From positions 1 to 59,071 of the IMG/VR virus record IMGVR_UViG_3300048589_000569: 59,071 nucleotides of DNA; one strand, written 5' to 3'. Positions within the stretch are counted from its first letter, which is position 1, and the number at the start of each line of letters is the position of its first letter. This DNA is from a virus (Duplodnaviria; Caudoviricetes). The notes under the pieces were generated by a model, which had not been told where the DNA came from, did not search any database, and saw nothing but the letters and a program-made list of their open reading frames with translations. Both the position numbers and the translations under genes were made by a program. Below are positions 1-59,071 of the stretch, piece by piece.

Positions 1-3
1 CCA

Positions 4-129
4 AATATCAACATGTTGAATCACTTCAGGGCTGACCAATCCTAGAAATCCAAACAAAATCCTCGCTACCCCCGTCGGCCCCCTCGTCCGCGGGTGAAAG
101 GGGGGGTCAAAGGCCTTTTTCCCCTACTA
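4..129. repeat. left copy of 126-bp terminal direct repeat
   Basis: Identical to 58946-59071. The first 3 nt (CCA) do not match the bases preceding the right copy (GGT). Confidence 0.95.
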
Positions 130-373
130 AAACCTAACAACCCCTTGTTCCCCCCTCATTTCCCCACCTCCTCCCCCCTCTTTTCCCCACGTAACCCCCT
201 TACGGCCCCTCCTGACCCCAAAAACCGCCCTCACCCCCTCCCTTTCCCTCCAATCGGCCCCTCTCTATGACCACTTACTTCCTTTTAGTACTTCTAACAA
301 CAACATATATATATATATACACACAATAGGAGCGTGCGTAAGACTTCATACCCTCCCGTGCCTACAATACCCC

Positions 374-910
374 ATGACCAAGCCCGACCCCTACATCCAG
401 CCGCCCCTCTCCTTCTCCCACCCCACCCTCATCCGGATGCCCAACATCGACGCCGCCTACATCATCCCCTACCACCTCCTCTCCCTCTACTTCCTCCGCG
501 TCCACGGCTCCTACGACGCCGCAGCCGCCGCCCTCTGCATCACCCGTCCCGCCCTCATCTCCCGCGTCCAAACCATCTTCGGCAAGATCTCCATCTCCCA
601 CACCCTCCACGAGGGTGCCTACGACGACGAACTCCGCCCCCTCATGTACCTCCCCTTCGCCCTCGCCCACCAAATCCCCGTCCTCTCCGACGGCAACGTC
701 GTCTGGACCCCCTACAACTGGATCCCCGGCTGCCCCATCCCCCCCCACTTCTACTCCCTCGACCCCTCCTACATCTTCTCCGACGACGACCCCCGCATCC
801 AATCCATCGCCAACTTCATCGCCCCCGAGTTCGCCATCAACGCCGGAGCCATCCCACCCCACCCCGACCTCCGCCTCCGCTCCGAACCCCACACTCCCCC
901 CAATGCCTAA
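374..910 (+). CDS. hypothetical protein (178 aa)
   Basis: ATG ORF with protein-like composition and C-ending codons like the neighbouring genes. Overlapping frames give Pro/Arg or Ser/Thr low-complexity shadows. Confidence 0.7.
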   Translation: MTKPDPYIQPPLSFSHPTLIRMPNIDAAYIIPYHLLSLYFLRVHGSYDAAAAALCITRPALISRVQTIFGKISISHTLHEGAYDDELRPLMYLPFALAHQIPVLSDGNVVWTPYNWIPGCPIPPHFYSLDPSYIFSDDDPRIQSIANFIAPEFAINAGAIPPHPDLRLRSEPHTPPNA

Positions 911-930
911 CCCCACCCCAAACCCATTAG

Positions 931-947
931 ACCTCGCGGTCGCTTAA
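931..947 (+). repeat. dispersed motif ACCTCGCGGTCGCTTAA, intergenic copy (representative of ~19-21 copies)
   Basis: Core CCTCGCGGTCGC on + at copies starting 931, 5464, 8899, 14787, 23149, 23674, 27708, 30815, 32749, 42924, 53030; on - at 3819, 18135, 21301, 30297, 39789, 42455, 49012, 57305. Near-matches at 13968 and 17041. Confidence 0.95.
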
Positions 948-992
948 ACTCCCCTCTCCTTCTCCGGCCTTCGCTCTCGCATAGGAAACCTC

Positions 993-2360
993 ATGGCAAC
1001 AAACTTCCCCGAACTCGCTGAACGCTTCATCGAGGAGCACTACACCCTCGGCGAAACCTCCACCCTCCGTCGCTACGAGGGCAACTGGTGGGTCTGGCGT
1101 CATCACCACTACACCCCCGTCCTCAACGATGTCATTCGCGCCGAACTCTACGACTTCTTCCGCGACAGTCTCGTCCTCTCCAAGTCCGCCATCGACAACC
1201 TCATGGACTCTCTCAAGGCCGCGGTCCAGGTCCGTTCCCCCTCGATGCCTTGCTGGGTCGCCTCCGGTTCCCACTACCCCCGGCCCGAAGATGTTCTCGC
1301 CTTCACCAACGGTTGGCTCTCCATCCCCGAACTCCTCGAACGCAAGCCCCGCCTCAACCCTCCCACCCCCCTGTGGTTCTCCTCCGAACACTGTGCCTTC
1401 AACTACCGCCCCAACGACGAGTGCCCCACGTGGCTCCGCTGTCTCAACGACTGGTTCCCTGACGACCCCGACTCCCAGAACCTCCTCCAGGAATGGTTCG
1501 GCTACTGCCTCACCTCTGACACCGCCCACCACAAGTTCCTCTTCCTCATCGGTCCACCCCGAACAGGCAAGTCCACCATCCTCAACGTCCTCCAAACCCT
1601 CCTCGGCGGAACTGAGCAGGTCGCCTCCACCACCCTCCAATCCCTCGGCGGCGAGTTCGGCCTCCAACCCCTCATCGGCAAGAACCTCGTCCAGATGGGT
1701 GAGTTCCGCATCTCCAACACCAAGGACCACTCCGAAGGCCTCCAACGCATGATCTCGATCATCGGCGAGGACCCCATGTACGTCCGCCGCAAGCGCATTG
1801 ACGACCTTGCCTCCTACAAGTTCACCACCCGCTTCATGGTCGCCGGAAACATGGTCCCCCGTCTCTCCGACTCCTCGGGCGCCCTCCTCGAACGAATGCT
1901 GCTCCTCGACCTCGAGTACGCCCGCCCCATCATCGACTGTCCGGACACCGGCCTCTATCCCAAACTCATCTCGGAGGCCTCCGGCATCCTCAACTGGGCC
2001 ATCGAGGGCCTCATCCGCCTTCGCACCAACGGACGCTTCTCCCAGCCCCAGACTTCCACAGATCGCCGCAACGAGTTCGAACTCGAACTCAACCCCCTCT
2101 CCGAGTTCGTCCGCGAATGTCTCACCGTCTCCCCCAATGTCGGCGACATTCCCGCCGCCGACCTCTACTACGTGTACACCAAGTGGCACGAGAAGTACAG
2201 AGCCGGTCGCTCTCCCTTCACCTCCCTCATCTTCGGTCGTTACCTCACAGGCGCCGCGTCCGGACGCATCCGTCTCCGTCGCGCTACCCGCGTCAATCCC
2301 GAGCCTCACTTCGTCGGCTGTCGCTTAACTCCGAGTTGGGCTGGACTCGTCAAGCCCTGA
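993..2360 (+). CDS. P4/D5-family SF3 helicase (primase-helicase C-terminal type)
   Basis: D5_N-like region (AFTNGWL), Walker A GPPRTGKST, motif C-like AGN, ILNWAIEGL, and a C-terminal winged-helix-like segment (DLYYVYTKW...FGRYL). Confidence 0.85.
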   Translation: MATNFPELAERFIEEHYTLGETSTLRRYEGNWWVWRHHHYTPVLNDVIRAELYDFFRDSLVLSKSAIDNLMDSLKAAVQVRSPSMPCWVASGSHYPRPEDVLAFTNGWLSIPELLERKPRLNPPTPLWFSSEHCAFNYRPNDECPTWLRCLNDWFPDDPDSQNLLQEWFGYCLTSDTAHHKFLFLIGPPRTGKSTILNVLQTLLGGTEQVASTTLQSLGGEFGLQPLIGKNLVQMGEFRISNTKDHSEGLQRMISIIGEDPMYVRRKRIDDLASYKFTTRFMVAGNMVPRLSDSSGALLERMLLLDLEYARPIIDCPDTGLYPKLISEASGILNWAIEGLIRLRTNGRFSQPQTSTDRRNEFELELNPLSEFVRECLTVSPNVGDIPAADLYYVYTKWHEKYRAGRSPFTSLIFGRYLTGAASGRIRLRRATRVNPEPHFVGCRLTPSWAGLVKP

Positions 2361-2375
2361 CCAGTACAATCAAAC

Positions 2376-2873
2376 ATGGGGCCCCCCGAAGAAAACTTCG
2401 TCGCCAATGACGACCGCAACCTCATCGAGACCTTCGACGCCACGAAGGAACACTCCATCGTTCACGTTCCCTCCGAACAGAACTCCCTCACCCTCTCGAA
2501 GGAGTTCTTCTCGTGGGAAGCCATCGAACGGGCCCTCCGCGAACTGGGCTTCTCCGCCTTCGAAGAGGTCGAGATGGTCGTCAGGGGGATGCAGGACACC
2601 TACCGCAAAGGCGACTATCACAACTGCCTCCGCTTCATGAACCAACTCAACTCCCTGTTCTCCCGACGTATGCAGGCCAACGCTCAGAAGGTAGTCACCC
2701 GTGCAACACGAGTATCCGACGACGGAAACGATTCAGTTGTTATGGAAAGGCATTCCACTGACGCATTCATGGAGCGATTCCTTGATGCCCCGTCTCCAAA
2801 GCCTTCAACTGAAGCATACCGGAGTCATCTGCGGGCACCAGTGGAAAGAGATCTTCCGAGCCCGAGCGAATGA
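2376..2873 (+). CDS. hypothetical protein, possible terminase small subunit
   Basis: 165-aa helical ORF upstream of TerL; function inferred from position only. Confidence 0.45.
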   Translation: MGPPEENFVANDDRNLIETFDATKEHSIVHVPSEQNSLTLSKEFFSWEAIERALRELGFSAFEEVEMVVRGMQDTYRKGDYHNCLRFMNQLNSLFSRRMQANAQKVVTRATRVSDDGNDSVVMERHSTDAFMERFLDAPSPKPSTEAYRSHLRAPVERDLPSPSE

Positions 2874-3417
2874 CTTCCTCTCCACCCCTCCCCACAAACG
2901 CCCCCTTCTTCCCGTCATCAAAGAACCGTCACGTCTGAAAGGAGTCCCTATCCCCATGCGTTCGAAGATCAAGAATCCCTGCAACCTCGACCCCCTCTTC
3001 CTCCAAGAGTTCGACGAACACTTCCGTTCCAAGTACGATCCCGTCTACAAGTCCGATTACCTCGTCGAGATCCTCCGCTCTATGGGATTCGACTCTCGCA
3101 CCATCTGGTCTCGCATCCTCAACGGCGACCGAGTCCAGTCCACCCTCACCATCCGCTCCGACATCATCCTCAACAACGACGACGACTACCAGGACTGGGT
3201 TTACGCCCTCCTCTCGTGGATGTTCGCCGAGAACGGTTTCATCCCCTCTCCCGAAGTCGCCGCCCTCCGCGTCTTCTCCACCGCCTGCGTCCGTTGGCTC
3301 AACTTCAAACTCGCCCTCGACGAACCCCTCCCCACCGCCCCCCTTTCCCCCGTTCCCTACAAGCCCGAAGCACCCCCCACCAAGAGAGGTCGTCCGCGTA
3401 AGAACCCCATTCAATGA
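2701..3417 (+). CDS. hypothetical protein with C-terminal AT-hook-like motif (true start uncertain, probably 2870-2956)
   Basis: Ends ...TKRGRPRKNPIQ; its stop overlaps the TerL ATG (ATGA). Confidence 0.6.
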   Translation: MQHEYPTTETIQLLWKGIPLTHSWSDSLMPRLQSLQLKHTGVICGHQWKEIFRARANDFLSTPPHKRPLLPVIKEPSRLKGVPIPMRSKIKNPCNLDPLFLQEFDEHFRSKYDPVYKSDYLVEILRSMGFDSRTIWSRILNGDRVQSTLTIRSDIILNNDDDYQDWVYALLSWMFAENGFIPSPEVAALRVFSTACVRWLNFKLALDEPLPTAPLSPVPYKPEAPPTKRGRPRKNPIQ

Positions 3418-5357
3418 AAGTCGTTCGGATCGAGAAAGAAGGCAACCCCAACTTTCCGCTGCCCGCGAACTACGCTGACATTCTCAAGCGTAACTCGCAG
3501 GCCGCGGCCTTCTTTCGTTTCAATGCCCTCTGTCAGTGGAACCTCGAAGACCTCTCCCCCGAGAAGAAGGCCGAGTACTTCAACGACTGCCTCCGCTTCC
3601 TCGACACCTTCTACCTCCAGAATCCCCAAGGCCGCTTCTATCCCCCCGGCGAATTCCGTCGCTCCCCCGAGTTCCACAACGACATCCTCCAATCCCTCAT
3701 CCTCTACAAGTACACCGCCGTAGCCGCCCCTCGTGGTCACGCCAAGTCGTACTTGATGCTCAAGATCTGCCTCCTCATCCTCCTCACCTGCGTCGACTTC
3801 GAAATCACCTACATGACGGCGACCGCGAGGTTGGTGAAGCGATTCTTCACCAAACTCATCCGCACCCTCGCCCACAACGAACTCCTCAAGTCCGACTACG
3901 AACGCTTCTACTCCAAACCCATCAAGCCCACCCGAGGCGACGGCGCTTGGTCTTCTCAGGGCCTCCTGCAACTCTCCAACGGCGCCGTGATCACCGGCTC
4001 CTCCCCCGGCTCAACCAACCGAGGCGATCGTCCCAACCTCATGATCGTCGACGACATCGAAGACGACTACGAGGACACCACCGATTCGCAGAAGGCCCGC
4101 GACGACGTGTTGGAGACCATCTTCCGCGTCATCATCCCCATGGTCTCCATGGGCGATCGCAAACTCCTCTGGATCGGCACCCTCATCTCCCGTCGTCACG
4201 TCCTCACGGGCGTCATGTCCGACGACAACAACGACTCCGAATTCCGCGACCGCCGCTTCGACCATTGGTCCCGCCTCTCCTTCAAGGCCCGCTACGAACT
4301 CCCCTCCGGTGGATTCGAGATTCTGTGGCCTGACCTCTACACCGAAAAGCGCCTGAAAGAGATCGAGCAGGAAGTCGGTTCCGACATCTTCCGTGCCGAA
4401 TACCTCAACGAGCCCGGTCACGAAGGCGACAAGTCCTTCTTCCTCGACGAGAAGAAGCACGCCTATCAACTGGATGACCTGGACGCTTTCACCGCCGCCA
4501 ACCCCCTCCTCTCCGAATCCAACATCACCTACTTCGACCGCAAGTTCGAGAAGCGAACCCTCCCCCTCAAGGACTTCCTCAACAACAGCCTACGCTTCAT
4601 CACTGTGGACTGGGCCCTCTCCGTCGGCCCCTCCTCCGACTTCTCGGTCGCCACCGTGATGTGCCTCACCCCCCACAACGAACTCTTCGTCCTCGACCTC
4701 TTCGTCGGTCGCGTCACCCTTTCCGACCTCACCACCCAGATCATGCGTCTGGTCGACAAGTGGCGCATCTCCATCGTCGGCGTCGAAGCCCCCTCGGTCC
4801 ACGGCGAACTGATGCATCTCGTCCGCACCGCTATGGACAACTACGCGGAGGCCAACGGCAGGAAGCCCAAACTCATCAAGATCCCCCAGCACAAGGGCAT
4901 GGCCAAGGAACGCTACATCGAAGGTCTGATGTGGCGGTTCGGCGACCGCAACGACGAGAAGAGTCCAGGCTACATCAAACTCCCCTTCTTCAACCGCTCC
5001 AAGTCCCCATGGCGCCAACTGTTCCAGCAGATCCAGGACTTCTCCCCCCTCGTCAAGGGCGGAGGTCTGGAGCACGACGACATCCTCGAAACCATCTCGA
5101 TGTCCCACCGTGTCATCCCCGGCAAGCCCATCCTTCGCCCCTCCGACATCACCGGCGAGGAGACCGAGTGGGACCGTATGCTGGCGGGCGAGTTCACCGA
5201 CCCCACCACCGGAGACTCCTACCTCTCGGGCGCCGACTTGCTGCGAATTAACCCCGAAGCACTCCAGAAGTTGCTTGATATCGCAAGAGAGAAGCACTAC
5301 GATCATAAGGAGACCAACTATGGCAAAGACCCCCTCAACCCGCGTTCGCGGTTCTAA
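3414..5357 (+). CDS. terL: terminase large subunit
   Basis: Walker A APRGHAKS, RGDRPNLMIVDDIED (Walker B), WIGT coupling motif, RNase H-like ITVDWA...SDFS, VGVE and HDDILE. Confidence 0.92.
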   Translation: MKVVRIEKEGNPNFPLPANYADILKRNSQAAAFFRFNALCQWNLEDLSPEKKAEYFNDCLRFLDTFYLQNPQGRFYPPGEFRRSPEFHNDILQSLILYKYTAVAAPRGHAKSYLMLKICLLILLTCVDFEITYMTATARLVKRFFTKLIRTLAHNELLKSDYERFYSKPIKPTRGDGAWSSQGLLQLSNGAVITGSSPGSTNRGDRPNLMIVDDIEDDYEDTTDSQKARDDVLETIFRVIIPMVSMGDRKLLWIGTLISRRHVLTGVMSDDNNDSEFRDRRFDHWSRLSFKARYELPSGGFEILWPDLYTEKRLKEIEQEVGSDIFRAEYLNEPGHEGDKSFFLDEKKHAYQLDDLDAFTAANPLLSESNITYFDRKFEKRTLPLKDFLNNSLRFITVDWALSVGPSSDFSVATVMCLTPHNELFVLDLFVGRVTLSDLTTQIMRLVDKWRISIVGVEAPSVHGELMHLVRTAMDNYAEANGRKPKLIKIPQHKGMAKERYIEGLMWRFGDRNDEKSPGYIKLPFFNRSKSPWRQLFQQIQDFSPLVKGGGLEHDDILETISMSHRVIPGKPILRPSDITGEETEWDRMLAGEFTDPTTGDSYLSGADLLRINPEALQKLLDIAREKHYDHKETNYGKDPLNPRSRF

Positions 5358-5670
5358 CATCACCCTCTCGTTCGATCAACTGCTCGAACTCATCCGCACC
5401 ATCCAATCCCCAACCCCCAAACCCACCCCCCGCCCCATCCACCCCCTAACAGCGGAACCCCTAACCTCGCGGTCGCTTAATTCTCATGAGGGTGTGGAAA
5501 TGGATCTGGATCGGAGGTTGGGTCCTTCGAATGAACCGCCTCCCGCCGTGAGGCACCTCGGGAGACGAGCGGCGACGGACGAGGAGAGGGAGAGGATGAA
5601 GGAACTGAAGAAGGTGATGTCCGGCGAAGTCAACGACCTCATGGAGGACAGTGCTGCTGGTGGGGAGTGA
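5320..5670 (+). CDS. hypothetical protein (116 aa)
   Basis: In-frame ATG at 5320 within ORF 5110-5670; fills the gap between TerL and portal. Confidence 0.6.
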   Translation: MAKTPSTRVRGSNITLSFDQLLELIRTIQSPTPKPTPRPIHPLTAEPLTSRSLNSHEGVEMDLDRRLGPSNEPPPAVRHLGRRAATDEERERMKELKKVMSGEVNDLMEDSAAGGE

Positions 5671-5673
5671 TAG

Positions 5674-7692
5674 ATGGCTAATCAAGGGTTGAACTATAGC
5701 GTTCTGCCGACAAAAGCAGAGGAGTTGGTTACAGCCCTCGATTGGCACATCGACCGGGAACTCGACTTCTATTCGTGGGATCGAGTGCTCCACTGGCTCA
5801 TTCACCTCTACATCATCGGCAAGCGGGACTTCAAGGTCCTGGACTGGAAGACCGGACGCATCAAGATTTCCACCGTTGATGCGGATGGCAACTTCAACTT
5901 CCGGCACCAGAAACTCACCGCCTACCTGAACGACCTCAAGGGTCAGTTTCAGGGGGTGAATGTGTGGCCCCTCGTTGAGAAGAGAGGTGCCGGTATTGAG
6001 GCGGTCAGACGGAGGGCGTTTGCTCAGGCGGTCGCTGATTCCGTGACTGACAAGGCCAACCTCGACCGAGTCTTCGATCACGTCCTCACCAACCTCATGC
6101 AGATGGGGTGCGCTGCCATCTCTTCGGATGTGATGGATAGCGGGGCGGGGTTCCTGACGGCTGAGCATGAGTCTGTCCACCCCCACGAACTTCTCCCCTA
6201 TCCCCACATCGGGCATGATAGGGCTAGGGAGTCGGGTATCGTTCGGAGGCGGTGGGTCTCGCTGTCGTTCCTGAAGGCGAAGTTGGATGCTCGTAAGGTG
6301 GCCGCTAACATCGAGAAGATGGAGTTGGCCGAAGTCAACTTCGGCGATGAGCCCATCGACCGGGATGGGTGGCGTGACTTTGACAACTCCTCGGGTACGG
6401 GCGGGTGGACGTACTCGAACAGCAAGAAGAGGCGGATCGGGAATGAGATTCCGAAGGGTTCGGAGATCAAGGCCCTCCTCGAAGAGGTGTGGCTGTATGG
6501 GCCCGGCAGGAATGTCGCTCGGTACATTGTGAAGTGTGGGGGTTGGATCGCGAAGGACATGTCGTATGGGACGGAGGAGAATCCAGGCCTGTACCCCTGT
6601 CCGATCTCCATGGAGAGGTTCCTCGACGACAATACGTGGTATGGGCAGGGGCCCGGCCACCTCCTCCTGCATGCCAACCGCGAAGCCGAACTCCTCCTTA
6701 GCCGTCTGTTTGAGAACGTGAGGGAGATTGAGCAGTCGTCGGTGTTGGTGATGCCCCGTGACACGGTCGATTATCGGAATGGGCTGCACAACATCGGGAA
6801 GGGGATGAAGTTGCTCCAGGCGGAGATTGATCCGTCGCTGGACACGTTCAAGCCCTTCCTCATTCAGCCCCACAACAGCGGAGACTTCCCCGGCAAGGTG
6901 GCAGAGTTCGCCAACCGGATGATGATTGACATCGTGCCCCTGTCTCCCATGGCGTACGGAGAGGCGCCGGGTAGAGTGGACTCAGCCTCGGGCCTCCAGT
7001 TCATTGATCAGCAGAGCAAGATTCGATTCACCAGCGCCTACAACGCCATCGAGCGGCTGTTCGGCAACGCTCACCGCTATGTCACGATGAAGACATCGGA
7101 GGAGATGGCTGATCAGGGGATGGGAATGAAACTGGTGAAGATGTCCGAGGATATGGTGGGTCTGGTGTTTGATCCTGAAACGGGCGAATTCATGGCCCGC
7201 AACAACGTGACTCCCGATCCTAGAGGGCTCGACTTCAAGATCATCATGGACGAGCCCACCTACAAGTTGTCTCTCAAGAGAGAGGCGATTGAGATGTTCA
7301 ATCTGAATCCCGACCTCATCGGACTCATCCTGTTCTGTTTGAAGAATGGGTTGGATCTGGCGATGTATACGGGCATGGAGGAAGCGGCGTACAGGAAGGC
7401 CGTGTTCAACCTCCTCGTCATGTTTGGTGACGGTGAGACTCCGGGCCGTATCAAGGACAACGTGCAGAACTACATGCCCGACATCCAGATCAGGGTCATG
7501 AACACGTTTATGGCCGGACCTGAGTTCGTATACGCTAGTGCGGCTGTTCAGACCGAGTTCAACAACTACGTGAATGATTTGAAGATGGCCAGCGGAGGCA
7601 AGTTGCCCCCCGGCCTACCCAACCCCGACGACTTGGCGATGGTCATGGGCCAGCCGCCGTCGACCCCCGAAGGAATGAGTTATGGCGGATAA
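5674..7692 (+). CDS. portal protein
   Basis: 672 aa, between TerL and scaffold; portal-like segments (WYGQGPGHLL, GEAPGRVDSASGLQ). Confidence 0.8.
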   Translation: MANQGLNYSVLPTKAEELVTALDWHIDRELDFYSWDRVLHWLIHLYIIGKRDFKVLDWKTGRIKISTVDADGNFNFRHQKLTAYLNDLKGQFQGVNVWPLVEKRGAGIEAVRRRAFAQAVADSVTDKANLDRVFDHVLTNLMQMGCAAISSDVMDSGAGFLTAEHESVHPHELLPYPHIGHDRARESGIVRRRWVSLSFLKAKLDARKVAANIEKMELAEVNFGDEPIDRDGWRDFDNSSGTGGWTYSNSKKRRIGNEIPKGSEIKALLEEVWLYGPGRNVARYIVKCGGWIAKDMSYGTEENPGLYPCPISMERFLDDNTWYGQGPGHLLLHANREAELLLSRLFENVREIEQSSVLVMPRDTVDYRNGLHNIGKGMKLLQAEIDPSLDTFKPFLIQPHNSGDFPGKVAEFANRMMIDIVPLSPMAYGEAPGRVDSASGLQFIDQQSKIRFTSAYNAIERLFGNAHRYVTMKTSEEMADQGMGMKLVKMSEDMVGLVFDPETGEFMARNNVTPDPRGLDFKIIMDEPTYKLSLKREAIEMFNLNPDLIGLILFCLKNGLDLAMYTGMEEAAYRKAVFNLLVMFGDGETPGRIKDNVQNYMPDIQIRVMNTFMAGPEFVYASAAVQTEFNNYVNDLKMASGGKLPPGLPNPDDLAMVMGQPPSTPEGMSYGG

Positions 7693-8569
7693 TGTGAACA
7701 AGGAAGTCATTGATTCTCTGGTTGTCAAAGAGCCCACCGAGCAGGGTGGAGAGCCTACCTTCGAGGTGAAGGTGAATGGGAAGACCGAGACGGTCACGCT
7801 GGACGACCTGAAGAAGAACTATTCGCTGGGGAAGGGGGCTCAGGCTCGTCTCCAGCAGGCCGCTGAGTTTGAGAATGACGCGAAGACCTTCCGTCAGGTC
7901 AGGCAGGCCTTCCAAAAGTTCCAGGCGGACGGCGACGTGGATGCTTACCGCTCCTTCTTGGGTGGGCTGGGCCTCGGGCAGGAGCAGGTCGAGGAGGTTG
8001 TGAAGCAGGCCTACGGCGACGTGAACGATTGGCACGACGAGAAGGAGGCAGAGCCCCTCACGAAGGAGGATCTGTCCAAGTTCGAGAAGGATCAGTCGGA
8101 GAAGCAAAAGCGGCAGCGGGTCGCCGAGATGAACACGGAAATCGACGACGCCGTTACGGACTCGCTTGACGAGTCCGAAATCCTGCCTAGAATTCTCCAA
8201 GATCTCGACGAAGAAGCCGTCGAGTATCACAAGGGCACGCTTAAGGAGCAGATCCAGAAGCGTGTAATTGCCAGTCTCAGAGAAGAGATTCGCGGCGGTA
8301 AGAAGTACTCGCACAGGCTGCTTGACCGTATTACCCACCGCGAGACTGAGAAGGCAGTGAAGGTCCTCGAGAGGACCAGAGGCGCTACCCGAGGGAATGT
8401 CAATCTCGGACGGGCCACCGGCGGGGCAACTGAACCTTATGAGCAGGTGAAGGAGCCCAAGAAGCCGAAGCGTTCCGATTTCCAGAGGGGCGGGGACTAC
8501 GAACTCGCCATGACAAAATACTTCGTCCAGTTGGATAAGTACGAATCTCAGAGCAAAGGAAAGATCTGA
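7682..8569 (+). CDS. capsid scaffolding protein
   Basis: FEVKVNGKTETVTLDDLKKNYS is a typical scaffold motif; acidic, coiled-coil; precedes the MCP. Confidence 0.75.
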   Translation: MADNVNKEVIDSLVVKEPTEQGGEPTFEVKVNGKTETVTLDDLKKNYSLGKGAQARLQQAAEFENDAKTFRQVRQAFQKFQADGDVDAYRSFLGGLGLGQEQVEEVVKQAYGDVNDWHDEKEAEPLTKEDLSKFEKDQSEKQKRQRVAEMNTEIDDAVTDSLDESEILPRILQDLDEEAVEYHKGTLKEQIQKRVIASLREEIRGGKKYSHRLLDRITHRETEKAVKVLERTRGATRGNVNLGRATGGATEPYEQVKEPKKPKRSDFQRGGDYELAMTKYFVQLDKYESQSKGKI

Positions 8570-8591
8570 GGTTCTCCCAAGGGGGTGACAG

Positions 8592-10058
8592 ATGGCAGAC
8601 AGTTTTTACGATACGATTGAAGGTCGTATCGAACTCCTCTTCAACCGACAGGTGATGGAGTTCGAGTGTGAGGCTTCGCCTCTCTTCAACACCATGATCT
8701 CGAGTGAGGGCACGTTCAAGGGCGCTGGGTCCGGTGGATTCAGCCGCAACTGGTACGTCCGCAAACTCCTCGAGATGGGTGACAACGGTTACTTCGAGAT
8801 GGACGGCGCCAGCGGCACCACCATCAACGGCGATAACATCGGCAACAACGAACTCTTCTACTTCCTCGACCAGACCAACACCGAAGCGCCCGACCCCAAC
8901 CTCGCGGTCGCTGGTCTCCTCACTGTGGAGATGCAGATCCCGCTCCGGGCCGGTCGAGGCGTCCTCACTCGTTCGCTTGACGAGAAGCGTCAGCAGATGA
9001 ACGATGGGTATGTTGGTGAGGAGTATGCGAAGAAGATGATGAGAGCGGCCCGAGGCCTCACTCGTCAGCGTGCAGGTATGCTCTTTGCGGACGACGAGTA
9101 TGGTCTGATCGCGACCATCTCCTCCGTCACCAACGGCACCGGCACCCAGCCCACCTCCACCTCGGACTACACCGAGTACGAGGTCACCATCGCCGACTCC
9201 AAGATTGACGCGTTCCACACGGCGATGCCCATCCAGATCACCACGTCTGCGGGCGTGAGCAAGGGCACGTACTACGTGAAGAACGTGGACCGCGGCGACT
9301 TCACCCTTCGAGTTTACAAGAAGGGCGACCTCACCGCGACTTCGGGTGACGACCTGGAAGTGGGCGACAAGATCTACGCGAACAACGGCGCGCCGGTTTC
9401 GACGCAGTCGTACAGCGTGGACGGCATCAATGCCCACATCAAGGACAGCGGCACCATCTACAACGTGGATATCTCGCTGTTCCCGCAACTCCGCTCGTAC
9501 ATCAAGACTGGTCAGACGGGCCCTCTCACTGAGACCCGCCTGAATAAGTGGCTCGATCACTTCAAGTTCCAGCACGAGTGTTGGGGCAACTACATCGACA
9601 CGCTCATCCTCAACTCTGCGACCCGACGGGCGTGGGTTGAGCAGGAGCAGTCGTATTACACGAAGGAGCGAGCCCGCCAGCCGATGACCCTCGCAGGTCA
9701 GGGTGACGACGGCGTCACCACGTACGTCCACGACGGTGACACGTACAAGATCTACGTGGACAACGCCGTCAAGGACGGTCGACTGCACGGCCTGCGTCTG
9801 GGTGGTCAGAACTACACCAGATACACGCCTCCGTCGACGCCGGGCACTGACACGGCGGGTATGCCTGGGCACACGCCTGTTGAGTTCTGGGCGAGATTCG
9901 TCACGGACAACAACAGCATCTTCGTGCCCAAGTGGGGCTCCAACAACCGCCTCACCCGCGTCTCGTACGCGCCGTTTGATTACCGCATGAACGTCGTGCC
10001 GGATCAGATGGCCGCTCTCCGAATTGACGGTCTGTCTGTCAGCCGTGACTCTCTGTAA
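8592..10058 (+). CDS. major capsid protein
   Basis: 488 aa after the scaffold, strongly biased codon usage, followed by a strong terminator. Confidence 0.8.
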   Translation: MADSFYDTIEGRIELLFNRQVMEFECEASPLFNTMISSEGTFKGAGSGGFSRNWYVRKLLEMGDNGYFEMDGASGTTINGDNIGNNELFYFLDQTNTEAPDPNLAVAGLLTVEMQIPLRAGRGVLTRSLDEKRQQMNDGYVGEEYAKKMMRAARGLTRQRAGMLFADDEYGLIATISSVTNGTGTQPTSTSDYTEYEVTIADSKIDAFHTAMPIQITTSAGVSKGTYYVKNVDRGDFTLRVYKKGDLTATSGDDLEVGDKIYANNGAPVSTQSYSVDGINAHIKDSGTIYNVDISLFPQLRSYIKTGQTGPLTETRLNKWLDHFKFQHECWGNYIDTLILNSATRRAWVEQEQSYYTKERARQPMTLAGQGDDGVTTYVHDGDTYKIYVDNAVKDGRLHGLRLGGQNYTRYTPPSTPGTDTAGMPGHTPVEFWARFVTDNNSIFVPKWGSNNRLTRVSYAPFDYRMNVVPDQMAALRIDGLSVSRDSL

Positions 10059-10082
10059 TCCACGGGGGTTCTGAAAGGGGGA

Positions 10083-10117
10083 GCCCTCGCCTTCGAAAGG
10101 GGGCGGGGGCTTTTTTT
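10083..10117 (+). terminator. rho-independent terminator after MCP
   Basis: GCCCTCGCCTTC-GAAA-GGGGGCGGGGGC stem (with G-U pairs) followed by T7. Confidence 0.85.
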
Positions 10118-10669
10118 ATGATCGACTTCCACGACTTTGCGGGTGGCCTTCGATACGACCCATCGCGCCACACTCTCCTGACCAATCACCCAGTCCTCGC
10201 CTCTCTGAGGGCCCGCTATCCTCAGTACGACCTGGGCATCTACGTCAGTAGGCGAGGCCGATTCGTCTGCTTCAATTGGCTCTCTCGTCCCTCCTCTTCC
10301 TGCTCCCCTTCAACCGGGAGGATGCTGGAGATTCACGTGTGGGACTCGCTTCCGGGCGTGGGGGAGGACATGACTCCTTCGTGGGAGTGGTGGGACAATC
10401 GGATGGTCGATTCGCATGTTGCTTACGAGCGGACGAAGAAGGCCCTCCGAGATCAGGAGACCGCCGAACGACTGAAGCAGGAACAGGCCGACGACCAGAT
10501 CAGTGAGGAAGTGCGTAGACTCAGACGCAAGGGTGATGAGGTGTCGGCGAAGGAGATGGCTTCTCTCCTGCCCCACGAGCGAGTGTGGTGTGCTCTTGAT
10601 GACGCCGACGAGCAGGTGGCCAAAGACTTCGCGAAGGAAGCCTCGAAGAAAGTGAGGGTTGCCGTATGA
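10118..10669 (+). CDS. hypothetical virion-region protein (183 aa)
   Basis: ATG ORF, translationally coupled to the next gene. Confidence 0.7.
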   Translation: MIDFHDFAGGLRYDPSRHTLLTNHPVLASLRARYPQYDLGIYVSRRGRFVCFNWLSRPSSSCSPSTGRMLEIHVWDSLPGVGEDMTPSWEWWDNRMVDSHVAYERTKKALRDQETAERLKQEQADDQISEEVRRLRRKGDEVSAKEMASLLPHERVWCALDDADEQVAKDFAKEASKKVRVAV

Positions 10670-11568
10670 GTTTCTTGCAGACCGCCATTCGACGTATGCG
10701 ACTGTACGCGGACGAGCCCTCCGACAACGCCAAGTATACGGACGCCCGCCTCGTCAACGACTTCCTCCAACCCGCCTACAGCCGCGTCTTCAACCAGATC
10801 GCCCTCTCCGCCGACGATGTGATCGTTCTCCGTCACGTTGTCACCCTCGTCGATGGGCAGGAAACCTACCTCCTTCCCCCCAACGTCCGTAGGATTCTCC
10901 AACTCGTCCGTCTCAACGATGAGAAGTTCGTCATCGAGGACTTTAAGCCCCGCAACGAACGGTCGTGGTGGGGGCCCGGCTGGGTCATCGAGGGCAACGA
11001 GATCCGTTTCCGTCCGCTGCCCCGCGAGGCCGAAACGTGGTACCTCTTCTACATCCCCAACGGTGATTTCTTCATTCACGAGGGTTACGGAGAGGTCGGA
11101 TCTGACGACTACACCTTCATACTCGACGCGACTCCCACCCTGGGCCAACTCGACAAGCGAAATCAGGCGTACGCGGGCGGCTTCCTTCGCATCCTCGACG
11201 ATGGAGGTGCTGTTGTTCAAGAGCGAGTCATCGAGTCCTACGATCCGACCACCCGTGAAGTGACTGTTCGCACCGCCTTCGATCCCTCTCTCAACGAGCC
11301 CTCCGCGGGCGTCCACTACGAGATCGCCCCTCAATCGTTCGAGCCCCTACAGGACGCATGGACCCTCTGTGCCTTAATGAAGTTGCTGGCCATCAAGAAC
11401 GCCTCCGGTGCCCACCTCGAAGCCATCCGTCGTGAATACGCCTCAGCCCTCAAGACCGTTCGCGACACTCACTCCTTCCTCAACGCTCGCACAGGAAAGG
11501 TGTTCGAACAGGACACCCGTGACAACCGGGACCTTATGCAGAACCAGTTGTGGAGGTTCACCCGCTAA
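10666..11568 (+). CDS. putative head-tail adaptor / tail tubular A-like protein
   Basis: N-terminal RMRLYADEP...YTDARLVNDFLQ and VTLVDGQETYLLP pattern typical of podophage adaptors; position. Confidence 0.55.
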   Translation: MSFLQTAIRRMRLYADEPSDNAKYTDARLVNDFLQPAYSRVFNQIALSADDVIVLRHVVTLVDGQETYLLPPNVRRILQLVRLNDEKFVIEDFKPRNERSWWGPGWVIEGNEIRFRPLPREAETWYLFYIPNGDFFIHEGYGEVGSDDYTFILDATPTLGQLDKRNQAYAGGFLRILDDGGAVVQERVIESYDPTTREVTVRTAFDPSLNEPSAGVHYEIAPQSFEPLQDAWTLCALMKLLAIKNASGAHLEAIRREYASALKTVRDTHSFLNARTGKVFEQDTRDNRDLMQNQLWRFTR

Positions 11569-12650
11569 TGTTCTCCAACTCCCCCTCCGGTGATGCCTCC
11601 CGCCTAGGTTCCTACCTCAGCGGCATCGTCAACCCCCAACTCAACCGCTTCCTCTCCTCCTCCTACGGGGACGGGTGGCAGGCCGGTTCTTCACGTGAGG
11701 GCCTCTCGTACGGCAGGAGTGGCGGTGACGTTCGCGATCACGCCTACGTGGAGTACCCCGGACAACCCCGCTTCCTCTACAACTTCGAAACTCCAACCGC
11801 CCGCCCCTTCATCTCCATCAACGGCATCAACATCCCCCCTCTCTTTGGGACGGGGGGCGGAGGTGGGACTTCGGTGGCTGGACCCGCTGGTCCCGAGGGT
11901 CCTCCTGGCTCCCCCGGCGCCCCCGGTGGCGGCTCCTCCCTCATCACCATTGAGAACTCCACGGGCGTCACCATCGAAGCAGGTGCCTACGTCACGTTGG
12001 AGGTTGGCTCCTTCGACAACGGCTCTTCCTACGACCCCTCCGACCCACTCATGACCGCCTCCCTCGAAATCACCACCCCAGCCTCCACAGGCGTCGCTCA
12101 GTTTCGTCCTGTCGCTATCGCCGCCGAAGAAATCGTTAATGGGGCCACGGGCTATGCGATGACGGGGGGGACTGCGTGGGCGTGGGTGGACTTCTCCGAG
12201 GCAATCGCCGCATCTTATGCGGTGGAACGAGTCCCATTCGCCGCACAAGGAGGTGGGGCCTCTGGCATCCTCGTCAACTCGTGGGTCTCCTCCCCCTGCC
12301 GAATCCTCTCAGTCACCTCTATCGAGTACGACGGCGACACCGACATCCGCCTCTGCCTCGTCGAAATTGACAATCAACGAAATCCCATCACCCTCGTCCA
12401 GTTGGTTGAGGACTCAGGCTCCGCCGACCCGGAGCGTCCCGACTACATCGCCGTCGACGTGAATACAGGCCTCGAGATTCCCAACCCCACTCCTTACACC
12501 CCCGACAACCGAATTGAGGGTCTGGGGTATGATCCTGCAACTCACGGATTCTTGTCCGCCTACAAAGGCGGCACCCCTGGAACCGGAGGCATCAAATTTG
12601 GTTACCTGACTTGGTGCAACGAAGTGCCCCTCCGTTACGAGTGCTCTTGA
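11568..12650 (+). CDS. virion protein with short collagen-like (Gly-X-Y) stretch
   Basis: GPAGPEGPPGSPGAPG; ATG at 11568 overlaps the previous stop. Confidence 0.6.
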   Translation: MFSNSPSGDASRLGSYLSGIVNPQLNRFLSSSYGDGWQAGSSREGLSYGRSGGDVRDHAYVEYPGQPRFLYNFETPTARPFISINGINIPPLFGTGGGGGTSVAGPAGPEGPPGSPGAPGGGSSLITIENSTGVTIEAGAYVTLEVGSFDNGSSYDPSDPLMTASLEITTPASTGVAQFRPVAIAAEEIVNGATGYAMTGGTAWAWVDFSEAIAASYAVERVPFAAQGGGASGILVNSWVSSPCRILSVTSIEYDGDTDIRLCLVEIDNQRNPITLVQLVEDSGSADPERPDYIAVDVNTGLEIPNPTPYTPDNRIEGLGYDPATHGFLSAYKGGTPGTGGIKFGYLTWCNEVPLRYECS

Positions 12651-12651
12651 T

Positions 12652-14454
12652 ATGGCAGGAAGAGTTGTCATCAAAGACGGAAGACTGGTGTTCAAGAGGC
12701 CGGGTGACACTGATCCCCAGCCCCTAGTCATCGTTCCCGAATCAACCTCAGACGAATGCACCGAAGCCATCTGTGAAGACTGCTGCGACGGCTGCCCCGA
12801 CGCCTTCGATCCACAAGATGTTTTTCAGGATGGCGACGACCTCCTCTGGCCTCGATCGCACGTCTTCCCACTCCGCCAAAACCCCGATGGTTCCTACTCC
12901 CTCACCACCACCATCACCTCCTACATCTACTTCGACGAAGACTTCTCTTTCAGCAGTGGAACTTACACTAAATCAGCCAATGTGGATGTTACCGCCTCTA
13001 TAGACCTCAATTTTGCTGACAATCTAGAAGTCGAGTGTCGAAGGGTACTTGCAGCATTGGGCTTTCCAGCCACCGAAGAATCGACGGTGACCGGGACTGT
13101 CTCGATCTCTATGGAGGGAGATTACACGGACAGCGACGGATTTACTGGTTCTAGAACTGCAACTTTTTCTTTGGATGATTTGGTGGGTTATTTAGGGTGG
13201 CACTATTTCTTCCCGTCAGCCACTTCAAGATTGAGTCTTCAATTTGAAAAGGACAGTGGACTTTCAGGGGCTTTTGACAAGGACGAATTTAAATTAAGCA
13301 TAGAACTTTTTGAAGACTCAGACGGGAATGTGTGTGCTTACTTTGGAGTTTCCTATCGGTTAAACCTCCAAACCACCGACGGCACGGATACTCTTTCTCA
13401 GGCTGTCGGAGAAGGTGCTATCAGGGGGGTGTTGGGGGAAAGCGTCTCAGATACCTTTTCTTCAACTACGGTGCCTGACTCGTGGGACTTCACGGCTACT
13501 CGCACACTCACAACGGCAGGACCCCCCTTTGATATTGAAAGGGGTCTGACCATTGCTGCCTCTTATTCGCAAGACACTCCTGTTTTGAAGTGTGTGTGGG
13601 GTACAGAGGCTCCAACGGCGGTTCTTGGGTCTGAGTGTGCAGATGCCGCGTGCGTGGACGAGAACGGGAATGTTGTTGATCCAAGGTGTTGTACTGGTGA
13701 GTTGTCCCCTGACGATCCTCTGTGTGGAGTCACCGAGCCTTCAGGTTGCTGTCCCACCGCTGGTGAGTGGTTCTTCGGGGAGGAGACGAACACCAGTTTC
13801 ACTGCCCAATGGAACGTGGGTCGCTACAATACGGCTGGTCGTCTTTTGCGTAGGTGGGAAGGATCCATCCCCTCTGTAGTTCGCCCCAGTCCTCCCACAC
13901 AACTCGACTGCGAACAATTGAGAACGGGCCTCACCTCCACACAGGCGGCTGGGATCCCAGGGGTGTACGCGGTCGCTTACGACTTCAACCCAACCATTCC
14001 CACCCTCCAAAATACGGCTTGGTCCTTCACGGTGGTCGATATGGGCTACGACAGCGCCCTTCCGGGAGTGGCCCGCTTCAACTTCGAATGCTACAAGCCC
14101 TCCTCCTCCGCCATCCTCTTCTCTGTGTCGAACATCTTCAATGGGCCCACCTGCTCCTTCGTGTTCTCCTCCACAGACACGTCAGGCGCCAACACCACGC
14201 ACTTTGATCAGACCGTGTGTGATCGGATCATCGCCGACCCCGTCTCCTCCGAAAACTTCTACATCGGGGGGACCACCACCTACACCGCGAATGATGTGTC
14301 TGATAGGACGCTGGGTGTGATTACTGTGGGTGTGTCAGCGACAAACTACGCCCTCTGCGATATGATGGGCGGTATGGGCGCCGCTTCGTGGCGGGGCTGC
14401 GGTTGCGTCGAGAAAGACCAGATCAGTAGCGATTTCGAAGGAGATCTCCTGTGA
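12652..14454 (+). CDS. Cys-rich, acidic putative fibre/receptor-binding protein (600 aa)
   Basis: CC/CxxC clusters (CEDCCDGC, RCCT, GCCP, GCGC), Ser/Thr-rich, in the tail region. Confidence 0.5.
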   Translation: MAGRVVIKDGRLVFKRPGDTDPQPLVIVPESTSDECTEAICEDCCDGCPDAFDPQDVFQDGDDLLWPRSHVFPLRQNPDGSYSLTTTITSYIYFDEDFSFSSGTYTKSANVDVTASIDLNFADNLEVECRRVLAALGFPATEESTVTGTVSISMEGDYTDSDGFTGSRTATFSLDDLVGYLGWHYFFPSATSRLSLQFEKDSGLSGAFDKDEFKLSIELFEDSDGNVCAYFGVSYRLNLQTTDGTDTLSQAVGEGAIRGVLGESVSDTFSSTTVPDSWDFTATRTLTTAGPPFDIERGLTIAASYSQDTPVLKCVWGTEAPTAVLGSECADAACVDENGNVVDPRCCTGELSPDDPLCGVTEPSGCCPTAGEWFFGEETNTSFTAQWNVGRYNTAGRLLRRWEGSIPSVVRPSPPTQLDCEQLRTGLTSTQAAGIPGVYAVAYDFNPTIPTLQNTAWSFTVVDMGYDSALPGVARFNFECYKPSSSAILFSVSNIFNGPTCSFVFSSTDTSGANTTHFDQTVCDRIIADPVSSENFYIGGTTTYTANDVSDRTLGVITVGVSATNYALCDMMGGMGAASWRGCGCVEKDQISSDFEGDLL

Positions 14455-14822
14455 ACCTCACCGTATTCATCCTGTCCATCCTCGCAGCGGTTGGATTGGC
14501 GACCGCCATCAGCGAGATGCCCTTCGGCCCCCTCCGCTGGTTCCGCACCAAAGTATCCACCCTCATCGAGAAGGATTGGTGGCGTCAGTTCTGGCACTGC
14601 CCCACCTGCCTCTCTTTCTGGTTCGCCCTCTTCTTCGTCCTCTTCGGTCAGGTGTGGCCCCACCTCCTCCTCTACTCTCTGTTTGGAGGCCTCACCGCCG
14701 TCTTCGTCGTTCGCTACCTCAAAGCCCTCACTCACCCCCGCCCCACCCCAACCATGCCACAACTCCCCATGAACATTGGACCAGTAACCTCGCGGTCGCT
14801 TGAGGATCAGTCGAATGGCTGA
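14451..14822 (+). CDS. DUF1360-like small membrane protein
   Basis: Hydrophobic helices with HCPTCLSFW (CPxCxSxW) motif. Confidence 0.6.
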   Translation: MNLTVFILSILAAVGLATAISEMPFGPLRWFRTKVSTLIEKDWWRQFWHCPTCLSFWFALFFVLFGQVWPHLLLYSLFGGLTAVFVVRYLKALTHPRPTPTMPQLPMNIGPVTSRSLEDQSNG

Positions 14823-15483
14823 GGTGAAGCCCCCGCAGATTCCCGAACATAAGACGGCGATTGTTGCCTGCCCCGGCCATGATTTTGATCGGGTGAGGGA
14901 GGAAGTTGAATGGGCGCGACAAGAGAGAGGCGTTCCTGTCGTTGGAATCAACCGAGCGTACCAGTTGACCTCGCTGGATTACTGGTGCGGGGTGGATGTG
15001 CAGAAGTTTTTCGACTCAGCATTCTTGTCGAAGGAGGTTCCCAAGTTCATCTGTCAAGGAAACGCAAGCAACTACCGCGCCTACCCGAACGTCGTAGGGT
15101 TGCCTTACGCAGGCGGACCAAAAGACGCAAGTAGTAGGTTCTGCGATGGGAAGTTACCCATCTGTCGCTCCTACAATAGAGGGTTGTTGTTCGGGCTCCA
15201 CGTCTGCTCGTGGATGGGCTTCAAGAACCTCCTCATTGTGGGGTCGGACTTCAAGATGCCCGACATGAAACTCTACCCCTTCTCGAAGGACAAGATCTCC
15301 GAGGCCCATAAGACCAAACGCGAGGTGACGATCTTCGCACGAGTGATCCAGGGGTTGAGAGAAGGGACACCCACTGCGTCGAAGTTTGGGGTGCGACTCA
15401 TCAACTGTTCGAAGGGTGGACCCCTCGACGAGTTTATGGAGACGAAGGGTGTGCGGGAAGCAGTCGAGGAGTTGGTGCGATGA
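14815..15483 (+). CDS. MptE-like/DUF115 Rossmann-like (glycosyltransferase-related) protein
   Basis: AIVACPG, VVGINRAY, YWCGVD and MGFKNLLIVGSDF motifs. Confidence 0.55.
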   Translation: MAEVKPPQIPEHKTAIVACPGHDFDRVREEVEWARQERGVPVVGINRAYQLTSLDYWCGVDVQKFFDSAFLSKEVPKFICQGNASNYRAYPNVVGLPYAGGPKDASSRFCDGKLPICRSYNRGLLFGLHVCSWMGFKNLLIVGSDFKMPDMKLYPFSKDKISEAHKTKREVTIFARVIQGLREGTPTASKFGVRLINCSKGGPLDEFMETKGVREAVEELVR

Positions 15484-17855
15484 GAGGAAGAGTCGTCGAT
15501 CAAACTTGGAACTACCGCACCAGCGAAATCAGCCAATCGAAGCGGACTCGTCGCGTCGGTATGGAGAGGGGGTTCTGCCCCGAACTCGTCGGCATTGATG
15601 GTAGGGTTCAAGGGGGCGTTCGTGTGTTCGGAGGTTTCAAGCGAGAGGGCCAGTTGGGTGCGATGACTCCCCTCTCGTCGGATAGCACGGGCTACACCAT
15701 CGACACTCTGCACAACGTCTTCCCCATCAGTTTTCAGGTCGGCTCCTCCGACATCTACCACGGCTACGTCGTTCGCTACACAAACGGCTCCACCGACTAC
15801 ATTGTGGTGGAGTACTTTGATGGGAGCGAGTGGCACATCCAGCAGATCACCAGTGGCTCTTCGGTCGCCGATCAGCCGATGGATGTGGCTGTTGTTGGGC
15901 GACTCGTGTACATCTTCCGAGAGGGGTTTCAGCCCGTCCTCTTCTACGTCGACCCCGACGCCACCGATGAGAGCGTGGTTGTTGCTGACACTGGGCCGGG
16001 CAAGGCCCCCAACACCGATCACGGTTCGGGCATCGTCGGCGAACTCACCGTCACTGTCGTCGACACCCTCCCCTCCGGCGAAGAGGGAGTCCTTCTACCT
16101 CCCGGTTCGTATGCGTTCACTTACCAACTGAGGGATTCGATCACCGGCAGACTCAGTGCGTTGGCCGAACCTGTCCAGATCACCTCGTCTGACTTTCCTG
16201 TTGTGGGATCGGCGCCTGATGAGGCTGCAACCAGCGGCTACATCAAGTTGGAGATCACGAACGCGACGAACTTGGCCAACCGATTCGATCAGATCCGCGT
16301 CTACCGCTCCCTCGAGGTGACTACGGCGGGTGGCTCTTTTGCAAGCAGCATCTACAACCTCGACAAGGTGGACGACTTCATTCTTGACGGAGGCACCTAC
16401 ACCCACTTCTTCGAGTTGGAGGACTACCCCCTCAGCATCCAACCTCTGTACGACAATTCGGCTCAGTTTCTCGAGGACATCCCCTTCGGTAGGGCAGCCG
16501 CCCACTACCAGGGGATGCTCGTTGTGTCCTCGCAGGATCAGGTGGGAGACGACGTGACCGCCATTGGCGAGATTCGTTATAGTTCGCCCACCACCATCAG
16601 CCCCGAACTGTTCCCCCCAGACAACCGCTTCCCTATGGAGGACAGTTCCGATGTGCCCCTCGCGTTTGCGAGGGTCGGTGGCTTCCTCTATGGGTTCAGT
16701 AAGAACCGAATCTACCTTGTCATCAAGAGCGGCATTCAGGTGATCGCGGAGGGGATGCATGAGGGATTTGGGGTGGTTGGGCAGTTCGCCGTCGGCACCG
16801 CCGAGAACTCCGCCTACTACCTCAGCAAGAACGGTTTCCTCCGCGTCGATCGTCAGGGTAACGTCGAGCCCCTCAACGCCATCGACCGCCTCGTCTACGA
16901 GGACTGGGCCGACTCTCTCGAAGAATGCTACGTCACCTTCGACCCCTCAATGAACGCTATCTTCATCCTCAATCCCATCGAGGAGAAGATGGTGTGCTTC
17001 TGGTTCTCCACCTCCTCTGTGTCGGAGATCTGGGACACGAACTTCGCGGTCGCTTCTTATGGCGTTGTTCCTTCGTCAGGGAACGAACTGAAGAGAGCCC
17101 AGTTCTTCAGCAACAAGGGCATCGTCTACCGCTTCGATGACAAGAGGGAGAAGGATCGCGTCGATCTGCTTGACCACTCTGGCCCGGCGATCACCACTGT
17201 CGACTTCACGGCGACCGCCACCTCCTCCGTTCGTGTCGTTGATGAAGGGTACGACACTGACGACATTGTGGGGTGCAAGATCGTGTTCATGAATGGGGAT
17301 TCGGAGTGGCAGATGAGGGAGATTACTGGGATCGTCGAGTCGGCGACCTCCGCTGGACCCACCACCTTCACTGTGGACTCTCCCGTCACCATTGATGAGG
17401 GGGACACGGTTGTTATCAGCCCGGTGAGATTCAGATGGGTGGGTTGGGAGATTGGCCTCGAATCGGAGTTCGGAGGAGCCGATTCGTATAGGGGGGCCGG
17501 TCAGGATTACTTCCGCAGACGCACAATTAAATCTCTAGGGTGCCACTTTATTAGCGTTGACGGGGACGCCTCCGATAACGCGAATGTGGCGGTGTTCAAG
17601 GCGTCCGTTCTGAGCGGCCTGTCGGAAGATCCTGTGGTGGAGAGGGTGGTGAGGTCGTATCAGGACAGGGAGACGGCTGTGGTGGCCGTGGCGGACAATC
17701 CCGGCAGATACCACGCGCCGCTTGGGGAGTTTGGAGTGGCAGGGTCGCTCCTGTTCCCGGTGGTGGAGGTGATGGCGGCAGACTTGGATTTCGTGTTGAT
17801 TTCGGTCACCGTCAATGGTAATATTGAGAGGACGTATAATCCAGAGGGGGCTTAA
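15480..17855 (+). CDS. tail nozzle / tail tubular B-like (beta-propeller) protein
   Basis: 791 aa, beta-rich, propeller-like repeats (EIRYSS, LYGFSKNRIY, AYYLSKNGFLR); position before internal virion genes. Confidence 0.6.
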   Translation: MRGRVVDQTWNYRTSEISQSKRTRRVGMERGFCPELVGIDGRVQGGVRVFGGFKREGQLGAMTPLSSDSTGYTIDTLHNVFPISFQVGSSDIYHGYVVRYTNGSTDYIVVEYFDGSEWHIQQITSGSSVADQPMDVAVVGRLVYIFREGFQPVLFYVDPDATDESVVVADTGPGKAPNTDHGSGIVGELTVTVVDTLPSGEEGVLLPPGSYAFTYQLRDSITGRLSALAEPVQITSSDFPVVGSAPDEAATSGYIKLEITNATNLANRFDQIRVYRSLEVTTAGGSFASSIYNLDKVDDFILDGGTYTHFFELEDYPLSIQPLYDNSAQFLEDIPFGRAAAHYQGMLVVSSQDQVGDDVTAIGEIRYSSPTTISPELFPPDNRFPMEDSSDVPLAFARVGGFLYGFSKNRIYLVIKSGIQVIAEGMHEGFGVVGQFAVGTAENSAYYLSKNGFLRVDRQGNVEPLNAIDRLVYEDWADSLEECYVTFDPSMNAIFILNPIEEKMVCFWFSTSSVSEIWDTNFAVASYGVVPSSGNELKRAQFFSNKGIVYRFDDKREKDRVDLLDHSGPAITTVDFTATATSSVRVVDEGYDTDDIVGCKIVFMNGDSEWQMREITGIVESATSAGPTTFTVDSPVTIDEGDTVVISPVRFRWVGWEIGLESEFGGADSYRGAGQDYFRRRTIKSLGCHFISVDGDASDNANVAVFKASVLSGLSEDPVVERVVRSYQDRETAVVAVADNPGRYHAPLGEFGVAGSLLFPVVEVMAADLDFVLISVTVNGNIERTYNPEGA

Positions 17856-17856
17856 C

Positions 17857-19095
17857 ATGGCATTCGGACCTGACAATCGAGGGTTCTCTGGGGGCGGTCA
17901 ATCCTTCACCAGAGGCCTAGCCGCCCTCAGCGGGGCTGCTCGTGGCAACATGGGCGGCGGCGCCATCAATCGGAGGGCCAAAGGCTCTCAGATGCAGGTG
18001 GTTCCCCCCTCCAACCTTCCGTCGAACTCTAGAGATGGTGGGAGGTCGCTTTACAACGCGAACGGGCTGCCTCGCGTCAACAACCCCAACATGTCGTTTG
18101 GGGAGTACGTGGACAATCGCACTCTCGCTCGTCCAGCGACCGCGAGGCCCGGTGCATTCACTCCGGACGCCACGTTCGGTCAGATGCAGAGGGACTACAT
18201 GAGTAGGGGTGGGGATCAGATCTCCACTTATGGGGGCGAGGGTGGTGAGATGTCCACGATGGACATGCTCAGGGAGGCTGTCGATAGCGACTATGAGCGG
18301 ATGCAGGGGGCTGCTGATCGACAGTGGCAACGGTTGGATCTGGTGAATCAGGAGTTCGCCGGTCGCATTGATCCCGCTGCCGACAGAGCCCGCAATGTTG
18401 GGTTCGAGCAGGCTGACGAACTGACGAGACTGGCCGAGGAGGACAGGGCGTTCTTCGAGCAGAAGAGTGACGAGATTCTCGGTGAGTACAAGAATCTCAG
18501 CGCTCAGCAGACGATGGCTCAGATCACCGGCATGAGACGGAATGTTGAGCAGAGTCTCTTCGAGATTGAGAGTGATCCCAACCTCACTCCCGCTCAGAAG
18601 ATGGCCCAGAAGGAACGCATCCGGTTGGGAGTCAACGAGCAGACGAGTGCCGTGGCCGCTCAACTGGGGGCCCAGTACAACGAAGCGAGGGCGACTCTCG
18701 GTCTCAACCTCAACCAGCAGCGACTCGGAAGCCAGCAGATGAGGCAGGGGATGTATGCTCAGGCTGCGTCGATGCGGATGGCGGCTGAGGCGGCTGCGAC
18801 CGAACTGGAGTTGGGGGGCCTCGTCACCCTCAGCAATCTCATCCGGTCGAACCCGGAGACTGTTGTTAGTCAGGTGACAGGACTCGCCCAACTGATGGCC
18901 ATCGAGTCCAGCGGTGGCGGCGGAGGTGTCTTTAGTCCGTCCGGCTTTATGGGCGGGGGTGGGAGTGAGTCGGCCCCCTTCGGACCTCAGTGGAACTGGG
19001 GATCGCAGGGCGACGAGGCTAGGGACTACGTGAGGGCCAATAGGGGGGGCGAGGACGAAGAGTTTGAGCCCGCCTCCGAGGGGATGCAGCGATGA
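17857..19095 (+). CDS. putative internal virion (ejection) protein
   Basis: Gly/Gln/Met/Ala-rich helical ORF in the ejection-protein position. Confidence 0.5.
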   Translation: MAFGPDNRGFSGGGQSFTRGLAALSGAARGNMGGGAINRRAKGSQMQVVPPSNLPSNSRDGGRSLYNANGLPRVNNPNMSFGEYVDNRTLARPATARPGAFTPDATFGQMQRDYMSRGGDQISTYGGEGGEMSTMDMLREAVDSDYERMQGAADRQWQRLDLVNQEFAGRIDPAADRARNVGFEQADELTRLAEEDRAFFEQKSDEILGEYKNLSAQQTMAQITGMRRNVEQSLFEIESDPNLTPAQKMAQKERIRLGVNEQTSAVAAQLGAQYNEARATLGLNLNQQRLGSQQMRQGMYAQAASMRMAAEAAATELELGGLVTLSNLIRSNPETVVSQVTGLAQLMAIESSGGGGGVFSPSGFMGGGGSESAPFGPQWNWGSQGDEARDYVRANRGGEDEEFEPASEGMQR

Positions 19096-20516
19096 GTCAG
19101 TTTCCTCAGCCCAATAGTGTGAGTCCTGGTGTGAACTTCGTCGATCCGTCGACGCAGAGCACGGGTTTCGCGGTGCAGCAGATCGCCGAGAACCGCAATC
19201 AGTCCGCCGAGCGTGGGGTTCGGGCGATGCAGGCGGAGATGGAAGCCCAGACGAAGATGAGGATGGCGGAAATGGACGCCAAACTCGCCCGCGAACAGAT
19301 GCAGCAGGAAGTTGCCCTTACTCAGCAGGGGATGGAGTTCCAGGGGGCGGAGGCCGAGAAGGACCGCACTCTTGAGCGTGAGGGGATGACGCAGGAGGCC
19401 TCCACCCAAGAGAGAGGTCTTCTGTTTCAGCAGGAGCAGTTCGAACGAGATAGGGAGATTGACCAGAAGCGGTATCAGGACAACGCCCGGCTTGAGGCTG
19501 CAAAGGCTGCCGCCGCCAACAAGAGAGCGGAGGCCTTGCTGCAAGGTCTCGACACCGACGACAATGAGTGGGAGGCGGCTAGAACCGCCAAGAGACAGGC
19601 TGACGCACAAACGTCCGCTGCGGCTGCCGCTTATCAAGCCCTCAAGGGGAAGAGTGACGTTGAGATTGAGGCGTTCAAGACTCGAATGCAAAGGGCGATG
19701 GACGAGCAGGTCCAACTCCGCGAACGCCTCGCCACCGACATCTCTGAGTCCCTGGGCAAGTTCCTCAGCACCACGGAAGACCCTAAAATTGGTGTTCCGT
19801 GGCGTGAAGTGTTTGGTGTTGAGCGGATGACCAAGAGTCTCGTCAGCATTGATGCTGTTCCTCTGGATTCGGCTGATGAGTTTGAGAAGTGGCACAAGGC
19901 CGCTCGTAAGGCCACCGCTGTTCGCAAGGAGGGATTGTCGGGGGATGCGGAGGACGCGGAGTTGGCTCAGGCCACCAAGCGTCTTCAGCAGAGCATGACC
20001 CCCCTTCAGTTTGATGCATTGATGGATTCGCTGGAGGCCTTTGCCACCTCTTCGCAAGAGACCGCCTCTAATGACTGGTGGAGCGATCACTCTGACGATG
20101 TTCGTGGGCTTCGGACGATGATTACGCTCACGAAGAAGCACTACGACAGTTCGATTGGGGATCGGAAGTTCGCCGAAGAGTTCGGCATCGCCATGGACAG
20201 GATCACCGCCGGTACTGGCAGAACCTCTCGAGACCAGTTGATGCAGGAGCCCGGCATCGCGGACTTCATTGAGAACCGAGAGTTGTTCGGATTGGAGGAG
20301 GATCAGGTCTACCAGTTGGTTGACGCCCTCACCGAACTCCGCAATCAAGGCTTCGACCTTGAGGAAGCCCAGCGGATGGCGGAGGAGGCCGGTTTCGCGA
20401 TGGAGGATGCCGAGGGCGAGGTTCTCAAGAAGGGCGTTCGTTCCAACCTCATTGGTCAGATGCAGGGCGACGAGGACTACATCCGCACGCTTGAAGAGAT
20501 CGCGGGAGGTGGATAA
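19092..20516 (+). CDS. putative internal virion protein (474 aa)
   Basis: Coiled-coil, Q/E/A-rich, translationally coupled. Confidence 0.5.
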   Translation: MSQFPQPNSVSPGVNFVDPSTQSTGFAVQQIAENRNQSAERGVRAMQAEMEAQTKMRMAEMDAKLAREQMQQEVALTQQGMEFQGAEAEKDRTLEREGMTQEASTQERGLLFQQEQFERDREIDQKRYQDNARLEAAKAAAANKRAEALLQGLDTDDNEWEAARTAKRQADAQTSAAAAAYQALKGKSDVEIEAFKTRMQRAMDEQVQLRERLATDISESLGKFLSTTEDPKIGVPWREVFGVERMTKSLVSIDAVPLDSADEFEKWHKAARKATAVRKEGLSGDAEDAELAQATKRLQQSMTPLQFDALMDSLEAFATSSQETASNDWWSDHSDDVRGLRTMITLTKKHYDSSIGDRKFAEEFGIAMDRITAGTGRTSRDQLMQEPGIADFIENRELFGLEEDQVYQLVDALTELRNQGFDLEEAQRMAEEAGFAMEDAEGEVLKKGVRSNLIGQMQGDEDYIRTLEEIAGGG

Positions 20517-21085
20517 TGGCCGCTCAACTTGCAATCCCCGTCCTTATGGCCGCTCTCTCCCTTCTGGGGAGACCCGCCGCCAAGAAAGCCATCGCAGGCG
20601 CCGTTGGGAAAGCCGGTGGAGCCGCCGCTCGCTCAGGCATCAAGGGTGTCGCGAAGCGAGGGGCAGCCGCCAACGTCAAGAGTCGCTGGTACACGAAGTC
20701 GATGCAGGATCGTGTCGCTCGTGGCGAACTGAAGGCGGGAGAACGTCGACTGGATCCGCTGTGGGCGGGTCTCGCAGGTCTCAACGTCGTCCCCATCATG
20801 GGGGCTCTTGGAGGGGAGGGGGCTGAGGAAGAGGCGTTGATGGGGGCCGGTCAGTTCCGAGAGGTCTTCGACCAAGAGATGTATATGGACGACATTCTCG
20901 ACACCAACCAGCGACTCAAAGGCCAGATGAGTCTGTATAGAGGGCTTGAGGGGGCGAGAAGTCCTACGATGGCTGATGTGCAGGCGTCCGAGATCATCGG
21001 AAATAAGATGGAGACTCTTAGACAGAAGGCCGTGCGTCCCACGCCGTCGTTCGCTGAACTGTATATGATGGCTAGCGGAGGTTAA
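20516..21085 (+). CDS. putative internal virion protein (189 aa)
   Basis: Ala/Gly-rich amphipathic N-terminus; coupled. Confidence 0.5.
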   Translation: MAAQLAIPVLMAALSLLGRPAAKKAIAGAVGKAGGAAARSGIKGVAKRGAAANVKSRWYTKSMQDRVARGELKAGERRLDPLWAGLAGLNVVPIMGALGGEGAEEEALMGAGQFREVFDQEMYMDDILDTNQRLKGQMSLYRGLEGARSPTMADVQASEIIGNKMETLRQKAVRPTPSFAELYMMASGG

Positions 21086-21086
21086 T

Positions 21087-22073
21087 ATGGCCAAGCGTCG
21101 CCCCGTCGAAAAACTGAAGGTCAGACGAGTTCCTCGGGACCCCCAAGAGGAACTGGCTCGCATTCTCTCCGCCGCTCTTATGGAGCGGTCGGAGGAGGGC
21201 GGCGTCGAGGGTAGCCTTCGATCCCTCGAGAGTGCGTTGGGCGAGAACATCCTTGGCGCCAAGGCTCCGAAGGCCACGAAGACTGGACGATCGAGGGGGA
21301 AAGCGACCGCGAGGTCAACTGGGCCGAAGGTGTCGAAGGATAAGGCGATGGCTGCTTTGGCGGCTATGCTCGCTCAGGGGCAGCAGCGTCAGTTGCCTGC
21401 CGGGAGTGGGAAGAAGCCCTATAGGGCCGGGCCGACGGCTGCATTCCGGGCTGAGCAGGCGGCTGAGGCTGAGAGGATTCAGCAACGGTCGGGCGCGTTC
21501 CAGAAGATGACGAAGAAGGAGCAGGCCGAGGCCCTCCGCCTCATCAATCAGGAGCAGGCCGTCCGCGATCGCACCACTCGTGTCGCCGGAGCCTCCCGAG
21601 GCACTACGGCGGCGGGCAACTCCCCCATTCCTGTGAGAGGGAGAGAACCCAAACTGCTCACCGGAAGAGTCGCTTCCTCTGCGGCTGATGTGGCGGATGC
21701 CGCCGTTGATGCCCCCGTTAAGAAGGGTGGGGGAAGGGGGTTGCTGAAAGGGGCGGGGGTGGTTGGAGGTGCGTTGGCGATCGCGTCGGCCATCAACCCC
21801 AACATCTTCAGGGACGTGGACAACTTCTTCTCCGGCGGAAATCAGAGGGCTGCGAGGCGTCGGTTGGAGGGGCCGACAGGGGTGGCGATGCAGTTGAGGC
21901 AGCAGAGATTGCAGCGGGCGATGATGGAAAACGAGGCGATGCTGGCTACAATGGATCCTCATCTGTACGCAGAGTTGAATGCCGGTGAGAAGTTGGCTCC
22001 CGGCGCAAGAGTGTTTGGGGGTAGCCCCAATAGGGATGTGGTTGAACAAGCAATCCTTGAGATGATGCGCTGA
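21087..22073 (+). CDS. basic putative internal virion protein (328 aa)
   Basis: K/R/A-rich with a Gly-rich hydrophobic segment. Confidence 0.5.
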   Translation: MAKRRPVEKLKVRRVPRDPQEELARILSAALMERSEEGGVEGSLRSLESALGENILGAKAPKATKTGRSRGKATARSTGPKVSKDKAMAALAAMLAQGQQRQLPAGSGKKPYRAGPTAAFRAEQAAEAERIQQRSGAFQKMTKKEQAEALRLINQEQAVRDRTTRVAGASRGTTAAGNSPIPVRGREPKLLTGRVASSAADVADAAVDAPVKKGGGRGLLKGAGVVGGALAIASAINPNIFRDVDNFFSGGNQRAARRRLEGPTGVAMQLRQQRLQRAMMENEAMLATMDPHLYAELNAGEKLAPGARVFGGSPNRDVVEQAILEMMR

Positions 22074-22083
22074 GGAGTTAGAG

Positions 22084-22503
22084 ATGGCTGAATATTCGAA
22101 GAGAGATCCGGCAATGCTGCCGCGTTCGTGGTGGAGAGATGTGAAGTCGATCGGTTCGACCGACGGCGTCTATACGGCGCTTGTTGTGGCGAACAAGGCC
22201 GCTCGTGTCGAGGACGTGGAGGTCCTGCTGCGAGGTTGGGCCTCCGGTGATAACGCGACGATCAGCATCGTGAAGTCTCCGGCTGCCACCCCCACCCCCG
22301 CTGGTGGTTCGGTGGTTGCGACTCTCGCCGTGACTGATTCGAACGAAGGGACTGTGGTCGCGTTTGACCTGAGCGCGTTGGAGGACCATTCGGTATTGCT
22401 CGCTGACGGAGATGTGCTGTATGCGTTGCTGGATCTCGGGACCAGCGATACGATCACGAGCCCTGTTGAGATCGCGTTCACCGTGAGAACTTGGGTTCAG
22501 TGA
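22084..22503 (+). CDS. small beta-rich protein, possible capsid decoration/cement
   Basis: GAGGAG RBS upstream; 139 aa; function inferred. Confidence 0.5.
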   Translation: MAEYSKRDPAMLPRSWWRDVKSIGSTDGVYTALVVANKAARVEDVEVLLRGWASGDNATISIVKSPAATPTPAGGSVVATLAVTDSNEGTVVAFDLSALEDHSVLLADGDVLYALLDLGTSDTITSPVEIAFTVRTWVQ

Positions 22504-22510
22504 TTAGAGG

Positions 22511-22942
22511 ATGGACACACACATCGACTACTTGGTCGCTGGTCACCCAGGGCCCACGCGGGATTCGATAGTTTCCGCCCTTCGCAAAGGGGGCCACGAT
22601 GCGTCGTCGTTTGACGGGCGCATTAGCAAGCGAGTGATGAGGGGTCAGGTGAATAATCTGGTCCTCGTCGTGCATCGGTTGAACGAGCAAGAGACCGACT
22701 GTGACCCCCGATTGGTGGCACAGTCGGTCTTTCTCGCTGTGAATACCCTCGATGCCCCGGTCTGGATTGTCACGATTGAGGGGTTTGAGGAGGAGAAGGG
22801 GGAGTTGGAGAGGGCGTGGGGGGTGGACATTCAACGGAAGAAGCCTATCCTCATGCGTGTCGACTACGTGAAGAGCGAGTCGACTAATTGGTATGAGGAG
22901 GTGTTCGGCGACCTGATCAATGAGCCAGTTTCCGACGAGTAA
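22511..22942 (+). CDS. hypothetical protein (143 aa)
   Basis: ATG ORF in operon. Confidence 0.6.
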   Translation: MDTHIDYLVAGHPGPTRDSIVSALRKGGHDASSFDGRISKRVMRGQVNNLVLVVHRLNEQETDCDPRLVAQSVFLAVNTLDAPVWIVTIEGFEEEKGELERAWGVDIQRKKPILMRVDYVKSESTNWYEEVFGDLINEPVSDE

Positions 22943-25900
22943 TCTCGGTGGCGAAGATCTCTTCCCAACCAAGCCCCCGCCCGTCTACGAGAGGGTGGGT
23001 GCTTTCGATTACCCCGAGATCCTCTTCTACAACCTGATTGACCGAGAGTTGGGGTCGGGCTTCGTTCCTATCACCGGACGAACGGCCCAAGAGAACTCAA
23101 CGCTCGCCTCCCGCATCAGGCAGGAACTCGACGGGAACCCCTTCAAAGACCTCGCGGTCGCTTTATTGACAGACCCTCTCTTCATGGCGTCTGTGGGGTT
23201 CGAGTTCGCGTTCAAGTTGCCCGGCCTGTCTCGTCAGATGAGAAGAGGGGCTGGAGAGTTCTTTAGGGTGTCCGATGCGTACAACCCCATCCTCCGCAAG
23301 GGTGGGAACATGTACCTCGGGTTCATGGGGAAGTTGAATCCGAAGACCGGCAACAACATCCTCGAGGACGAGACGACTATTCGTGTCCTCGACATGCTCA
23401 ACAAGAACAGACTGGACTTTCTCAAGAAGCACGGCGATGACGTTGCCTCTGAGATGTTCAAGGTGAAGCGGCTCTCGAATAAGGCCCAAGGTCAGGAGGA
23501 CTCCGCTCTCATCTATGCGTGGTTGTCGGGTAGGCACGTCGATCACACGTCGAAGATCGCCCGGCTCAATAAGGCGGGGGAGCGGATGGTTGTGGAGTTT
23601 GACGAGGCTCCCGCTCGCGCCATCCTTGATGCCTCTCGCCTCGAAGGGGAGATGAAGAAGAGAGGAGTCTACGACCTCGCGGTCGCTATGAGGTCTAAGT
23701 ATGATGAGTTGCTTCTCGACGTCTTTGGTGTGGACAAGGCCAGTGGCGTTGTTGATGAGAAGAAGTTGGAGAGGATTTATAGGGGGATAGCGAGCGGGTC
23801 GTTGGCGAGCAATCGGAATGTGAACACCTCGAATGTGGGTGTCGCGATGATCGGGAAGTTGCTCGGCAACGAGACGATGGACAATGTGAGGGCCGGGGCG
23901 ATGTCGATGGACAACTTCAAGGAGTTGATCCGCGAGTCGTTCGTGGCTCAGCCCTTCTACGCACCCAGGAACACCGCCCGCTACTACAGCAGAGGGATGA
24001 ACGGAATCAGAGAGGTGTCTCTTGATGAGGTGCGGAGATTGAGGGAAGGTGGTAGGGATGTACCGAGGCAGTTCAAGGCCGGAGCGAACGCTGTGGGCCG
24101 GGAGGTTCATGAGTCCCTCTGGGATGATGTGGAACTGAACCTGTTCGATCGGTTGGGGCTCGTCCGCAACGATCGGAGGGAGGAGTTTGGACTACTGAGG
24201 GATCAGGGGGCGGCGGTCAAGCGGAAGATGCAGTCCGGTCTCGTCGATGCGGATGTGGTGAGGCTGCACAAGATGGACGCGTTCGAGGCCATGAGTTCGT
24301 ATCTGGATGATACGAGTCGGCTGCGGACGATGTTTGTCGATGAGGTGGATGGGAGCGTGAGGGCCGCGATGAAGCGGCAGAAGAGCGTCCTCGACAAACT
24401 CAAGGAGGTCAATCCTGTTCGTTATGAGCAGTTGATGAAGACCTCCAGTTCGAGCGGGGCCGGGAGTGTTCTGGATACGTTTGATGATTTGCCCGAGCCC
24501 GTGGGGGGTTGGACGAACTTCGATGTGGTGCATCGGGCGTTCCACCTGTTTGACAAGGGGAATGATGCGTACTCTCAGTACGCGAGGGATGCCCTGACAG
24601 AGGTGTATCTGCCTCTAGCGATGGGGTCGCAGAGGTTGCAGCAAGGCCTCATGACCTCGATGGTGAACCAGATGAAGGCCTGGACTAAGAGCGTGTTTGA
24701 CGACACGAATCTTGGAGGGCCTATGAATAAGGCCGGTCTTGGCTCGTTCGTGAGTCACATGCGGAACTTTGCGGATGAGCCCCTCACTGGGAAGTCCGCT
24801 GACTATGCGGTGACGAAGTGGTTCTACGCGTCGACCCTAGGTGCGAATGTGCCGTCGGCTCTCGTGAACCTGACGCAGCCTTGGGCCACCACCGTCCGAG
24901 TGACGGGGCTGAAGAATCTTCTGAAGGGGTATGGAGAGGCGTTCAAGGATGCGGCTGCGTACGCGTCTGAGAGGTCGAAGGTGCCTTCGCTGGGGGTGGG
25001 GAGAGCGGGGCAGCGAGCGATCAGTCCAGCGACGCAGCGGGCGTTCCGGATGGCGGATGATGCGGACATCGCTCCCAACATTGATCAGATGGTCGAGCAG
25101 TTGGACGCCCCGTCGAGGATTCTGAGGGATGAATCGGGGCTCAGCAGGTTCAACGAGTTCCTCCTTAAGGGGTTCTCGTTTGCTGAGTGGTTTAATAGGA
25201 GTGTGTCGGCTCATGCGGCTCGCTTCAAGGCCATTGAGGATGGGTTGGATGGGACGCTTGATGCTGCGGGGCAGTTGAGGAATGCGGACACGAAGGGGTT
25301 CGTGAGGCGGTTGGTTCAGGAATCTCAGTTCACGCCTGACCTCATGAACACGCCGATGCTGTTCCTCAATCCGAGCAGTCCCTTTAGCCAGCCCCTCTTG
25401 AGGCAGTTTCTCACGTTCCCCCTGAGAACGGCTATCAGCCCGTGGGAATACCGTAAGTACGGCGGGTCCAACTCGATGCTCAACTTCGCCGTGGATGCGA
25501 ACAGGATGATCCTGTATTCGTCCCTGTTGAATGAGGCGGGGAAACAGGCGGGCCTGGATCTGTTTGATACGACGGCGGTGGGGACGGTGACGGAGTTGAT
25601 GACGGGGCTGGGGACGGAAGGGCTGAATAGGGTGCTGCCCCCCGTGATTGATATTCCGTTGAAGTTCACGTCGGGCATCATGAGCGGGGAGAGGGATGCG
25701 ATCGCGAGGAGTTTGCCCCTGTTCGCGCCGGGCGGGTTGGCGCTGAGTAGGGTGGCGGGGATTCTGCCTCCGGCCAAGTTTGACAACTTCTATGCGACCA
25801 CTCATGCGGGGTGGGACGAGATGACCCCGGACGGACAGGTGCCCCTTTATGATTCGACGGGTAGGCTCATCACGTACGAGAGCAAGATGAGGCTCCTTCT

Positions 25901-26405
25901 GAAGGGGTTGGGGTTTAGCCGGTTCGGTCTGTACAACAGCGAAGGTGAGATCATCAAGCAGTTGCAGAAGGACCGGGAGAAGATGACCAGTTATAGGCAG
26001 GAGTACATGCGTGCGATCGCCGCGAACGATCTGCGTAGGGCTTCTGATCTGGAGAAGGCGTTCTACGACAAGTTCGGCTTTCGTCTCAGTGTGGACAAGC
26101 AGAACCTTAAGACTTTCCTTGACAACAGAACCGTCCCCCGCGTGGAGCGCACGTTGAATTCGATGCCCGAAGAGTTGAGGGCTCGAATGACTGAGTGGGT
26201 TGCACAAGGCATGGGACCGCAGTTGGGCATTGACGCTCAGACGTTCTCGCAGTTTGACACGGCGACGCAACGGATGGCGGCAAGAACCTCAGGTCAGCCC
26301 TCGAACGAGGAGTTGATGAAGAGGTTGGAGCAACTGCAACGGGAGAACCGCTTTGAGCAGCCAGTCAACCAAACGAGAGTCTTCGGCCCCCTCGGCGGGT
26401 TCTAA
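22920..26405 (+). CDS. large internal virion (ejection) protein, 1161 aa
   Basis: LGANVPSALVNLTQP and LRQFLTFP segments typical of large podophage internal proteins. Confidence 0.65.
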   Translation: MSQFPTSNLGGEDLFPTKPPPVYERVGAFDYPEILFYNLIDRELGSGFVPITGRTAQENSTLASRIRQELDGNPFKDLAVALLTDPLFMASVGFEFAFKLPGLSRQMRRGAGEFFRVSDAYNPILRKGGNMYLGFMGKLNPKTGNNILEDETTIRVLDMLNKNRLDFLKKHGDDVASEMFKVKRLSNKAQGQEDSALIYAWLSGRHVDHTSKIARLNKAGERMVVEFDEAPARAILDASRLEGEMKKRGVYDLAVAMRSKYDELLLDVFGVDKASGVVDEKKLERIYRGIASGSLASNRNVNTSNVGVAMIGKLLGNETMDNVRAGAMSMDNFKELIRESFVAQPFYAPRNTARYYSRGMNGIREVSLDEVRRLREGGRDVPRQFKAGANAVGREVHESLWDDVELNLFDRLGLVRNDRREEFGLLRDQGAAVKRKMQSGLVDADVVRLHKMDAFEAMSSYLDDTSRLRTMFVDEVDGSVRAAMKRQKSVLDKLKEVNPVRYEQLMKTSSSSGAGSVLDTFDDLPEPVGGWTNFDVVHRAFHLFDKGNDAYSQYARDALTEVYLPLAMGSQRLQQGLMTSMVNQMKAWTKSVFDDTNLGGPMNKAGLGSFVSHMRNFADEPLTGKSADYAVTKWFYASTLGANVPSALVNLTQPWATTVRVTGLKNLLKGYGEAFKDAAAYASERSKVPSLGVGRAGQRAISPATQRAFRMADDADIAPNIDQMVEQLDAPSRILRDESGLSRFNEFLLKGFSFAEWFNRSVSAHAARFKAIEDGLDGTLDAAGQLRNADTKGFVRRLVQESQFTPDLMNTPMLFLNPSSPFSQPLLRQFLTFPLRTAISPWEYRKYGGSNSMLNFAVDANRMILYSSLLNEAGKQAGLDLFDTTAVGTVTELMTGLGTEGLNRVLPPVIDIPLKFTSGIMSGERDAIARSLPLFAPGGLALSRVAGILPPAKFDNFYATTHAGWDEMTPDGQVPLYDSTGRLITYESKMRLLLKGLGFSRFGLYNSEGEIIKQLQKDREKMTSYRQEYMRAIAANDLRRASDLEKAFYDKFGFRLSVDKQNLKTFLDNRTVPRVERTLNSMPEELRARMTEWVAQGMGPQLGIDAQTFSQFDTATQRMAARTSGQPSNEELMKRLEQLQRENRFEQPVNQTRVFGPLGGF

Positions 26406-27201
26406 GTGGGCCCGTTACGTCATCCTGAGTGATAGGCACCACCCGCTGGTGCATTGGCCCTCGCTGAGGAAGGTGGCCGCGTTCATCCGGGAGTATCGGC
26501 CCCACTACGTCATTGACGGAGGGGATTGGCTGGAGGCGTCGGCGCCGAGTGTGTGGCCCAACGAGGACCCCTGGACGCTCGAGGACGAGTTTGAGTCCTG
26601 CAACGAGGGGGATGAGTTGCTGCTGGACGCCGCCCCGGACGCTGAGCATTGGCGGGTTGAAGGGAATCACGACTTCCGCATCAGAGCCCCTAACAGATTC
26701 CCAAAGAACATCAGGGACTCCCTCGATTATCGGACCAGACTGAAGCACTTTCATCACTTCAAGTTTGTTCCGTACAACTTCCAAACAGGCAACGCTTTGA
26801 GGTTGGGCCAACTGACGGTGATTCATGGATATCGTCAGGGGGCCAACGGACCCAAGTACGACTGCCTAGAATTCGGTGTGGACAATGGCTTGTTCGTCAG
26901 CGGGGACAGCCACAAACCTCACGCCGTCCGACAGGTAAGGGTGAACACGTCCGGACCCTACCTCCCCCGCTTCTACGCCAACACGGGCACCCTAGGCCCG
27001 CTCAATCCTACCTTCATGAACAAGAAGAGTAAGCAGGAGTGGGGTCGGGCATTCGCGTACGGGGAAGTCCGCCTTGGAAGACGATTGAGGGCCTCACGCG
27101 ATTGGACGTGCAAGGTCGAGATCCTCCAAGCGGCAGACGGGACAGTGGCCCATGACTTCGAACCAACCGAACGACCCCAGGCTTGGCGGAATCAGTCGTG
27201 A
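26353..27201 (+). CDS. calcineurin-like metallophosphoesterase (start uncertain)
   Basis: SDxH, GDWLE, GNHD, HG and GDSH motifs in canonical order. Confidence 0.85.
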   Translation: MSSQSTKRESSAPSAGSKWARYVILSDRHHPLVHWPSLRKVAAFIREYRPHYVIDGGDWLEASAPSVWPNEDPWTLEDEFESCNEGDELLLDAAPDAEHWRVEGNHDFRIRAPNRFPKNIRDSLDYRTRLKHFHHFKFVPYNFQTGNALRLGQLTVIHGYRQGANGPKYDCLEFGVDNGLFVSGDSHKPHAVRQVRVNTSGPYLPRFYANTGTLGPLNPTFMNKKSKQEWGRAFAYGEVRLGRRLRASRDWTCKVEILQAADGTVAHDFEPTERPQAWRNQS

Positions 27202-27466
27202 GAAGATGGTCGAGAGTGTCCTCTGTCACCTCACTGAGCAGCACGAGGAAGTCTACGTCTTGCGGTTCTGGAGGGACGAGAACGGAGTGGGCCACCTCGC
27301 CTCCCACTACCGAGGTGAGGGTGTTCTGCCCTGCCTAGCCCTCGATCAGTCGTGGCCTGCTGAGCACTGCCTCACCTTCGGCCCTCACGACCTGGACATG
27401 GAGATCCGCGAGATCACCACCATCCTCAAAACCCTCACCCCGGACGACGACGAGGACGAACAATGA
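27152..27466 (+). CDS. hypothetical protein
   Basis: ORF with acidic tail, coupled to the next gene. Confidence 0.55.
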   Translation: MTSNQPNDPRLGGISREKMVESVLCHLTEQHEEVYVLRFWRDENGVGHLASHYRGEGVLPCLALDQSWPAEHCLTFGPHDLDMEIREITTILKTLTPDDDEDEQ

Positions 27467-27708
27467 CTAACAAAAACCGCATGGTGTCCATGGAAGGCCT
27501 CAGTCCTCGCCTTCGGGCTGAACTGACTTCAAACCTCCAAGCCTTCTTGTTGGTCGGCTACGACACACAAGGGGCCCCCATCGTTTGCGAGTACGCCCCC
27601 TCCCAAGTACACAGGGATGGTCTTGCTCGACGTTGGGAAGCGTTGAAGTTCGCCACCGAGGACCACAAGAAGGGACTCTTTGGCATCCAAGACGACGAAG
27701 ATGACTAA
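27463..27708 (+). CDS. hypothetical protein (81 aa), last gene of the rightward arm
   Basis: ATGA overlap with the previous gene; its stop overlaps a motif copy. Confidence 0.6.
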   Translation: MTNKNRMVSMEGLSPRLRAELTSNLQAFLLVGYDTQGAPIVCEYAPSQVHRDGLARRWEALKFATEDHKKGLFGIQDDEDD

Positions 27709-27773
27709 CCTCGCGGTCGCTTAAACCCCGGTCGCCGCGTCTCCGAGACGCCGGGGCACAATCCGGTGCTGAA

Positions 27774-27850
27774 TCCAGACGGGCGGGATTTGCACCCGCT
27801 GGGTGTCGCCTGTTGTCCAGGTGCGTGTTCCTACCACGCCGCCGTCTGGA
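27774..27850 (-). ncRNA. tRNA-like structured element (atypical)
   Basis: Closing stem TCCAGACGG/CCGTCTGGA, arm GCGTG-GTAGGAA-CACGC, short arm CCTG-GACAA-CAGG, T-arm GCGGG-TGCAAAT-CCCGC. Confidence 0.55.
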
Positions 27851-27948
27851 AACCTCCCCGCCGCTGTGGGCGAGGGGGAGGGTGCGAGTGTTCGACAAAC
27901 CGCCGTTGGCGGTAGTTGCAGGATCTCCCTGCACTCTATTCCCGCGAA

Positions 27949-28021
27949 TGCTCGGGGTGGGAGTCGAACCCACAACAGGGGGTTTAGAAGACCCCTACTC
28001 TATCCATTGAGTTACCCGAGC
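27949..28021 (-). tRNA. tRNA-Arg(UCU)
   Basis: Cloverleaf: acceptor GCTCGGG/CCCGAGC, anticodon arm GGGGT-CTTCTAA-ACCCC, T-arm GTGGG-TTCGACT-CCCAC. Confidence 0.92.
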
Positions 28022-28040
28022 GTCAAGTCACGAGTCGAGA

Positions 28041-30668
28041 TTAGGATCCGCAGTGGCCTCCCTTCCCTGAGATGTCACAGATGTCAGAGTGCTGAATGAT
28101 GGTTTCGGTGAATTCTTTTCCGACATTCTTGAGGGCCTCGCTGTAGGGGACCGGGGTGAGAGGTTGCCCGCCGCGTGCTGCGTCGGGATAGACGGTCATG
28201 CCACGGAGACGTGGGGCGTACTTGGCGAGGATGCTCGCGAAGTGAGGCACTCGCATCTTACTGTTGAGGGGGGTGCCCCACGCGGGCATGTTGATGGTGG
28301 AGGAGATGGCCATGTCGACGTAGTCCTGCATGTCCGCCTGGAACGAGATGCGTCGTTCGGGGTCGGAGGCAAGGGACAGAGCCGTTTCGATGTCGTCGGG
28401 CTGGCAGCCTGTCGTGGCCATCATTTCTCGAGCGGCTGATTCGACGACATACTGGTAGTGGTAGACGTTGTTCTTGAGGTAGATGCGCTTGAAGGAGACT
28501 GCGAAGATCGGTTCGATGCCTGTGGTCGTTCCGGCGAGCATACCGATGGTGCCCGTGGGGGCGATCGCTCGGCAGGCGACAGGTCGGCTGATTGATAGGC
28601 GGGCGGCGTATTCATCAGCGGCCCTCCGAGAGCCGTCTCGGTAGACCTCCATCCACGAACGCAACTCGTCGTTCATCTGGTAGCGGTAGCCACGAGTGAC
28701 GAGCCACTCATGGACTCCCATGAGGCCCAGGCCCAGACGACGGTTCTTCTCACGGACGATGTACATCTTCTGAGTGGGCAACTGGGCCTTGAGTGTGCCG
28801 CAGATGAGGAAGGCGGTGGCCAGTTCGACGCATTGGGTGAACTCCTCCAACGTCTCGATGCGTGAGAGGTTGAGGGATCCGAGGTTGCAGATGTCACTGT
28901 CGTCCTCGGAGGTCACCTCGCAGCAGTTGGAGATGATGACTCCCTCAGCCATGAACGTGTGCTCATCAACACCCACGTCGCAACAGAACACATCCTGCGT
29001 CTCCCCCTCGCTGACAGAGAGGACTCGAACGGAAGACTTACGGTAGGCGTCGTGCTCGGTTGGGGACAGCCGACGGGTGGGGATGAGTGAACGGAAGAGG
29101 TTGTTATACTCGCGGCAGATCACCAACTGGTAGACCTCAGAGCCTCCGTAGGTAGACGAGCCGTTCTTGGAGACATTGGAGAGGATGCCCATGCACTCCA
29201 AGGCTCGTCGGATGTCGTGGAGGAACCCTTCGTGCTTGGAGCAAAGACGGATCGCGTTCTGGCTGGCGTCGTAGTTGCCATCAGCGTCGAACAGCCCTGC
29301 GATGAAGGATTCATTCAACGCTTCGTCCCCGACCGTTTCTTTCGAGCGAGGGTAGCCGAACACGTCCTTCGAGAAGTACACCCTCGTATAGCCACGAGAG
29401 TCATCCCAGTTTACTGTTCCATAGGTGTTGAAGAAGGCGGCTAGACCTCTGGCGATTTCCTTGGACTCCGGAGAGCAGAACGTGATTTCACAGCGCCCCC
29501 CCCTCGAGAAGGATCCATCTCCGTAGGCATAGCCAAGGACGTACATGTAGTCGGAGGTGTTTGGCGACCCGTAGGTGGGCAGAGAGACGTGGAGGATGTC
29601 GTCCTCTTGGAGGTCCTTAGCGGGCACCCTCTCGATCGTGTCGAGAGTTCGAGACTTGCCCTTACCTGACCAGCGTTCGACTAGGAACTCGTGATCGGGG
29701 TCGCAGACGATCTGGCGTCCACCAGTCATGTTGACGGAGATGGTGGAAGTGTTCTCCTTCGTGCAACGGAACACCACGTCGGAGGCCCACTGCTTGCCGG
29801 TCCAGAGGGTGACAGGGGTGTTGACGATGTCGATCACCTGACGGATGCCCTCGGAGGTGTAGACGTGGGTGGAGCCAGCGACCGGGGCGTTACGAAGGGT
29901 TTCGCGGGCCTTGTCGCCGAAGTTGAACGAGAAGCCGGGCTCGCCGTTGCGAAGGGCGTACTCGCAGTTCTTGAGGAACACCTCGTCGGAGGCGGGATCG
30001 GGAAGGGAGAGCCACTTGTCGGAGTAGTTGACGGAGACGTTGGTGTTGTCGAGGGGGCAGGGGAAGGAGAAGTCGGCACGCTTGAGGTCGCCGTACGACT
30101 TGTCAGTGCCTGCGATCTTGCGGTTGTCCCAATCCTTCTCAGCCATGAACTCCATCACATCGTCGTGTTCGCGGTCGAGGGAGGCGTAGATGGCGGAGCG
30201 ACGGGAGCCGCCCTGCATGACGCGTCGACCAATCTCGTTGACCATCCCCATCGCGGGGAGGGGTCCGGAGGCGACTCCGCCCGTACGCGAGAGAGAGCGA
30301 CCGCGAGGTCTGTAGATTGAGTAGTCGAAGCCTAGGCCCATGCCGGTCATGAGCCACGAGGTGGTTTTGTAGGTGAGGTGGGACCAGTCTTCTCGGCTGT
30401 CCTCCTCGCAGCGACCGAGGGCGCAGTTGTTGTAGAACTTCGCTTCGCGGCCAGCATAGTAGAGGTAGCGACCCCCAGGGATGAACTTCATCTGGGCGAT
30501 CATCTGCTCGATCGCTTCGACGGTGTCTCGGGGGAGGAGGTCACCGCACACTTCCCACGTGAGGGTGTGGGCCAGTTTCTCCCACGTCTCACAACCTTCG
30601 TGGCTGTACTTGGCGTAGAAGATGTCGCGTCCGATGTTATTACGGAAGATCCCGTCGATCAGTTTCAT
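28041..30668 (-). CDS. nrdJ: class II (B12-dependent) ribonucleotide reductase with intein
   Basis: FIPGGRYLY, NNC, GGSRRSA, GEPGF, split NA|CCE (NxCxE), CNLGSLNL, RRLGLGLMG, IAPTGT, DMAISSTIN, TVYPD. No NrdB-like small subunit seen. Confidence 0.9.
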   Translation of the reverse strand: MKLIDGIFRNNIGRDIFYAKYSHEGCETWEKLAHTLTWEVCGDLLPRDTVEAIEQMIAQMKFIPGGRYLYYAGREAKFYNNCALGRCEEDSREDWSHLTYKTTSWLMTGMGLGFDYSIYRPRGRSLSRTGGVASGPLPAMGMVNEIGRRVMQGGSRRSAIYASLDREHDDVMEFMAEKDWDNRKIAGTDKSYGDLKRADFSFPCPLDNTNVSVNYSDKWLSLPDPASDEVFLKNCEYALRNGEPGFSFNFGDKARETLRNAPVAGSTHVYTSEGIRQVIDIVNTPVTLWTGKQWASDVVFRCTKENTSTISVNMTGGRQIVCDPDHEFLVERWSGKGKSRTLDTIERVPAKDLQEDDILHVSLPTYGSPNTSDYMYVLGYAYGDGSFSRGGRCEITFCSPESKEIARGLAAFFNTYGTVNWDDSRGYTRVYFSKDVFGYPRSKETVGDEALNESFIAGLFDADGNYDASQNAIRLCSKHEGFLHDIRRALECMGILSNVSKNGSSTYGGSEVYQLVICREYNNLFRSLIPTRRLSPTEHDAYRKSSVRVLSVSEGETQDVFCCDVGVDEHTFMAEGVIISNCCEVTSEDDSDICNLGSLNLSRIETLEEFTQCVELATAFLICGTLKAQLPTQKMYIVREKNRRLGLGLMGVHEWLVTRGYRYQMNDELRSWMEVYRDGSRRAADEYAARLSISRPVACRAIAPTGTIGMLAGTTTGIEPIFAVSFKRIYLKNNVYHYQYVVESAAREMMATTGCQPDDIETALSLASDPERRISFQADMQDYVDMAISSTINMPAWGTPLNSKMRVPHFASILAKYAPRLRGMTVYPDAARGGQPLTPVPYSEALKNVGKEFTETIIQHSDICDISGKGGHCGS
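28926..29885 (-). mobile_element. intein (320 aa) with LAGLIDADG homing endonuclease, in NrdJ
   Basis: PVAGSTHVYTSEG...DPDHEF...LGYAYGDGS...AGLFDADG...HTFMAEGVIISN|C; removal restores NACCE. Confidence 0.88.
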
Positions 30669-31116
30669 AAGCCTCCTTCTCCATCCGAGCCGTCTCAAGT
30701 GCGAGTGCTTGTTCGTCGTTGATCAGTTGTTGAGCCGCCCTCAGTCGACCCATCCTCATGTTGTACTCGTACTCCGTCTCTCCGCTCCTCCGAGGATGCT
30801 CAACCGAACCCCTAACCTCGCGGTCGCTTAAGTGCGTGAGTTCGACGGCGAAAAGGAGACGACAGGAGGCGTTGATGAGTTCGGCGGGGTCGTTGTTGGC
30901 GAGGTTCTCGAAGATGTGCTTGAGGGCATGGTCGAGGTGGTCGCGAACTGGGATGTTGCGCCAGTTGTCAACGCCGTACTTCTCGGCGCCCGCTTTGAGG
31001 ATGCGACCGATTTCCAGGACGGCTATTGGGGGGAGGAGAGAGGGCGCCGTGTTGATGCGGGAGTGCTTGCCCCCACCAGCGGTCACCTCGATCTCCCCAT
31101 TCTCATATTTGCTCAT
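30640..31116 (-). CDS. dATP/dGTP diphosphohydrolase-like (DUF5664) protein
   Basis: ILKAGAEKYGVDNWR...HALKH...ASCRLLF pattern. Confidence 0.75.
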   Translation of the reverse strand: MSKYENGEIEVTAGGGKHSRINTAPSLLPPIAVLEIGRILKAGAEKYGVDNWRNIPVRDHLDHALKHIFENLANNDPAELINASCRLLFAVELTHLSDREVRGSVEHPRRSGETEYEYNMRMGRLRAAQQLINDEQALALETARMEKEAYETDRRDLP

Positions 31117-31149
31117 TGGGACTCCGTAATGCTTGGGTGCGGAGAGAAG

Positions 31150-31182
31150 AAAAGCCCCCTTACTCTTTCGGGCAAGAGGGCT
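31150..31182 (-). terminator. rho-independent terminator
   Basis: AGCCCTCTTGCCC-GAAA-GAGTAAGGGGGCT followed by TTTCTTCT on the - strand. Confidence 0.65.
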
Positions 31183-31200
31183 GGCGTGGGACGGGTGTGG

Positions 31201-31704
31201 TTAGGCGTTGAGGTTCTTGTTGATGTAGAGGGACTCGTAACGGGCGAACGAGCCGTCGGGCTTCTTCTTCTCGTTGACCGAGCCGTTGATCTCGAGGAGG
31301 AGACGACCCCCGGCCTCGGCGATCATCTGGTCGACGATGATGGCCGCGTCGACGAAGTTCTCGACCTCACTGCCGATGATGGTGTTGAAGTTGGCGGAGG
31401 TCACGCGGGAGGCGATCTCCTTGGCCTTCGCAACACCAGAGGATTGGCCCTCTTCGGGGCCGAAGTCGAGGAAGGTGGTCGTGGTGAAGGTGCGACCCTC
31501 GTTGACGCCGTCGGCGATCTCGTACTTGAGGGTGAGTTTCGGGACCACCTTGCCGCTGGAGGGAAAGGTGAAGTCCTCGAGGTTGAGTTCCACGAGGTAA
31601 GCGTTGTGCTTACCGACGGGGAAGAACCGCTCGTTGGTGGCCTTCTGGTCGAAGGGCTGCTCAGCAGCGGCGCGACGCATGTTCTCGGACACATTGATAG
31701 GCAT
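31201..31704 (-). CDS. putative ssDNA-binding protein (DUF669-like OB fold)
   Basis: FPVGKHNAYL...LTLKYEIADGVNEGRTF; directly downstream of the Sak4-like gene. Confidence 0.55.
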   Translation of the reverse strand: MPINVSENMRRAAAEQPFDQKATNERFFPVGKHNAYLVELNLEDFTFPSSGKVVPKLTLKYEIADGVNEGRTFTTTTFLDFGPEEGQSSGVAKAKEIASRVTSANFNTIIGSEVENFVDAAIIVDQMIAEAGGRLLLEINGSVNEKKKPDGSFARYESLYINKNLNA

Positions 31705-31715
31705 ACTCTTTCCTT

Positions 31716-32630
31716 TCAGTCACTCGACATAGATGCGAGTTCTTCTTGGGCACGCTCAAACTCTTGCTTGAGACTTTGGAAACCACTAAACAATTCGATG
31801 TTCTCGATGTTCTGCATCGGACCTTCGGGACGCACGATCTTCGAGAATGGGTGAGTGGGGTTGTCGTTGAAGTTGAGGCGGAAGAGACGGCTGGTCTTCT
31901 TGCGACCAGTGGCCTTCATCTTAGGCGTCTTCACGACAGGGAGAAGGACTGGTTGGCCGGTTTTCTCGTCGATGACGGGTTCCATCTCGTCGATGACCTT
32001 GCTTTCGAGCACGCCGACGATGTTCATCATCTTGGAGAGGGATCGCCAGCAGGAGTCAGGGACGCCCACCGAGTCGACGAGGAGAGTGTTGTCACCTTGG
32101 CGGATGGTCTTCGTGTCGATGTGGGCGAGTAGACAGACGCCGTAGCCTGCGTTGATGAGGGACCAAAGCCACGCGACGATCTGCTGATTGACGTGGTTGT
32201 AGGAGGTGCGAGGGTCGATCTCGTGGAACTCACGGCCTTTGTCGAGGGCGACCTTGCCCATCGCATGGCCTACGAGTTCCCACGCACTGTCGACGACGAC
32301 CATCTTGGGTCGGTCGGGGGTGTTCTTCTTGGCAAGGTCGACGAGACGATCGCGGACCTTGCAGAGCCATTCCCAGTTGATGCCTGAGAAGTCTTGGTCT
32401 GGAACGCGACCGCACTTTTCGTGGCCCGGAGGGGCGGCGCCTTTGCGGTCGAGGTCGATTTTGAGGAGGTTGGGGTCAGTTCCGACGAACGTGGATTTGC
32501 CCGCGCCCGTGTGACCGAAAATGGTGATTCGGCGTCTGTAGAAGTCGGGACTATCGACGCCGGACGGCTTCCCCCGTAGGTCGGCAAACAGATCGCTCGA
32601 CCCCTTAGAGAGGACTTCGGTGGTTGGCAT
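31716..32630 (-). CDS. Sak4-like AAA ATPase / ssDNA annealing protein
   Basis: ITIFGHTGAGKST, IDLDRKG, VVVDS, LLAH, IVGVL. Confidence 0.75.
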   Translation of the reverse strand: MPTTEVLSKGSSDLFADLRGKPSGVDSPDFYRRRITIFGHTGAGKSTFVGTDPNLLKIDLDRKGAAPPGHEKCGRVPDQDFSGINWEWLCKVRDRLVDLAKKNTPDRPKMVVVDSAWELVGHAMGKVALDKGREFHEIDPRTSYNHVNQQIVAWLWSLINAGYGVCLLAHIDTKTIRQGDNTLLVDSVGVPDSCWRSLSKMMNIVGVLESKVIDEMEPVIDEKTGQPVLLPVVKTPKMKATGRKKTSRLFRLNFNDNPTHPFSKIVRPEGPMQNIENIELFSGFQSLKQEFERAQEELASMSSD

Positions 32631-32793
32631 TCAGATCTCCATCTAAAGAACTAGTGTGAAACTCCCCCGCCACTTTTCAGCAGCGGGGGGAGTGTCCGAC
32701 TCAACTCACCTCTGGAATGGCCCCCGTCGCTTACGGGCGAATCGGGGGACCTCGCGGTCGCTTGAGAGATCATACCTCTTCGCCAAGGGGAGT

Positions 32794-33942
32794 TCAACTG
32801 GTGGTGAAGAGGAAAGTGGGGGTGGGGGTGGTTTTGGCGGGGTGGGGTTGGTCGCGGAAGTGGATGGTGAAGTTTCGCATGAGGTCGCGCCACTCTCGGG
32901 GGTGGGAGGTGTAGAAGGGGGCGTAGTGGGAGACCTTGCCGAAGTTGCGAATGCCGTCGTCGGAACGCCAGAAGTAGGACATGTTGGTGGAGACGCAGTA
33001 TTGGGCGTGACGGAGGAGGCGTGTGAGGAATTGAGGGTCGGCGATGGGTTCGCTCTTGGCCCAACGGGTGATGTGCAGGAGGACGGGGGGTTCGAGTTCG
33101 AACTGGATGGAGTTCTTGGCGAATTCGCCTGTGGCTTGGTACCACTCACGGCAGCGTTGGCGGTAGACCTCACGGGCATAGCCGAAGCCTTCGACCATCT
33201 CGGCTTTGCGGTCGGCCTCTCGGATGCGGATGCCAGGGATCTGCCAGATGTAGTGCATGATCCCGCCGAAGGAGGCGTCGGGGGGGAGGTTGTAGACGGA
33301 TTGGATGACGCCTTGGTCGAGGAGGACGAGGGCGAGGAGGCGGTAGAGGAGGGTCTGGTATTCCCAGGGGATGGTGGAGAAGCGGGCCACCGGGGACATG
33401 GAGGTGGTCTTGGCGTCGAGGATATAGACTTCGTTCTTGTTCTCGTCATAGAGGAGGGCGTCGAAGCGGCCCGCAATGTCGATGGAGTTGGGGTCGTAGG
33501 ATCCGAGGAGGTCGGAAAGGGTGGAGAGAGCGAGGGCTTCGCAGGAGAGGAGGGAGAGGTGAGGGGGGAGGGGGAGGATGCGGTTGGCCTCCTCTTGGCA
33601 GATGAAGCCTACCTCCATCCAGTGGGCGTTGTCCTCGTTGAAGGACTGAGCGAAGTGAGGCGTTAGGGCTGTGTTGGCCTTCTTCGTGTCCTCTCGAAGG
33701 GCGTCTTCGAGGAAGCGGGTCTTTTCCTGCCCCTCAAGGCCTCGCAGGGAGCATTCAAGGGAGCGGTGGGACCAAGTGCCTAGGCCGAGGGCGGGGGCCG
33801 TGGAGAGGGGCTGAGAGATGCCTAGGCGGTGCTTGAGGAGGTAGAGGAAGGGGCATTCGCAGAGGGTGTGCCAGTCGGATGAGCGAATGACGGCGGGGCG
33901 GGGTTCGAAACCCGCTTTCGAGAGGTCGCTGAATTGGAACAT
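32794..33942 (-). CDS. PD-(D/E)XK nuclease (RecB/Cas4-like exonuclease)
   Basis: CPFLY, LGTWSH, AGRFDAL...ILDAKTT, YQTLLY. Confidence 0.8.
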   Translation of the reverse strand: MFQFSDLSKAGFEPRPAVIRSSDWHTLCECPFLYLLKHRLGISQPLSTAPALGLGTWSHRSLECSLRGLEGQEKTRFLEDALREDTKKANTALTPHFAQSFNEDNAHWMEVGFICQEEANRILPLPPHLSLLSCEALALSTLSDLLGSYDPNSIDIAGRFDALLYDENKNEVYILDAKTTSMSPVARFSTIPWEYQTLLYRLLALVLLDQGVIQSVYNLPPDASFGGIMHYIWQIPGIRIREADRKAEMVEGFGYAREVYRQRCREWYQATGEFAKNSIQFELEPPVLLHITRWAKSEPIADPQFLTRLLRHAQYCVSTNMSYFWRSDDGIRNFGKVSHYAPFYTSHPREWRDLMRNFTIHFRDQPHPAKTTPTPTFLFTTS

Positions 33943-33956
33943 GAGACTCCTTGGGG

Positions 33957-36851
33957 TTAGCGTCGGCGGTAGCGACGGGAGCGGGATCTTATTCCACCGG
34001 TGGACGCGATTGCCTCGGATCGGTTCTCAACGAACGTCGCCGAGAGTTCGGCGCTCGCGTGGTCGTAGTCAACGATCGCGCCCGCCGCCGCTTCGAGCGT
34101 GAGTTCGGCGCCGGGCAGGATGACCGGGGAGAGCGAGTAGAACAGCGTCGCGGCGTCTCCTTCGATCGTCACGGAACTGAACGCCGTGAGCGTGCGCGGC
34201 GATCCGTCGACGTTGAGGGTGAGCGATCCAACCTGCTGCACATCGAAGGGCGTGTCGGTGAACGTGACGGGGACGCTGAGCACGTTCCCGGCTTCGTTGA
34301 CGCTGCCTGCGACCAGTCCGTTGCCGATCGTGCATTCGAGAAGGTCGGTCACGCTCTGCGCGAACGAGAGCGACTTGAGCGCGGTGATCGCCGTCGCGTC
34401 GGCGACGGTCGTGTCGTCGATGACCTGCGCGTCGGAGATCAGCATCTCCGTCGTCGCGTCGGCGCTCGTGCGCCAGCCGATGCGGAGCGAGTCGGGCGCG
34501 AACCCCGACGCGAGCGAAGTGATCTGTCCGGTGGCGAGGGGCAGACCTCCCGCTGACGCGGAGCACGCGAGTCGCCCGGTTCCCCCGTTCCACGTGAGGC
34601 ATCCGACGACCTGCATGTTGCGCGCCGGGTACGCCTTGCCGATGTTGACCGTTGAAGGGGTGCCCCCGCGCACCGAGCGAAGCACGAGGTTTTCCCCGGC
34701 CATGTCGATCTCGACGGCGGCGTAGTTGCTGTCATCCTCGTAGAGGCAGACGAGCGGGAGCGTGGTCTGGCCGAACGATTGGTCCCATCCGTCGCGCGGG
34801 AGTTTGACCGCGAAGTAGGCCGAGCACGCGTCGGCGGCGGCGTCGGTCCAGTCGAGCGAGGCCCGCTCGTCGGACGCCGCAGCGCCGCTCGCGGGCGAAT
34901 ACCCGGGCATCGTGAGCGAGTCGTACAGCGCATCGAGCGCGATCGAGACATCGAGCGCGTTGTTGGCCTGCGAGAACAGCGAGAGCACGAAATCGCCCGT
35001 CGCGGTGCGCGTGCCCGAGAAGGTCAGCGGCACCCACTCGCGTTGGAGGGCCATCGAGCCGCCCGCCGACGACACGCTGTCGAGGTCGCCGGCGCCGTTG
35101 ACGATCTCCTCGGACATGGAGAACTGGAACGAGCCGTCGCCGTGGTTGTACACCCACACGCGACCGGCGACGGGTCCGGCGGGGAAGCCGCCGCTCGACA
35201 TGGTGAACGCCGCGACCTCCACGAAGTCATCGACGGCGGTGGGCGTGCGCGTCACGCGATAGACGGGACACGACGCGGGCAGGTTGTCCGGCGGAGATTC
35301 TTCGAGCGTGACGCTCGCCGAGTTGAGCGCCGACGCCGACACGCTGGATGCGCGAAGGTTCTCGTCTGCCGATCCCACGCGAAGAGCACGACGCTTGACC
35401 GGCGTGTATCGCGGTCGCCAGCCGCCGCCCGTGTTGCTCGCATCGACGTTGTTGTTGCGGAGCGAAGTGAGGTGCGTCAGGTCCATCATCACGGCGGTGT
35501 TGCCGGTGGAGTTGAAGTTCCAGCCGGTGAGCGTTTCGCTCCACGTCATGCCGTCATCAGAGAAATACATCGGCCCGTAGGTGTACTTGTTGTTTCCGGG
35601 CGATTGAGCAGACACGCTGGGCTGCGAGCGAGCGACCCATCCGAGCAGCGGCGGGTTGTGCCACGACGCGCAGCGGATCGAGAACGCTTCGGCGCCGCCG
35701 GGATTCGCGCGGATGCCCAGCAGCGTCGTCGAGTGGACGATCGCCTTGTCGCCGGTGCAATCGACGATCGCGACGCCCTCCATGCCCAGGTCCGATCCCA
35801 TGAGGAGCGTGTCGTGGTCGGGGCCGGGGGCCATGCCCACGGGCTGAAAGCCGCGAACGCTGATGTCGTCGAGGTCGGCGTCGGCCTGACCGTGGAACTC
35901 GTCGTCTTTGGTCCAGTTGCCGAGCGTGGTCCAGTCGCCGTTGTCGATCGACGCGATGGGGATCGTGAGCGCCGAGAGGCCGGACTTGCCCATGCTGTCG
36001 CCGCGCGCGACGACGACGCGAGCGTGCGTGATCGTGCCCCCCGAGTCGCGCAGGAAGATCATGCCCGCCGAGTGCGTGTGGTCGCACGGGAACGGCGCCT
36101 CCCACTCGCCGATGCGCGCGGCGGTGAACGTCCAGCCGGTCGACGTGTCCGGTCGCGTCGCGCGCACGAGCAGGCAGACGCCGCCCGTTGCCTCCGGCGA
36201 ACCGCCCTTGAATCGGTAGTCCACCATCGGAAAGAAGAACTCCAGCGGCGCATCGCTGGAGTAGTTTCGGACGTAGGCGCCACCAACGGCCCATTCACGC
36301 AGGCGATCAACGCCGACCTGCACCGTGGCGTCGTCGAGGAGCAGGTTCCACGTCGCGCCGTCGTCGGTCGAGGTGATGACCGAGATGCCCTGCACCGTGC
36401 CGTTGAGGGTTCGGCGGCAGAGCAGGATGATGGCGCCGTGCGCGATGACCGACGCGTTCGGGAATCGGGCAGTGGTGTCGGGCCCGTCCACCACGCGAAA
36501 CGGCGCGACGCCGGTGGACGAACTCACGTTGGTCGTCGTGATCGCGGTGCCGTTGACGCGGCCCGACGTGATGACGACGTTGAGGGCCGAATTGTTGACG
36601 ATGACCGTGCGGTTGGCGGTCCCGTCGGCGGCGTACCCGGCGGACGAGCGGATTCGCTGGCCCGATGTGACGCTCCCGATGTCGGCGGACTCGTAGCCCG
36701 GCGCGAAGGCGTGGAGCGTGTCGAAGCGCGGGTCGTCGGCTCCGCGTGCGCGTCCGATCGGCTCGAAGGTCGTCTGTCCTCGCGTGAGCGAGAGCGAGAG
36801 CCCGGCGTCGGCGACGAGTCGTCGGTGGAATGTGGCGTTGCGCGTCGCCAT
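33957..36851 (-). CDS. large beta-rich extracellular/virion-type protein (964 aa) in foreign island
   Basis: Asp-box-like STDDGATW and FSDDGMTW (BNR/sialidase-type propeller), Arg-rich C-terminus, codon usage unlike the rest of the genome. Confidence 0.65.
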   Translation of the reverse strand: MATRNATFHRRLVADAGLSLSLTRGQTTFEPIGRARGADDPRFDTLHAFAPGYESADIGSVTSGQRIRSSAGYAADGTANRTVIVNNSALNVVITSGRVNGTAITTTNVSSSTGVAPFRVVDGPDTTARFPNASVIAHGAIILLCRRTLNGTVQGISVITSTDDGATWNLLLDDATVQVGVDRLREWAVGGAYVRNYSSDAPLEFFFPMVDYRFKGGSPEATGGVCLLVRATRPDTSTGWTFTAARIGEWEAPFPCDHTHSAGMIFLRDSGGTITHARVVVARGDSMGKSGLSALTIPIASIDNGDWTTLGNWTKDDEFHGQADADLDDISVRGFQPVGMAPGPDHDTLLMGSDLGMEGVAIVDCTGDKAIVHSTTLLGIRANPGGAEAFSIRCASWHNPPLLGWVARSQPSVSAQSPGNNKYTYGPMYFSDDGMTWSETLTGWNFNSTGNTAVMMDLTHLTSLRNNNVDASNTGGGWRPRYTPVKRRALRVGSADENLRASSVSASALNSASVTLEESPPDNLPASCPVYRVTRTPTAVDDFVEVAAFTMSSGGFPAGPVAGRVWVYNHGDGSFQFSMSEEIVNGAGDLDSVSSAGGSMALQREWVPLTFSGTRTATGDFVLSLFSQANNALDVSIALDALYDSLTMPGYSPASGAAASDERASLDWTDAAADACSAYFAVKLPRDGWDQSFGQTTLPLVCLYEDDSNYAAVEIDMAGENLVLRSVRGGTPSTVNIGKAYPARNMQVVGCLTWNGGTGRLACSASAGGLPLATGQITSLASGFAPDSLRIGWRTSADATTEMLISDAQVIDDTTVADATAITALKSLSFAQSVTDLLECTIGNGLVAGSVNEAGNVLSVPVTFTDTPFDVQQVGSLTLNVDGSPRTLTAFSSVTIEGDAATLFYSLSPVILPGAELTLEAAAGAIVDYDHASAELSATFVENRSEAIASTGGIRSRSRRYRRR

Positions 36852-37663
36852 TACTCGCTTCTCCCGTAGTTGCTCAGCACGTCGTTCACCTGGTCAAAGT
36901 CTCCGTCGCGAAGCGCGAGGTTGAGGTCGTCGAAGTCCACGCGCCCGTCGCCATTCAGGTCGCCTTCCAATGGCGGGATGAACCGCGCGGCGGCGAGCAT
37001 GATCGCTTCGGCGTTCACCGGGCCCCACGGCTTGCCGAGTTGACGCATCCGGCTCGTGCGTGTCGGTCGGAAGATGCCGCGCGAGTAGTCGCCGCCGCCT
37101 CCCTCGAACACGCCCACGGTCCCGCCCATGCCGTCGTCGCGACCGATCAGGTGCGACCACTTCACAAGCGCGGGGTCGCTCTCGGTGTCAAGGTTCGGCG
37201 CGGACGGCCCGCCGCCGGTGTAGACGCCGCTGCGCCCGTACTCGTCGCCGAGCCCGCCGATCGCGTGGCCGAGGAACTCGTGCTTGAGCATCTCCGCGAA
37301 GTGGACGTTGTTCGCCGCGACGTACGCAACGTTCGCCATGCCGTTGTACGCGCCGCCGTAGTGCGACGAGTTGACGAGCAGGAGGACGATGTCGTGATAG
37401 CCGACGCCCTTCGCCGTGCGCCACGAAAGCACCTTGCCGACATTCAGCCGGAGGTTCCCGTTCGAGTGAACGTACGCGCCGAACGCGGTGTCGCCGCTGA
37501 GTTGGTCGGTCGCCGATTCGGTGTAGAGCGTCCGTGTCTGCATCCGGCGCACGACGTGCCCGACCTCGGGATCGCTCGCGAGCACGTTCATCGCTCGCGT
37601 CGCGTCGTCGAGGAACGCGGCCTCATCGGTGTATCCGTCGCCGGTGATCCAGACGGTGTTCAT
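36851..37663 (-). CDS. M64 (IgA peptidase-like) metallopeptidase with C-terminal dockerin-like repeat
   Basis: GDGYT, YGGA, HEFLGHAIGGLGDEY, PNL, KWSHLIG, VFEGG...IFRP...MR; tail GDLNGDGRVDFDDLN...VLSNYG. Confidence 0.85.
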   Translation of the reverse strand: MNTVWITGDGYTDEAAFLDDATRAMNVLASDPEVGHVVRRMQTRTLYTESATDQLSGDTAFGAYVHSNGNLRLNVGKVLSWRTAKGVGYHDIVLLLVNSSHYGGAYNGMANVAYVAANNVHFAEMLKHEFLGHAIGGLGDEYGRSGVYTGGGPSAPNLDTESDPALVKWSHLIGRDDGMGGTVGVFEGGGGDYSRGIFRPTRTSRMRQLGKPWGPVNAEAIMLAAARFIPPLEGDLNGDGRVDFDDLNLALRDGDFDQVNDVLSNYGRSE

Positions 37664-37781
37664 TGGCCGCTCCCCACAAACGCGATCCACGCGACGGCAA
37701 CACCCACAGTGACGATAAGAAGCCGCAAGATGAACTCGCGGCCATCGTTAGACACGATCCAGCGAGCGGGTCGCCGGAGTT

Positions 37782-37940
37782 TCACTTCACCTTGCCGTCG
37801 ATCTTGTCGGCGAGGTTCTTGATCTCCGACATCACTTTCGAGAGAAGGAAGTGACCAGCCAGAACTCCGAGAGCGAAGATGCCGACCTGCGAGAACGCGA
37901 ATGTCCACACGTCCATGAAGAAGAGAGAAAGTCCGTTCAT
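37782..37940 (-). CDS. small membrane protein (52 aa, holin-like)
   Basis: AGGAG RBS, ATG overlapping the upstream stop, one hydrophobic helix. Confidence 0.55.
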   Translation of the reverse strand: MNGLSLFFMDVWTFAFSQVGIFALGVLAGHFLLSKVMSEIKNLADKIDGKVK

Positions 37941-38519
37941 GAGTGATTCTCCTTGTTGACTTGGGCTTTTTTCTCGGCCTTGTAAGCCGCGTTGAAGGCC
38001 GGGTCCGTTCTGAGGGCCGCGACCACTTCGGTCTCCGGCCTCCCCTTGGCGACTAGACGAGCCGCCGACTTCGTTGACGGGGGAATCAGGAAGGTCACGC
38101 CCGCTTTGATGAGCATGAACAGGCCCGTTCTCCACGCGATGATTATAACCGCCACCAACCCCACGACCAGCGCTAGTCGACCCAAAAGACTCGCCCACCA
38201 AGGCACCCTGTCCTGCGTTCGAGGCAGTTGGGCCTGTACGTTCTTGGCGGACGCCTCTGAGTTCTCCGACAGCGAATGGATCCGGCGAAGACCGTCCGTC
38301 ACGAAAGGCGTCGGTCTCGCCGACCTCCGAACGGCGATCTTCGATGGCGACCACGGTTTCCTGAATGTCACGCTGGTCAGCCCTAACGGACTCGGCGGCG
38401 GCGTTGATCTCCTTGGTGGCTGAACAGCCAGTGAGGGCTGATAGGAGCAGGAACACGACCAAGCACACCGAAACGGTGAACACGGCGAATCCAATGTCCG
38501 TCTTTGCTCTACTGTTCAT
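37937..38519 (-). CDS. putative lipoprotein/membrane protein split by a +1 frameshift near 38305
   Basis: Signal plus lipobox (LTGC) in one frame; PWWASLL TM helix and a stop coupled to the next gene in the +1 frame. Confidence 0.6.
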
Positions 38520-38800
38520 TGGGATCCCAGTGCGTCCACCTTTTGCTCCAACCTCTCGATTCTTCTACGAAAGTCTTCGAGGGTGTGAGCCTCCAGTGAT
38601 TCCATTGTGTTTCGAGCCACGTTAAGATCACCTCTGATTTGGGTGATCTCGACTTGGATGGCTGACAGTCTCCGCTCCATCATGTTCGTGAACTTCCAAG
38701 CAGCCGTCAGGAAGGTCACGCAGAGAGCGGCAGCGAACAGGCCCACTCGGACCCACTCCCCAGACGCCTCCGACGAAGCCAGCAGGAGCAACAGTTCCAT
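38516..38800 (-). CDS. single-TM coiled-coil protein (holin-like)
   Basis: N-terminal TM helix followed by a heptad-rich tail. Confidence 0.55.
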   Translation of the reverse strand: MELLLLLASSEASGEWVRVGLFAAALCVTFLTAAWKFTNMMERRLSAIQVEITQIRGDLNVARNTMESLEAHTLEDFRRRIERLEQKVDALGSQ

Positions 38801-39357
38801 CAGATGGTGGTGATGATTCGCCCGGTGATGTTGGAGTTGGCGAAGGTCGAGTCCCCCGACGAGGCGGTCTGGGGGAGTACGGCCACATAGGAAACGCCGG
38901 TGAGGTCGAACAGTTTGTCCTCGGAGAAGTTGGTCGTCCCGTCGGTGCCTGCGATGGCCGAGAACTCCGCGTCAAGCGTGTTGTCCGTGTCTCGTTGGGG
39001 AAGGGCGGTCCACCACCCATCCACATCGGCGGTGATCCCCTTCCTACGGTCGTCTAGGTTGTTCTTGACGAACCCAAACACCCTAACGGTGGGTTGGGTA
39101 GAGACCAGACCTTCCCATTCGTGACGGATGGACAACCACCCAGCCATCATATCTGTGGGGAGGACGGCGATCTGCCCATCAAACTCGGTCGAGGAACGAA
39201 CCTCAGCCACATCAAGGGTGTCGAGGTCGGAAGGAATGGTCGTGTCAACGTCGGTGACCAGCGTGTAGTAGGGGGTGGTGCTGGTGACCAGTCGTTGGCT
39301 ACCGGCAGCCTCAGTCCACCTGATGCTGGTGATCGTTGCAGTCGGCGTCGTTCCCAT
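38800..39357 (-). CDS. hypothetical Thr-rich beta protein (185 aa)
   Basis: ATG ORF; stop overlaps the next start. Confidence 0.6.
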   Translation of the reverse strand: MGTTPTATITSIRWTEAAGSQRLVTSTTPYYTLVTDVDTTIPSDLDTLDVAEVRSSTEFDGQIAVLPTDMMAGWLSIRHEWEGLVSTQPTVRVFGFVKNNLDDRRKGITADVDGWWTALPQRDTDNTLDAEFSAIAGTDGTTNFSEDKLFDLTGVSYVAVLPQTASSGDSTFANSNITGRIITTI

Positions 39358-39865
39358 TCGATTTCCCCCGGATGTCGTGAACCAACGCCGCGTTGATGAG
39401 CGTCCGCACGACCCATTCCCCGGCTGCCCGCCTCATGACGGGGGTATAGCCCGGAATCAGCATAAGTTCGATACCCCTTATTCTACACTCACGCTGGAGG
39501 GAGTCAACCACCACGAAGGGGTGGTCCGTGTAGGTCGTTTCCCGTTGGACGGTGATGGGACTGCCCTCCAGCATGAGGATGGGGTGGGTGCATTCGTCCC
39601 GTAGTCGGTCGAGGGTTCCCAGGAACCGCTTCCGGTCTTTTGTCATGAGGTTCTTGCTGATCTCCCTCATATCGAACTTTCGTTCGATGAGGCAGACACC
39701 CTCGTACCCTTCGAGGGCATAGTCGCCCGTGCGGAGGCGGCGTCTCACCATGTTGACACTGGCGAGATCGGGCTTCAAATGCCAATTAGCGACCGCGAGG
39801 TTGTTAGGGAGGGGGAAGGGGGCCTGCTCCCGATCGTCGATGATGAGGGTGAATTCTCGTTTCAA
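39311..39865 (-). CDS. ERCC4/XPF-family nuclease (probable resolvase)
   Basis: IIDDREQ, LRTGDY, LIERK and LMLEG motifs. Confidence 0.85.
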   Translation of the reverse strand: MKREFTLIIDDREQAPFPLPNNLAVANWHLKPDLASVNMVRRRLRTGDYALEGYEGVCLIERKFDMREISKNLMTKDRKRFLGTLDRLRDECTHPILMLEGSPITVQRETTYTDHPFVVVDSLQRECRIRGIELMLIPGYTPVMRRAAGEWVVRTLINAALVHDIRGKSNGNDADCNDHQHQVD

Positions 39866-40286
39866 ACCTTCCTTTCCGCATATAGCGACGAGATGTATTG
39901 GGATTCGTCGCTCAGAAGTATAGAGGCCAGTTCCAGGTTGGTCAGCCTCTTGTTCACCGGGGGCTCAAAAGCGGCTCTCTTGAAGGAGACGAAGAAGGTG
40001 GTGAGGGTGGGCGTCGGGTGAGGAAGTTCTTGATCTCTCCCACCGTGCGTAGGGTCGAGACCGCAATCTCCTCGAACGACATTCCCAGGCGACGCATCGT
40101 CACGATCTGTAGGCATTCTTCTGTTCCTTCGGGCAGGGGGGTGCGTGGGAGGAGGCCGGAACTCTTCATCACCTTGATGATGTCGAGGGGGTCGGCGTCG
40201 AGGGCGGCGGCTATCTCGATGACGGACAACTTTTGCGACCAAAGGTGGCTGATCTTGTCCGCAAACGTCAGGTGGGGGGTATTCAT
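39862..40286 (-). CDS. HTH DNA-binding protein, apparently frameshifted near 40010
   Basis: LSVIEIAAAL and GMSFEEIAVSTLRTVGEIK HTH-like segments. The alternative frame continues and ends coupled to the ERCC4 start. Confidence 0.55.
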
Positions 40287-43200
40287 CGTTTCTTTTCCGA
40301 CAACTCGTACTCAATCGGCACTTCGTTGCCGTAGTGAGTCTGCACTTTCGACCAATAGTCGTTCTTCTGCACCTCAACCACACAATCATGGAAGAGGTCT
40401 TTGACTGCCTGCTCCTCCCCCGGATACACGTCAATGCCCACACAGTCGTAGATGTTGAGGACTTGGAGGGACCGGAGTTTCCTTTCCCGAAGGAGGTGGC
40501 GAACGTGGTGCTGAATGTTGAGGAGGGTGAGGGCGGCGGTCGATTGGACGGGGAAGTTGACGACTGTAGACTTGACTTTCTCGATGTCCATCGCGTGGCC
40601 AGGAAACCACCGACTCACCCCGACGAAGGGCAACTCGAGAATGTTCTTGGTCTTCGCCTCCATCAACAGTTGGGCCTGCCAATCCATGAGACGGGGACGA
40701 ACCTTGTGGCGGGAGTTGGCCACCCCCTCAAAGAAGGAGAGGGGCAGGTCTATGCCCAACTTTCCCATGACAGTGTCTCGCATGGTTCCGGGCGAGGAGA
40801 GGAAGAGGTCGGCGAAGTTGATGGTGTTGTGGGTCAGGAGGTAGTCGCGGGTGGCATACAAACGGTCGCCAGCATCTACAGAGATGCAAACGCATTCTGA
40901 CTCACCCGCTGGTTCGATTCCCACGATCTTTCTGAACATTCTGAAGGGAGACCACCTATCGGCTTTCCTCTTCAAATGGAAGCAATTCATTGGAGTCCTA
41001 ATGGTCACACACCAAGCAAAGCCTTCCTTTTTCACCCCTCGATAAGTGTGAGAGGTTGGACGCTTGCGGACTTTTGCGACTCCGCCCAGACTACGGACTA
41101 GTTCGCAAACATCTAAGGCGAGTTGCTTAGAAACAGTCGTGTAGGAGGCAGATCCTCGTGGGGTGATAGTTCCGTCTGTATCCATGAGCCCCCGAAGGAG
41201 ATCTACCCGTTGGGGGACGCTAGCAGCCAAGTATCTCAAGGGGATTCTTTTAGAGTGGGCGTTCTTTCCCCAGCAATCCAACGAACCCAAAGCACCCTTC
41301 AAAGGGTTGATTTTGGTTCTGCCCCGTGTCCCCATCGAGAAACAGACGGCGTGACGAAACTTCCGTTCGATCACTAACCCCCAACCATCCAATTCCTCGG
41401 CGATACGTTCAACGATTTCGTTGTCCTTTTCATCGTTGACAAGGATGGGTGTCCCACAAGTTATAGATCCGTCACCCAAAAAGGCTCCTAACGTGTACGG
41501 CGGGATGTCCAGATCCAACTCAGAGGTCTCGAAGGGCTGCCCTACGGGAATCTCGTATCGCCAACCCTTTTGCCACGAAAGATCGCGAGTTCTGAGGGTG
41601 TCCAACGAGATCACCTCTTCCTTGCCTTGTGTGTCAGTTACCTTCCAAAGGTGTTCACCACAGCAGCGAGTCCACGACCCGTCGTAGAAGGAGATCTTGT
41701 AGATTGGTTTAACCCCTTGCGGGTAAATTCCAGTAACGGATGTGATCCCGTTTGACCCGTAGATCTTGTCACCCACCTTCAAACTACCGATAGTCTTCGG
41801 CCCTTCTGGGGTCATGACAGGTTCATCAACAGGCTGCGCCTTCCCGACCTGTCTGTACTGCGACTTGAAGTAGGGGTCCCTAACGATGTCCTCGCCGAAC
41901 ATCTGGATGGTTCGTTGGGTGTGGAGGTCGCCTCCCCTTTGGTAGTTCTCGATGAGGGAGGGTTCGCCGGAGAGAAGACCGGCGACGCGGAGTTCGATCT
42001 GCGAGAGGTCGAACATGAACATCGAGCCTCCCAACCACCGGGACGTGATGGTCGACTTGATGGAGTAGGGGAGAGTTTGGATGGCCGGACCCTTGCAGGT
42101 GATGCGGGCCTGCAACGTACCGCCTTCGGAGCCTTCGCCGTCCTTGATGGCGCCTGGGATGGGGTACCACGTGGGGTAGGCGATCGTGGCCACCTCACCG
42201 TCGACGCGGATGGGGATGAGACGGGAGGCCTGCTTCTTCTCGTTCTTGGGAGAGTGACGAAGGAGGGGGAAGGTGTAGGAGGAGACCAACTTCGACGCCT
42301 TTTGGTACAGGTCGAAGTAGTGAGTCAACTTCTCCAGTCGGTGGCCTTCGGGGAGGAGGGTAGAGAGGTAGTTGCGGTTGGCGTCCTTTGCGGACACCTT
42401 CTTCGCCGCCTCCGTCAATTCCACCTGCCCCCCATTGAAGTCCGGATGGGTTTTAGCGACCGCGAGGAGTTTGGCCATGAAGCGGTCTTTCGAGCGGACG
42501 GAACCCTTGCCTTCGAGGAGGAGGCCCATCCGTCGGGCTCGTTTGCGGGCCCACTTCATCTGGCGGAGATTCATGAACTCAATGCGTTCGATGGAGGGGG
42601 CGTCCATGGCGATGCCGTTGAGGGCCATGTCCACACAAGTCCAGATGGTGTCGGCGTAGAAGGAGAGGCAGTAAGGGGAAAGTTTGTCGGTATCTGGGCG
42701 GGACTCGAGACGACCGGCCAATTTCGCGAGGGCGAGAACGGTGGCCTCAGTGTCGAGGGCGTTGTACTCGATGATTTCAGGGTCGTTGGGTGAGTAGAAC
42801 TTCCCGTCCTTGATCGTTCGGTGGTACGAATGGGTGCCCAACAACGGGCCCAGATCCTTCAACGACCTCTCCTCTCTCGCCTCATTCTCCAGATAGTTCA
42901 CCACAGACAGGTCGACCAGTTGGACCTCGCGGTCGCTTGAAATCATTTTGGCGTAGTGAAGGTAGAGGAGGTCGAACTGGAGGTAGTGGCCGATGAGGAG
43001 GGTGGCGTGAGAGAGCCACGCTTTGAGCATGGAGAGGTGGGAGAGGTTGCGAGGTTTGAAGACGAGGGTGGTGATGGGGGAGAGGGAGGAGAGGGAGGAC
43101 GGCATCTCGCAGAGGGTGATGGAGACGGTTTGGATGAGATCGCGAGGGTTGACGGAGTCGGTGAAGATGGAACGGGCCGGATGGAAGACCGTTTGGTCGG

Positions 43201-43939
43201 GCAGTTCTTGGTTGAAGATGGTCTTGCGACAGGCGCCGTAGGTTTCGATGTCGACGCAGAGGATGGAGGAGTCGGAGGGGAGGGGGAAGCGAGGGCGGGA
43301 GATGGAGGGGTCGTGAGAGGGGGAGGAGCCGTTCTCGATGGTGTCGATGAGACGGGTTAGGTGTTCGGTGACGGCGTGGAGGGCGGCTGGCTTGTTCCAA
43401 GGGGCGAGGTAGGCGGGGTTGTAGGTGGAGAAGACTCGCCAGGGGGAGCCGCCGAAGGAGACTTCTTGGCCTTGGAGTTTGAAGGCGTCGGTGGTGGATG
43501 AGTTGAGGATTTGGCGGGCGGGGGTGCCGCCGGTGAGGAGGAGGAATAGGGGGGAGTTGGGGTGTGCCTTCTCGATGGAGAGGAGGTCGGCGGTGAGGTG
43601 GGCGAGGCAGGCGGTCAGTTCGTTCTTGCGGAAGGCGGGATTGCGGACGCCCACGGGGAAGCAGCGGATGGAGTTGGTGAGGTAGATGTGGGAGAGGGAG
43701 GAGAGGCCCGAGCCGTTGAGGTAGACGTTCTTGAGGTATTCGCCGGTTGAGCCGATGAAGGGTCGGGCGTTTGCGTCTTCCTCGAAGGATGGGTGGCTTC
43801 CCACGACCACGACCACCGGGGCCCGATGGTCGGGGTGGGTGTGGAAGGGAATGGTGGCGAGGCCCCGATTCTTGCAGCCGAGCAGGTGGAGGTTGCAGTC
43901 GGTGCAGTCAGGACGGGATGGGAGGATTGGCAGTTCCAT
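40283..43939 (-). CDS. polA: family A DNA polymerase with N-terminal UDG-like domain, 3'-5' exonuclease and intein
   Basis: CTDCNLH...PFIGSTG...LTNSIRC...TYNPAY (family 4 UDG-like); VDIET/FDL/YNALD (exo); motif A DLSQIELR; motif B RQVGK|TINF; NFPVQSTAA. Confidence 0.92.
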   Translation of the reverse strand: MELPILPSRPDCTDCNLHLLGCKNRGLATIPFHTHPDHRAPVVVVVGSHPSFEEDANARPFIGSTGEYLKNVYLNGSGLSSLSHIYLTNSIRCFPVGVRNPAFRKNELTACLAHLTADLLSIEKAHPNSPLFLLLTGGTPARQILNSSTTDAFKLQGQEVSFGGSPWRVFSTYNPAYLAPWNKPAALHAVTEHLTRLIDTIENGSSPSHDPSISRPRFPLPSDSSILCVDIETYGACRKTIFNQELPDQTVFHPARSIFTDSVNPRDLIQTVSITLCEMPSSLSSLSPITTLVFKPRNLSHLSMLKAWLSHATLLIGHYLQFDLLYLHYAKMISSDREVQLVDLSVVNYLENEAREERSLKDLGPLLGTHSYHRTIKDGKFYSPNDPEIIEYNALDTEATVLALAKLAGRLESRPDTDKLSPYCLSFYADTIWTCVDMALNGIAMDAPSIERIEFMNLRQMKWARKRARRMGLLLEGKGSVRSKDRFMAKLLAVAKTHPDFNGGQVELTEAAKKVSAKDANRNYLSTLLPEGHRLEKLTHYFDLYQKASKLVSSYTFPLLRHSPKNEKKQASRLIPIRVDGEVATIAYPTWYPIPGAIKDGEGSEGGTLQARITCKGPAIQTLPYSIKSTITSRWLGGSMFMFDLSQIELRVAGLLSGEPSLIENYQRGGDLHTQRTIQMFGEDIVRDPYFKSQYRQVGKAQPVDEPVMTPEGPKTIGSLKVGDKIYGSNGITSVTGIYPQGVKPIYKISFYDGSWTRCCGEHLWKVTDTQGKEEVISLDTLRTRDLSWQKGWRYEIPVGQPFETSELDLDIPPYTLGAFLGDGSITCGTPILVNDEKDNEIVERIAEELDGWGLVIERKFRHAVCFSMGTRGRTKINPLKGALGSLDCWGKNAHSKRIPLRYLAASVPQRVDLLRGLMDTDGTITPRGSASYTTVSKQLALDVCELVRSLGGVAKVRKRPTSHTYRGVKKEGFAWCVTIRTPMNCFHLKRKADRWSPFRMFRKIVGIEPAGESECVCISVDAGDRLYATRDYLLTHNTINFADLFLSSPGTMRDTVMGKLGIDLPLSFFEGVANSRHKVRPRLMDWQAQLLMEAKTKNILELPFVGVSRWFPGHAMDIEKVKSTVVNFPVQSTAALTLLNIQHHVRHLLRERKLRSLQVLNIYDCVGIDVYPGEEQAVKDLFHDCVVEVQKNDYWSKVQTHYGNEVPIEYELSEKKR
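40826..41839 (-). mobile_element. class 3-type intein (338 aa) with LAGLIDADG endonuclease, in Pol motif B
   Basis: AQPVDEPVMTPEG...CCGEHLW...LGAFLGDGS...LRGLMDTDG...CVCISV...LTHN|T; lower GC than the flanks. Confidence 0.9.
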
Positions 43940-44660
43940 AATTGGCTGTCAGTGCCTTCCATGAGACGGGGAAGTGGGGGTCGATGAGGTCGCAGAGGGC
44001 GGAGGCGTACTCACGAATCTCCAGTTGGGCGTGGGTAGAGGAGCGGAGGTGGTGGATTCGGGCGAGAGCGGCGAGGGATGCGGTGGTGCGAAACTCAGTG
44101 AACATGGATTGGGGAAGGACCATGCGGGCCTGCTCTGGACAGACACCCAACTCCAGCAGCCGTTCGTACGTCTCAATCGCCTTTAAAGTGGCGGATAAAT
44201 AGGCAGTGGATGCTCTATCGCCCCCAGACTGTAGGCGGTCGCCGGAGCCCTGTTTGATGGAGCCATCGGGTCGGGCACGCCAGAAGGAGGGAATGTGAAT
44301 GTCGGGTGTTTCGTCGACGTAGCGACGGGAGACTTCGTTGATGACGACGCCTACTTGGTGCTTGAACCACTGACGGGCCACGAAGAGAGGCATCTTGATG
44401 TGGAGGTGAGCGCCGACTTGAGCGAATGGAGTCCAGTGGTTGTGGCGAGCGAGGTACTGGATCAGTCGAGCGTCTGAGTCCTTGAGTCGCTTCTCTGTGG
44501 TGTCGCCGTCGCTGATGGTGTCGGGTTCGATGCGGATTTCGTCCCACTCGGATTCTTTGAGGAAGGAGACGCGGGCCGCGTTGACCACATCGAGGTCTGT
44601 ACCATCGACGCGGATGAGTCGGATGAAACCTTGGTCGAGAACAACATGGGGGTCATGCAA
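43908..44660 (-). CDS. thyX: FAD-dependent thymidylate synthase (start uncertain)
   Basis: VVNAARVSF, HWTPF, PLFVARQWFKH, NEVSRRY, EQARMVLPQS, HAQLEIR. Confidence 0.93.
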   Translation of the reverse strand: MHDPHVVLDQGFIRLIRVDGTDLDVVNAARVSFLKESEWDEIRIEPDTISDGDTTEKRLKDSDARLIQYLARHNHWTPFAQVGAHLHIKMPLFVARQWFKHQVGVVINEVSRRYVDETPDIHIPSFWRARPDGSIKQGSGDRLQSGGDRASTAYLSATLKAIETYERLLELGVCPEQARMVLPQSMFTEFRTTASLAALARIHHLRSSTHAQLEIREYASALCDLIDPHFPVSWKALTANYGTANPPIPS

Positions 44661-45267
44661 GGGGGGTCTCCGTGGGGGGGATGGAGCGTGAGCCTCGACC
44701 ACCAAGAAGGTGGGCTGTTTTGCGGGAGTGTTGGGTGTGGGAGATGACGGGAGTGTAGGGTGGGTTGGGGGGGTTGTTGACGATGTGGCAGTAGGAGGGG
44801 GGGAGGAGGATGGTGGAGAGGTTGGGAAAGGAGCCGATGGCGGACTGGAGGTTGGACTGGTCCCAGGTGCGGGGGTGGCGGGAGCAGACGTAGTTCCAGT
44901 GTTCAAGGAGACGGAGGGAAGTGGGGGTGGGAGAGAAGAAGAGGGTGCCAGAGAGGAGTTCTTGGCGAGTGGATCGCTGGAGATAGCGACAGGCAAAGTC
45001 GCACTCAAGAGAGTTGAAGAGGTGGGGGAAGGAGTTGAAGCGAGCGTCCGCGTCTACCCATACGACGGGCACGTTTGAGATGTGGATCACCTCGAGGATG
45101 TGGAGAGGTTTGTGGTTGGTGGCCTCAGTCCACGACTTGAATTCGTTGGGGAGGCGGAGGGCTTCGACGGTGAGGCCCACGGAGGCGGCGGAGGCGAGCA
45201 TCTCATCGAGGGTGGCGTGGTAGAGGGGGGTGGCGAAGGTGACGACTCGGAAGTCTTGAACGGTCAT
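44653..45267 (-). CDS. nucleotide-diphospho-sugar transferase (GT-A fold)
   Basis: KP, VWVDADA (DxD), LSGTLFF, WDQSNL, LPPSYC. Confidence 0.75.
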   Translation of the reverse strand: MTVQDFRVVTFATPLYHATLDEMLASAASVGLTVEALRLPNEFKSWTEATNHKPLHILEVIHISNVPVVWVDADARFNSFPHLFNSLECDFACRYLQRSTRQELLSGTLFFSPTPTSLRLLEHWNYVCSRHPRTWDQSNLQSAIGSFPNLSTILLPPSYCHIVNNPPNPPYTPVISHTQHSRKTAHLLGGRGSRSIPPTETPLA

Positions 45268-45929
45268 TGGAAAGGCAGTCCTTTGCGTGAACGGGTTTCG
45301 TAAAGAAGACGATCGTGTTTGTGGGCTTCGCCTCCTCCGGAAGGTTTCTGGCCACCGTTGCGAGTCCAGTGGTCATGGTATTGGGTGTACTCGGGGGCTT
45401 CCCAATAGACGCCTTTGGAGCGAGCGAGATCGGCGAGTTCACGGTCGGCGTAGTAGTGGTGGTAGCCGGAGTGGAGAGGGCCGTGGCGTCGGACGAATTC
45501 GGCGCCCACCCATGCGGAGACGGCGGCTCGTCCTGTGTCGCCGTAGGGGTCGCCGGTGGGCTGCATCACTCCGTAGAGGTCAGGGAAGCGTTTGAGGAAG
45601 GAGGCGGCGATTTCGGACGCAGGGTGGGACGGGTCAGGGGAGATATCGTCGCCACCGATCACGCAGATGGAGACGCCAGAGGCGACGGCGGCTTGGCAGA
45701 GATAGTTGGTGACAGTGGGCCAGCCGGACCACTGTTCCTTCGAGTACGTAGGCATCCACGATCCGTAAGGATTTATGTTTAGTGTCCGGAGAGGCCAAAA
45801 TCCCTCCCAACCTCTAGGGTCTCTCATGTCGAACCATGTCCAGAGTTCGTAACCGGCGTCATGCCAGAGAGGGGCCGATTGGAGGTAGCGGTCGGGGTGG
45901 CAGGTGGGGATGCAGAGGGCGACTCGCAT
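45264..45929 (-). CDS. family 2-like glycosyltransferase
   Basis: VALCIPT, GGDDISP, YHHYYADREL. Confidence 0.7.
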   Translation of the reverse strand: MRVALCIPTCHPDRYLQSAPLWHDAGYELWTWFDMRDPRGWEGFWPLRTLNINPYGSWMPTYSKEQWSGWPTVTNYLCQAAVASGVSICVIGGDDISPDPSHPASEIAASFLKRFPDLYGVMQPTGDPYGDTGRAAVSAWVGAEFVRRHGPLHSGYHHYYADRELADLARSKGVYWEAPEYTQYHDHWTRNGGQKPSGGGEAHKHDRLLYETRSRKGLPFQ

Positions 45930-46079
45930 TTAGTCTTCCTTTGGGAAGAGGAGGCACCAGATGATGCCCATGAATGGAGAGGCGAGGAGAGAAAGAACGA
46001 GGATTGTAAGGAGGAGTTGAAGGTTGGACATCACCAAAGCAATGCCCACCACCGCAAGGAACCCTTTGACGAAGGACAT
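45930..46079 (-). CDS. small two-TM membrane protein (49 aa; below ORF-track cutoff)
   Basis: Translated by hand: MSFVKGFLAVVGIALVMSNLQLLLTILVLSLLASPFMGIIWCLLFPKED; stop abuts the GT start. Confidence 0.6.
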   Translation of the reverse strand: MSFVKGFLAVVGIALVMSNLQLLLTILVLSLLASPFMGIIWCLLFPKED

Positions 46080-46266
46080 CCCTCATCATAGTCCCCCCCA
46101 GCCCTTTGTCTATCACCCTTCCCCCACGATCGGGCGCCAGAACGCATACACTTCGGCGGCGGATTTCATCGTCTCACCTTCCTCCAGATTCGCCGGGTGA
46201 GCGGGATCGCGGTCGCCCGGATGATGCGAACAGTGTCGGCCTGTTTGCGGAGCAGGGATCGGAGGG

Positions 46267-47868
46267 TCATGCTCCCTCCTTCACCGCTTCGGCGAGCGCG
46301 AGGCAGATGGCGCGGGGGAGGGTGTCGGCGGATGCCCCGCCGTAATACTCCAGCCTGGACGTGTACGCGTCTTCGCTAAAGATGGAACCGATCGGTCGAT
46401 CAATCCCAGACAGCAGCGTGACCAAGAACTTGGGCCCGTTGCAAGGAGTCCCGATTGAATAGCACGCCTTGCCCCGACCACCATTCTGCTCGATCCACGC
46501 CTCCAGCGCCGCGAACGCCGCGTTGAGGTCGGTGAGTACTTTCGGCGCTTGGTCCGGATCAATGATCGCAGACCATGTAAGGGCCTCGCCCTTCTTTGGC
46601 GTGCCGAACATGCGAAGGTTGGGGTAGTAGGTGTAGTTGAGCACCTTCGTCAGGATCAGCACGCGGAGGTCAGTGTCGGTCATCGCAATGTCTCCTGCAC
46701 GAGCCGGGCGTGGAGGTTTATCAGGTCGGATTTGGAACCAACGTCGAGACAACCCTTGAGTTTGATGCAGTCGAGATTGCATCGAGCCAAATTCGCGCAC
46801 GCATCAATCGTCGCCAGCCGGTTGAGTTCGTCGGCGATGTCGTCGTCGAGAGCGGTATCCCAGACGGATCGGTAGTACGGCTCGCCCTCGACGGGCTCGA
46901 TGTATTTCAGCATCGGATGCACGCACGGCCACTTCACGGGGTCCAAAGGATTCGGCCCGTTTCCTTTCAATCCGGCGTTGCGGTTGAAAGGTTCGTTTCC
47001 ATCAGGCATTGCGTTGCTCCTTGTGGCGGGCGGCGATGAGGGCGGGCATGGTCTGTATGGCAATGCGGGTGTAGTCGAGCGCATCGCATGGTCCGAGGTC
47101 GTCTGCGTTGGCGACGTACTTCTCCAACCTCTCCATCTGCTCTGCGGTGAGTTCAGGCGTCGGCATGGGTGTCCTTTCCGTCGATGGCGCGCAGACTGCG
47201 TACATACTCCTCAGAGGTCATGCCGCCGGGGGTGCGAAGGTTCTTGGCGTGCAACTCGTCAATCGAGATTGGCTTGGGCGCGATCAACTCCAACGCCTCG
47301 ACGCGACATTGCAGTTCATCACGTTCCGCCTTCAACTCCGCGATGTGGGAGAGGAGGTCGGGGAGGGCGTTGACGGTCTCGCACATGAGAATGCGAGAGA
47401 CATCATCAACGTCTCCGCCCAACCAAACTGGCTCGCGACCATCGTAGTTCGAGATGGGTTCAATGCCCCCTCGCTCATCCTCGTGGGCCTGATAGTCGAT
47501 ATACGGCCCGCAGCACCCGATATCCGTTCTCCACGGGAGCGGCGGGGCTTTCGCCAGCAACTCCCGCAACTGCTCCTCGGTCATGCCGCCGTACGTCGTG
47601 GGGGTCATTGGGTGGGCTCCTCTGCGCCGTTTACAGCATTGAGCACTTCGTTGGCGGCGATCTCAAAGTCAGGCCACGCCTCAGAAACCGCCCACACGCT
47701 GGTGCCCTTACAAAACTTCAGCCACGCAGTCGCGAAGTTCTTGGCTGATTCGATAATCCGCTCATTGCGACTGGCTGGCGGGAAAACGCTGATCGCTCGC
47801 GGATCATCTTGCAACCGCTCGGTCTTGATCTTTCGCATCCGTTCGTAGTACTCGTGCTCATCGCTCAT
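46267..47868 (-). other. block of five small coupled hypothetical genes of foreign composition (46267-46683, 46680-47009, 47002-47166, 47153-47608, 47605-47868)
   Basis: Overlapping stops and starts, GGAG RBSs; the strong G/C strand skew is absent here. Confidence 0.6.
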
Positions 47869-47927
47869 CGCTTTCTCCTTGCTGCCGCGAGCAACGCGGC
47901 GAGTGGGTAAGAAGGCACGGAAACTCC

Positions 47928-48790
47928 TTAGAGGATGATGACGGAGTGGTGGGACTTGAGGTCTTTCTTGGAGTTGGTCCAATCGGGAACGGTTTGACGA
48001 TGGACGTTGGTATAGGCGTGAGAGAGGCGGGGGTGGGGGGGTTCGAGGTACTCGCCTCCCGGTGCGTCGGTATAGGCGACGAGGTAGACGGGGGTGTCGT
48101 CGGGGAAGTTGGCGAGTAATGCGATAAGTTGGGCTTTCGTCATGACGGGGGATTCCTGTGAATCGAGAGTTGAGGTGGGGGGAAAGTAACCCGGTTCACC
48201 ACCTCCGAAGCGGCGGCTTAGGTAGGAGGAGAGACGATCTTCTAAGGCTTCTAGTTCGACGATTGTTGGCGGTTGCGGCGGAGGATCAGGATCATCGAAG
48301 AAAACAGGAATAGAGATACGGGACCAACGGAGGGAATGGGGGAGTGGGAGTGCTTGGAGATTGAGGGGGGGAGGGGGAGAACTGGGATCAACTCGTGGGA
48401 GCGATGAGTCAGGGCCGATCCAATCCTCTCGTGGGAGAGGGAGACAGGACCGATTTCTTGATTCGATCGGTTCGATACGATGCTGTCCACCCAGAACGTA
48501 GTGGTGTGTGGGATTAGCATGGGTCATGTAGACTCCGTTGGGGGGGCGATGGGTGTGGGGTGGATGAGGAGTTCGAGGTCCTCGCACGAGTCGACAATGA
48601 AGTGCTGGCCGGAGACGTGAACGAAGGTTTGGTAGATGTCGGCTTTCAGGTCCGGGTCGTAGTAGAGGTGGAAGGAGTCAGCCTTCACCGGGAACCGAGC
48701 ATTGATGAATGCCGGTGCGACGGGGAGGTAAATCTTGCAGTGGAAAGATTCGTCGCTGGAAAAGTCGGAAGGTTGACGGGACCAGAACAT
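47928..48790 (-). other. small hypothetical genes (47928-48143/48527, 48524-48790)
   Basis: MTKAQLIALLANFPDDTPV is a common small phage-protein start; coupled ORFs. Confidence 0.5.
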
Positions 48791-49366
48791 TTATCGGTGA
48801 TCTCCGTCGCCAGTGAGGGTGCCTCGTTGCTGGCGTGAGTTGAGTTTCTGGAGGTTGCGATTGCCGATCTCATCGAAGTGCTGAGAACCGATGGTTTCAC
48901 AGAAGATTTGGTAGGCTTCGAGAGTGGTGAGGTAGATCTTGCGAAGTCGATCGGGTGTGATGCCTTCGTCGCCTGGGCGAAGAGGCTTCTTGATGATGTT
49001 GCAGAGACGTGAAGCGACCGCGAGGCAGTCCTTCATGTCGGAGCGGAAGTTGAGGGAGCGGTGGGTGGTGAGGCCTTCGAAGAGGGAAGTGGGGTCGTCG
49101 GTAGTCTTGAAGTAGAGGAGGAGAAGGGAGAAGTACCAACGGCAGTCGCCCGCCTCGTCGTATGAGTCGGCGACGGTGAGTGGGGCGTCGCCAGCGAGGA
49201 GTTCGGCCAACTCACCGACAAGGCCGAGGATGAAGTAGTCGAGACGGTTGAGGGGGAGGAGGGCGGTGAGGACGGCTTGCTGTTGATAGTCGGAAGGGTA
49301 GTCGGAGCAGATGGGGGTGATGGGGGGTTGGTCAGGAAAGGAGATGTGAGGGGTCTGTGTCGTCAT
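48791..49366 (-). CDS. MazG-like nucleotide pyrophosphohydrolase
   Basis: LGLVGELAEL, DEAGDCRWY, NLQKLNSRQQRGTLTGDGDHR. Confidence 0.8.
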   Translation of the reverse strand: MTTQTPHISFPDQPPITPICSDYPSDYQQQAVLTALLPLNRLDYFILGLVGELAELLAGDAPLTVADSYDEAGDCRWYFSLLLLYFKTTDDPTSLFEGLTTHRSLNFRSDMKDCLAVASRLCNIIKKPLRPGDEGITPDRLRKIYLTTLEAYQIFCETIGSQHFDEIGNRNLQKLNSRQQRGTLTGDGDHR

Positions 49367-50450
49367 CGGGGTCTTTGTCCATTTCGAGGGCGACGGAGAG
49401 GGGGTACACCTCTTCGCCGCATGAGGGGCACACAAAGGTTTCTTCGTCGCCTTCCCAACACTGGAGTTCGTGAAACTGAAGAACGTCTCGACACTCCATA
49501 CAGACGTACTCGTCAGGGAGGTAGTTGGGGTCCAGTCCCGAGTCGACGACCGACTTTGTGGCAGGGCTGTAGGTCTTACTACGATCGTAGGCGAGGTAGT
49601 TCCAGTCGTCAGACGAGTCGTCGAAGAAATCGTGGCCGCTGAGGAGAGGAGAGGAGAGGGAGGATTTGGAGGAGCGGTAGGAGTAGCGGGGGGAGGGGAC
49701 GTGGGGGAAGACGGGGAAGGACTTTTGGGTGAGGAGTTTGGTGAGGTAGGTGTATGTGCGGTAAAAGTCGAGAAGGTCGAGGGTTTCGGAGAGGTGGTGT
49801 TCGTTGCGGTAGCCGGTCGAGATGTTGACGCCCGCTAGGTCGAGGGCGGGGGACACTACGCCTACGTCGGAGAAGGAGCCGGAGGCTTCGGAGTACTCGA
49901 AGAAGTGACGACGGAGGTAGGCGTCGAAGGCTTTGTTGGCCCCATCGTAGTAGACGAGGTCGTGACTCCCTCGCCGATCGAACTGCATACAGAAGGAGTG
50001 GTCTTTGAGGGTGTTGACGTGGAGTTCGGAGCAGTCTCCACTGCCCAGGCAACCGACCTCCTCATCGGAGACGAGGAGTAGAGAGTGGCCGGAGTTACGA
50101 ATGAGCCAGAGGATGGCGCAGCCTGCCCGATCGTCGGCGCCTAGACCACGGAAGCGTTCAGATGCTTCGGGTTTGTCGCCTTCGTAGAAGCCGGAGAAGA
50201 AAGTGTGTCCGTAACGATCGACGTAGAAGGGGTCGGCTTCGTCGAAGACGGTGTCGGTGTGGGCGATGAACAGGATGCGTCCGGAGGCGGAAGGACGATC
50301 GCCGGGGACGAAGACGGCGTCGTGTGAGGCGCTGGGGGTAGAGAGACGAACGGCGTTGTGGAGGGAGGCGAAACGATTGAGAACATCGAGTTCGGTGGAC
50401 TCGATGAATTGCTTGGCGACTTCAGCCGCTTGTTCGAATGTCGCTGCCAT
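49332..50450 (-). CDS. M28/M20-like Zn peptidase-fold protein
   Basis: AHTDTV, LGADDRAG, DEEVGCLGS, FDRRG, SDV, NISTGYRNEH. Confidence 0.8.
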   Translation of the reverse strand: MAATFEQAAEVAKQFIESTELDVLNRFASLHNAVRLSTPSASHDAVFVPGDRPSASGRILFIAHTDTVFDEADPFYVDRYGHTFFSGFYEGDKPEASERFRGLGADDRAGCAILWLIRNSGHSLLLVSDEEVGCLGSGDCSELHVNTLKDHSFCMQFDRRGSHDLVYYDGANKAFDAYLRRHFFEYSEASGSFSDVGVVSPALDLAGVNISTGYRNEHHLSETLDLLDFYRTYTYLTKLLTQKSFPVFPHVPSPRYSYRSSKSSLSSPLLSGHDFFDDSSDDWNYLAYDRSKTYSPATKSVVDSGLDPNYLPDEYVCMECRDVLQFHELQCWEGDEETFVCPSCGEEVYPLSVALEMDKDPDDDTDPSHLLS

Positions 50451-52309
50451 TAGATGGCCACCTTTGCGTTGGAGATCTTGTAAGTCTCTTCGCCATCATC
50501 ATCCTCGCAGAGGATGACTCGGCCCGTGTCGATGTCGTTTTGGTGGCAGTACTCGCCATCAGGCAACTCGACGGTTTGAGGGTGATCACGGTCGAGGGAG
50601 CCTCCTATCACCGATTGGACGAGGTTGTCGTCGTCGAGGAGGAGACGGCCTTGGCCATAGTCGAGGCGGACGAGGGTGTCATCGTCGCAGTGAACGGTTT
50701 GGCCATTGTTGGTTTCTACGGCGTTGTCTGCGCGGATGTATTCGCCCTGGTAGTCTTCGACGACTTGATGGGTCCAGAAGTAGTCGCCTTCCAACGAGGA
50801 GTAGACGGCGTCGTCCTCGTAGATCCACTCCTCATTCCACTCAGACCACCTGAAACACTCCATGCAATTTGAGCAGTAGTTGCTGTCGCTGACAGAGGTG
50901 AGGTCGTCATTGTCGAAACGGTCGCCGCAGTCGTCACAGCACGAAGAGTTGCCGACTAAGTCGTCCCACGTACAGTCGTCGATGCGCTCGTCTGAGAGGG
51001 GGGTGAATTTGCAGAGGTGTGAACGAGAGACAGTGAAGTGAGGGACAGCGGTGTCTTTAGAGAAGAGGGGGGAGGAGGGGTGCCCCATGGCGTTTGTAGG
51101 GGTGGGGGAGGGGACGTAGACTCGGGAGTAGTCGTAGTTGACGTAGACGCCCCAGATGGAAAGGGCGTAGCCGGAGGTTCGGGAGTCATGGAGGTGAGCG
51201 GTGGGTTCAGGGCCGTAAAGGGAACGATGGAGGGAGAGGATGGACTCCTCCATCAGGGAGATGAGGGTGGCGCGAGAGAGGTCTTTGGATCCACGGGTGT
51301 AGTTGTGGTTGCTGATGACGAGAGCGTCTTCGGACCAGTAGCCCCAACCGCGAGAGATGGGGTGTTTGGAGTCGAAGACAGAGGTGTCGAAGTCTTCGAG
51401 GGTAGTGAGGTCGGCGAAGTCGGAGGCCGGTCGGATCTGACAGACGAATGAGTTGGGGTGTGCCGCCAGCGAGAGGCAGTGGTGAGCGTTTTCGTGGTCG
51501 GGAGCGAAGCACGAACCATTGTCGCAACCCATGCATCCGAGTTGGAGGAAGTGGTGGGGGGCGAAGAGGATGCAAAGGACGTAGTCGGAGAAGGATTGCG
51601 GAGTCCTGATGCGATCGGCTTCGTTGACACAGCCTAGGAGGTCATCGAACTTCGACCCATAGAGGACTGTGACTCCTCCAAGCAAGTTGAACGCGTTACT
51701 GTCGACGAGGTCCACCCATCGCTTGGACATGCGGGGGATCCACGAATAGATGCTCGCCTTGCCGACGCGACGCGAGGCCATCGGCGCCGAAGCGAACACC
51801 TCCTCCCACAAGTTTTGAGGAGTGCAGCCACCCTTGTAGTATTTTGCGTATGCAGAGGCGAAAGCGTCGAGAGTGGGGTGGAACGCTTCGAGTGAACGAG
51901 AGAAGTCCCGAAGAGTTTCGGACTCAGCCATCGCCTTCTTGTAAAAGGCATAGCATTCACGACTACCAAAGGGAAGCATGTTGGGGAGGCGGGGGTCGGA
52001 GGGGTCGAGAAAGCCGGAGGCAAAGAGGATGGGGTGGAGACTGTTGATGAGTCTGGTGTTGAAGGATCCTTCCACATGGGGGGTAAGGGAGAGGTCAGGA
52101 GGGATGCGGTAGAAGTAGCCTATGTGGTTACCGAAGGTCTTGATGAGGGGTTGCTTGGCGGTGAGGCACCCCTCCACGAATCGCTTGAGGGTGGGAAGTT
52201 CGGAGCAGTCGTCGAAGCGTCGCTCCGACCACATGTCTTGGGAGAGAAGGGTGGAGTGAGTGACGGCTTCTTCGAGGGTGCGAATGTGAGTGAGGGACTG
52301 ATCGAGCAT
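50450..52309 (-). CDS. hypothetical protein (619 aa) with C-terminal CxxC and acidic repeats
   Basis: GSCF, SRGWGYW, CDDCGD, YCSNC, repeated W/Y-I-x-x-D-D/N-A-V units. Confidence 0.7.
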   Translation of the reverse strand: MLDQSLTHIRTLEEAVTHSTLLSQDMWSERRFDDCSELPTLKRFVEGCLTAKQPLIKTFGNHIGYFYRIPPDLSLTPHVEGSFNTRLINSLHPILFASGFLDPSDPRLPNMLPFGSRECYAFYKKAMAESETLRDFSRSLEAFHPTLDAFASAYAKYYKGGCTPQNLWEEVFASAPMASRRVGKASIYSWIPRMSKRWVDLVDSNAFNLLGGVTVLYGSKFDDLLGCVNEADRIRTPQSFSDYVLCILFAPHHFLQLGCMGCDNGSCFAPDHENAHHCLSLAAHPNSFVCQIRPASDFADLTTLEDFDTSVFDSKHPISRGWGYWSEDALVISNHNYTRGSKDLSRATLISLMEESILSLHRSLYGPEPTAHLHDSRTSGYALSIWGVYVNYDYSRVYVPSPTPTNAMGHPSSPLFSKDTAVPHFTVSRSHLCKFTPLSDERIDDCTWDDLVGNSSCCDDCGDRFDNDDLTSVSDSNYCSNCMECFRWSEWNEEWIYEDDAVYSSLEGDYFWTHQVVEDYQGEYIRADNAVETNNGQTVHCDDDTLVRLDYGQGRLLLDDDNLVQSVIGGSLDRDHPQTVELPDGEYCHQNDIDTGRVILCEDDDGEETYKISNAKVAI

Positions 52310-52310
52310 A

Positions 52311-55300
52311 CTAACTCCTATCTGTGAGGTTTGCGGCCTTCAATGACAGACGGGCCAGGGTGCGTGAATGGGTGAGTTCGGTGAGATGAACAAGGACCAA
52401 AGTGAGAACGACGAGAGGCCAGAACACTAGCGACCTCGAACGAGGTCTTCGTCGGGCTCCTCGTTCAGACGTTCGGTCAGGTACGCTTCGATCCGTTCGA
52501 GTAGGCAAGCGTCGTCTACCTCCTTTCCTTCGAGGGTTACCGAGTCGACAACGGCGACATAGTTACCCGTGTAGTAGGAGTAGGCGTCGAAGCCATCGTA
52601 CCAAGGCAACGACTCCTTCTCCACCGAGAACTCCACCTCATACTCCACGTCGTCAAGGTCAATCTTCATCGAGATAATCACACTCCACTTTGTTGTCGCA
52701 GTAGTGAAGGAGTCCTTTCAAACGAACGACGTTGAGTTCTGCGGGGATTATTACATCTTCTCCTGTCTTGAGGACAGTGGCATGGACGTGAGATCCAGTG
52801 CTATCAACGAACGACCTTCGAATGAGAGGATTTTCTGTTTCGGGGTAACGAAAGATTTCTCCTTTGACCATACGACCGACTGGAATGGTTGTGCCCGACG
52901 TGGCTACGCATTTGACTTTCATGAGGGCTCCTTGGGAATGGAAATGCCCCCGCCATCCGGGGAGGACAGCAGGGGCAGTCTCGGCTACGACCTGCCACTT
53001 CGGAGCAGCGAACACGAAAGGCACGAATGACCTCGCGGTCGCTTAACGGTCAGGTGTGCTGAGTGGTGGGATCAGCGACGACCAGCGAAGAGGTCGCGGA
53101 GTTGGTTACCCAGATTCGACAGGAACGAGTCGACCGGGTCCCCCTGCTTGCAGCAGTCATCGGAAGAACAGAGGTCGACGGTGCGACCGCGATCAGAGTC
53201 GATGGAGGGGGTGGGGGTTGGGAGGTAGTTGGGGAGGTTGAGGGCCTGCTTGATAGCCTCACCGAGAGTCTCCAGGTCGTCGAACCACGCAAACGCTTCG
53301 AGGTCGATGATGGGGTTGCCATCCTCGTCGTGGAGGTTGTCGTCGTCGATGGTGGAGCCGGTGACGGGAGTGGAGAAGGAGTAGGGGGAGGAGGAGGTGG
53401 GGCGAGAGAGGGCGAGGAAGGGGCGTCGCTTCTGGAAGTTGAAGGCGGAGTACTTGACGACGTTGGAGTCGGCGGGGATGGGCATCGAGATGATGCGCAC
53501 CTTGGCTTCGGACGAACGGAGGGTCATGAGGGCGGAGATGGCCGCGTCGATCTGAGAAACAGTGAGAGACATACTGCAATCCTTTCCTAGGAAGGAAACA
53601 ATGAGACACTCCCTACAGCGGGAGTTAGTCGGATGAGGGGGGTTGCTTGAGGGCTTCGGTGTAGATAGAGCCATCGAAGTCGAGGTCGGACAGTTGGTCG
53701 TTGAATGCCTGTTCGATCTCCAACAACGTAGGGTCGTCGTCGGCGAGGGGGCCGTTGGGACCGGTGATGTTGGTGATGTAGATGGTGTCGGGTTCGGAGT
53801 TGGCGATCGAAGATTGGACAGTGAAGGGGCCGCCGGGAAGGTTGACAGTGTGGTAGAAAGACAGACCGACGAACTTGAATTCCATGTTAGTGTTCCGAGT
53901 CGAGTGAGGTGAGGAGGGCGGCGACGATCTGTTGTTGCTCGGCCTTTTCGATGAGCAAGGCCAATCGCTTCACCTCCGATGAGGGGTAGGAGATGGAGTG
54001 GCCCTTGCCCGTCCGAACGGTAACGAGGTTTCTCGTCGTGTCAATGATGACGGTGGATTTGGAGGCGGTGCGGGGGCGAGAATGGAAACGATGCTCTTTG
54101 AGTTGGGTGGTGGTCTTAGCCAAAGAGGTAACTCCACGTGTCGATGACCATACGGAACAGGGCGACACTCGCGATCGCGGCGACAGCCCCCATGAAAAAG
54201 CCGACGGCCAGCATCACGAACGCCGTGCCCGCCAACGATTCGAACACCTCGTCGTCATCCTTGAGCAGGATGAGCGGCTGTTCTCCTTCTTCCATATCAG
54301 TCTCCTTCTCTGCGTTTGATGTATTCTTCGTGCTTTGCTATCTGCTCGTCGAGCAACGCTCTTCGTTCGCGTTCGAGTTGGTCAGGGTCGATGTCATAAA
54401 ACATCGAGACGAGTTGAATGTCTGACTTATGGGTTCGGAAGTATTCACCGAAGGAGTCAGTCTCGCAGATCGAATACCCTTTCGATCCAAGCCATTCGAT
54501 GAACTCTAGGACACGAGAGCCCCCATCACAAAGGGCATCTGCCCATTTGTCGATCATGTCTCTTTGCATCACGCACCTCCCTTCACGTCGGCCTGCGATG
54601 CGTCTGCGCGGCTCGCGGCCTGCGCCGTCTCGCTGGAGATGCGGGAGAGGAACGCTTCAAGCCGATTGAGGTCGCCTATCGCTGGCCGGTGGGCGACCTT
54701 GAACATCGCAAGGCACCACTTCAGTTCGTCGTACATCTCCCCCGCGTGCTTCGTGAGCGGGGTTTCGGGGATCAGGCGGTGGACGAGGGTGTCGGGATTG
54801 AGCACCGCGCCGGCGCCGAGGCGAACGCCTGTCGCATTCCTCGATTCGACGAGTTGCGGCATACCCGCGCCCACGCGACTGCGAAGGCACACGGTCTCGC
54901 CTACGGCAAGGTCGCCGAGCGGGTGGAGGATGGGTTGGGTGGGGTCAGGCATTGTGTTCCTTTCGTGAGTGAGGTTAGTCCCATTCGTCTTCGAAGTCAT
55001 CGTCGTCGACGCGACCGCGGAGGAGATTGTGGTGACAGGAGGAGAGGACGGAGGGGGCTTCGAGATCGACAGAGGTGCGGCCAGTGGCTTTCTGGATAGA
55101 GTCGGCGATGTCGAGTTTGCGTGTGATTGCTTCGAAGAGGTATGGAGCAAGGCGCTCGACGGTCGCTCGGTACATAGTTCGATAGGATTCGACTGGCATA
55201 GTCGAAGGCCTATCCCCGTAGAGGTACTTGGCTCGACGACTCTTCTCGAGGGGGGCATTGAGGTCGCGATTGATGAGTTCGGTGGCTGCGATGAGTGGAC

Positions 55301-56363
55301 GAAGAATCAAGTTGATGGTGTTGATGAGGTGAGTGTCGTCCATCGCACAGACGTACATCTTTGTACCTTCAGCAGTTGTGTGAGTGTGCATGGGGTTCCT
55401 TTAGCGGAGGGTGGAGTGGGTGTGGAAGAGGTAGAGACCTAAGCGTTCGTAGTGGTGGATGGAGTTGGCATGGCCGACCGGGACGAATTGACGACCCCGA
55501 TCAACGTAGACGATGGCCCCGTCGATAGGTCCGCCGTGGGCGAGGAGAGGGAAACCATCGTACATGGAGCAGTTGGGGTTGTTGGAGAGGGATTCGACTG
55601 CGTAGGTGTCGAGGAGGTGGTGAGAAGTGTCGGGGTGGATGTCTTCGTCTGTGAAGTCGAGCAAGTTTGGTTCGTGCGGCACAGCGATTCTCCTTTCAGG
55701 CGGGGGTTGGAACGGTGAGGTTGTACTTGAGACCCAGTGCGATGAGTTGTTCAGGCGTAGTGTTGCCTGAGTCGTGCCACGACTGGAGAGCACTAAGGAA
55801 GCCTACGTCTTTGCCGAAGTCCGGGTCGTCCGGGGACATGTTGAGGTGAACGAGGATTTCACCGACGAGGCGACGCCTTTTCGATTCCATTGACTCCGGA
55901 AATCTAGTCACAACGTCGAAGATGGCGCGGACTGTGTTGCCCCCGAACTGTTGTTCGAGGCGGACGGTGAGGGGTTTGGGGAGGAGACAGGCGAAGGCGC
56001 AACCTGGATGGCCGGGGGACACCATATCTCCATCGTACGTACACCCGTTCCCCCTCGCACCGATCCTTGCGAGGGAGCGGGGGAGGGAACGGGTGACGAA
56101 GGTGTCATACACACGGTCGAAGGCGGCTTGTCTGTCGAGCACGGGATTCTCCTTCAAAAGGGGATGATTGGCTTGAGGATGAAGATGTCGCGGTCTTTGT
56201 CGATAAAGGTTTTGTCTCCGCTTGCGAACATGACCTCGATGCTACGATCGCGGTCTCTAGTGTCAGCAATCACCAGAGCGTTGTGACCGTCTACCACAAC
56301 GGCGTCGCCATATCTTGCGTCCTTAGCCTTTGATGTGACACGAGAGGCTGCTGGGTTACACAT
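52311..56363 (-). other. array of small early-region hypothetical genes (e.g. 52427-52681, 52659-52922, 53072-53572, 53625-53885, 54116-54295, 54297-54572, 54569-54952, 54975-55391, 55401-55679, 55696-56157, 56154-56363)
   Basis: Tightly packed - strand ORFs with AGGA/GGAG RBSs; no recognisable domains. Confidence 0.6.
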
Positions 56364-56393
56364 GATGGTCCTTTCAGGAATGAGGGGGTGGAA

Positions 56394-56468
56394 TGACCTC
56401 GGCAGGATTTGAACCTGCGTCTTCCGCTTGAGAAGCGGATGTCATGAGCCGGACTAGACTACGAGGCC
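56394..56468 (-). tRNA. tRNA-Glu(CUC)
   Basis: Acceptor GGCCTCG/CGAGGTC, anticodon arm TCCGC-TTCTCAA-GCGGA, T-arm GCAGG-TTCAAAT-CCTGC. Confidence 0.9.
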
Positions 56469-56515
56469 GGAAAGACCCCAGGAAGGGTCAAGAGAGTTGA
56501 GAACGGGAACGACGA

Positions 56516-56758
56516 TCAGTTGCGGATGGTGAGAATGGAGTCAGGGAATGACTCAACAAGAATGGATGATCTGAACTGAAACAGAGTTGCGGTCTCCAAG
56601 TTGATGCAGAGGGAGTAGTTGGAGTCGACGTTGATTTTGAAGTGGTTGGGATTGACCCGCATGTAGAATAGGTTGGGGGCATCGGAGAAGCGGAAGGGAA
56701 CTCCGATGGCGAGACCACAGAGAGGCTTTGAGCCGGTGATGTTGTGTTCGATCTCCAT
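56516..56758 (-). CDS. hypothetical protein (80 aa)
   Basis: AGGAG RBS plus ATG at 56758. Confidence 0.55.
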   Translation of the reverse strand: MEIEHNITGSKPLCGLAIGVPFRFSDAPNLFYMRVNPNHFKINVDSNYSLCINLETATLFQFRSSILVESFPDSILTIRN

Positions 56759-56851
56759 GAGGTGACTCCTGAGGGTGGGGGGTTGGGAAGGAAGAAAACC
56801 CCGCAACCCCGGGGGAGGGAGAGGGGGCCGGAGAAAGGGCATGAGTCGTGG

Positions 56852-57196
56852 TTATGTGTGTTTGTCTGAGAACACTGCGGTGACTCGTGCTTCGCCTGTA
56901 ACTTGCGGAAACATGCTTCGTTCGAAGATTGCAAACCTCAATGGTTTGTTGGTAGGAAGATATCCGTTTTTGGCGCAAGTCGCATACACTAGGAGGTCTA
57001 CGAGTTGGTTCACTTGTGAAGGTTCAAGTTTAGATAGAGTTTGAATCAAGTGAAGTTGAAGGTAGAGAACCATAGACCCTTTCAAGTCAAAGGCGAAGTC
57101 GATGTCGTACATCTTTGTGGTGTCATCTAAGGTGTGTGGGTAGACGACGAGATGATGAACGAGTCTGGGGTCTGGATCAAATGGTGCTTTGGACAT
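56852..57196 (-). CDS. hypothetical protein (114 aa), lower GC
   Basis: AAGGAG RBS plus ATG at 57196. Confidence 0.6.
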   Translation of the reverse strand: MSKAPFDPDPRLVHHLVVYPHTLDDTTKMYDIDFAFDLKGSMVLYLQLHLIQTLSKLEPSQVNQLVDLLVYATCAKNGYLPTNKPLRFAIFERSMFPQVTGEARVTAVFSDKHT

Positions 57197-57225
57197 ACTT
57201 GTCTCTCCTTCAAGGTGCGGATGTG

Positions 57226-57259
57226 AAAAAACCCCCATGCCCGTTAGAGCGGTGGGGGT
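57226..57259 (-). terminator. rho-independent terminator
   Basis: ACCCCCA...TGGGGGT stem followed by a T run on the - strand. Confidence 0.6.
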
Positions 57260-58133
57260 CGGAGAGGGATGAGGCATGATTTGGATAAGGGGGGGGGTGA
57301 AACCTAAGCGACCGCGAGGTCAGGGGGTTGAGGGGGTTAGGGGAGGGAGGGGCGGCAGTTGGGGGAGGGGACGTGTTTGGTGCGGCGGCGGTAGCGACGT
57401 GGGGCGCGGGAGCCGTCGAAGAGGGGGTGGTGCTTGTCGCCGGAGATGGAGTAGCGGTTGGCGGTGGCGGAGGGGGAGACGCCGATGGGGGGGTCGGTGA
57501 GGTGGGAGCGGCGACAGGCGACGCCGCGGACGCCGAGGGATTCCCGGGCGGGTTGAAGGTGGGTGGGGCCACGGTCGGGGCGAAGGACGCCGATTGAGGT
57601 CCGGTCGAGCATGGATGAAACTCCTGGGAAAGGGTGTGACGAGTTGAAAGCCGGAACGACCCCCGCTGGGGAGTCGTCCGGGGTTTGTACAGCCACGGGT
57701 CGCGTTGGCTGGAACGCCCGAATCCTTCAAGGGTTGTGTTGTGTGGGTGCCCGACCGTTCGACGCTGATTCAAGCGTCCGGCGCATCCCCCGATTGGGGG
57801 ACACTTTCCCGTTGCGCAGTATCCGGAGCGGTACAGAGGGAGGGGGGGTAGCCGGATAGACCGGCGGCGCCGGGCGGATCAGTCGGCCCTGTCCACTAGG
57901 GGGAGGGGATGATCGGCCATGACGCAGCGTATGCGCGTTGGGTGGGATTCGCACTCCACCGCCGATTGGCGGTTGTCTAGGGCGGGGGTCGCTTCCGTGG
58001 ATCCCCGATCCCGGCTTTCTCGCGGCCCTAAGGCGGAGAGAGAGCGGAGAACGAGGGGAGCGACCCGTACCGAGTGCGCTCGCCCGATCCGTTGTCTAGG
58101 TCGGTGGGCGAGAGGGGGAAGGTAGGAAGCACG

Positions 58134-58155
58134 AAACCCCCGCTTTCACGGGGGA
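58134..58155 (-). terminator. terminator-like hairpin
   Basis: CCCCCG-TGAAAG-CGGGGG followed by TTT, downstream of ORF 58180. Confidence 0.5.
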
Positions 58156-58179
58156 GAGTGTATGTTAGCGGATGCTTAC

Positions 58180-58701
58180 TTAGAACCCTTCAGACTTGTA
58201 GGCGGACGCGAGAGCAGCACGCACGATCTTAGCGGATTCGCCCTTGTCACCGAGGACACGCAAGACGTCGGCGGGGCGGATGGTGGAGGTGTTCGGGACA
58301 CCAGCGGCTCGGGTGCCGGGGGGAAGGTCGCGGACGGATGAGCGGATGGCGGTCAACTCGCGCTCGGAATCGGCGATACGCTCGTCAACGGACGCGAGCG
58401 CAGAGCGGGAAGCAGCAGTGACAGACGCCGTTGATTCGGGGGAGGCGAAGGAAAGGATGAGAGCGGATGCGGCGTCCAGGGCGGCTCGGTCGGCCCGGGC
58501 GCGCTTGATCGAGGATTGGACGGATGCGCCGACACCGGCAAGGTAGGTGAGGGTACGCCCGTCGGTGAGGCGATCGTCGGCGATGCGCTTAGCCCAGGGG
58601 TAGGGGGAAGCGATGGGGGCGGGGGCGGGAGGGGTGTCCTGCGCCGGGGCGTCGATGGGGGCGACGGGGGCGGGGGTGGTGAGGGGGCGTGCTTTCGGCA
58701 T
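58180..58701 (-). CDS. hypothetical protein, first gene of the leftward arm
   Basis: GGAG RBS plus ATG at 58701; Ala-rich helical. Confidence 0.6.
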   Translation of the reverse strand: MPKARPLTTPAPVAPIDAPAQDTPPAPAPIASPYPWAKRIADDRLTDGRTLTYLAGVGASVQSSIKRARADRAALDAASALILSFASPESTASVTAASRSALASVDERIADSERELTAIRSSVRDLPPGTRAAGVPNTSTIRPADVLRVLGDKGESAKIVRAALASAYKSEGF

Positions 58702-58910
58702 TGCAAGATACTCCGACAAGGGGTGAATGCTCCCCCTCGACGTGAAGGGGAGCGGGAATCGGACAAGGGGAGTATCGGCGCAAAGTGGGGAAGAGTCTAC
58801 TAGGGGAAACACCGGGATTGAAGAAACTGGGGGAAGCACTGGGGACACCTCGAATAGGGGGGTCTGGTTGAAAGGGGGTTGTACTGGGAGACAGGAATGC
58901 TGTGAGACAG

Positions 58911-58948
58911 TAATGAGGGTGGGGGGGTAATGAGGGTGGGGGGGTAAT
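58911..58948 (+). repeat. 17-bp G-rich tandem repeat (TAATGAGGGTGGGGGGG x2)
   Basis: Read directly; abuts the right terminal repeat. Confidence 0.9.
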
Positions 58949-59071
58949 ATCAACATGTTGAATCACTTCAGGGCTGACCAATCCTAGAAATCCAAACAAA
59001 ATCCTCGCTACCCCCGTCGGCCCCCTCGTCCGCGGGTGAAAGGGGGGGTCAAAGGCCTTTTTCCCCTACTA
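58946..59071. repeat. right copy of 126-bp terminal direct repeat
   Basis: Identical to 4-129. Confidence 0.95.

What the first reader, a model, noticed from the sequence alone, without database searches (positions are those of the whole stretch)
1..59071. End-to-end skew gradient with an abrupt G-to-C reversal at the terminal repeat
Seen: 100-5400 is extremely C-rich on + (almost all codons end in C). Same-strand genes at 23700-26000 are instead G-rich (G-ending codons), and 43000-58945 is largely G-rich. The switch back to C-rich happens across the 126-bp repeat. Inference: this is what many internal origins on a linear template predict, since forks near the left end all move left and forks near the right end all move right. 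The repeat would then be the physical genome end or an absolute fork barrier, not an arbitrary assembly break.
Basis: partly seen in the sequence, partly recalled or inferred. Interest (0 to 1): 0.72.

Follow-up and report, generated by a model that had tools for sequence, protein, structure and literature searches.

The report
Strand-skew sawtooth in a phage genome
In this uncultivated phage genome the balance of G against C flips abruptly at one spot and climbs back along the rest, and distant relatives show the same pattern whichever way the genes point, so it probably reflects how the DNA is copied or cut.

Summary
On the + strand, 130-5463 is strongly C-rich (skew -0.36) and 43000-58945 is G-rich (+0.26). 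The cumulative skew maximum falls at 58944, one base from the right copy of the exact 126-nt repeat.

Inside the window, gene strand and position are confounded: every gene left of 27.5 kb is on +, every gene right of it on -. Models with step plus strand, linear position, or motif sites as origins fit about equally.

Ten complete distant relatives break the tie. All carry the same switch point, S. In 6 of 10 a minus-strand helicase operon lies in the C-rich block, so the genes on both sides of S share one orientation while the skew still flips. The skew is continuous where orientation changes.

The skew is therefore a DNA-strand, position-dependent asymmetry with a weaker coding-strand C preference added. 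By the standard sign, forks or single-strand exposure run toward S.

The "many origins" detail is unproven. Whether the 126-nt repeat is a physical end could not be tested, because no reads were available. The repeat looks like an assembly overlap, yet S is an assembly-break hotspot across the family.

The parts
4..129 (.). Left copy of the 126-nt terminal repeat. Bases 1-3 (CCA) are not part of it.
   Evidence: Exact match to 58946-59071. Own composition G 26, C 40. No unusual fold: z +1.68.
58946..59071 (.). Right copy of the 126-nt terminal repeat, flush with the contig end. The + to - skew switch S lies at its left edge.
   Evidence: Cumulative GC skew maximum at 58944.
58910..58948 (+). 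Perfect 17-nt tandem repeat (GTAATGAGGGTGGGGGG, 2.3 copies) that runs into the first bases of the right repeat copy. G7 runs lie next to the contig break.
   Evidence: sequence.
58712..58945 (.). G-rich, purine-rich non-coding flank left of S.
   Evidence: G 103, C 34, skew +0.50, AT skew +0.24. That it is non-coding is my reading: the likely start codon of the last - strand gene is near 58711.
130..373 (.). C-rich non-coding flank right of S, ending in an (AT)n/(AC)n tract at about 300-330 just before gene 374-910.
   Evidence: G 19, C 107, skew -0.70. Sequence. C-rich tandem units at 148-199.
130..5463 (+). C-rich block. All its genes are on +: 374-910, 993-2360, 2376-2873, 2701-3417, 3414-5357. 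Skew at 4-fold sites is -0.44 to -0.96.
   Evidence: Pooled 4-fold skew -0.80.
993..2360 (+). D5-like (P4-family) helicase gene. It is on the same strand as TerL here but on the opposite strand in every relative with a hit. Coding-strand 4-fold skew is -0.88 here, and positive in 27 of 39 relatives.
   Evidence: PHROG primase families, E 4e-59. Pfam DUF5906 and D5_N. Orientation. Skew.
3414..5357 (+). Large terminase gene. Uniformly C-rich at 4-fold sites (-0.61 to -0.83 in eight bins of 80 codons).
   Evidence: phrog_38, E 5e-50.
5464..5478 (+). Copy of the dispersed motif ACCTCGCGGTCGCTT, lying exactly at the abrupt - to + skew step between TerL and the portal gene. The 100 nt to its left have skew -0.71, the 100 nt to its right +0.21.
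5674..27201 (+). Virion-gene arm on the + strand. It includes the portal-sized gene 5674-7692, an SU10-adaptor-like gene at 10666-11568 and a 1161-aa gene at 22920-26405. 4-fold skew is about 0 with dips to -0.6, rising to +0.2 to +0.5 at 23.8-26.1 kb.
   Evidence: The homologous genes lie in the same order in 10 relatives.
28041..58956 (-). DNA-metabolism and early-gene arm on the - strand: RNR with an intein, Sak4-like protein, PD-(D/E)XK nuclease, ERCC4 nuclease, a UDG-PolA fusion with an intein, ThyX. The coding strand is C-rich, so the + strand is G-rich. The skew is patchy: +0.5 to +0.9 in most genes, about 0 to +0.3 at 33.9-40.4 kb and 46.2-48 kb.

Best explanation
The skew is mainly a property of the DNA strands set by position, not by gene direction. 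One fixed point, S, lies at the repeat (58945/130). On both sides of S, the strand whose 3' end points toward S is G-rich. The imbalance is strongest next to S. It falls to zero within about 5 kb on the right, with an abrupt step at 5464-5478, and persists for about 50 kb on the left.

By the standard rule that the leading-strand sequence is G-rich (inferred, not shown here), replication forks run toward S from both sides. Most initiation would then occur about 5.4 kb to the right of S, with perhaps some dispersed along the rest. S would be a fork-convergence point: either the physical ends of a linear, terminally redundant genome (T7-style, origin near the left end) or a fixed terminus or barrier next to the helicase gene.

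A second, weaker effect is added: a coding-strand preference for C, about -0.14 to -0.27 in this window. That is why the - strand arm looks strongly skewed and the + strand virion genes look nearly neutral.

Shown: position dependence, conservation, and independence from gene orientation. Inferred: that replication is the cause, the fork directions, and the physical nature of S.
For: 1. S is sharp and sits at the repeat.
2. Ten complete relatives (TerL 28-33% identical to the window's by tblastn; 11 shared genes, same order in all 10, helicase inverted only in the window) all have a C-rich arc. It begins 0.3-3.2 kb beyond the helicase gene in 8 of the 9 with a helicase hit.
3. In the 6 relatives that have minus-strand genes inside the block, those genes show + strand 4-fold skew of -0.23 to -0.85. 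Minus-strand genes elsewhere in the same genomes show +0.30 to +0.68.
4. Per-gene lists show no jump where orientation flips (helicase versus the + genes) but the largest jump at S, where both neighbours are minus-strand genes. In G001 the values are +0.97 then -0.93. The sequence of L029 at S shows a gene start, a hairpin and a gene stop, all on one strand.
5. The helicase gene is on the strand opposite TerL in 39 of 39 loci with a hit (80 examined), and on the TerL strand only here. The + strand is nonetheless C-rich in both arrangements.
6. TerL (-0.71) and the portal gene (+0.02) are adjacent genes on the same strand, with an abrupt step between them. TerL skew varies among relatives from +0.05 to -0.66.
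7. In G003 and G007 strand alone explains 1% of the per-gene variance, and a block model explains 61-65%. AT skew at 4-fold sites follows the DNA strand in the classical G+T versus C+A manner.
8. Within one orientation the skew rises with distance from S in 10 of 11 genomes, for both orientations (Stouffer Z 6.4 and 7.3).
9. Intein inserts are less skewed than their host genes: -0.15 against -0.66 in PolA, and -0.30 against about -0.63 in RNR. This is expected if resident DNA drifts toward a local equilibrium.
10. Unequal or unidirectional replichores read from GC skew are already described for phages and chromids (passages of 10.1101/2021.08.26.457843, and of PMC7858055).
Against: - In the window alone, strand and position are confounded and the models cannot be separated.
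- In this window AT skew at 4-fold sites follows the coding strand, not the DNA strand: T exceeds A on the sense strand in both arms. This is not the classical replication signature.
- The minus-strand arm of the window is patchy, and my hand-made gene list shows no significant trend there.
- S was located from the skew itself, so tests built on S are partly circular.
- Gene calls in the relatives come from a crude caller of my own based on G+C periodicity.
- G006 shows almost no pattern.
- In relatives the region at S holds iteron-like repeats beside the helicase gene: GTGACG-type in G001, AGCTGTCA-type in G007. That would also suit an origin at S, which needs the opposite skew sign.
- A few + strand genes embedded in the minus-strand arm of relatives are C-rich on +, for example G003 49.2-51 kb and G005 29.5 kb. 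So the coding-strand effect is not negligible.
- No reads and no experiment bear on fork direction or on the ends.
Confidence: 0.5

Rival explanations
1. Composition specific to gene class or transcription unit. Early and DNA-metabolism units have a C-rich sense strand and virion genes a neutral or G-rich one. In this window the flip at the repeat is then simply the divergent start of two C-rich operons. No DNA-level process is involved.
For: - In the window both flanks of S are 5' ends of divergent units with a C-rich sense strand.
- Strand alone explains about 50% of the per-gene variance.
- AT skew is linked to the coding strand here.
- Second codon positions are also C-rich in the most skewed genes.
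- The skew is patchy gene by gene in the minus-strand arm.
- Some + strand genes inside the minus-strand arms of relatives are C-rich on +.
Against: - It needs four unit classes with opposite signs in relatives. The helicase unit would have to be G-rich in 27 of 39 relatives but C-rich here.
- + strand skew is continuous across the orientation flip inside the block, yet flips at S between genes of the same orientation.
- TerL and the portal gene, neighbours on one strand, differ by 0.7.
- The sign is opposite to transcription-coupled deamination of the non-template strand (recalled knowledge, no call).
Confidence: 0.15
2. The genome is a linear template on which many internal sites, the copies of ACCTCGCGGTCGCTT, each act as an origin. 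Fork direction, and so skew, then changes gradually from all-leftward at the left end to all-rightward at the right end.
For: - The 20 motif copies (0.19 expected by chance) sit at upward skew steps. For + copies the mean right-minus-left difference is +0.18 (400-nt windows, 100 nt excluded on each side, 10 of 12 positive) and +0.16 (1000-nt windows, 11 of 12 positive). None of 2000 random sets reached these values (one search gives +0.17 for the 1000-nt windows).
- Same-strand gene boundaries without the motif show no step: -0.02 to +0.01 over 56 boundaries.
- The largest step, at 5464, lies exactly at a copy.
- A fork-direction curve built from the motif positions gives R2 0.651, against 0.579 (sd 0.05) for 20 random sites, p 0.049.
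- Several segments between copies decline in a sawtooth manner.
- By fork-direction logic, ascending skew means dispersed initiation (passages of PMC4729899).
Against: - The fit is no better than step plus strand (0.654) and only marginally better than random sites.
- Minus-strand copies show no step: -0.02, 2 of 8 positive.
- Only 13 of 21 inter-motif segments decline.
- Part of the step comes from a C-rich tract that belongs to the extended motif.
- The different dispersed motifs of the relatives show weak or no steps in G007, G008 and G010.
- G003 and G007 have plateaus, not gradients.
- G001, G004, G006 and G009 have no obvious dispersed motif, yet three of them share the skew pattern.
Confidence: 0.12
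3. S is a bidirectional origin beside the gene of its helicase, and in these phages the leading strand is C-rich, the reverse of the usual sign. The decay away from S reflects variable termination.
For: - S adjoins the D5/P4-type helicase gene in 8 of the 9 relatives with a hit.
- The regions at S in G001 and G007 carry clustered short repeats and AT-rich stretches typical of origins.
- The window has an (AT)n tract at about 300-330.
- The two gene arms diverge near S and converge near the antipode at 27.5 kb. That is the usual layout around an origin.
- The shape is that of a skew N-domain border, apart from the sign (passages of PMC4729899).
Against: - It needs a reversed skew sign. G003 and G007 show G coupled with T as in ordinary replication asymmetry, which by itself does not indicate a reversed sign.
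- The zero crossing lies only about 5 kb to the right of S, not at the antipode. G007 shows no skew change at the convergence point of the two gene arms.
Confidence: 0.12
4. S marks the physical DNA ends, and the asymmetry comes from repeated single-strand exposure of the 3'-ended strands. This would happen through 5'-to-3' resection during recombination or end annealing, rather than through fork direction.
For: - The sign fits: the 3'-ended strand is G-rich on both sides of S.
- The magnitude is greatest right at S on both sides, in the window and in G001, G004, G005, G007 and G010.
- The genome encodes a PD-(D/E)XK nuclease, a Sak4-like annealing protein and an ERCC4 nuclease.
Against: - Physical ends are not demonstrated.
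- The right-hand decay takes about 50 kb, far beyond plausible resection lengths.
- The flanks at S are purine-rich (G+A) rather than G+T as deamination predicts.
- The step at 5464 is abrupt, not a smooth decay.
Confidence: 0.1

Closest known systems
Replication-associated GC skew with origin and terminus switches in bacteria, plasmids and phages, including unidirectional or strongly unequal replichores
   Same: There are two polarity switches that do not depend on gene orientation. G is coupled with T in two relatives. GC-skew patterns read as unidirectional replication are reported for phage clades (passages of 10.1101/2021.08.26.457843). A chromid is reported whose second fork is blocked at a terminus next to the origin (passages of PMC7858055).
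   Different: The two switches are only about 5 kb apart on a 59 kb genome. The amplitude at 4-fold sites is extreme, about +/-0.8 to 0.9. In 8 of 11 genomes the long arm is a ramp rather than a plateau. Neither an origin nor a terminus is known experimentally.
Skew N-domains of the human genome (fork-direction sawtooth)
   Same: Both show one abrupt skew jump followed by a gradual return, read as a gradient of average fork direction (passages of PMC4729899).
   Different: Here the abrupt jump goes downward (+ to -) and the gradual part ascends, the mirror image. By that logic S is a fixed termination point and initiation is dispersed. The scale is kilobases, not megabases.
T7-type linear genomes with short direct terminal repeats and an internal origin near the left end (recalled knowledge, no call)
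   Same: The predicted skew is a short reversed left block and a long right arm, with the ends acting as natural termini. The window has a short terminal repeat of about 100-150 nt and a family A DNA polymerase. Clusters of short repeats lie next to the junction in relatives.
   Different: There is no detectable relationship to T7. TerL matches only Alteromonas podophages, at 21% identity, and the portal gene matches none of 50,697 phage records. Genes lie on both strands. Physical ends are unproven.
Protein-primed, end-initiated strand displacement as in phi29 or adenovirus (recalled knowledge, no call)
   Same: The asymmetry is polarised relative to the genome ends, with opposite signs in the two arms.
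   Different: My derivation predicts the opposite sign for that mechanism: the displaced + strand at the left end should be G-rich. No family B polymerase or terminal protein was seen among the 55 ORFs scanned.

Membership tests
Replication-type strand asymmetry (origin/terminus polarity switch) | The skew sign depends on position relative to fixed switch points, not on gene orientation. | tested here: met
   Met in relatives: (minus-strand genes in the block, same-orientation flip at S). In the window itself orientation and position are confounded, apart from the TerL/portal step.
Replication-type strand asymmetry (origin/terminus polarity switch) | GC skew and TA skew are coupled on the same DNA strand (G+T-rich against C+A-rich). 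| tested here: inconclusive
   Met in G003 and mostly in G007. Not met in the window, G004 or G005, where AT skew at 4-fold sites follows the coding strand.
Replication-type strand asymmetry (origin/terminus polarity switch) | The switch points coincide with a mapped origin and terminus. | not testable with these tools
   The lineage has no cultured member and no replication data.
Physical direct terminal repeat (linear genome with fixed ends) | The same sequence is present at both ends of the molecule. | tested here: inconclusive
   The 126 nt are exact, but offset by 3 bases at the left end. Relatives carry 99, 127 and 98+1 nt overlaps at arbitrary positions, typical of assembler overlaps. 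The overlap in G001 differs only in a poly-C run.
Physical direct terminal repeat (linear genome with fixed ends) | Read starts pile up at the ends and coverage doubles over the repeat. | not testable with these tools
   No sequencing run was listed. No near-identical contig was found.
Physical direct terminal repeat (linear genome with fixed ends) | Independent assemblies of relatives end at the homologous position. | tested here: inconclusive
   The contig end lies within 400 nt of S in 4 of 11 complete genomes. Of 39 loci with a helicase hit, 15 end 58-857 nt beyond the hit, 6 are cut inside it, and 18 run on for 1.1 kb or more (ranges). L032 and L026 end about 40 nt apart at S, while L029 (97% identical to L032 there) reads through. 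The breaks abut homopolymer runs, a tandem repeat or a hairpin, any of which can break assemblies on their own.
Skew driven by coding strand or codon usage | The skew sign follows gene orientation across the genome. | tested here: not met
   Strand explains 1% of the per-gene variance in G003 and G007 and 21-53% in the other genomes. Genes of the same orientation have opposite signs on the two sides of S. A coding-strand component does exist: c is about -0.14 to -0.27 in the window.
Fork-direction sawtooth (dispersed initiation, fixed termination) | There is a monotonic skew ramp within genes of a single orientation. | tested here: met
   Spearman rho is positive in 10 of 11 genomes for + genes and in 10 of 11 for - genes. 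The caveat is that S was chosen from the skew itself.
Fork-direction sawtooth (dispersed initiation, fixed termination) | Discrete upward steps occur at the candidate initiation sites (motif copies). | tested here: inconclusive
   The steps are clear for + copies in the window and in G002 and G003. They are absent for - copies in the window and weak in G007, G008 and G010.

The most novel reading that the evidence does not exclude
A whole lineage of uncultivated 50-65 kb phages replicates as linear molecules with fixed ends at S. Initiation is dispersed and stochastic along the genome, possibly at lineage-specific dispersed motifs that lie mostly on one strand. This gives a eukaryote-like fork-direction ramp written into the sequence as a single-tooth skew sawtooth.
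Probability: 0.15. Interest if true: 0.75.

Novelty: new variant of a known kind. Interest (0 to 1): 0.55.

Why it matters
GC skew is routinely used to place origins and termini in uncultivated phage genomes, but it is usually confounded with gene direction. In this lineage a natural inversion of the helicase gene, together with a minus-strand operon inside the reversed block, separates the two effects. The result is a very strong, position-set strand asymmetry.

If S is a physical end or a fixed terminus, the replication and packaging geometry of a phage family with no cultured member can be read from sequence alone. It can then be checked with a simple read-start analysis.

The work also gives a practical warning. 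A contig-end repeat at a meaningful place can still be an assembly overlap.

Tried and rejected
- **Reads.** The look-up of sequencing runs on window 1-3000: none was listed.
- **Near-identical contigs.** A 39-nt stretch of the repeat gave no match in viral contigs or metagenome contigs. TerL as a single protein found no relative in viral contigs or metagenome contigs.
- **Cultured relatives.** TerL gave only 21-25% matches in 6 records. The portal gene matched none of 50,697 phage records.
- **Structure of the repeat.** No better folded than shuffles.
- **Promoter and terminator scans** around both ends: nothing above shuffled expectation.
- **First two-state block fit.** The best 'block' in several genomes simply lumped all + strand genes together, so it did not separate the models. 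It was replaced by fits linearised at S.
- **Uniform coding-strand preference.** Rejected as the sole cause; see the membership test.
- **Recent inversion relic as the cause of the reversed block.** Rejected. The pattern is kept among genomes only about 25-35% identical in protein, and the inverted helicase of the window has the local skew, not the inherited one.
- **Rolling-circle replication alone.** Rejected, because it predicts one sign all round the genome (my inference).
- **End-initiated strand displacement.** Rejected on sign (my inference).
- **Supplements** of the cited papers were not consulted.

Full report
**What the window is**

The window is a complete IMG/VR virus record of 59,071 bases. 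IMG/VR classes it as linear, and CheckV rates it 100% complete. G+C is 59%, with G 19,000 and C 16,042.

Codon-position G+C periodicity and family searches give a simple gene map:
- Every gene from 374 to about 27,466 is on the + strand. These include a D5/P4-type helicase at 993-2360, the large terminase at 3414-5357, and virion genes up to a 1161-aa gene at 22920-26405.
- Every gene from 28,041 to 58,956 is on the - strand. These include ribonucleotide reductase with an intein, a Sak4-like protein, a PD-(D/E)XK nuclease, an ERCC4 nuclease, a UDG-family A polymerase fusion with an intein, and ThyX.

No cultured relative exists. TerL matches six phage records at 21-25% identity, and the portal gene matches none of 50,697 records.

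**Check of the observation**

The repeat is exact: 4-129 equals 58946-59071, with three unmatched bases at the left contig end.

- + strand skew is -0.56 in the first kb and -0.26 to -0.35 up to 5 kb. It is +0.20 to +0.27 at 24-26 kb and mostly +0.16 to +0.49 from 43 kb to the end, with near-zero patches at 46-48 and 54-55 kb.
- The block 130-5463 has G 1035 and C 2173.
- The cumulative skew maximum is at 58,944 and the minimum at 17,228, with or without circularisation.
- Across the junction, 150-nt windows read +0.60, -0.31 and -0.79. The non-coding flanks are themselves skewed, +0.50 and -0.70.

So the facts hold. 'Almost all codons end in C' is true only of gene 374-910 (86%). The other four left-end genes have 46-67%.

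**What the window alone can and cannot say**

The G-rich right arm is made of minus-strand genes, so their sense strand is C-rich, like that of the left-end genes. In this window the flip at the repeat therefore coincides with the divergent start of two gene arms.

At 4-fold sites:
- The five left-end genes have sense-strand skew of -0.44 to -0.96.
- Most minus-strand genes have -0.5 to -0.9, with neutral patches at 33.9-40.4 kb and 46.2-48 kb.
- The virion genes run from about -0.6 to +0.3.

Gene strand and position are fully confounded. On 94 gene pieces the fits were:

| Model | R2 |
|---|---|
| Strand alone | 0.50 |
| Linear position | 0.60 |
| Step at 5471 plus strand | 0.654 |
| Fork-direction curve from the 20 motif copies | 0.651 |
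| Same curve from 20 random sites | 0.579 (sd 0.05) |

Two in-window facts already argue against pure coding-strand bias. First, TerL is uniformly -0.61 to -0.83, while the next gene on the same strand, the portal gene, is about 0. The step between them falls within about 300 nt, exactly at a motif copy at 5464-5478. Second, the intein inserts are much less skewed than their host genes.

**Relatives**

A profile of three terminases retrieved 80 loci from viral contigs. I fetched ten complete records, G001-G010. They share eleven genes with the window. The order is the same in all ten, and the only difference is that the helicase is inverted in the window.

All ten have a C-rich arc on the TerL strand. 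It starts 0.3-3.2 kb beyond the helicase gene in 8 of the 9 with a helicase hit, and 6 kb beyond it in the weakly skewed G006.

The decisive point is gene orientation:
- The helicase homologue lies on the strand opposite TerL in 9 of 9 complete relatives with a hit, and in 39 of 39 loci with a hit among the 80 examined. Pfam confirmed three of them. Only this window has it on the TerL strand.
- The sense strand of the helicase gene is G-rich in 27 of 39 relatives, up to +0.85. Here it is -0.88.
- The + strand of that region is thus C-rich whichever way the gene points.
- In the six relatives with minus-strand genes in the block, these genes have + strand 4-fold skew of -0.23 to -0.85. Minus-strand genes elsewhere in the same genomes have +0.30 to +0.68.
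- The + strand skew is continuous where orientation flips inside the block. It jumps most at S, where both neighbours are minus-strand genes. In L029 the sequence at S reads gene start, hairpin, gene stop, all on one strand.
- In G003 and G007 strand explains 1% of the variance and a block model 61-65%, and AT skew follows the DNA strand together with GC skew.

A coding-strand component remains in the window, G004 and G005, with c about -0.14 to -0.27. A few + genes embedded in the minus-strand arms of relatives also behave as that component predicts.

**Shape of the profile**

After linearising at S, a straight ramp explains as much as or more than step plus strand in the window, G001, G004, G008 and G010 (0.73 against 0.57 in G010). 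A plateau fits G003 and G007 far better.

Within genes of one orientation, skew rises with distance from S in 10 of 11 genomes for each orientation. S was chosen from the skew, which inflates this somewhat.

The family picture is one abrupt downward jump at S. A steep recovery follows over about 5-10 kb, and then a slow rise or plateau back to S. By fork-direction logic, abrupt upward jumps mark fixed initiation and gradual slopes mark stochastic events (passages of PMC4729899). This mirror-image tooth therefore reads as fixed termination at S with initiation concentrated a few kb to its right, perhaps also dispersed beyond. Unequal or unidirectional replichores inferred from skew are known in phages and chromids (passages).

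That replication is the cause, and the sign convention itself, are inferences.

**The repeat and the ends**

The place is special. The contig end lies within 400 nt of S in 4 of 11 complete genomes. Fourteen of the 23 contigs of 30 kb or more end 1-8 kb upstream of TerL.

Of 39 loci with a helicase hit, 15 end 58-857 nt beyond the hit, 6 are cut inside it, and 18 read on for 1.1 kb or more. Some of these loci are near-duplicates, so the counts are not fully independent.

L032 and L026 end about 40 nt apart at S, while L029, 97% identical to L032 there, reads through.

The repeat itself is weak evidence for physical ends:
- G008, G006 and G009 carry 99, 127 and 98+1 nt terminal overlaps at arbitrary genome positions.
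- G002 wraps around by about 1.3 kb.
- The overlap of about 140 nt in G001 differs only in a poly-C run, and G004 ends in G runs.
- In the window a perfect 17-nt tandem array with G7 runs abuts the repeat.

Homopolymers, tandem repeats and hairpins at S could break assemblies without any physical end. No run was listed for a read-start test. I therefore leave open whether S is a physical end or a terminus.

**The motif**

ACCTCGCGGTCGCTT occurs 20 times, against 0.19 expected. Of the exact copies, 9 are on + and 2 on -.
- + copies sit at upward skew steps even when 100 nt on each side are excluded. The mean difference is +0.16 to +0.18, with 10-11 of 12 positive.
- - copies show no such step.
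- Gene boundaries without the motif show none.
- Part of the effect comes from a C-rich tract that belongs to the extended motif.

Six relatives (G002, G003, G005, G007, G008, G010) have dispersed motifs of their own, five different sequences since G008 and G010 share one. These lie mostly on the TerL strand in both gene arms and show weaker or no steps.

**Verdict**

The asymmetry is positional and polarised toward the repeat region, and is not simply codon preference. The many-origin mechanism and the physical-end reading remain untested.

Limits:
- Gene calls in the relatives come from a crude caller of my own.
- S was located from the skew itself.
- The relatives are distant.
- There are no reads and no experiments.
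- Supplements of the cited papers were not seen.

Noticed in passing
window 931, 3817, 5464, 8899, 14787, 17041, 18134, 21301, 23149, 23674, 27708, 30295, 30815, 32749, 39787, 42454, 42924, 49012, 53030, 57306 (start positions): A dispersed 15-nt motif, ACCTCGCGGTCGCTT, occurs in 20 copies with up to 2 mismatches, against 0.19 expected. Of the exact copies, 9 are on + and 2 on -, in both gene arms. It is often preceded by a C-rich tract (CCCCTAAC) and contains a small dyad, GACC-N4-GGTC. Function unknown. Candidates are a protein-binding site, a nick site or a unit boundary.
   Followed up: partly
G002, G003, G005, G007, G008, G010 (loci L089-L115): Six relatives have dispersed 11-15 nt motifs of their own, for example ACCTGGAGGGGGTG in G002 and TATCGGATGGGACT in G007. 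ATCAGTGGGGG is shared by G008 and G010. The motifs occur in 15-36 copies and lie mostly on the TerL strand whatever the gene orientation. G001, G004, G006 and G009 show none.
   Followed up: partly
window 993-2360: The D5-like helicase gene is inverted relative to all 39 relatives that have a detectable homologue. This is the natural experiment used in the report.
   Followed up: yes
window 40283-43939 (-) and 28041-30698 (-): The polymerase ORF fuses a UDG-superfamily domain to a family A polymerase and carries a LAGLIDADG intein-like insert at about aa 691-1050. The RNR gene also has a LAGLIDADG intein-like insert, at about aa 301-595. Both inserts have lower G+C and much weaker skew than their host genes.
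   Followed up: partly
window 33957-37690: A high-G+C island (0.66-0.68, against 0.59 for the genome). It holds a 964-aa ORF with no Pfam or PHROG match and a Peptidase_M64-like gene, with almost no skew. It may be a recent acquisition.
   Followed up: no
window 30640-31116 (-): The N-terminal domain of a dATP/dGTP diphosphohydrolase (PF18909, E 2e-12). From memory this domain is linked to phages with modified purines. None of the 55 ORFs scanned gave an adenylosuccinate-synthetase-like match, but PurZ was not searched for specifically.
   Followed up: no
window 27949-28021 (-) and 56394-56468 (-): Two tRNA genes: tRNA-Arg(TCT) at the point where the two gene arms converge, and tRNA-Glu(CTC).
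   Followed up: no
G007 39700-42100 (L105/L106); G001 first 300 nt and last 200 nt (L088/L085): In relatives the switch region is a long, mostly non-coding stretch. It holds clustered short repeats (AGCTGTCA/TGACAGCT and GTCAAC in G007, GTGACG/CGTCAC in G001) and AT-rich patches. It looks like an origin or a packaging signal.
   Followed up: partly
window 27708-27790: At the convergence of the two gene arms, a motif copy is followed by a strong G+C-rich hairpin (CCCCGG...CCGGGG). It is probably a bidirectional terminator. Read only.
   Followed up: no

Follow-up and report, generated by a model that had tools for sequence, protein, structure and literature searches.

An asymmetric DNA word repeated throughout the genome of an uncultured phage, of which the entire 59-kb stretch (hereafter the window) was analysed, is a trait of the phage's clade. 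Each of five relatives carries an asymmetric word of its own, 10-16 nt long, in 19-29 copies and on both strands, a recurrence that the preliminary description, made from the window alone, could not have seen and that is our main new result. The recurrence of such lineage-specific words points, at the level of sequence, to a reader protein with many recognition sites along the phage DNA. By analogy, our best reading is that this protein may be a phage-encoded DNA enzyme or binder, and that the motif stands closest to nick-associated motifs.

An exact word count placed CCTCGCGGTCGC 11 times on the plus strand and eight times on the minus strand (Table 1), exactly 19 copies where at least 19 on both strands had been claimed; dinucleotide-preserving shuffles held 0.02 copies on average and one at most, and none of 100 reached 19. 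The plus-strand positions given previously (931 onwards) are right for the A-extended word, and those on the minus strand were off by 0-3 nt. Of the near-matches then described, 17041 on the plus strand has one mismatch (ACTTCGCGGTCGCT), and 13968 is a partial copy that has CGCGGTCGCTTA in common with the motif and three mismatches in the 12-mer. All coordinates fall outside the NrdJ and PolA intein regions and the high-GC stretch 33957-37690, as had been stated for the inteins and foreign islands. The gene names MazG and DUF5664 were not reproduced, and ORF 48791-49435 has no Pfam family at E<=0.01.

Table 1. Copies and near-copies of the motif in the window, with candidate trans factors
Feature	Position	Strand	Context
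exact copy	932..943	+	intergenic, 50 nt upstream of D5-like helicase gene 993-2360; flanks tagaCC...GCttaa
exact copy	3819..3830	-	within TerL 3414-5357, antisense, ATAR
exact copy	5465..5476	+	intergenic, between TerL and portal-position gene 5674-7692; extended form GAACCCCTAACCTCGCGGTCGCTTAA in common with 30816
exact copy	8900..8911	+	conserved structural gene 8592-10058, sense, NLAVA
exact copy	14788..14799	+	end of ORF 14451-14822, just ahead of start of 14800-15483; TSRSL
exact copy	18136..18147	-	within 17815-19095, antisense, ATAR
exact copy	21303..21314	-	within 21087-22073, antisense, ATAR
exact copy	23150..23161	+	conserved virion-arm gene 22920-26405 (1161 aa), DLAVA
exact copy	23675..23686	+	virion-arm gene 22920-26405, DLAVA
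exact copy	27709..27720	+	intergenic, abuts stop codon of last plus-arm gene 27463-27708; convergent-arm junction
exact copy	30297..30308	-	NrdJ 28041-30698, sense, PRGR; (-,+) pair with 30816
exact copy	30816..30827	+	intergenic, upstream of NrdJ, antisense to arm
exact copy	32750..32761	+	intergenic, between PD-(D/E)XK nuclease gene and AAA_24 gene, antisense to arm
exact copy	39789..39800	-	ERCC4-domain nuclease gene 39311-39865, NLAVA
exact copy	42456..42467	-	UDG-PolA 40283-43939, sense, LLAVA; (-,+) pair with 42925
exact copy	42925..42936	+	UDG-PolA 40283-43939, antisense, SDREV
exact copy	49014..49025	-	ORF 48791-49435, sense, CLAVA
exact copy	53031..53042	+	intergenic, between 53072-53674 and 52659-53024, antisense to arm
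exact copy	57308..57319	-	intergenic, 31 nt upstream of ORF 56852-57277, sense
one-mismatch copy CTTCGCGGTCGC	17042..17053	+	cognate A and T flanks
one-mismatch copy CCTCGCGATCGC	25698..25709	-	may be chance
one-mismatch copy CCTCGCGCTCGC	46292..46303	-	may be chance
candidate trans factor	374..910	+	first plus-arm gene; weak LysR-type HTH, aa 43-66, E=0.053
candidate trans factor	39954..40286	-	110-aa protein, two weak HTH matches

The selected unit in the window is about 16 nt long (RACCTCGCGGTCGCTT). Besides the 19 exact copies of the 12-mer, the window has three one-mismatch and 17 two-mismatch copies; chance would yield about 13 copies within two mismatches. Fifteen copies have the full 14-mer in common. 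The inner 8-mer occurs 18 times in coding sequence against 7.4 in shuffles, and since 12 of the 18 are motif copies it is not enriched outside the full motif. On these grounds recognition of the motif looks all-or-none.

It had been argued that selection on the motif acts on the DNA and not on an encoded peptide, and this is supported. The 12 coding copies are read in all five of the frames claimed (xLAVA six times, ATAR three times, and TSRSL, PRGR and SDREV once each); 300 synonymous-codon shuffles averaged 0.49 copies and never exceeded three. Seven of the 19 copies, a point absent from the preliminary description, lie in intergenic DNA, which makes up 5.9% of bases; the excess is 9-fold (p=7e-5). 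Five frames, both strands, the intergenic excess and the shuffle control together argue for selection at the DNA level.

The relatives were fetched as whole genomes (G001-G005, four rated 100% complete and one 84%), and their TerL proteins are 29-34% identical. Among 50,697 phage records, TerL matches reached 21-25% only, in Alteromonas and Bacillus phages, and beyond these no TerL or portal similarity was found. The relatives' words are ACCTGGAGGGGGT, ATCGGATGGGACT, GCTGTGGGAGGGGGG, ATGGTGGTGGGGAA and CCAGTGGGGGT. Three motifs are alike at their 5' (g)ACC and 3' T and vary in the middle, and an enriched G-run 9-mer occurs in most of the TerL-flank loci that span 12 kb or more. Several of the relatives' motifs resemble proteobacterial Chi, GCTGGTGG being contained in GGCTGGTGGGG and GGTGGTGG in the motif of G004. 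Copies are spaced more evenly than random in all six genomes (gap CV 0.58-0.89 against about 0.94; Fisher p=6e-4).

Closer relatives (70-81% nucleotide identity) retain the motif cores at orthologous sites, with diverged flanks. Position 10 of the motif has gone from T to G at four of four aligned sites in one locus (L148) and at two of three in another (L141); in these alignments one motif position is changed in concert across sites. Kept cores together with concerted change are what co-evolution with a trans factor would predict. When homologues are aligned, the motif falls in homologous columns, brings no insertion and displaces otherwise conserved residues, as in TerL, where the window has ATAR and the five relatives have ST--; copies arose by substitution and not by insertion.

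None of the window's candidate proteins was identified as binding or reading the motif. The HTH protein named earlier as a possible reader (39954-40286) has no detectable homologue in any of the five relatives, all of which bear motifs. The ORF 374-910, also suggested as a binder, does show an HTH match, although a weak one, and no homologue was found in the relatives; that neither HTH candidate is conserved speaks against the explanation we prefer. The third candidate, the D5-like SF3 helicase (993-2360), is conserved in five of five relatives and has only D5_N and the SF3 core in Pfam, with the primase domain absent, but no link between it and the motif was found. The broader suggestion, that the motif may serve a DNA-transaction protein of phage or host, agrees with all findings; it is unspecific, and no binder was identified. 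Nor did the window yield a nickase or other reader: its nucleases are ERCC4, PD-(D/E)XK and intein LAGLIDADG proteins, which are not known as site-specific nickases, and this counts against a nickase.

We propose that the motif would be the cognate cis site of a sequence-specific, phage-encoded, DNA-acting protein that co-evolves with its sites and whose putative footprint in the window is RACCTCGCGGTCGCTT. Each copy would be recognised enzymatically, in an all-or-none manner, and the word-carrying strand would be nicked strand-specifically. Such nicks would fall on both strands and would otherwise resemble the localized single-strand interruptions of T5-like, phiKMV-like and tf/Bruynoghevirus phages, and they would serve replication or recombination, or packaging, genome-wide. 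We lean on balance towards a phage-encoded reader, whatever its action; nicking is a more tentative proposal, drawn from the properties common to known nick motifs.

For a phage-encoded reader speaks a MAG of 3.6 Mb (G007), in which three contigs account for 29 of the 36 copies of a relative's motif and only seven lie elsewhere, against 12 copies of the reversed word. One of these contigs carries a TerL relative; the other two would be phage, judged from motif density and G+C alone, gene content aside, and this, with the chance that the MAG may not be the host, weakens the argument. The window's motif was found at phage-like density in none of 422 sampled genomes. Among the 301 genomes of G008's phylum the highest count was 163, over 12.3 Mb (roughly one per 75 kb), and the highest density was about one per 57 kb (82 copies, 4.7 Mb); the 121 genomes of G007's phylum held at most four 14-mers, and E. 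coli K-12 held no copy of the word. Among the 80 matches listed, no viral stretch had more than one 14-mer.

These counts, with the background level outside the three contigs, stand against a rival that is a lesser though real possibility, namely that the phage has accumulated a host signal, either a Chi-like hotspot of an end-processing helicase-nuclease or another chromosome-wide oriented word, which would protect or recombine replicating phage DNA, each lineage mirroring its own host. The Chi-like words within relatives' motifs favour it, as do the G-richness of most clade motifs and the very similar words (AGTGGGGGG) in quite divergent relatives. The G-rich orientation favours the TerL-sense strand by 92:50 (p=5e-4), and this is the globally G-rich strand in six of six genomes; a host switch could also explain the concerted change. 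Known Chi sequences are 5-8 nt long, whereas the window's unit spans 12-16 nt, and the 8-mer inside it shows no enrichment by itself. In the available text of one report (PMC12315714), the lambdoid phage LLS carries 23 Chi (one per 1.86 kb, orientation 20:3) and P. aeruginosa MD8 carries 32 GCTGGCGC (32:0). The clade resembles both in a G-rich asymmetric word at 20-32 copies per roughly 45-58 kb, placed in genes by substitution, whose polarity goes with the terminase strand. Their word is the host's 8-mer Chi, 87-100% in one orientation, whereas here it is 10-16 nt and about 65% in one orientation (11:8 in the window). As that text describes them, they lack recombination genes and their Chi cluster toward one end; here spacing is even and the clade has a Rec module (AAA_24, PD-(D/E)XK and ERCC4 genes).

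Rather unlikely is a stoperator-like role, in which a phage-encoded monomeric regulator would sit at every copy and halt or adjust transcription across the genome, perhaps as part of a temporal switch or of a carrier or lysogenic state. Stoperators of Cluster A mycobacteriophages (L5 gp71-type, 13-14 bp) are asymmetric, number as many as about 30 per genome, spread over both arms, and diverge in motif with the repressor, as far as the text available to us goes (PMC6550527), and a monomeric two-domain repressor binds such an asymmetric site (PMC9283540). The motifs here (14-16 bp, 19-29 copies, lineage-specific consensus) fit these properties, and a consensus that tracks a co-evolving protein is counted as a likeness. 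Many stoperators lie in short intergenic gaps, as do the seven intergenic copies here beside gene starts or stops; the shared ends of three motifs around a variable middle would fit two recognition modules, and two weak HTH candidates exist. Stoperators, however, come from temperate phages whose repressor has been identified, and they lie mostly in one orientation relative to transcription (PMC6550527), whereas here orientation is independent of transcription (12 sense, 7 antisense, p=0.36) and mixed in all five relatives, which bears out an earlier doubt about the analogy. Among the proteins scanned, part of the ORFs, there were no lysogeny genes (no integrase, partition or repressor families) and no conserved repressor, the HTH candidates lack homologues in motif-bearing relatives, and one-mismatch sites are nearly absent, a sharper limit than operators usually show.

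Improbable as well are replisome loading or priming sites, at which the D5-like helicase or a putative primase would enter to give dispersed replication or recombination starts. The helicase's conservation and domain content and the even spacing of about 2-3 kb fit, and among close pairs (-,+) predominates over (+,-), 16 to 4 (p=0.012), as would be expected of bidirectional starts, but this test was post hoc, noticed after the data were looked at; no link joins helicase and word, known primase recognition sites are about 3 nt long and origin iterons are clustered. It is hardly likely that the word has no site function and was spread or kept uniform by mutation or gene conversion, or is a composition or peptide by-product: templated conversion could also yield the concerted change, and some Planctomycetota genomes hold the 12-mer 10-15-fold over the reversed control (93 against 6 in G270) without phage-like density, so composition or peptide bias can favour it somewhat, but the sites have no insertions, the synonymous-shuffle expectation is 0.49, the word is found in intergenic DNA as well as in five frames, copies are evenly spaced in all six genomes, and cores are conserved against 70-81% background identity.

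The nickase-type reading that we prefer is set against motifs described, in the available text of two reports (PMC3517423, PMC11780129), for the Pseudomonas phages tf and Rembedalsseter (LUZ24-like, Bruynoghevirus), where nick-associated motifs number 13-14 copies, all on one strand, as holds for every nick motif described. They are 9 nt long, and that of phiKMV is 19 nt with five free positions. The words here, known from sequence alone, are 12-16 nt, in 19-29 copies and on both strands (11:8; 92:50 over six genomes), which argues against nicking, as does their 9-fold higher density in intergenic DNA, an enrichment absent from the Bruynoghevirus motif (PMC11780129). Like nick motifs, the word is exact, short and asymmetric, has almost no near-misses and lies both in and outside genes; nick-motif phages are lytic podoviruses whose genes form two convergent arms, which we count as a likeness to the window. 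Positions are kept among relatives and the consensus varies between them, as the nick motif itself differs among relatives (TACTGTGAC against TACTATGAC), and for nick motifs the authors propose co-evolution of nickase and site (PMC3517423, PMC11780129).

The word iterated through the window, CCTCGCGGTCGC, is present in 19 exact copies, 11 on the plus strand and 8 on the minus strand, against an expectation of 0.02. A 14-mer, ACCTCGCGGTCGCT, is exact in 15 copies and carries one mismatch in five others, and position-wise information gives a footprint of about 16 nt (14-16), gaCCTCGCGGTCGCTt. Besides the exact copies, the 12-mer occurs three times with one mismatch and 17 times with two, where chance would give about 13 at two mismatches or fewer. 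The distribution is very sharp: an exact word in many copies, with few near-misses, inside and outside genes. By curated ORFs 12 of the 19 copies are coding (8 sense, 4 antisense), and they are read as xLAVA (six), ATAR (three), and TSRSL, PRGR and SDREV (one each). Shuffling synonymous codons within genes, as the preliminary description had suggested, yielded 0.49 coding copies on average and never more than 3 in 300 runs. Since the word is read in five frames, the earlier claim that it is selected as DNA and not as peptide is supported, and a peptide-level repeat is ruled out. Outside the motif copies the inner 8-mer, CGCGGTCG, shows no enrichment in a coding-sequence shuffle, and therefore the whole word is the selected unit. 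The remaining seven copies lie in 3,480 intergenic bases (5.9% of the genome), at roughly nine times the coding density (p=7e-5). Three of these seven are antisense to their own arm, and the intergenic copies tend to have TAA or TGA immediately 5' and TTAA or TTAG immediately 3' of the word.

The window is an entire IMG/VR virus record of 59,071 bp, rated 100% complete by CheckV and classed as linear. Its last 126 bases (58946-59071) exactly repeat bases 4-129, which indicates a contig that closes on itself, through circular or permuted assembly or by a short terminal repeat. Genes are arranged in two convergent arms, on the plus strand from 374 to 27708 and on the minus strand from 28041 to 58956. 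No primase domain was recognised in the D5-like protein or in the other proteins scanned. The thymidylate-synthase-like gene overlaps or abuts a nucleotide-diphospho-sugar transferase-like gene (43908-45267, minus strand), and the pair could signify a modified pyrimidine in the phage DNA. No close cultured phage was found: a 12-kb megablast against phage records gave no match, TerL is only 21-25% identical to that of Alteromonas and Bacillus phages, and the protein at the portal position had no match among 50,697 phage records.

Annotated features of the window
Feature	Coordinates	Strand	Remark
D5-like SF3 helicase	993-2360	+	Pfam: D5_N and SF3 helicase core only
Small conserved protein just upstream of TerL	2376-2873	+	conserved in 77 of the sources searched
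TerL	3414-5357		
SU10-type adaptor	10666-11568		
tRNA-Arg(tct)	27949-28021	-	
NrdJ	28041-30698	-	with LAGLIDADG-bearing intein
AAA_24 ATPase and PD-(D/E)XK nuclease	31716-33942		
ERCC4-domain nuclease	39311-39865		
UDG-PolA fusion	40283-43939	-	with LAGLIDADG-bearing intein
Thymidylate-synthase-like gene	43908-45008	-	phrog_85
tRNA-Glu(ctc)	56394-56468	-	

Base composition varies strongly along the genome. GC skew is extreme in 1-6000 and 42000-58000, the coding strand of the early genes and of the replication genes being very C-rich; on the plus strand it is -0.455 at 1-2000 and +0.25 to +0.37 over the minus-strand genes. Between the divergent arm starts, 60-290 is strongly C-rich on the plus strand and gives way to (TA)n/(CA)n sequence near 300-325. 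The right end (about 58680-58945) is a G-rich mirror of 60-330 and contains a tandem duplicate of GTAATGAGGGTGGGGGG. This inter-arm region may be an origin or promoter region; it contains no motif copy. The longest motif-free gap, 32762-39788, contains a stretch (33957-37690, minus strand) with a GC content of 0.66-0.67 versus 0.59 genome-wide. Encoded there are a peptidase M64-like protein and a 964-aa protein whose nearest Atlas clusters, LamG- and sialidase-like phage and bacterial proteins with scores of 0.80 or less, serve as leads only.

Neither a TerL peptide scan of viral contigs nor the same scan of metagenome contigs found a relative of the window with the same motif. A scan of viral contigs with the 14-mer gave single copies only among the best 80 of at least 117 stretches. 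When metagenome contigs were scanned with a 19-mer, the one match was a single copy in a 2.6-kb contig (L232) without other similarity to the window, which is probably due to chance. This match (1600-1623) covers 21-24 nt of the intergenic form of the motif, and the contig looks bacterial, with hydrolase-like and regulator-like ORFs. Six motif strings were also sought in full-text literature, and no relevant context was seen among the 20 papers listed of 172 matching.

The window's TerL has distant relatives only, and a profile built from three TerL sequences retrieved 80 loci in viral contigs at 27-34% identity. Word counts showed that many of these loci have a repeated word of their own. Most loci of at least 12 kb have an enriched G-run 9-mer, such as AGTGGGGGG, GTGGGGGGA, CAGTGGGGG or CTGGTGGGG, and a few do not. 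Each of five whole relatives, four rated 100% complete and one 84%, carries its own asymmetric word, repeated 19-29 times over the two strands: ACCTGGAGGGGGT(g) in G001 (28 unique copies, one of them duplicated by assembly overlap), (t)ATCGGATGGGACT(c) in G002 (23), (g)GCTGTGGGAGGGGGG in G003 (27), (at)GGTGGTGGGG(aa) in G004 (19) and (ga)CCAGTGGGGGT in G005 (26). Of these words the window's is the poorest in G; it has a 5' (g)ACC and a 3' T in common with those of G001 and G005, which is no more than a hint that they share a recognition frame. Throughout the six genomes, copies are read in several frames and lie both sense and antisense to genes, and 22%-32% are intergenic, with gene calls in the relatives being rough. 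Spacing is more even than random throughout, with a coefficient of variation of the gaps of 0.58-0.89 versus about 0.94 (combined p = 6e-4). Strand totals over the six genomes are 92:50 (65%), the majority placing the G-rich orientation on the TerL-sense strand. In six of six genomes this strand is also the one that is G-rich overall. Close pairs are mostly (-,+), 16 versus 4 (p=0.012), a pattern noticed post hoc.

How the copies arose can be read from alignments of six gene families that contain copies in the window (TerL, the 8592-10058 protein, a 1161-aa protein, PolA, ERCC4 and a 426-aa protein). The motif codons fall in homologous columns without any motif-sized insertion, and thus the copies were made by substitution; the same alignments rule out a mobile short repeat, MITE-like or insertion-borne. 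The copy at 8900 adds a single residue, that at 42925 lies beside a two-residue gap in the relatives, and some motif codons replace residues conserved among relatives. Persistence of sites and variation of the consensus were seen in relatives, the window having no same-motif relative found. Among loci of the CAGTGGGGG group that are 70-81% identical, a core of 9-10 nt is kept at five orthologous sites and three flanking bases differ; of the 13 loci compared (a reference and 12 others), only 3 have one of the sites. Two loci have G instead of T at position 10, L148 at four of four aligned sites and L141 at two of three. The kept cores and this variant pattern point to purifying selection on individual sites and to a concerted shift of specificity in these relatives, which calls for a trans-acting reader. 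Other sources of the word can be dismissed: an assembly or adapter artefact, given that the ORFs remain open and that each of the six genomes has a different word; an RNA family, as an RNA search of the window gave two tRNAs only; a HIP1-like palindrome, the word being non-palindromic; ribosome-binding sites as the source of the G-run words, since no GGGGGAGG in the window falls in the 40 nt that precede a same-strand start; and a phage promoter or terminator set, given the intragenic majority of copies and the antisense intergenic ones.

We rank first a reader that is encoded by the phage and co-evolves with its sites, an explanation we hold to be somewhat better than even. No reader protein was found among the candidates examined. 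None of the five whole relatives has a homologue of the HTH protein at 39954-40286. ORF 374-910, which has a GC3 of 0.93, gave weak HTH matches only, and its single-sequence AlphaFold model is uninformative (pLDDT 35). The small conserved protein upstream of TerL is nearly unchanged between sub-lineages that differ at motif position 10 and so does not track the motif. It occupies the small-terminase position and is a putative small terminase; its model (pLDDT 64), a long helical hairpin with a small beta element, had no PDB match at E<=0.001. A comparison of gene identity between T-type and G-type sub-lineages revealed no outlier gene. Among about 60 proteins scanned with Pfam and PHROG, a set short of several small ORFs, there were no immunity repressor, integrase or partition families and two weak HTH matches.

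The chief rival is that the words are host signals resembling Chi, which we consider unlikely. Several relatives' words resemble proteobacterial Chi, for example GCTGGTGG inside GGCTGGTGGGG, and the bias of the G-rich orientation to the TerL-sense strand is a polarity of the kind Chi shows. The host counts, which are partial, speak against it. A TerL profile scan of species-representative genomes gave four contigs from metagenome-assembled genomes (MAGs). In one of these MAGs, G007 (3.6 Mb), 29 of the 36 copies of a relative's word, GTGGGGGGA, are on three contigs of 22.8, 15.2 and 10.6 kb, and the seven copies elsewhere compare with 12 for the reversed control. These contigs, C7, C18 and C72 (L239-L242), total 48.6 kb, have a GC content of 0.53-0.54 and contain 35 copies of GTGGGGGG. 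A TerL relative lies on C7, we infer from motif density and G+C content that C18 and C72 are phage, and all three may be pieces of one clade phage genome binned with a bacterial MAG. If G007 is the host, GTGGGGGGA is not a chromosome-wide signal there, binning being no proof of host identity. Among 301 genomes of the phylum of another MAG, G008 (Planctomycetota), the count of the window's own word peaks at 163, in a genome of 12.3 Mb (about 1 per 75 kb); the densest has 82 copies over 4.7 Mb (about 1 per 57 kb), versus 1 per 3.1 kb in the phage. The maximum for the 14-mer among 121 genomes of the phylum of G007 is four copies, and the word is absent from the E. coli K-12 chromosome; the counts cover these two phyla and this one chromosome, and the likeliest host phyla lie outside the sample. 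In five genomes of the G008 phylum (G270, G208, G031, G173 and G042) the 12-mer is at least 10-15 times as frequent as its reversed control, for instance 93 versus 6 and 34 versus 0, at a density at least 20 times below that of the phage.

The reading in which the phage encodes its own reader can be carried further, to a re-targetable code of genome identity, and in this extended form it is speculative and rather doubtful. An uncultured phage clade would encode a two-module reader of a lineage-specific word of 10-16 nt, one module recognising a common RACC-type half-site and the other a variable half. The word would be maintained on both strands, about once in every 2-3 kb, and would serve the reader to tell phage from host DNA. 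Its action could be that of a phage-owned Chi analogue taming a helicase-nuclease, or alternatively it could provide nick-primed starts for primase-independent replication and recombination. As lineages split, the reader and roughly 25 sites would switch specificity jointly. Loading of the replisome at the copies, a further role for the word, we regard as improbable.

If a phage-encoded reader exists, the clade offers a set of protein-DNA specificities made by nature: six or more very different words of 10-16 nt within a single genome architecture, whose sites would change together with the reader. Such a set would be useful for studying how recognition evolves and might yield new sequence-specific nickases or binders. 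Motif-associated nicks, to our knowledge a phenomenon fifty years old and still unexplained, would also be extended to the second strand and to a large clade from the environment without a cultured member. If instead the words are host signals, they would be host-specific Chi-like sequences for uncultured bacteria and a handle, from sequence only, on the pairing of phage and host. Either way, the motif offers an inexpensive way to assign fragments from metagenomes to a single phage genome, as when the word singled out three contigs in G007, one with a TerL relative.

Three known systems resemble the finding. According to PMC3517423 and PMC11780129, phage tf has 14 copies of the nick-associated motif TACTRTGMC and Rembedalsseter has 13 of WACTRTGAC, for which 61 related phages are enriched. 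Likenesses to the window and its relatives include exactness, dispersal through genes, conserved positions and consensus variants among relatives, and a podovirus genome with convergent arms. Those motifs lie on one strand only, whereas here both strands carry the word, and they show no intergenic excess, unlike the window's word. The leading form of the phage-encoded reading, all-or-none enzymatic recognition with nicking of whichever strand carries the word, would be close in kind and is put forward tentatively.

Chi-rich phages, as described in PMC12315714, share copy number and G-richness with the finding. Their word is the host's 8-mer, in copies clustered at one end of genomes without Rec genes, and 87-100% are in one orientation (20:3, 32:0), whereas the orientation is 11:8 in the window and 65% one way across the clade. 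A Chi word of 5-8 nt is active alone, unlike a 14-16-nt footprint whose inner 8-mer shows no enrichment outside the full word. Stoperators are similar in size, asymmetry, number and lineage-specific consensus (PMC6550527, PMC9283540); a stoperator set comprises a 13-14-bp asymmetric site repeated about 24-30 times or more across the genome, and the present words agree with this. Stoperators follow transcription and require the repressor of a temperate phage. In the window, orientation shows no dependence on transcription (of all 19 copies 12 are sense and 7 antisense, p=0.36), in line with the doubt raised in the preliminary description, and it is mixed in the five relatives too; the scanned proteins gave no sign of a lysogeny gene. 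A stoperator-like binder is a weak contender. Because of these mismatches in strand, orientation and Chi traits, the finding fails one defining feature of each family, nick-associated motifs, stoperators and Chi-rich phages alike.

Follow-up and report, generated by a model that had tools for sequence, protein, structure and literature searches.

Why does the plus strand of this viral genome turn repeatedly from C-rich to G-rich, and why at copies of one short word? The window, by which we mean the whole 59,071-nucleotide stretch analyzed, had been described in a preliminary description as carrying a skew inversion centered on motif copies, which were read as about 20 bidirectional mini-origins. 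We find that the switch is tied to the motif. It is associated with the copies and has an origin-type polarity, it is located at synonymous sites, it is specific for true copies and it recurs in relatives. The mini-origin reading is partly supported, symmetric mini-origins being only one version of a start-site reading. What we infer beyond this concerns the cause, which would be mutational, the copies, at which DNA synthesis would start, and the identity of the protein that would read them.

A Dispersed Word and Its Genomic Setting

The 15-mer ACCTCGCGGTCGCTT, with up to two mismatches, has 20 matches on the two strands of the window (12 plus, 8 minus), where shuffled sequences lead one to expect 0.19 (Table 1). 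The copies are spaced about 3 kb apart across the 59-kb genome, and the 13-nt core CCTCGCGGTCGCT, whose reversed control has no match in the window, is exact in 18 of them. The motif has a 5′ half rich in C and a 3′ half rich in G. Genes contain about half of the copies, and copy orientation is unrelated to the coding strand (8 co-oriented, 5 anti-oriented). When aligned with the proteins of relatives, the copies in conserved protein blocks appear as in-place substitutions, and the copy at 23149 displaces residues of a block conserved in those proteins; such substitution within conserved blocks indicates selection on the DNA word itself. The copy at 27708 begins on the final stop-codon base of the last plus-strand gene, where the gene arms converge, and that at 30815 lies just past the dGTP_diPhyd_N domain of its ORF.

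The genome, whose left-arm/right-arm gene layout is like that of phage L5, encodes a family A DNA polymerase (PolA), an SF3 helicase, an annealing protein, an exonuclease and a flap-type nuclease. It shares core genes with three complete distant relatives (G001, G002 and G003; TerL about 30% identical). The ERCC4-type nuclease gene lies near PolA in the window, G002 and G003. Of the 'DNA primase' PHROG families, the D5-like gene matches the helicase half only. Given the 126-nt terminal repeat, the record ends are either assembly ends or terminal redundancy and not necessarily the ends of the molecule.

Table 1. Motif copies and other features of the window. Switch is delta as defined in the text, with flank length where given.
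Feature	Position	Strand	Match or domains	Context	Switch
Copy	931..945	+	perfect 15-mer	intergenic, upstream of D5-like helicase gene	weak, +0.24 (60 nt)
Copy	3817..3831	-	2 mismatches	within TerL gene, read ATAR	none (+0.05)
Copy	5464..5478	+	perfect	intergenic, TerL/portal	strongest, +1.20 (60 nt)
Copy	8899..8913	+	1 mismatch	within ORF 8592-10058, read LAVA	+0.41
Copy	14787..14801	+	perfect	last 12 codons of ORF 14451-14822, junction with next gene	+0.78
Copy	17041..17055	+	1 core mismatch	within ORF 15480-17855, LAVA frame	-0.15 (60 nt), +0.12 (150 nt)
Copy	18134..18148	-	2 edge mismatches	within ORF 17815-19095, ATAR	+0.23 (60 nt), +0.34 (150 nt)
Copy	21301..21315	-	perfect	within ORF 21087-22073, ATAR	weak, +0.06 (60 nt), +0.09 (150 nt)
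Copy	23149..23163	+	perfect	1161-aa tail-region ORF, codon 77, LAVA	+0.23 (60 nt), +0.26 (150 nt)
Copy	23674..23688	+	1 mismatch	1161-aa tail-region ORF, codon 252, LAVA	+0.27
Copy	27708..27722	+	perfect		none (-0.07)
Copy	30295..30309	-	1 mismatch	within ribonucleotide reductase ORF, RPRGR	weak, +0.16
Copy	30815..30829	+	perfect	within ORF 30640-31116, SDRE on opposite strand	+0.91
Copy	32749..32763	+	perfect	intergenic, Sak4-like / PD-(D/E)XK exonuclease genes	+0.41 (60 nt), +0.54 (150 nt)
Copy	39787..39801	-	1 mismatch	near 5′ end of ERCC4-type nuclease ORF	+0.37
Copy	42454..42468	-	2 edge mismatches	PolA ORF codon 491, LAVA	+0.51 (60 nt), +0.04 (150 nt)
Copy	42924..42938	+	perfect	PolA ORF codon 334, SDRE	+0.95
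Copy	49012..49026	-	1 mismatch	within MazG-like ORF, LAVA	weak, +0.20 (60 nt), +0.09 (150 nt)
Copy	53030..53044	+	perfect	intergenic	+0.38 (60 nt)
Copy	57306..57320	-	perfect	intergenic, strongly G-rich block	weak, +0.09 (60 nt), +0.25 (150 nt)
D5-like SF3 helicase gene	993..2360	+	D5_N + DUF5906 domains		
Sak4-like annealing protein gene	31716-32630	-		conserved in relatives	
PD-(D/E)XK exonuclease gene	32794-33942	-		conserved in relatives	
ERCC4-type (XPF/Mus81-like) nuclease gene	39311..39865	-		conserved in four genomes	
PolA ORF, 1218 aa	40283..43939	-	N-terminal UDG-like domain, LAGLIDADG intein	two motif copies	
Terminal direct repeat, 126 nt	4-129 = 58946-59071		100% identical		

The Skew Switch Is Centered on the Copies

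We defined delta as the plus-strand GC skew of the right flank minus that of the left flank, a quantity unchanged by reverse complementing. Compared with random positions, the mean delta of the 20 copies was +0.36 at 60 nt (18 positive, z 5.3) and +0.31 at 150 nt (19 positive, z 6.4), which bears out the centered inversion described earlier. The averaged profile has a dip between about -200 and 0, with a sharp local dip from -160 onward, followed by a rise that ends near +250; relative to background, the upstream flank lies at -0.12 (t -2.9) and the downstream flank at +0.08 (t 2.1). Cumulative skew has a local minimum at 5–6 of the 20 copies compared with 4–6% of random positions (p 7e-5 to 7e-3), a comparison that the preliminary description had proposed. 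Furthermore, when peaks were called blind, 12, 13 and 11 up-steps among the strongest 40 had a copy no more than 40 nt away (1.41 expected), as had 2, 1 and 0 of the 40 strongest down-steps.

The strongly C-rich block 1-5460 terminates at the 5464 copy, which ranks first in sharpness among the up-steps of the genome at the 200-nt and 1500-nt scales and second at 500 nt. The G-rich block 32801-34000 begins at the 32749 copy, and the 53030 copy ranks among the ten strongest up-steps at the 500-nt scale; of the largest switches of the window, three lie at borders of such kilobase-scale blocks. The sharpest down-step is at the terminal-repeat junction (-0.80 between 1500-nt flanks).

Hand counts reported earlier for four copies were exact (C36/G4 vs. 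C11/G21 at 5464, C32/G6 vs. C8/G25 at 14787, C24/G10 vs. C10/G26 at 30815 and C24/G8 vs. C8/G30 at 42924). Three of these flips had been placed within single genes, but only those at 30815 and 42924 clearly are; 5464 is intergenic and 14787 is at a gene junction. The weakness noted at 931, 3817 and 57306 was found again, but the flip claimed at 21301 is also weak, as are those at 27708, 30295 and 17041. Perfect 15-mers have a larger switch than imperfect ones (0.42 vs. 0.19, p 0.04), with little or none at the perfect copies 21301 and 27708.

The Switch Resides at Synonymous Sites

Could coding or gene boundaries produce the switch? At four-fold degenerate sites, the 20 copies together had a delta of +0.57 (z 5.2) and the 12 intragenic ones a delta of +0.52 (z 3.9), and the synonymous profile is thus not flat. 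At codon positions 1 and 2 around intragenic copies delta was not significant, and their third-position bias is diffuse, over ~150–300 nt. At 55 motif-free gene junctions there was no rise, the mean delta being negative and thus opposite in sign. These results indicate that the switch is independent of gene boundaries and amino-acid composition, in line with the earlier account.

It might still be argued that the motif arises at pre-existing C-to-G transitions, or that the copies mark mosaic joints or gene boundaries. A local-composition model does predict a delta of +0.07 in the window and +0.14 in G002, the latter equal to the observed value, and the position of three of the largest switches at block edges fits such an artefact. 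However, near-matches with 4–6 mismatches have a delta of about zero (0.017/0.004 in the window; -0.007/0.010, 0.007/0.006 and -0.116/-0.024 in the relatives), compared with +0.31, +0.18, +0.12 and +0.10 at true copies, which largely refutes this artefact in the four genomes. Mosaic joints would not yield a sign that is constant in 18–19 of 20 copies, the motif-free junctions are negative on average, and copies lie inside aligned conserved protein blocks. We therefore regard an artefact as exceedingly improbable.

Alternatively, the copies might be promoters, terminators or stoperator-like repressor roadblocks, and the skew would then reflect differences in transcription between the two sides. 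This would suit the L5-like gene arms, the predominance of one orientation in structural modules and the intergenic position of the strongest copies, and the available text of PMC6550527 describes the stoperators of Cluster A mycobacteriophages as dispersed, asymmetric and phage-specific. On the other hand, the motif is oriented without regard to the coding strand, about half of its copies lie inside genes, and motif-free junctions have the opposite mean delta. Neither an integrase nor a resolvase was matched, and no RNA polymerase was found in the family scans run. In L5 itself, each arm has its stoperators strictly oriented (5:1 and 0:11; 17 sites found), and the skew does not switch at them (z -0.9 to -1.4). 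Transcription signals are consequently a very unlikely explanation.

Distant Relatives Carry Their Own Motifs and Switches

Each of the three relatives has its own 14–17 nt motif, with 23 (G001), 30 (G002) and 28 (G003) copies and no match to the reversed control patterns in these genomes. Delta is positive in all three (z 3.5–3.9, 2.7 and 1.8–4.0), reaching +0.16, +0.17 and +0.16 at codon position 3, and the copies are co-/anti-oriented to the coding strand in proportions of 8/10, 9/9 and 9/7. Relatives with shorter motifs, of the CCCCCACTGG type or of the GGCTGGTGGGG type, showed no significant switch. By a simple tally of the site lists of all four genomes, one motif orientation predominates in structural modules.

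The D5-like gene has the opposite orientation in the relatives but lies in the same skew domain, and its codon-3 coding-strand skew is -0.64 in the window vs. +0.66, +0.50 and +0.52 in the relatives. Within the PolA ORF, this skew changes from -0.76 before the 42924 copy to -0.27 and then -0.17. The reversal between orthologs and the change in mid-ORF indicate that the strand asymmetry is positional rather than gene-intrinsic.

The polarity is of the origin type, as had been claimed: the C-rich to G-rich switch is accompanied by a G+T (keto) excess that rises across the copies in the four genomes at all three ranges (z 2.0–6.1). In 9 of the 12 tests by genome and range the AT-skew delta has a negative sign, but z is -2 or beyond in only four. 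Purine content likewise rises, which sits badly with pure C-to-T deamination, as deamination does not predict it.

Orientation and Range of the Switch

Do the copies act as symmetric mini-origins that divide the genome into about 20 replicons, the duplex being opened at each of them, perhaps by the D5-like helicase, and copied bidirectionally? The polarity of the switch, the keto excess, the location at synonymous sites and the finding of the switch in relatives are compatible with this, and in the window both flanks depart from background. SF3 helicases, moreover, are origin-opening initiators in other viruses. However, the switch depends on orientation, at 0.46 for plus vs. 0.13 for minus copies in the window (about threefold, p 0.02) and 0.27 vs. 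0.02 in G001 (p 0.055), which makes the word 'bidirectional' doubtful. In these two genomes it fades within ~250 nt, a range that counts against per-copy replicons, which would be expected to reach half-way to the neighbor, with copies ~3 kb apart.

Each site, furthermore, is one asymmetric copy rather than an iteron cluster, and G+C content shows no dip around the copies and hence no sign of an A+T-rich unwinding element. A staircase model, with one origin of N firing per molecule, fails. Segment means step upward at only 12/20 copies in the window and 10/23, 14/30 and 17/28 in the relatives, and as piecewise-constant breakpoints the copies did no better than random positions in G001–G003. 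Skew does fall between successive copies in the window, G002 and G003 (a sawtooth; p at most 0.016), with no sawtooth in G001. In G002 and G003 the switch extends over 500–2000 nt and, once the local background is subtracted, is not local at all. The polarity, synonymous location, motif specificity and recurrence in relatives support a mini-origin reading in part, but its symmetric form is unlikely.

Could the flank composition instead be selected, the element needing flanks rich in C on the 5′ side and rich in G on the 3′ side, whatever its function? Such flanks might favor a stable G-rich RNA:DNA hybrid or R-loop, a long protein–DNA filament or a local DNA structure. The sharp dip with its CCCC excess upstream of copies (49 vs. 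16.9 expected), the C5–C7 runs inside the relatives' motifs and the rise of purines besides keto bases agree with this, and G-quadruplex-type runs occur on the strand leaving the site at 5464, 14787, 42924 and 57306. Against it, in none of the four genomes are G-quadruplex patterns systematically linked to copies, a hairpin is absent (mean folding energy -62.5 vs. -65.6 at random positions), and the third-position bias, over ~150–300 nt and 0.5–2 kb in G002/G003, far exceeds a binding footprint. We consider selected flanks improbable.

Putative Start Sites of Strand-Asymmetric Synthesis

Judging from sequence, we tentatively favor the motif copies as putative dispersed start sites of strand-asymmetric DNA synthesis, a reading to which we would give a little less than an even chance. 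Cis-acting copies, about every 3 kb, would start synthesis in a primer-, nick- or initiator-dependent manner, and the strand leaving an active copy 5′ to 3′ would remain single-stranded longer than its complement. Over evolutionary time, this strand would lose C and gain G and T at silent positions, a footprint like that of leading-strand sequence at a replication origin. The outcome would be a copy-centered switch from C-rich to G-rich on either strand, partly declining toward the next copy. A phage protein that co-evolves with the lineage-specific tag of 13–17 nt would presumably read it. Conserved candidates are the D5-like SF3 helicase, whose link to the motif is conjecture, and the ERCC4-type nuclease. 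Within this class we favor, as possible though somewhat doubtful, strand-specific priming or nick-extension, as on a displaced or lagging-strand template, because of the orientation dependence in the window and G001 and the short range. We found no precedent for 20–30 initiation sites in 58 kb.

A related possibility is that the copies are recognition sites of a recombination or nuclease-control system, the skew stemming from recombination-associated single strands. They could be Chi-like attenuators of a helicase-nuclease, nicking sites as in T5, tf and phiKMV, or hotspots of the Sak4/exonuclease/ERCC4 module. The recombination genes are kept in all four genomes, and in one relative group the GGCTGGTGGGG-type word, which contains the E. 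coli Chi octamer, has an orientation polarity of 11:1 and 8:0. Phage nick sites with a 9–19 nt consensus are on record in the available text of PMC3517423, and a nick extended by a strand-displacing PolA overlaps with the start-site explanation. However, simple 5′-to-3′ resection starting at a break, or Chi-type processing, would expose the 3′-ended strand and, with deamination, give the opposite sign. The known nick systems, as that text presents them (PMC3517423), are confined to one strand, whereas the strand split here is 12:8 in the window and 9:14, 21:9 and 17:11 in G001, G002 and G003. The motif is dense in no prokaryote genome among the matches listed (120 stretches), and a core of 13–17 invariant nt is long for Chi. 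A recombination or nuclease system is thus also improbable as the source of the switch.

Comparison with Known Systems

T4 and T7 have multiple or secondary origins, some of them promoter- or R-loop-primed. These are a handful of heterogeneous sites, unlike the 20–30 copies of one genome-specific word described here.

Strand specificity is a property of the IncQ sites ssiA and ssiB, which are single-strand initiation sites. Primases, too, read strand-specific words: 5′-TTTGGTTA-3′ and 5′-GTG-3′ for NrS-1 PrimPol and GTG for pRN1 ORF904, and such template words, at which DNA or RNA primers are begun, have been proposed to set where phage genome replication begins (PMC8718748). This specificity resembles our orientation effect, but those sites are 3–8 nt words or hairpins, compared with 13–17 invariant nt and no hairpin here, and the available text of PMC8718748 reports no skew footprint for primase words. 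A further difference is that this genome has no match to Prim-Pol (PF09250) or Toprim_2 (PF13155), the two primase families searched.

Stoperators are 13 bp long and present in about 30 copies. Those of L5 share with our motif an asymmetric, phage-specific and dispersed word in a genome of similar layout and gene content, and their consensus drifts between relatives (PMC6550527, as far as available). They differ in having one orientation relative to transcription and in belonging to temperate phages, whereas here orientation ignores the coding strand and an integrase was not found. The 17-bp repeat of the Cluster O mycobacteriophage Corndog has no known function and more than 30 invariant copies, one third of them intragenic and not promoter-tied (PMC4351075, in the text available). 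It is likewise spread through a lytic-looking phage genome, but it is a palindrome (a dimer site), and its 34 copies showed no skew switch (z -1.3 to 1.7), the keto excess, if anything, falling.

In mammalian N-domains, skew jumps upward at fixed origins and declines between them (PMC2764438, in the text available). The sawtooth in the window, G002 and G003 is similar, and this likeness to the N-shaped skew between fixed human origins favors symmetric mini-origins. The mammalian scale, however, is megabases rather than ~3 kb, those origins have no sequence word, and the effect here is in part confined to 250 nt or less and, in two genomes, orientation-dependent.

Finally, the nick sites of T5, phiKMV-like and tf/LUZ24-like phages all lie on one strand, with a consensus of 7–19 nt that includes variable positions. 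The available text of PMC3517423 reports no skew effect for them, and the term 'GC skew' is absent from that paper. Like our motif, they are short consensus words at fixed, dispersed places, and a nick extended by PolA would give an asymmetry of the kind seen here.

Skew Switches at the Motif Copies

The word ACCTCGCGGTCGCTT occurs 20 times in the window at up to two mismatches (12 copies in '+' and 8 in '-' orientation, versus 0.19 expected), and its 13-nt core is exact in 18 of the copies. We expressed the strand asymmetry at each copy as delta, the GC skew of the right flank minus that of the left flank on the + strand, which is invariant under reverse complementing and is positive where a C-rich flank is followed by a G-rich one. 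The mean delta was +0.36 with 60-nt flanks (18/20 copies positive, z 5.3) and +0.31 with 150-nt flanks (19/20 positive, z 6.4). The negative-to-positive flip that the preliminary description had proposed from four hand counts of C and G, all of which were exact, is therefore borne out. The averaged skew profile around the copies is not flat, dipping from -200 to 0 and rising from 0 to +250, and 5–6 copies are local minima of the cumulative skew, versus 4–6% by chance. CCCC is enriched upstream of the copies (49 occurrences versus 16.9 expected), which is compatible with the less likely alternative that the composition of the flanks was selected instead of arising by mutation.

Could gene boundaries or amino-acid composition produce such a pattern, as the preliminary description had allowed? 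The minima do not follow gene boundaries, and a generic gene-junction effect was rejected because the mean delta at 55 motif-free junctions was negative (-0.07 to -0.11). About half of the copies lie within ORFs, in several frames and on either strand, where they read as LAVA seven times, ATAR three times and SDRE twice. For the 12 copies within genes, the switch is seen at codon position 3 (+0.46 to +0.52, z ~4.4), and delta is not significant at positions 1 and 2; in the PolA ORF, the copy in codon 334 marks a change of the codon-3 skew from -0.76 to -0.27. The four-fold degenerate sites gave a delta of +0.57 for all copies (z 5.2) and +0.52 for the intragenic copies (z 3.9). Amino-acid composition was thus rejected as the cause, since the four-fold sites carry the effect and positions 1 and 2 do not.

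Each motif site is a single copy without an iteron cluster, apart from a few close pairs. In the window these are 30295/30815, 42454/42924 and 23149/23674 (470–525 nt apart); similar pairs exist in the relatives, and paired copies overall lie 120–525 nt apart, often in opposite orientation.

Different Words, the Same Switch

TerL relatives at ~30% identity carry repeated words of their own, and three complete records (G001, G002 and G003) were analyzed, for which reversed control patterns gave 0 copies. All three have the D5-like helicase, TerL, portal, capsid, tail, Sak4, exonuclease, ERCC4 nuclease and PolA genes in common with the window. Delta was positive in G001, G002 and G003 (z 3.5–3.9, 2.7 and 1.8–4.0, respectively), with third-position deltas of +0.16, +0.17 and +0.16. 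The keto (G+T) delta was positive in all four genomes (z 2.0–6.1), and purine content likewise rose across the copies. The AT-skew delta was negative in 9 of 12 tests, four of them with z <= -2, and the four-fold AT delta was not significant.

In a blind search at three window sizes, the ten strongest up-steps and the ten strongest down-steps were picked in each of the four genomes. Within 40 nt of a copy lay 12, 13 and 11 of 40 up-steps, versus 1.41 expected (p 3e-7 to 4e-9), and 2, 1 and 0 of 40 down-steps. With 1500-nt flanks, the window, G002 and G003 each have their sharpest genome-wide up-step at a motif copy. In these same three genomes the skew falls between copies in a sawtooth, and none was seen in G001; sawtooths drawn separately from majority- and minority-orientation copies did not discriminate between a one-sided and a two-sided effect with respect to motif orientation.

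These results confirm the observation and extend it to a phage family, and the interpretation first placed on it, some 20 distributed bidirectional mini-origins, is partly supported: in its general form, as distributed starts, it may hold, but the symmetric bidirectional version is disfavored. A symmetric bidirectional mini-origin at every copy is doubtful because the switch depends on orientation: in the window, '+' copies show it three times as strongly as '-' copies (p 0.02), and G001 has the opposite bias (p 0.055). The effect is also short-ranged in the window and G001 (~250 nt; 0.5–2 kb in G002 and G003), and the G+C content stays at 0.57–0.62 around the copies, without the local drop expected of an A+T-rich unwinding element. 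Finally, a staircase model with a permanent up-step per copy was not supported: breakpoints at the copies fared no better than random ones in G001–G003, and the segment means did not rise.

Motif orientation is unrelated to the coding strand (8/5, 8/10, 9/9 and 9/7 co-/anti-oriented copies in the four genomes), which argues against promoters, terminators and stoperators. By hand tally, one orientation dominates the structural modules (7:2 in the window at 5464–27722; ~6:2, 11:3 and 8:2 in the relatives), and orientations are mixed outside them. Read in the structural-module orientation, the window word and the G002 word each start with ACCT.

Other TerL relatives have shorter words, namely CCCCCACTGG and a second type written as GGCTGGTGGGG or CCCCACCAGCC; CCCCACCAGCC is complementary to a word in which the Chi octamer of E. 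coli is embedded. These words are strongly polar in orientation (e.g., 11:1 and 8:0) and showed no significant skew switch.

Compositional and Structural Artefacts

The motif itself is C-rich at its 5' side and G-rich at its 3' side and could thus form most readily where such a transition already exists. From local composition alone, a model predicted a delta of +0.07 in the window and +0.14 in G002. Near-matches with 4–6 mismatches gave a delta of ~0 in all four genomes, whereas the true copies gave +0.31, +0.18, +0.12 and +0.10 (window, G001, G002 and G003), and this control rejects an artefact of compositional context. A long hairpin with the motif in its loop was rejected on folding energy (-62.5 versus -65.6 for random positions) and cross-pairs (18.4 versus 17.2). 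G-quadruplexes beside the copies were rejected as a general feature, since each flank class held only 0–2 such runs in a genome, about the number expected.

In homologue alignments the copies fall within conserved protein blocks and arise by in-place substitution, not insertion, which rejects an inserted mobile mini-element. A host-genome signal seems unlikely, as each of the prokaryote stretches listed (at least 120) held a single motif match. Among the stretches matching the word (32 from IMG/VR and at least 120 from metagenomes), each had one match except one with two; there was no close relative with the same word among them, and none of those listed resembles the window at the DNA level.

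Genome Organization

The window spans the whole of its IMG/VR virus entry (59,071 bp, 59% G+C). A direct repeat of 126 nt, 100% identical, lies at both ends, so the genome is circularly assembled or terminally redundant; the record class 'linear, no end repeats' is at odds with this repeat. The + strand genes span ~374 to 27708 and the - strand genes 28041 to 58956.

Positions of genes, down-steps and repeated words in the window and its TerL relatives
Genome	Feature	Position	Strand	Remark
Window	Direct repeat	4-129 = 58946-59071		
Window	D5-like SF3 helicase	993-2360	+	Left gene arm
G001	D5-like orthologue	42126-43574		
G002	D5-like orthologue	676-2109		
G003	D5-like orthologue	53986-55542		
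Window	Large terminase (TerL)	3414-5357	+	Left gene arm
Window	Portal and tail genes		+	+ strand arm
Window	tRNA-Arg(TCT)	27949-28021	-	Rfam
Window	Ribonucleotide reductase with LAGLIDADG-type intein	28041-30698	-	
Window	ORF with MazZ-like domain	30640-31116		
Window	964-aa ORF	33957-36851		
Window	Family A DNA polymerase, UDG-like N-terminal domain and LAGLIDADG intein	40283-43939	-	
Window	Sak4-like annealing protein, PD-(D/E)XK exonuclease, ERCC4-type nuclease		-	- strand arm
Window	ThyX and MazG-like protein		-	- strand arm
Window	tRNA-Glu(CTC)	56394-56468	-	Rfam
Window	Down-step	59071/1		Record junction
G001	Down-step	~40031		
G002	Down-step	~2271		
G003	Down-step	~2511		
G001	GAGTCCCATCCGATA			58,311 bp; 23 copies, 9:14
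G002	CACCCCCTCCAGGT			59,821 bp; 30 copies, 21:9
G003	GACCCCCCTCCCACAGC			55,724 bp; 28 copies, 17:11
L041, L043, L048, L050, L052-L055, L057, L060; L095, L099, L108, L110	Shorter words			TerL relatives

The Rfam scan of the window gave nothing beyond the two tRNAs. The UDG-superfamily N-terminal domain of the polymerase lies outside the alignments to the relatives' PolA. The MazZ-like domain is a dATP/dGTP diphosphohydrolase N-terminal domain (E 2e-12); a Z-base pathway was rejected, as a PurZ-type adenylosuccinate synthetase was unmatched in the window genome. The 964-aa ORF, with 67% G+C versus 59% for the genome, is compositionally foreign to its neighbors and gave no Pfam or PHROG match. 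Among isolated phages, neither the DNA nor the portal of the window found a match, and the TerL and PolA hits reach at most 25% identity. The TerL cluster is represented on 5 contigs.

On the genome scale, the skew drops sharply from G-rich to C-rich at one point beside the D5-like gene in each of the four genomes (-0.47 to -0.80 with 1500-nt flanks) and ramps up over the remaining genome (r 0.32–0.64). This down-step looks like a fixed terminus or a molecular end combined with dispersed starts. Compared with G001–G003, the window has its D5-like gene turned around relative to TerL, within the same skew domain. The codon-3 coding-strand GC skew of this gene is -0.64 in the window versus +0.66, +0.50 and +0.52 in the relatives. 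Since the sign is opposite after inversion, the asymmetry depends on position and not on the gene or on how it is transcribed, and the synonymous codon usage of the D5-like gene is fully re-set by genome position.

A Possible Mechanism and Its Implications

Could the copies be start sites of DNA synthesis? This is the best-supported class of explanation, which we hold with slightly less than even confidence. In the simplest reading, a strand-asymmetric DNA transaction would begin at the motif copies, and the strand departing from a copy 5' to 3' would more often be single-stranded and so drift to G and T. With a strand-specific start, the skew would step up at every active copy and then fall towards the next; the synthesis could, for example, be primed on a lagging-strand or displaced template, or could extend a nick by means of the phage PolA. 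Such a start is consistent with the genome, in which neither primase family searched for (Prim-Pol and Toprim_2) matched. The D5-like protein matches the primase families in their helicase half only. By our reasoning, 5'-to-3' resection of a break or Chi-type processing would give the opposite skew sign.

A more specific reading, which we offer tentatively from the sequence comparisons, is that this uncultured phage lineage of ~56–60 kb copies its DNA from 20–30 sequence-defined sites, each with one copy of a tag. It is equally conjectural that this genome-specific tag of 13–17 nt would co-evolve with a phage protein, and that it might have been written into genes by silent and amino-acid-changing substitutions.

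If true, a bacterial virus would have a multi-site system of replication or priming that is addressed by sequence, and this would be the first phage group with initiation or priming over dozens of identical genome-specific tags. Origin-type skew switches would reveal the activity of the system in the genome sequence itself; together with the lone down-step by the helicase gene, they would allow a complete replication programme to be read from sequence, and metagenomes would disclose how uncultured viruses replicate. The arrangement would also explain the dense, invariant, orientation-free words inside some phages' genes and offer a naturally occurring system for sequence-addressed priming or nick-and-displace DNA synthesis. 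Whatever the mechanism, the link between word and synonymous skew is replicated in four genomes with four words and is absent in two dispersed-motif phages. The family is moreover a useful model for mutational strand bias, because its strong position-dependent asymmetry flips the codon-3 skew of an orthologue from +0.5 to -0.64 on inversion.

Comparison with Known Dispersed-Site Systems

A classical phage or plasmid origin has an iteron cluster and an A+T-rich element, whereas the motif sites have neither. Primase and ssi sites go with a phage primase, and ssi sites also with a single-strand hairpin; the window has neither primase match and no excess folding, although a host primase or an unrecognized one may still serve it. 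Chi-like sites are short (5–8 nt), G-rich, polar words over-represented in the host chromosome. The window motif, in contrast, has a 13-nt invariant core, is not G-rich and is mixed in orientation.

The stoperators of Cluster A phages keep to one orientation relative to transcription (PMC6550527). In our L5 control we found 17 stoperators, strictly oriented (5:1 and 0:11) and without a skew switch, whereas the window copies ignore the coding strand. The phages that carry stoperators are temperate, with an integrase or partition system and an immunity repressor; the Phage_integrase and Resolvase profiles had no match in the window, and no repressor family was found among the ORFs scanned. A Corndog control, with 34 copies of a 17-bp palindrome, likewise showed no skew switch. 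We found no published skew switch at a dispersed phage word in the literature covered, on nick consensus sequences, multi-origin skew and dispersed motifs. The known phage nick sites of the T5, tf and phiKMV type lie on one DNA strand only (PMC3517423), whereas the words described here occur in both orientations in every genome (12:8, 9:14, 21:9 and 17:11).
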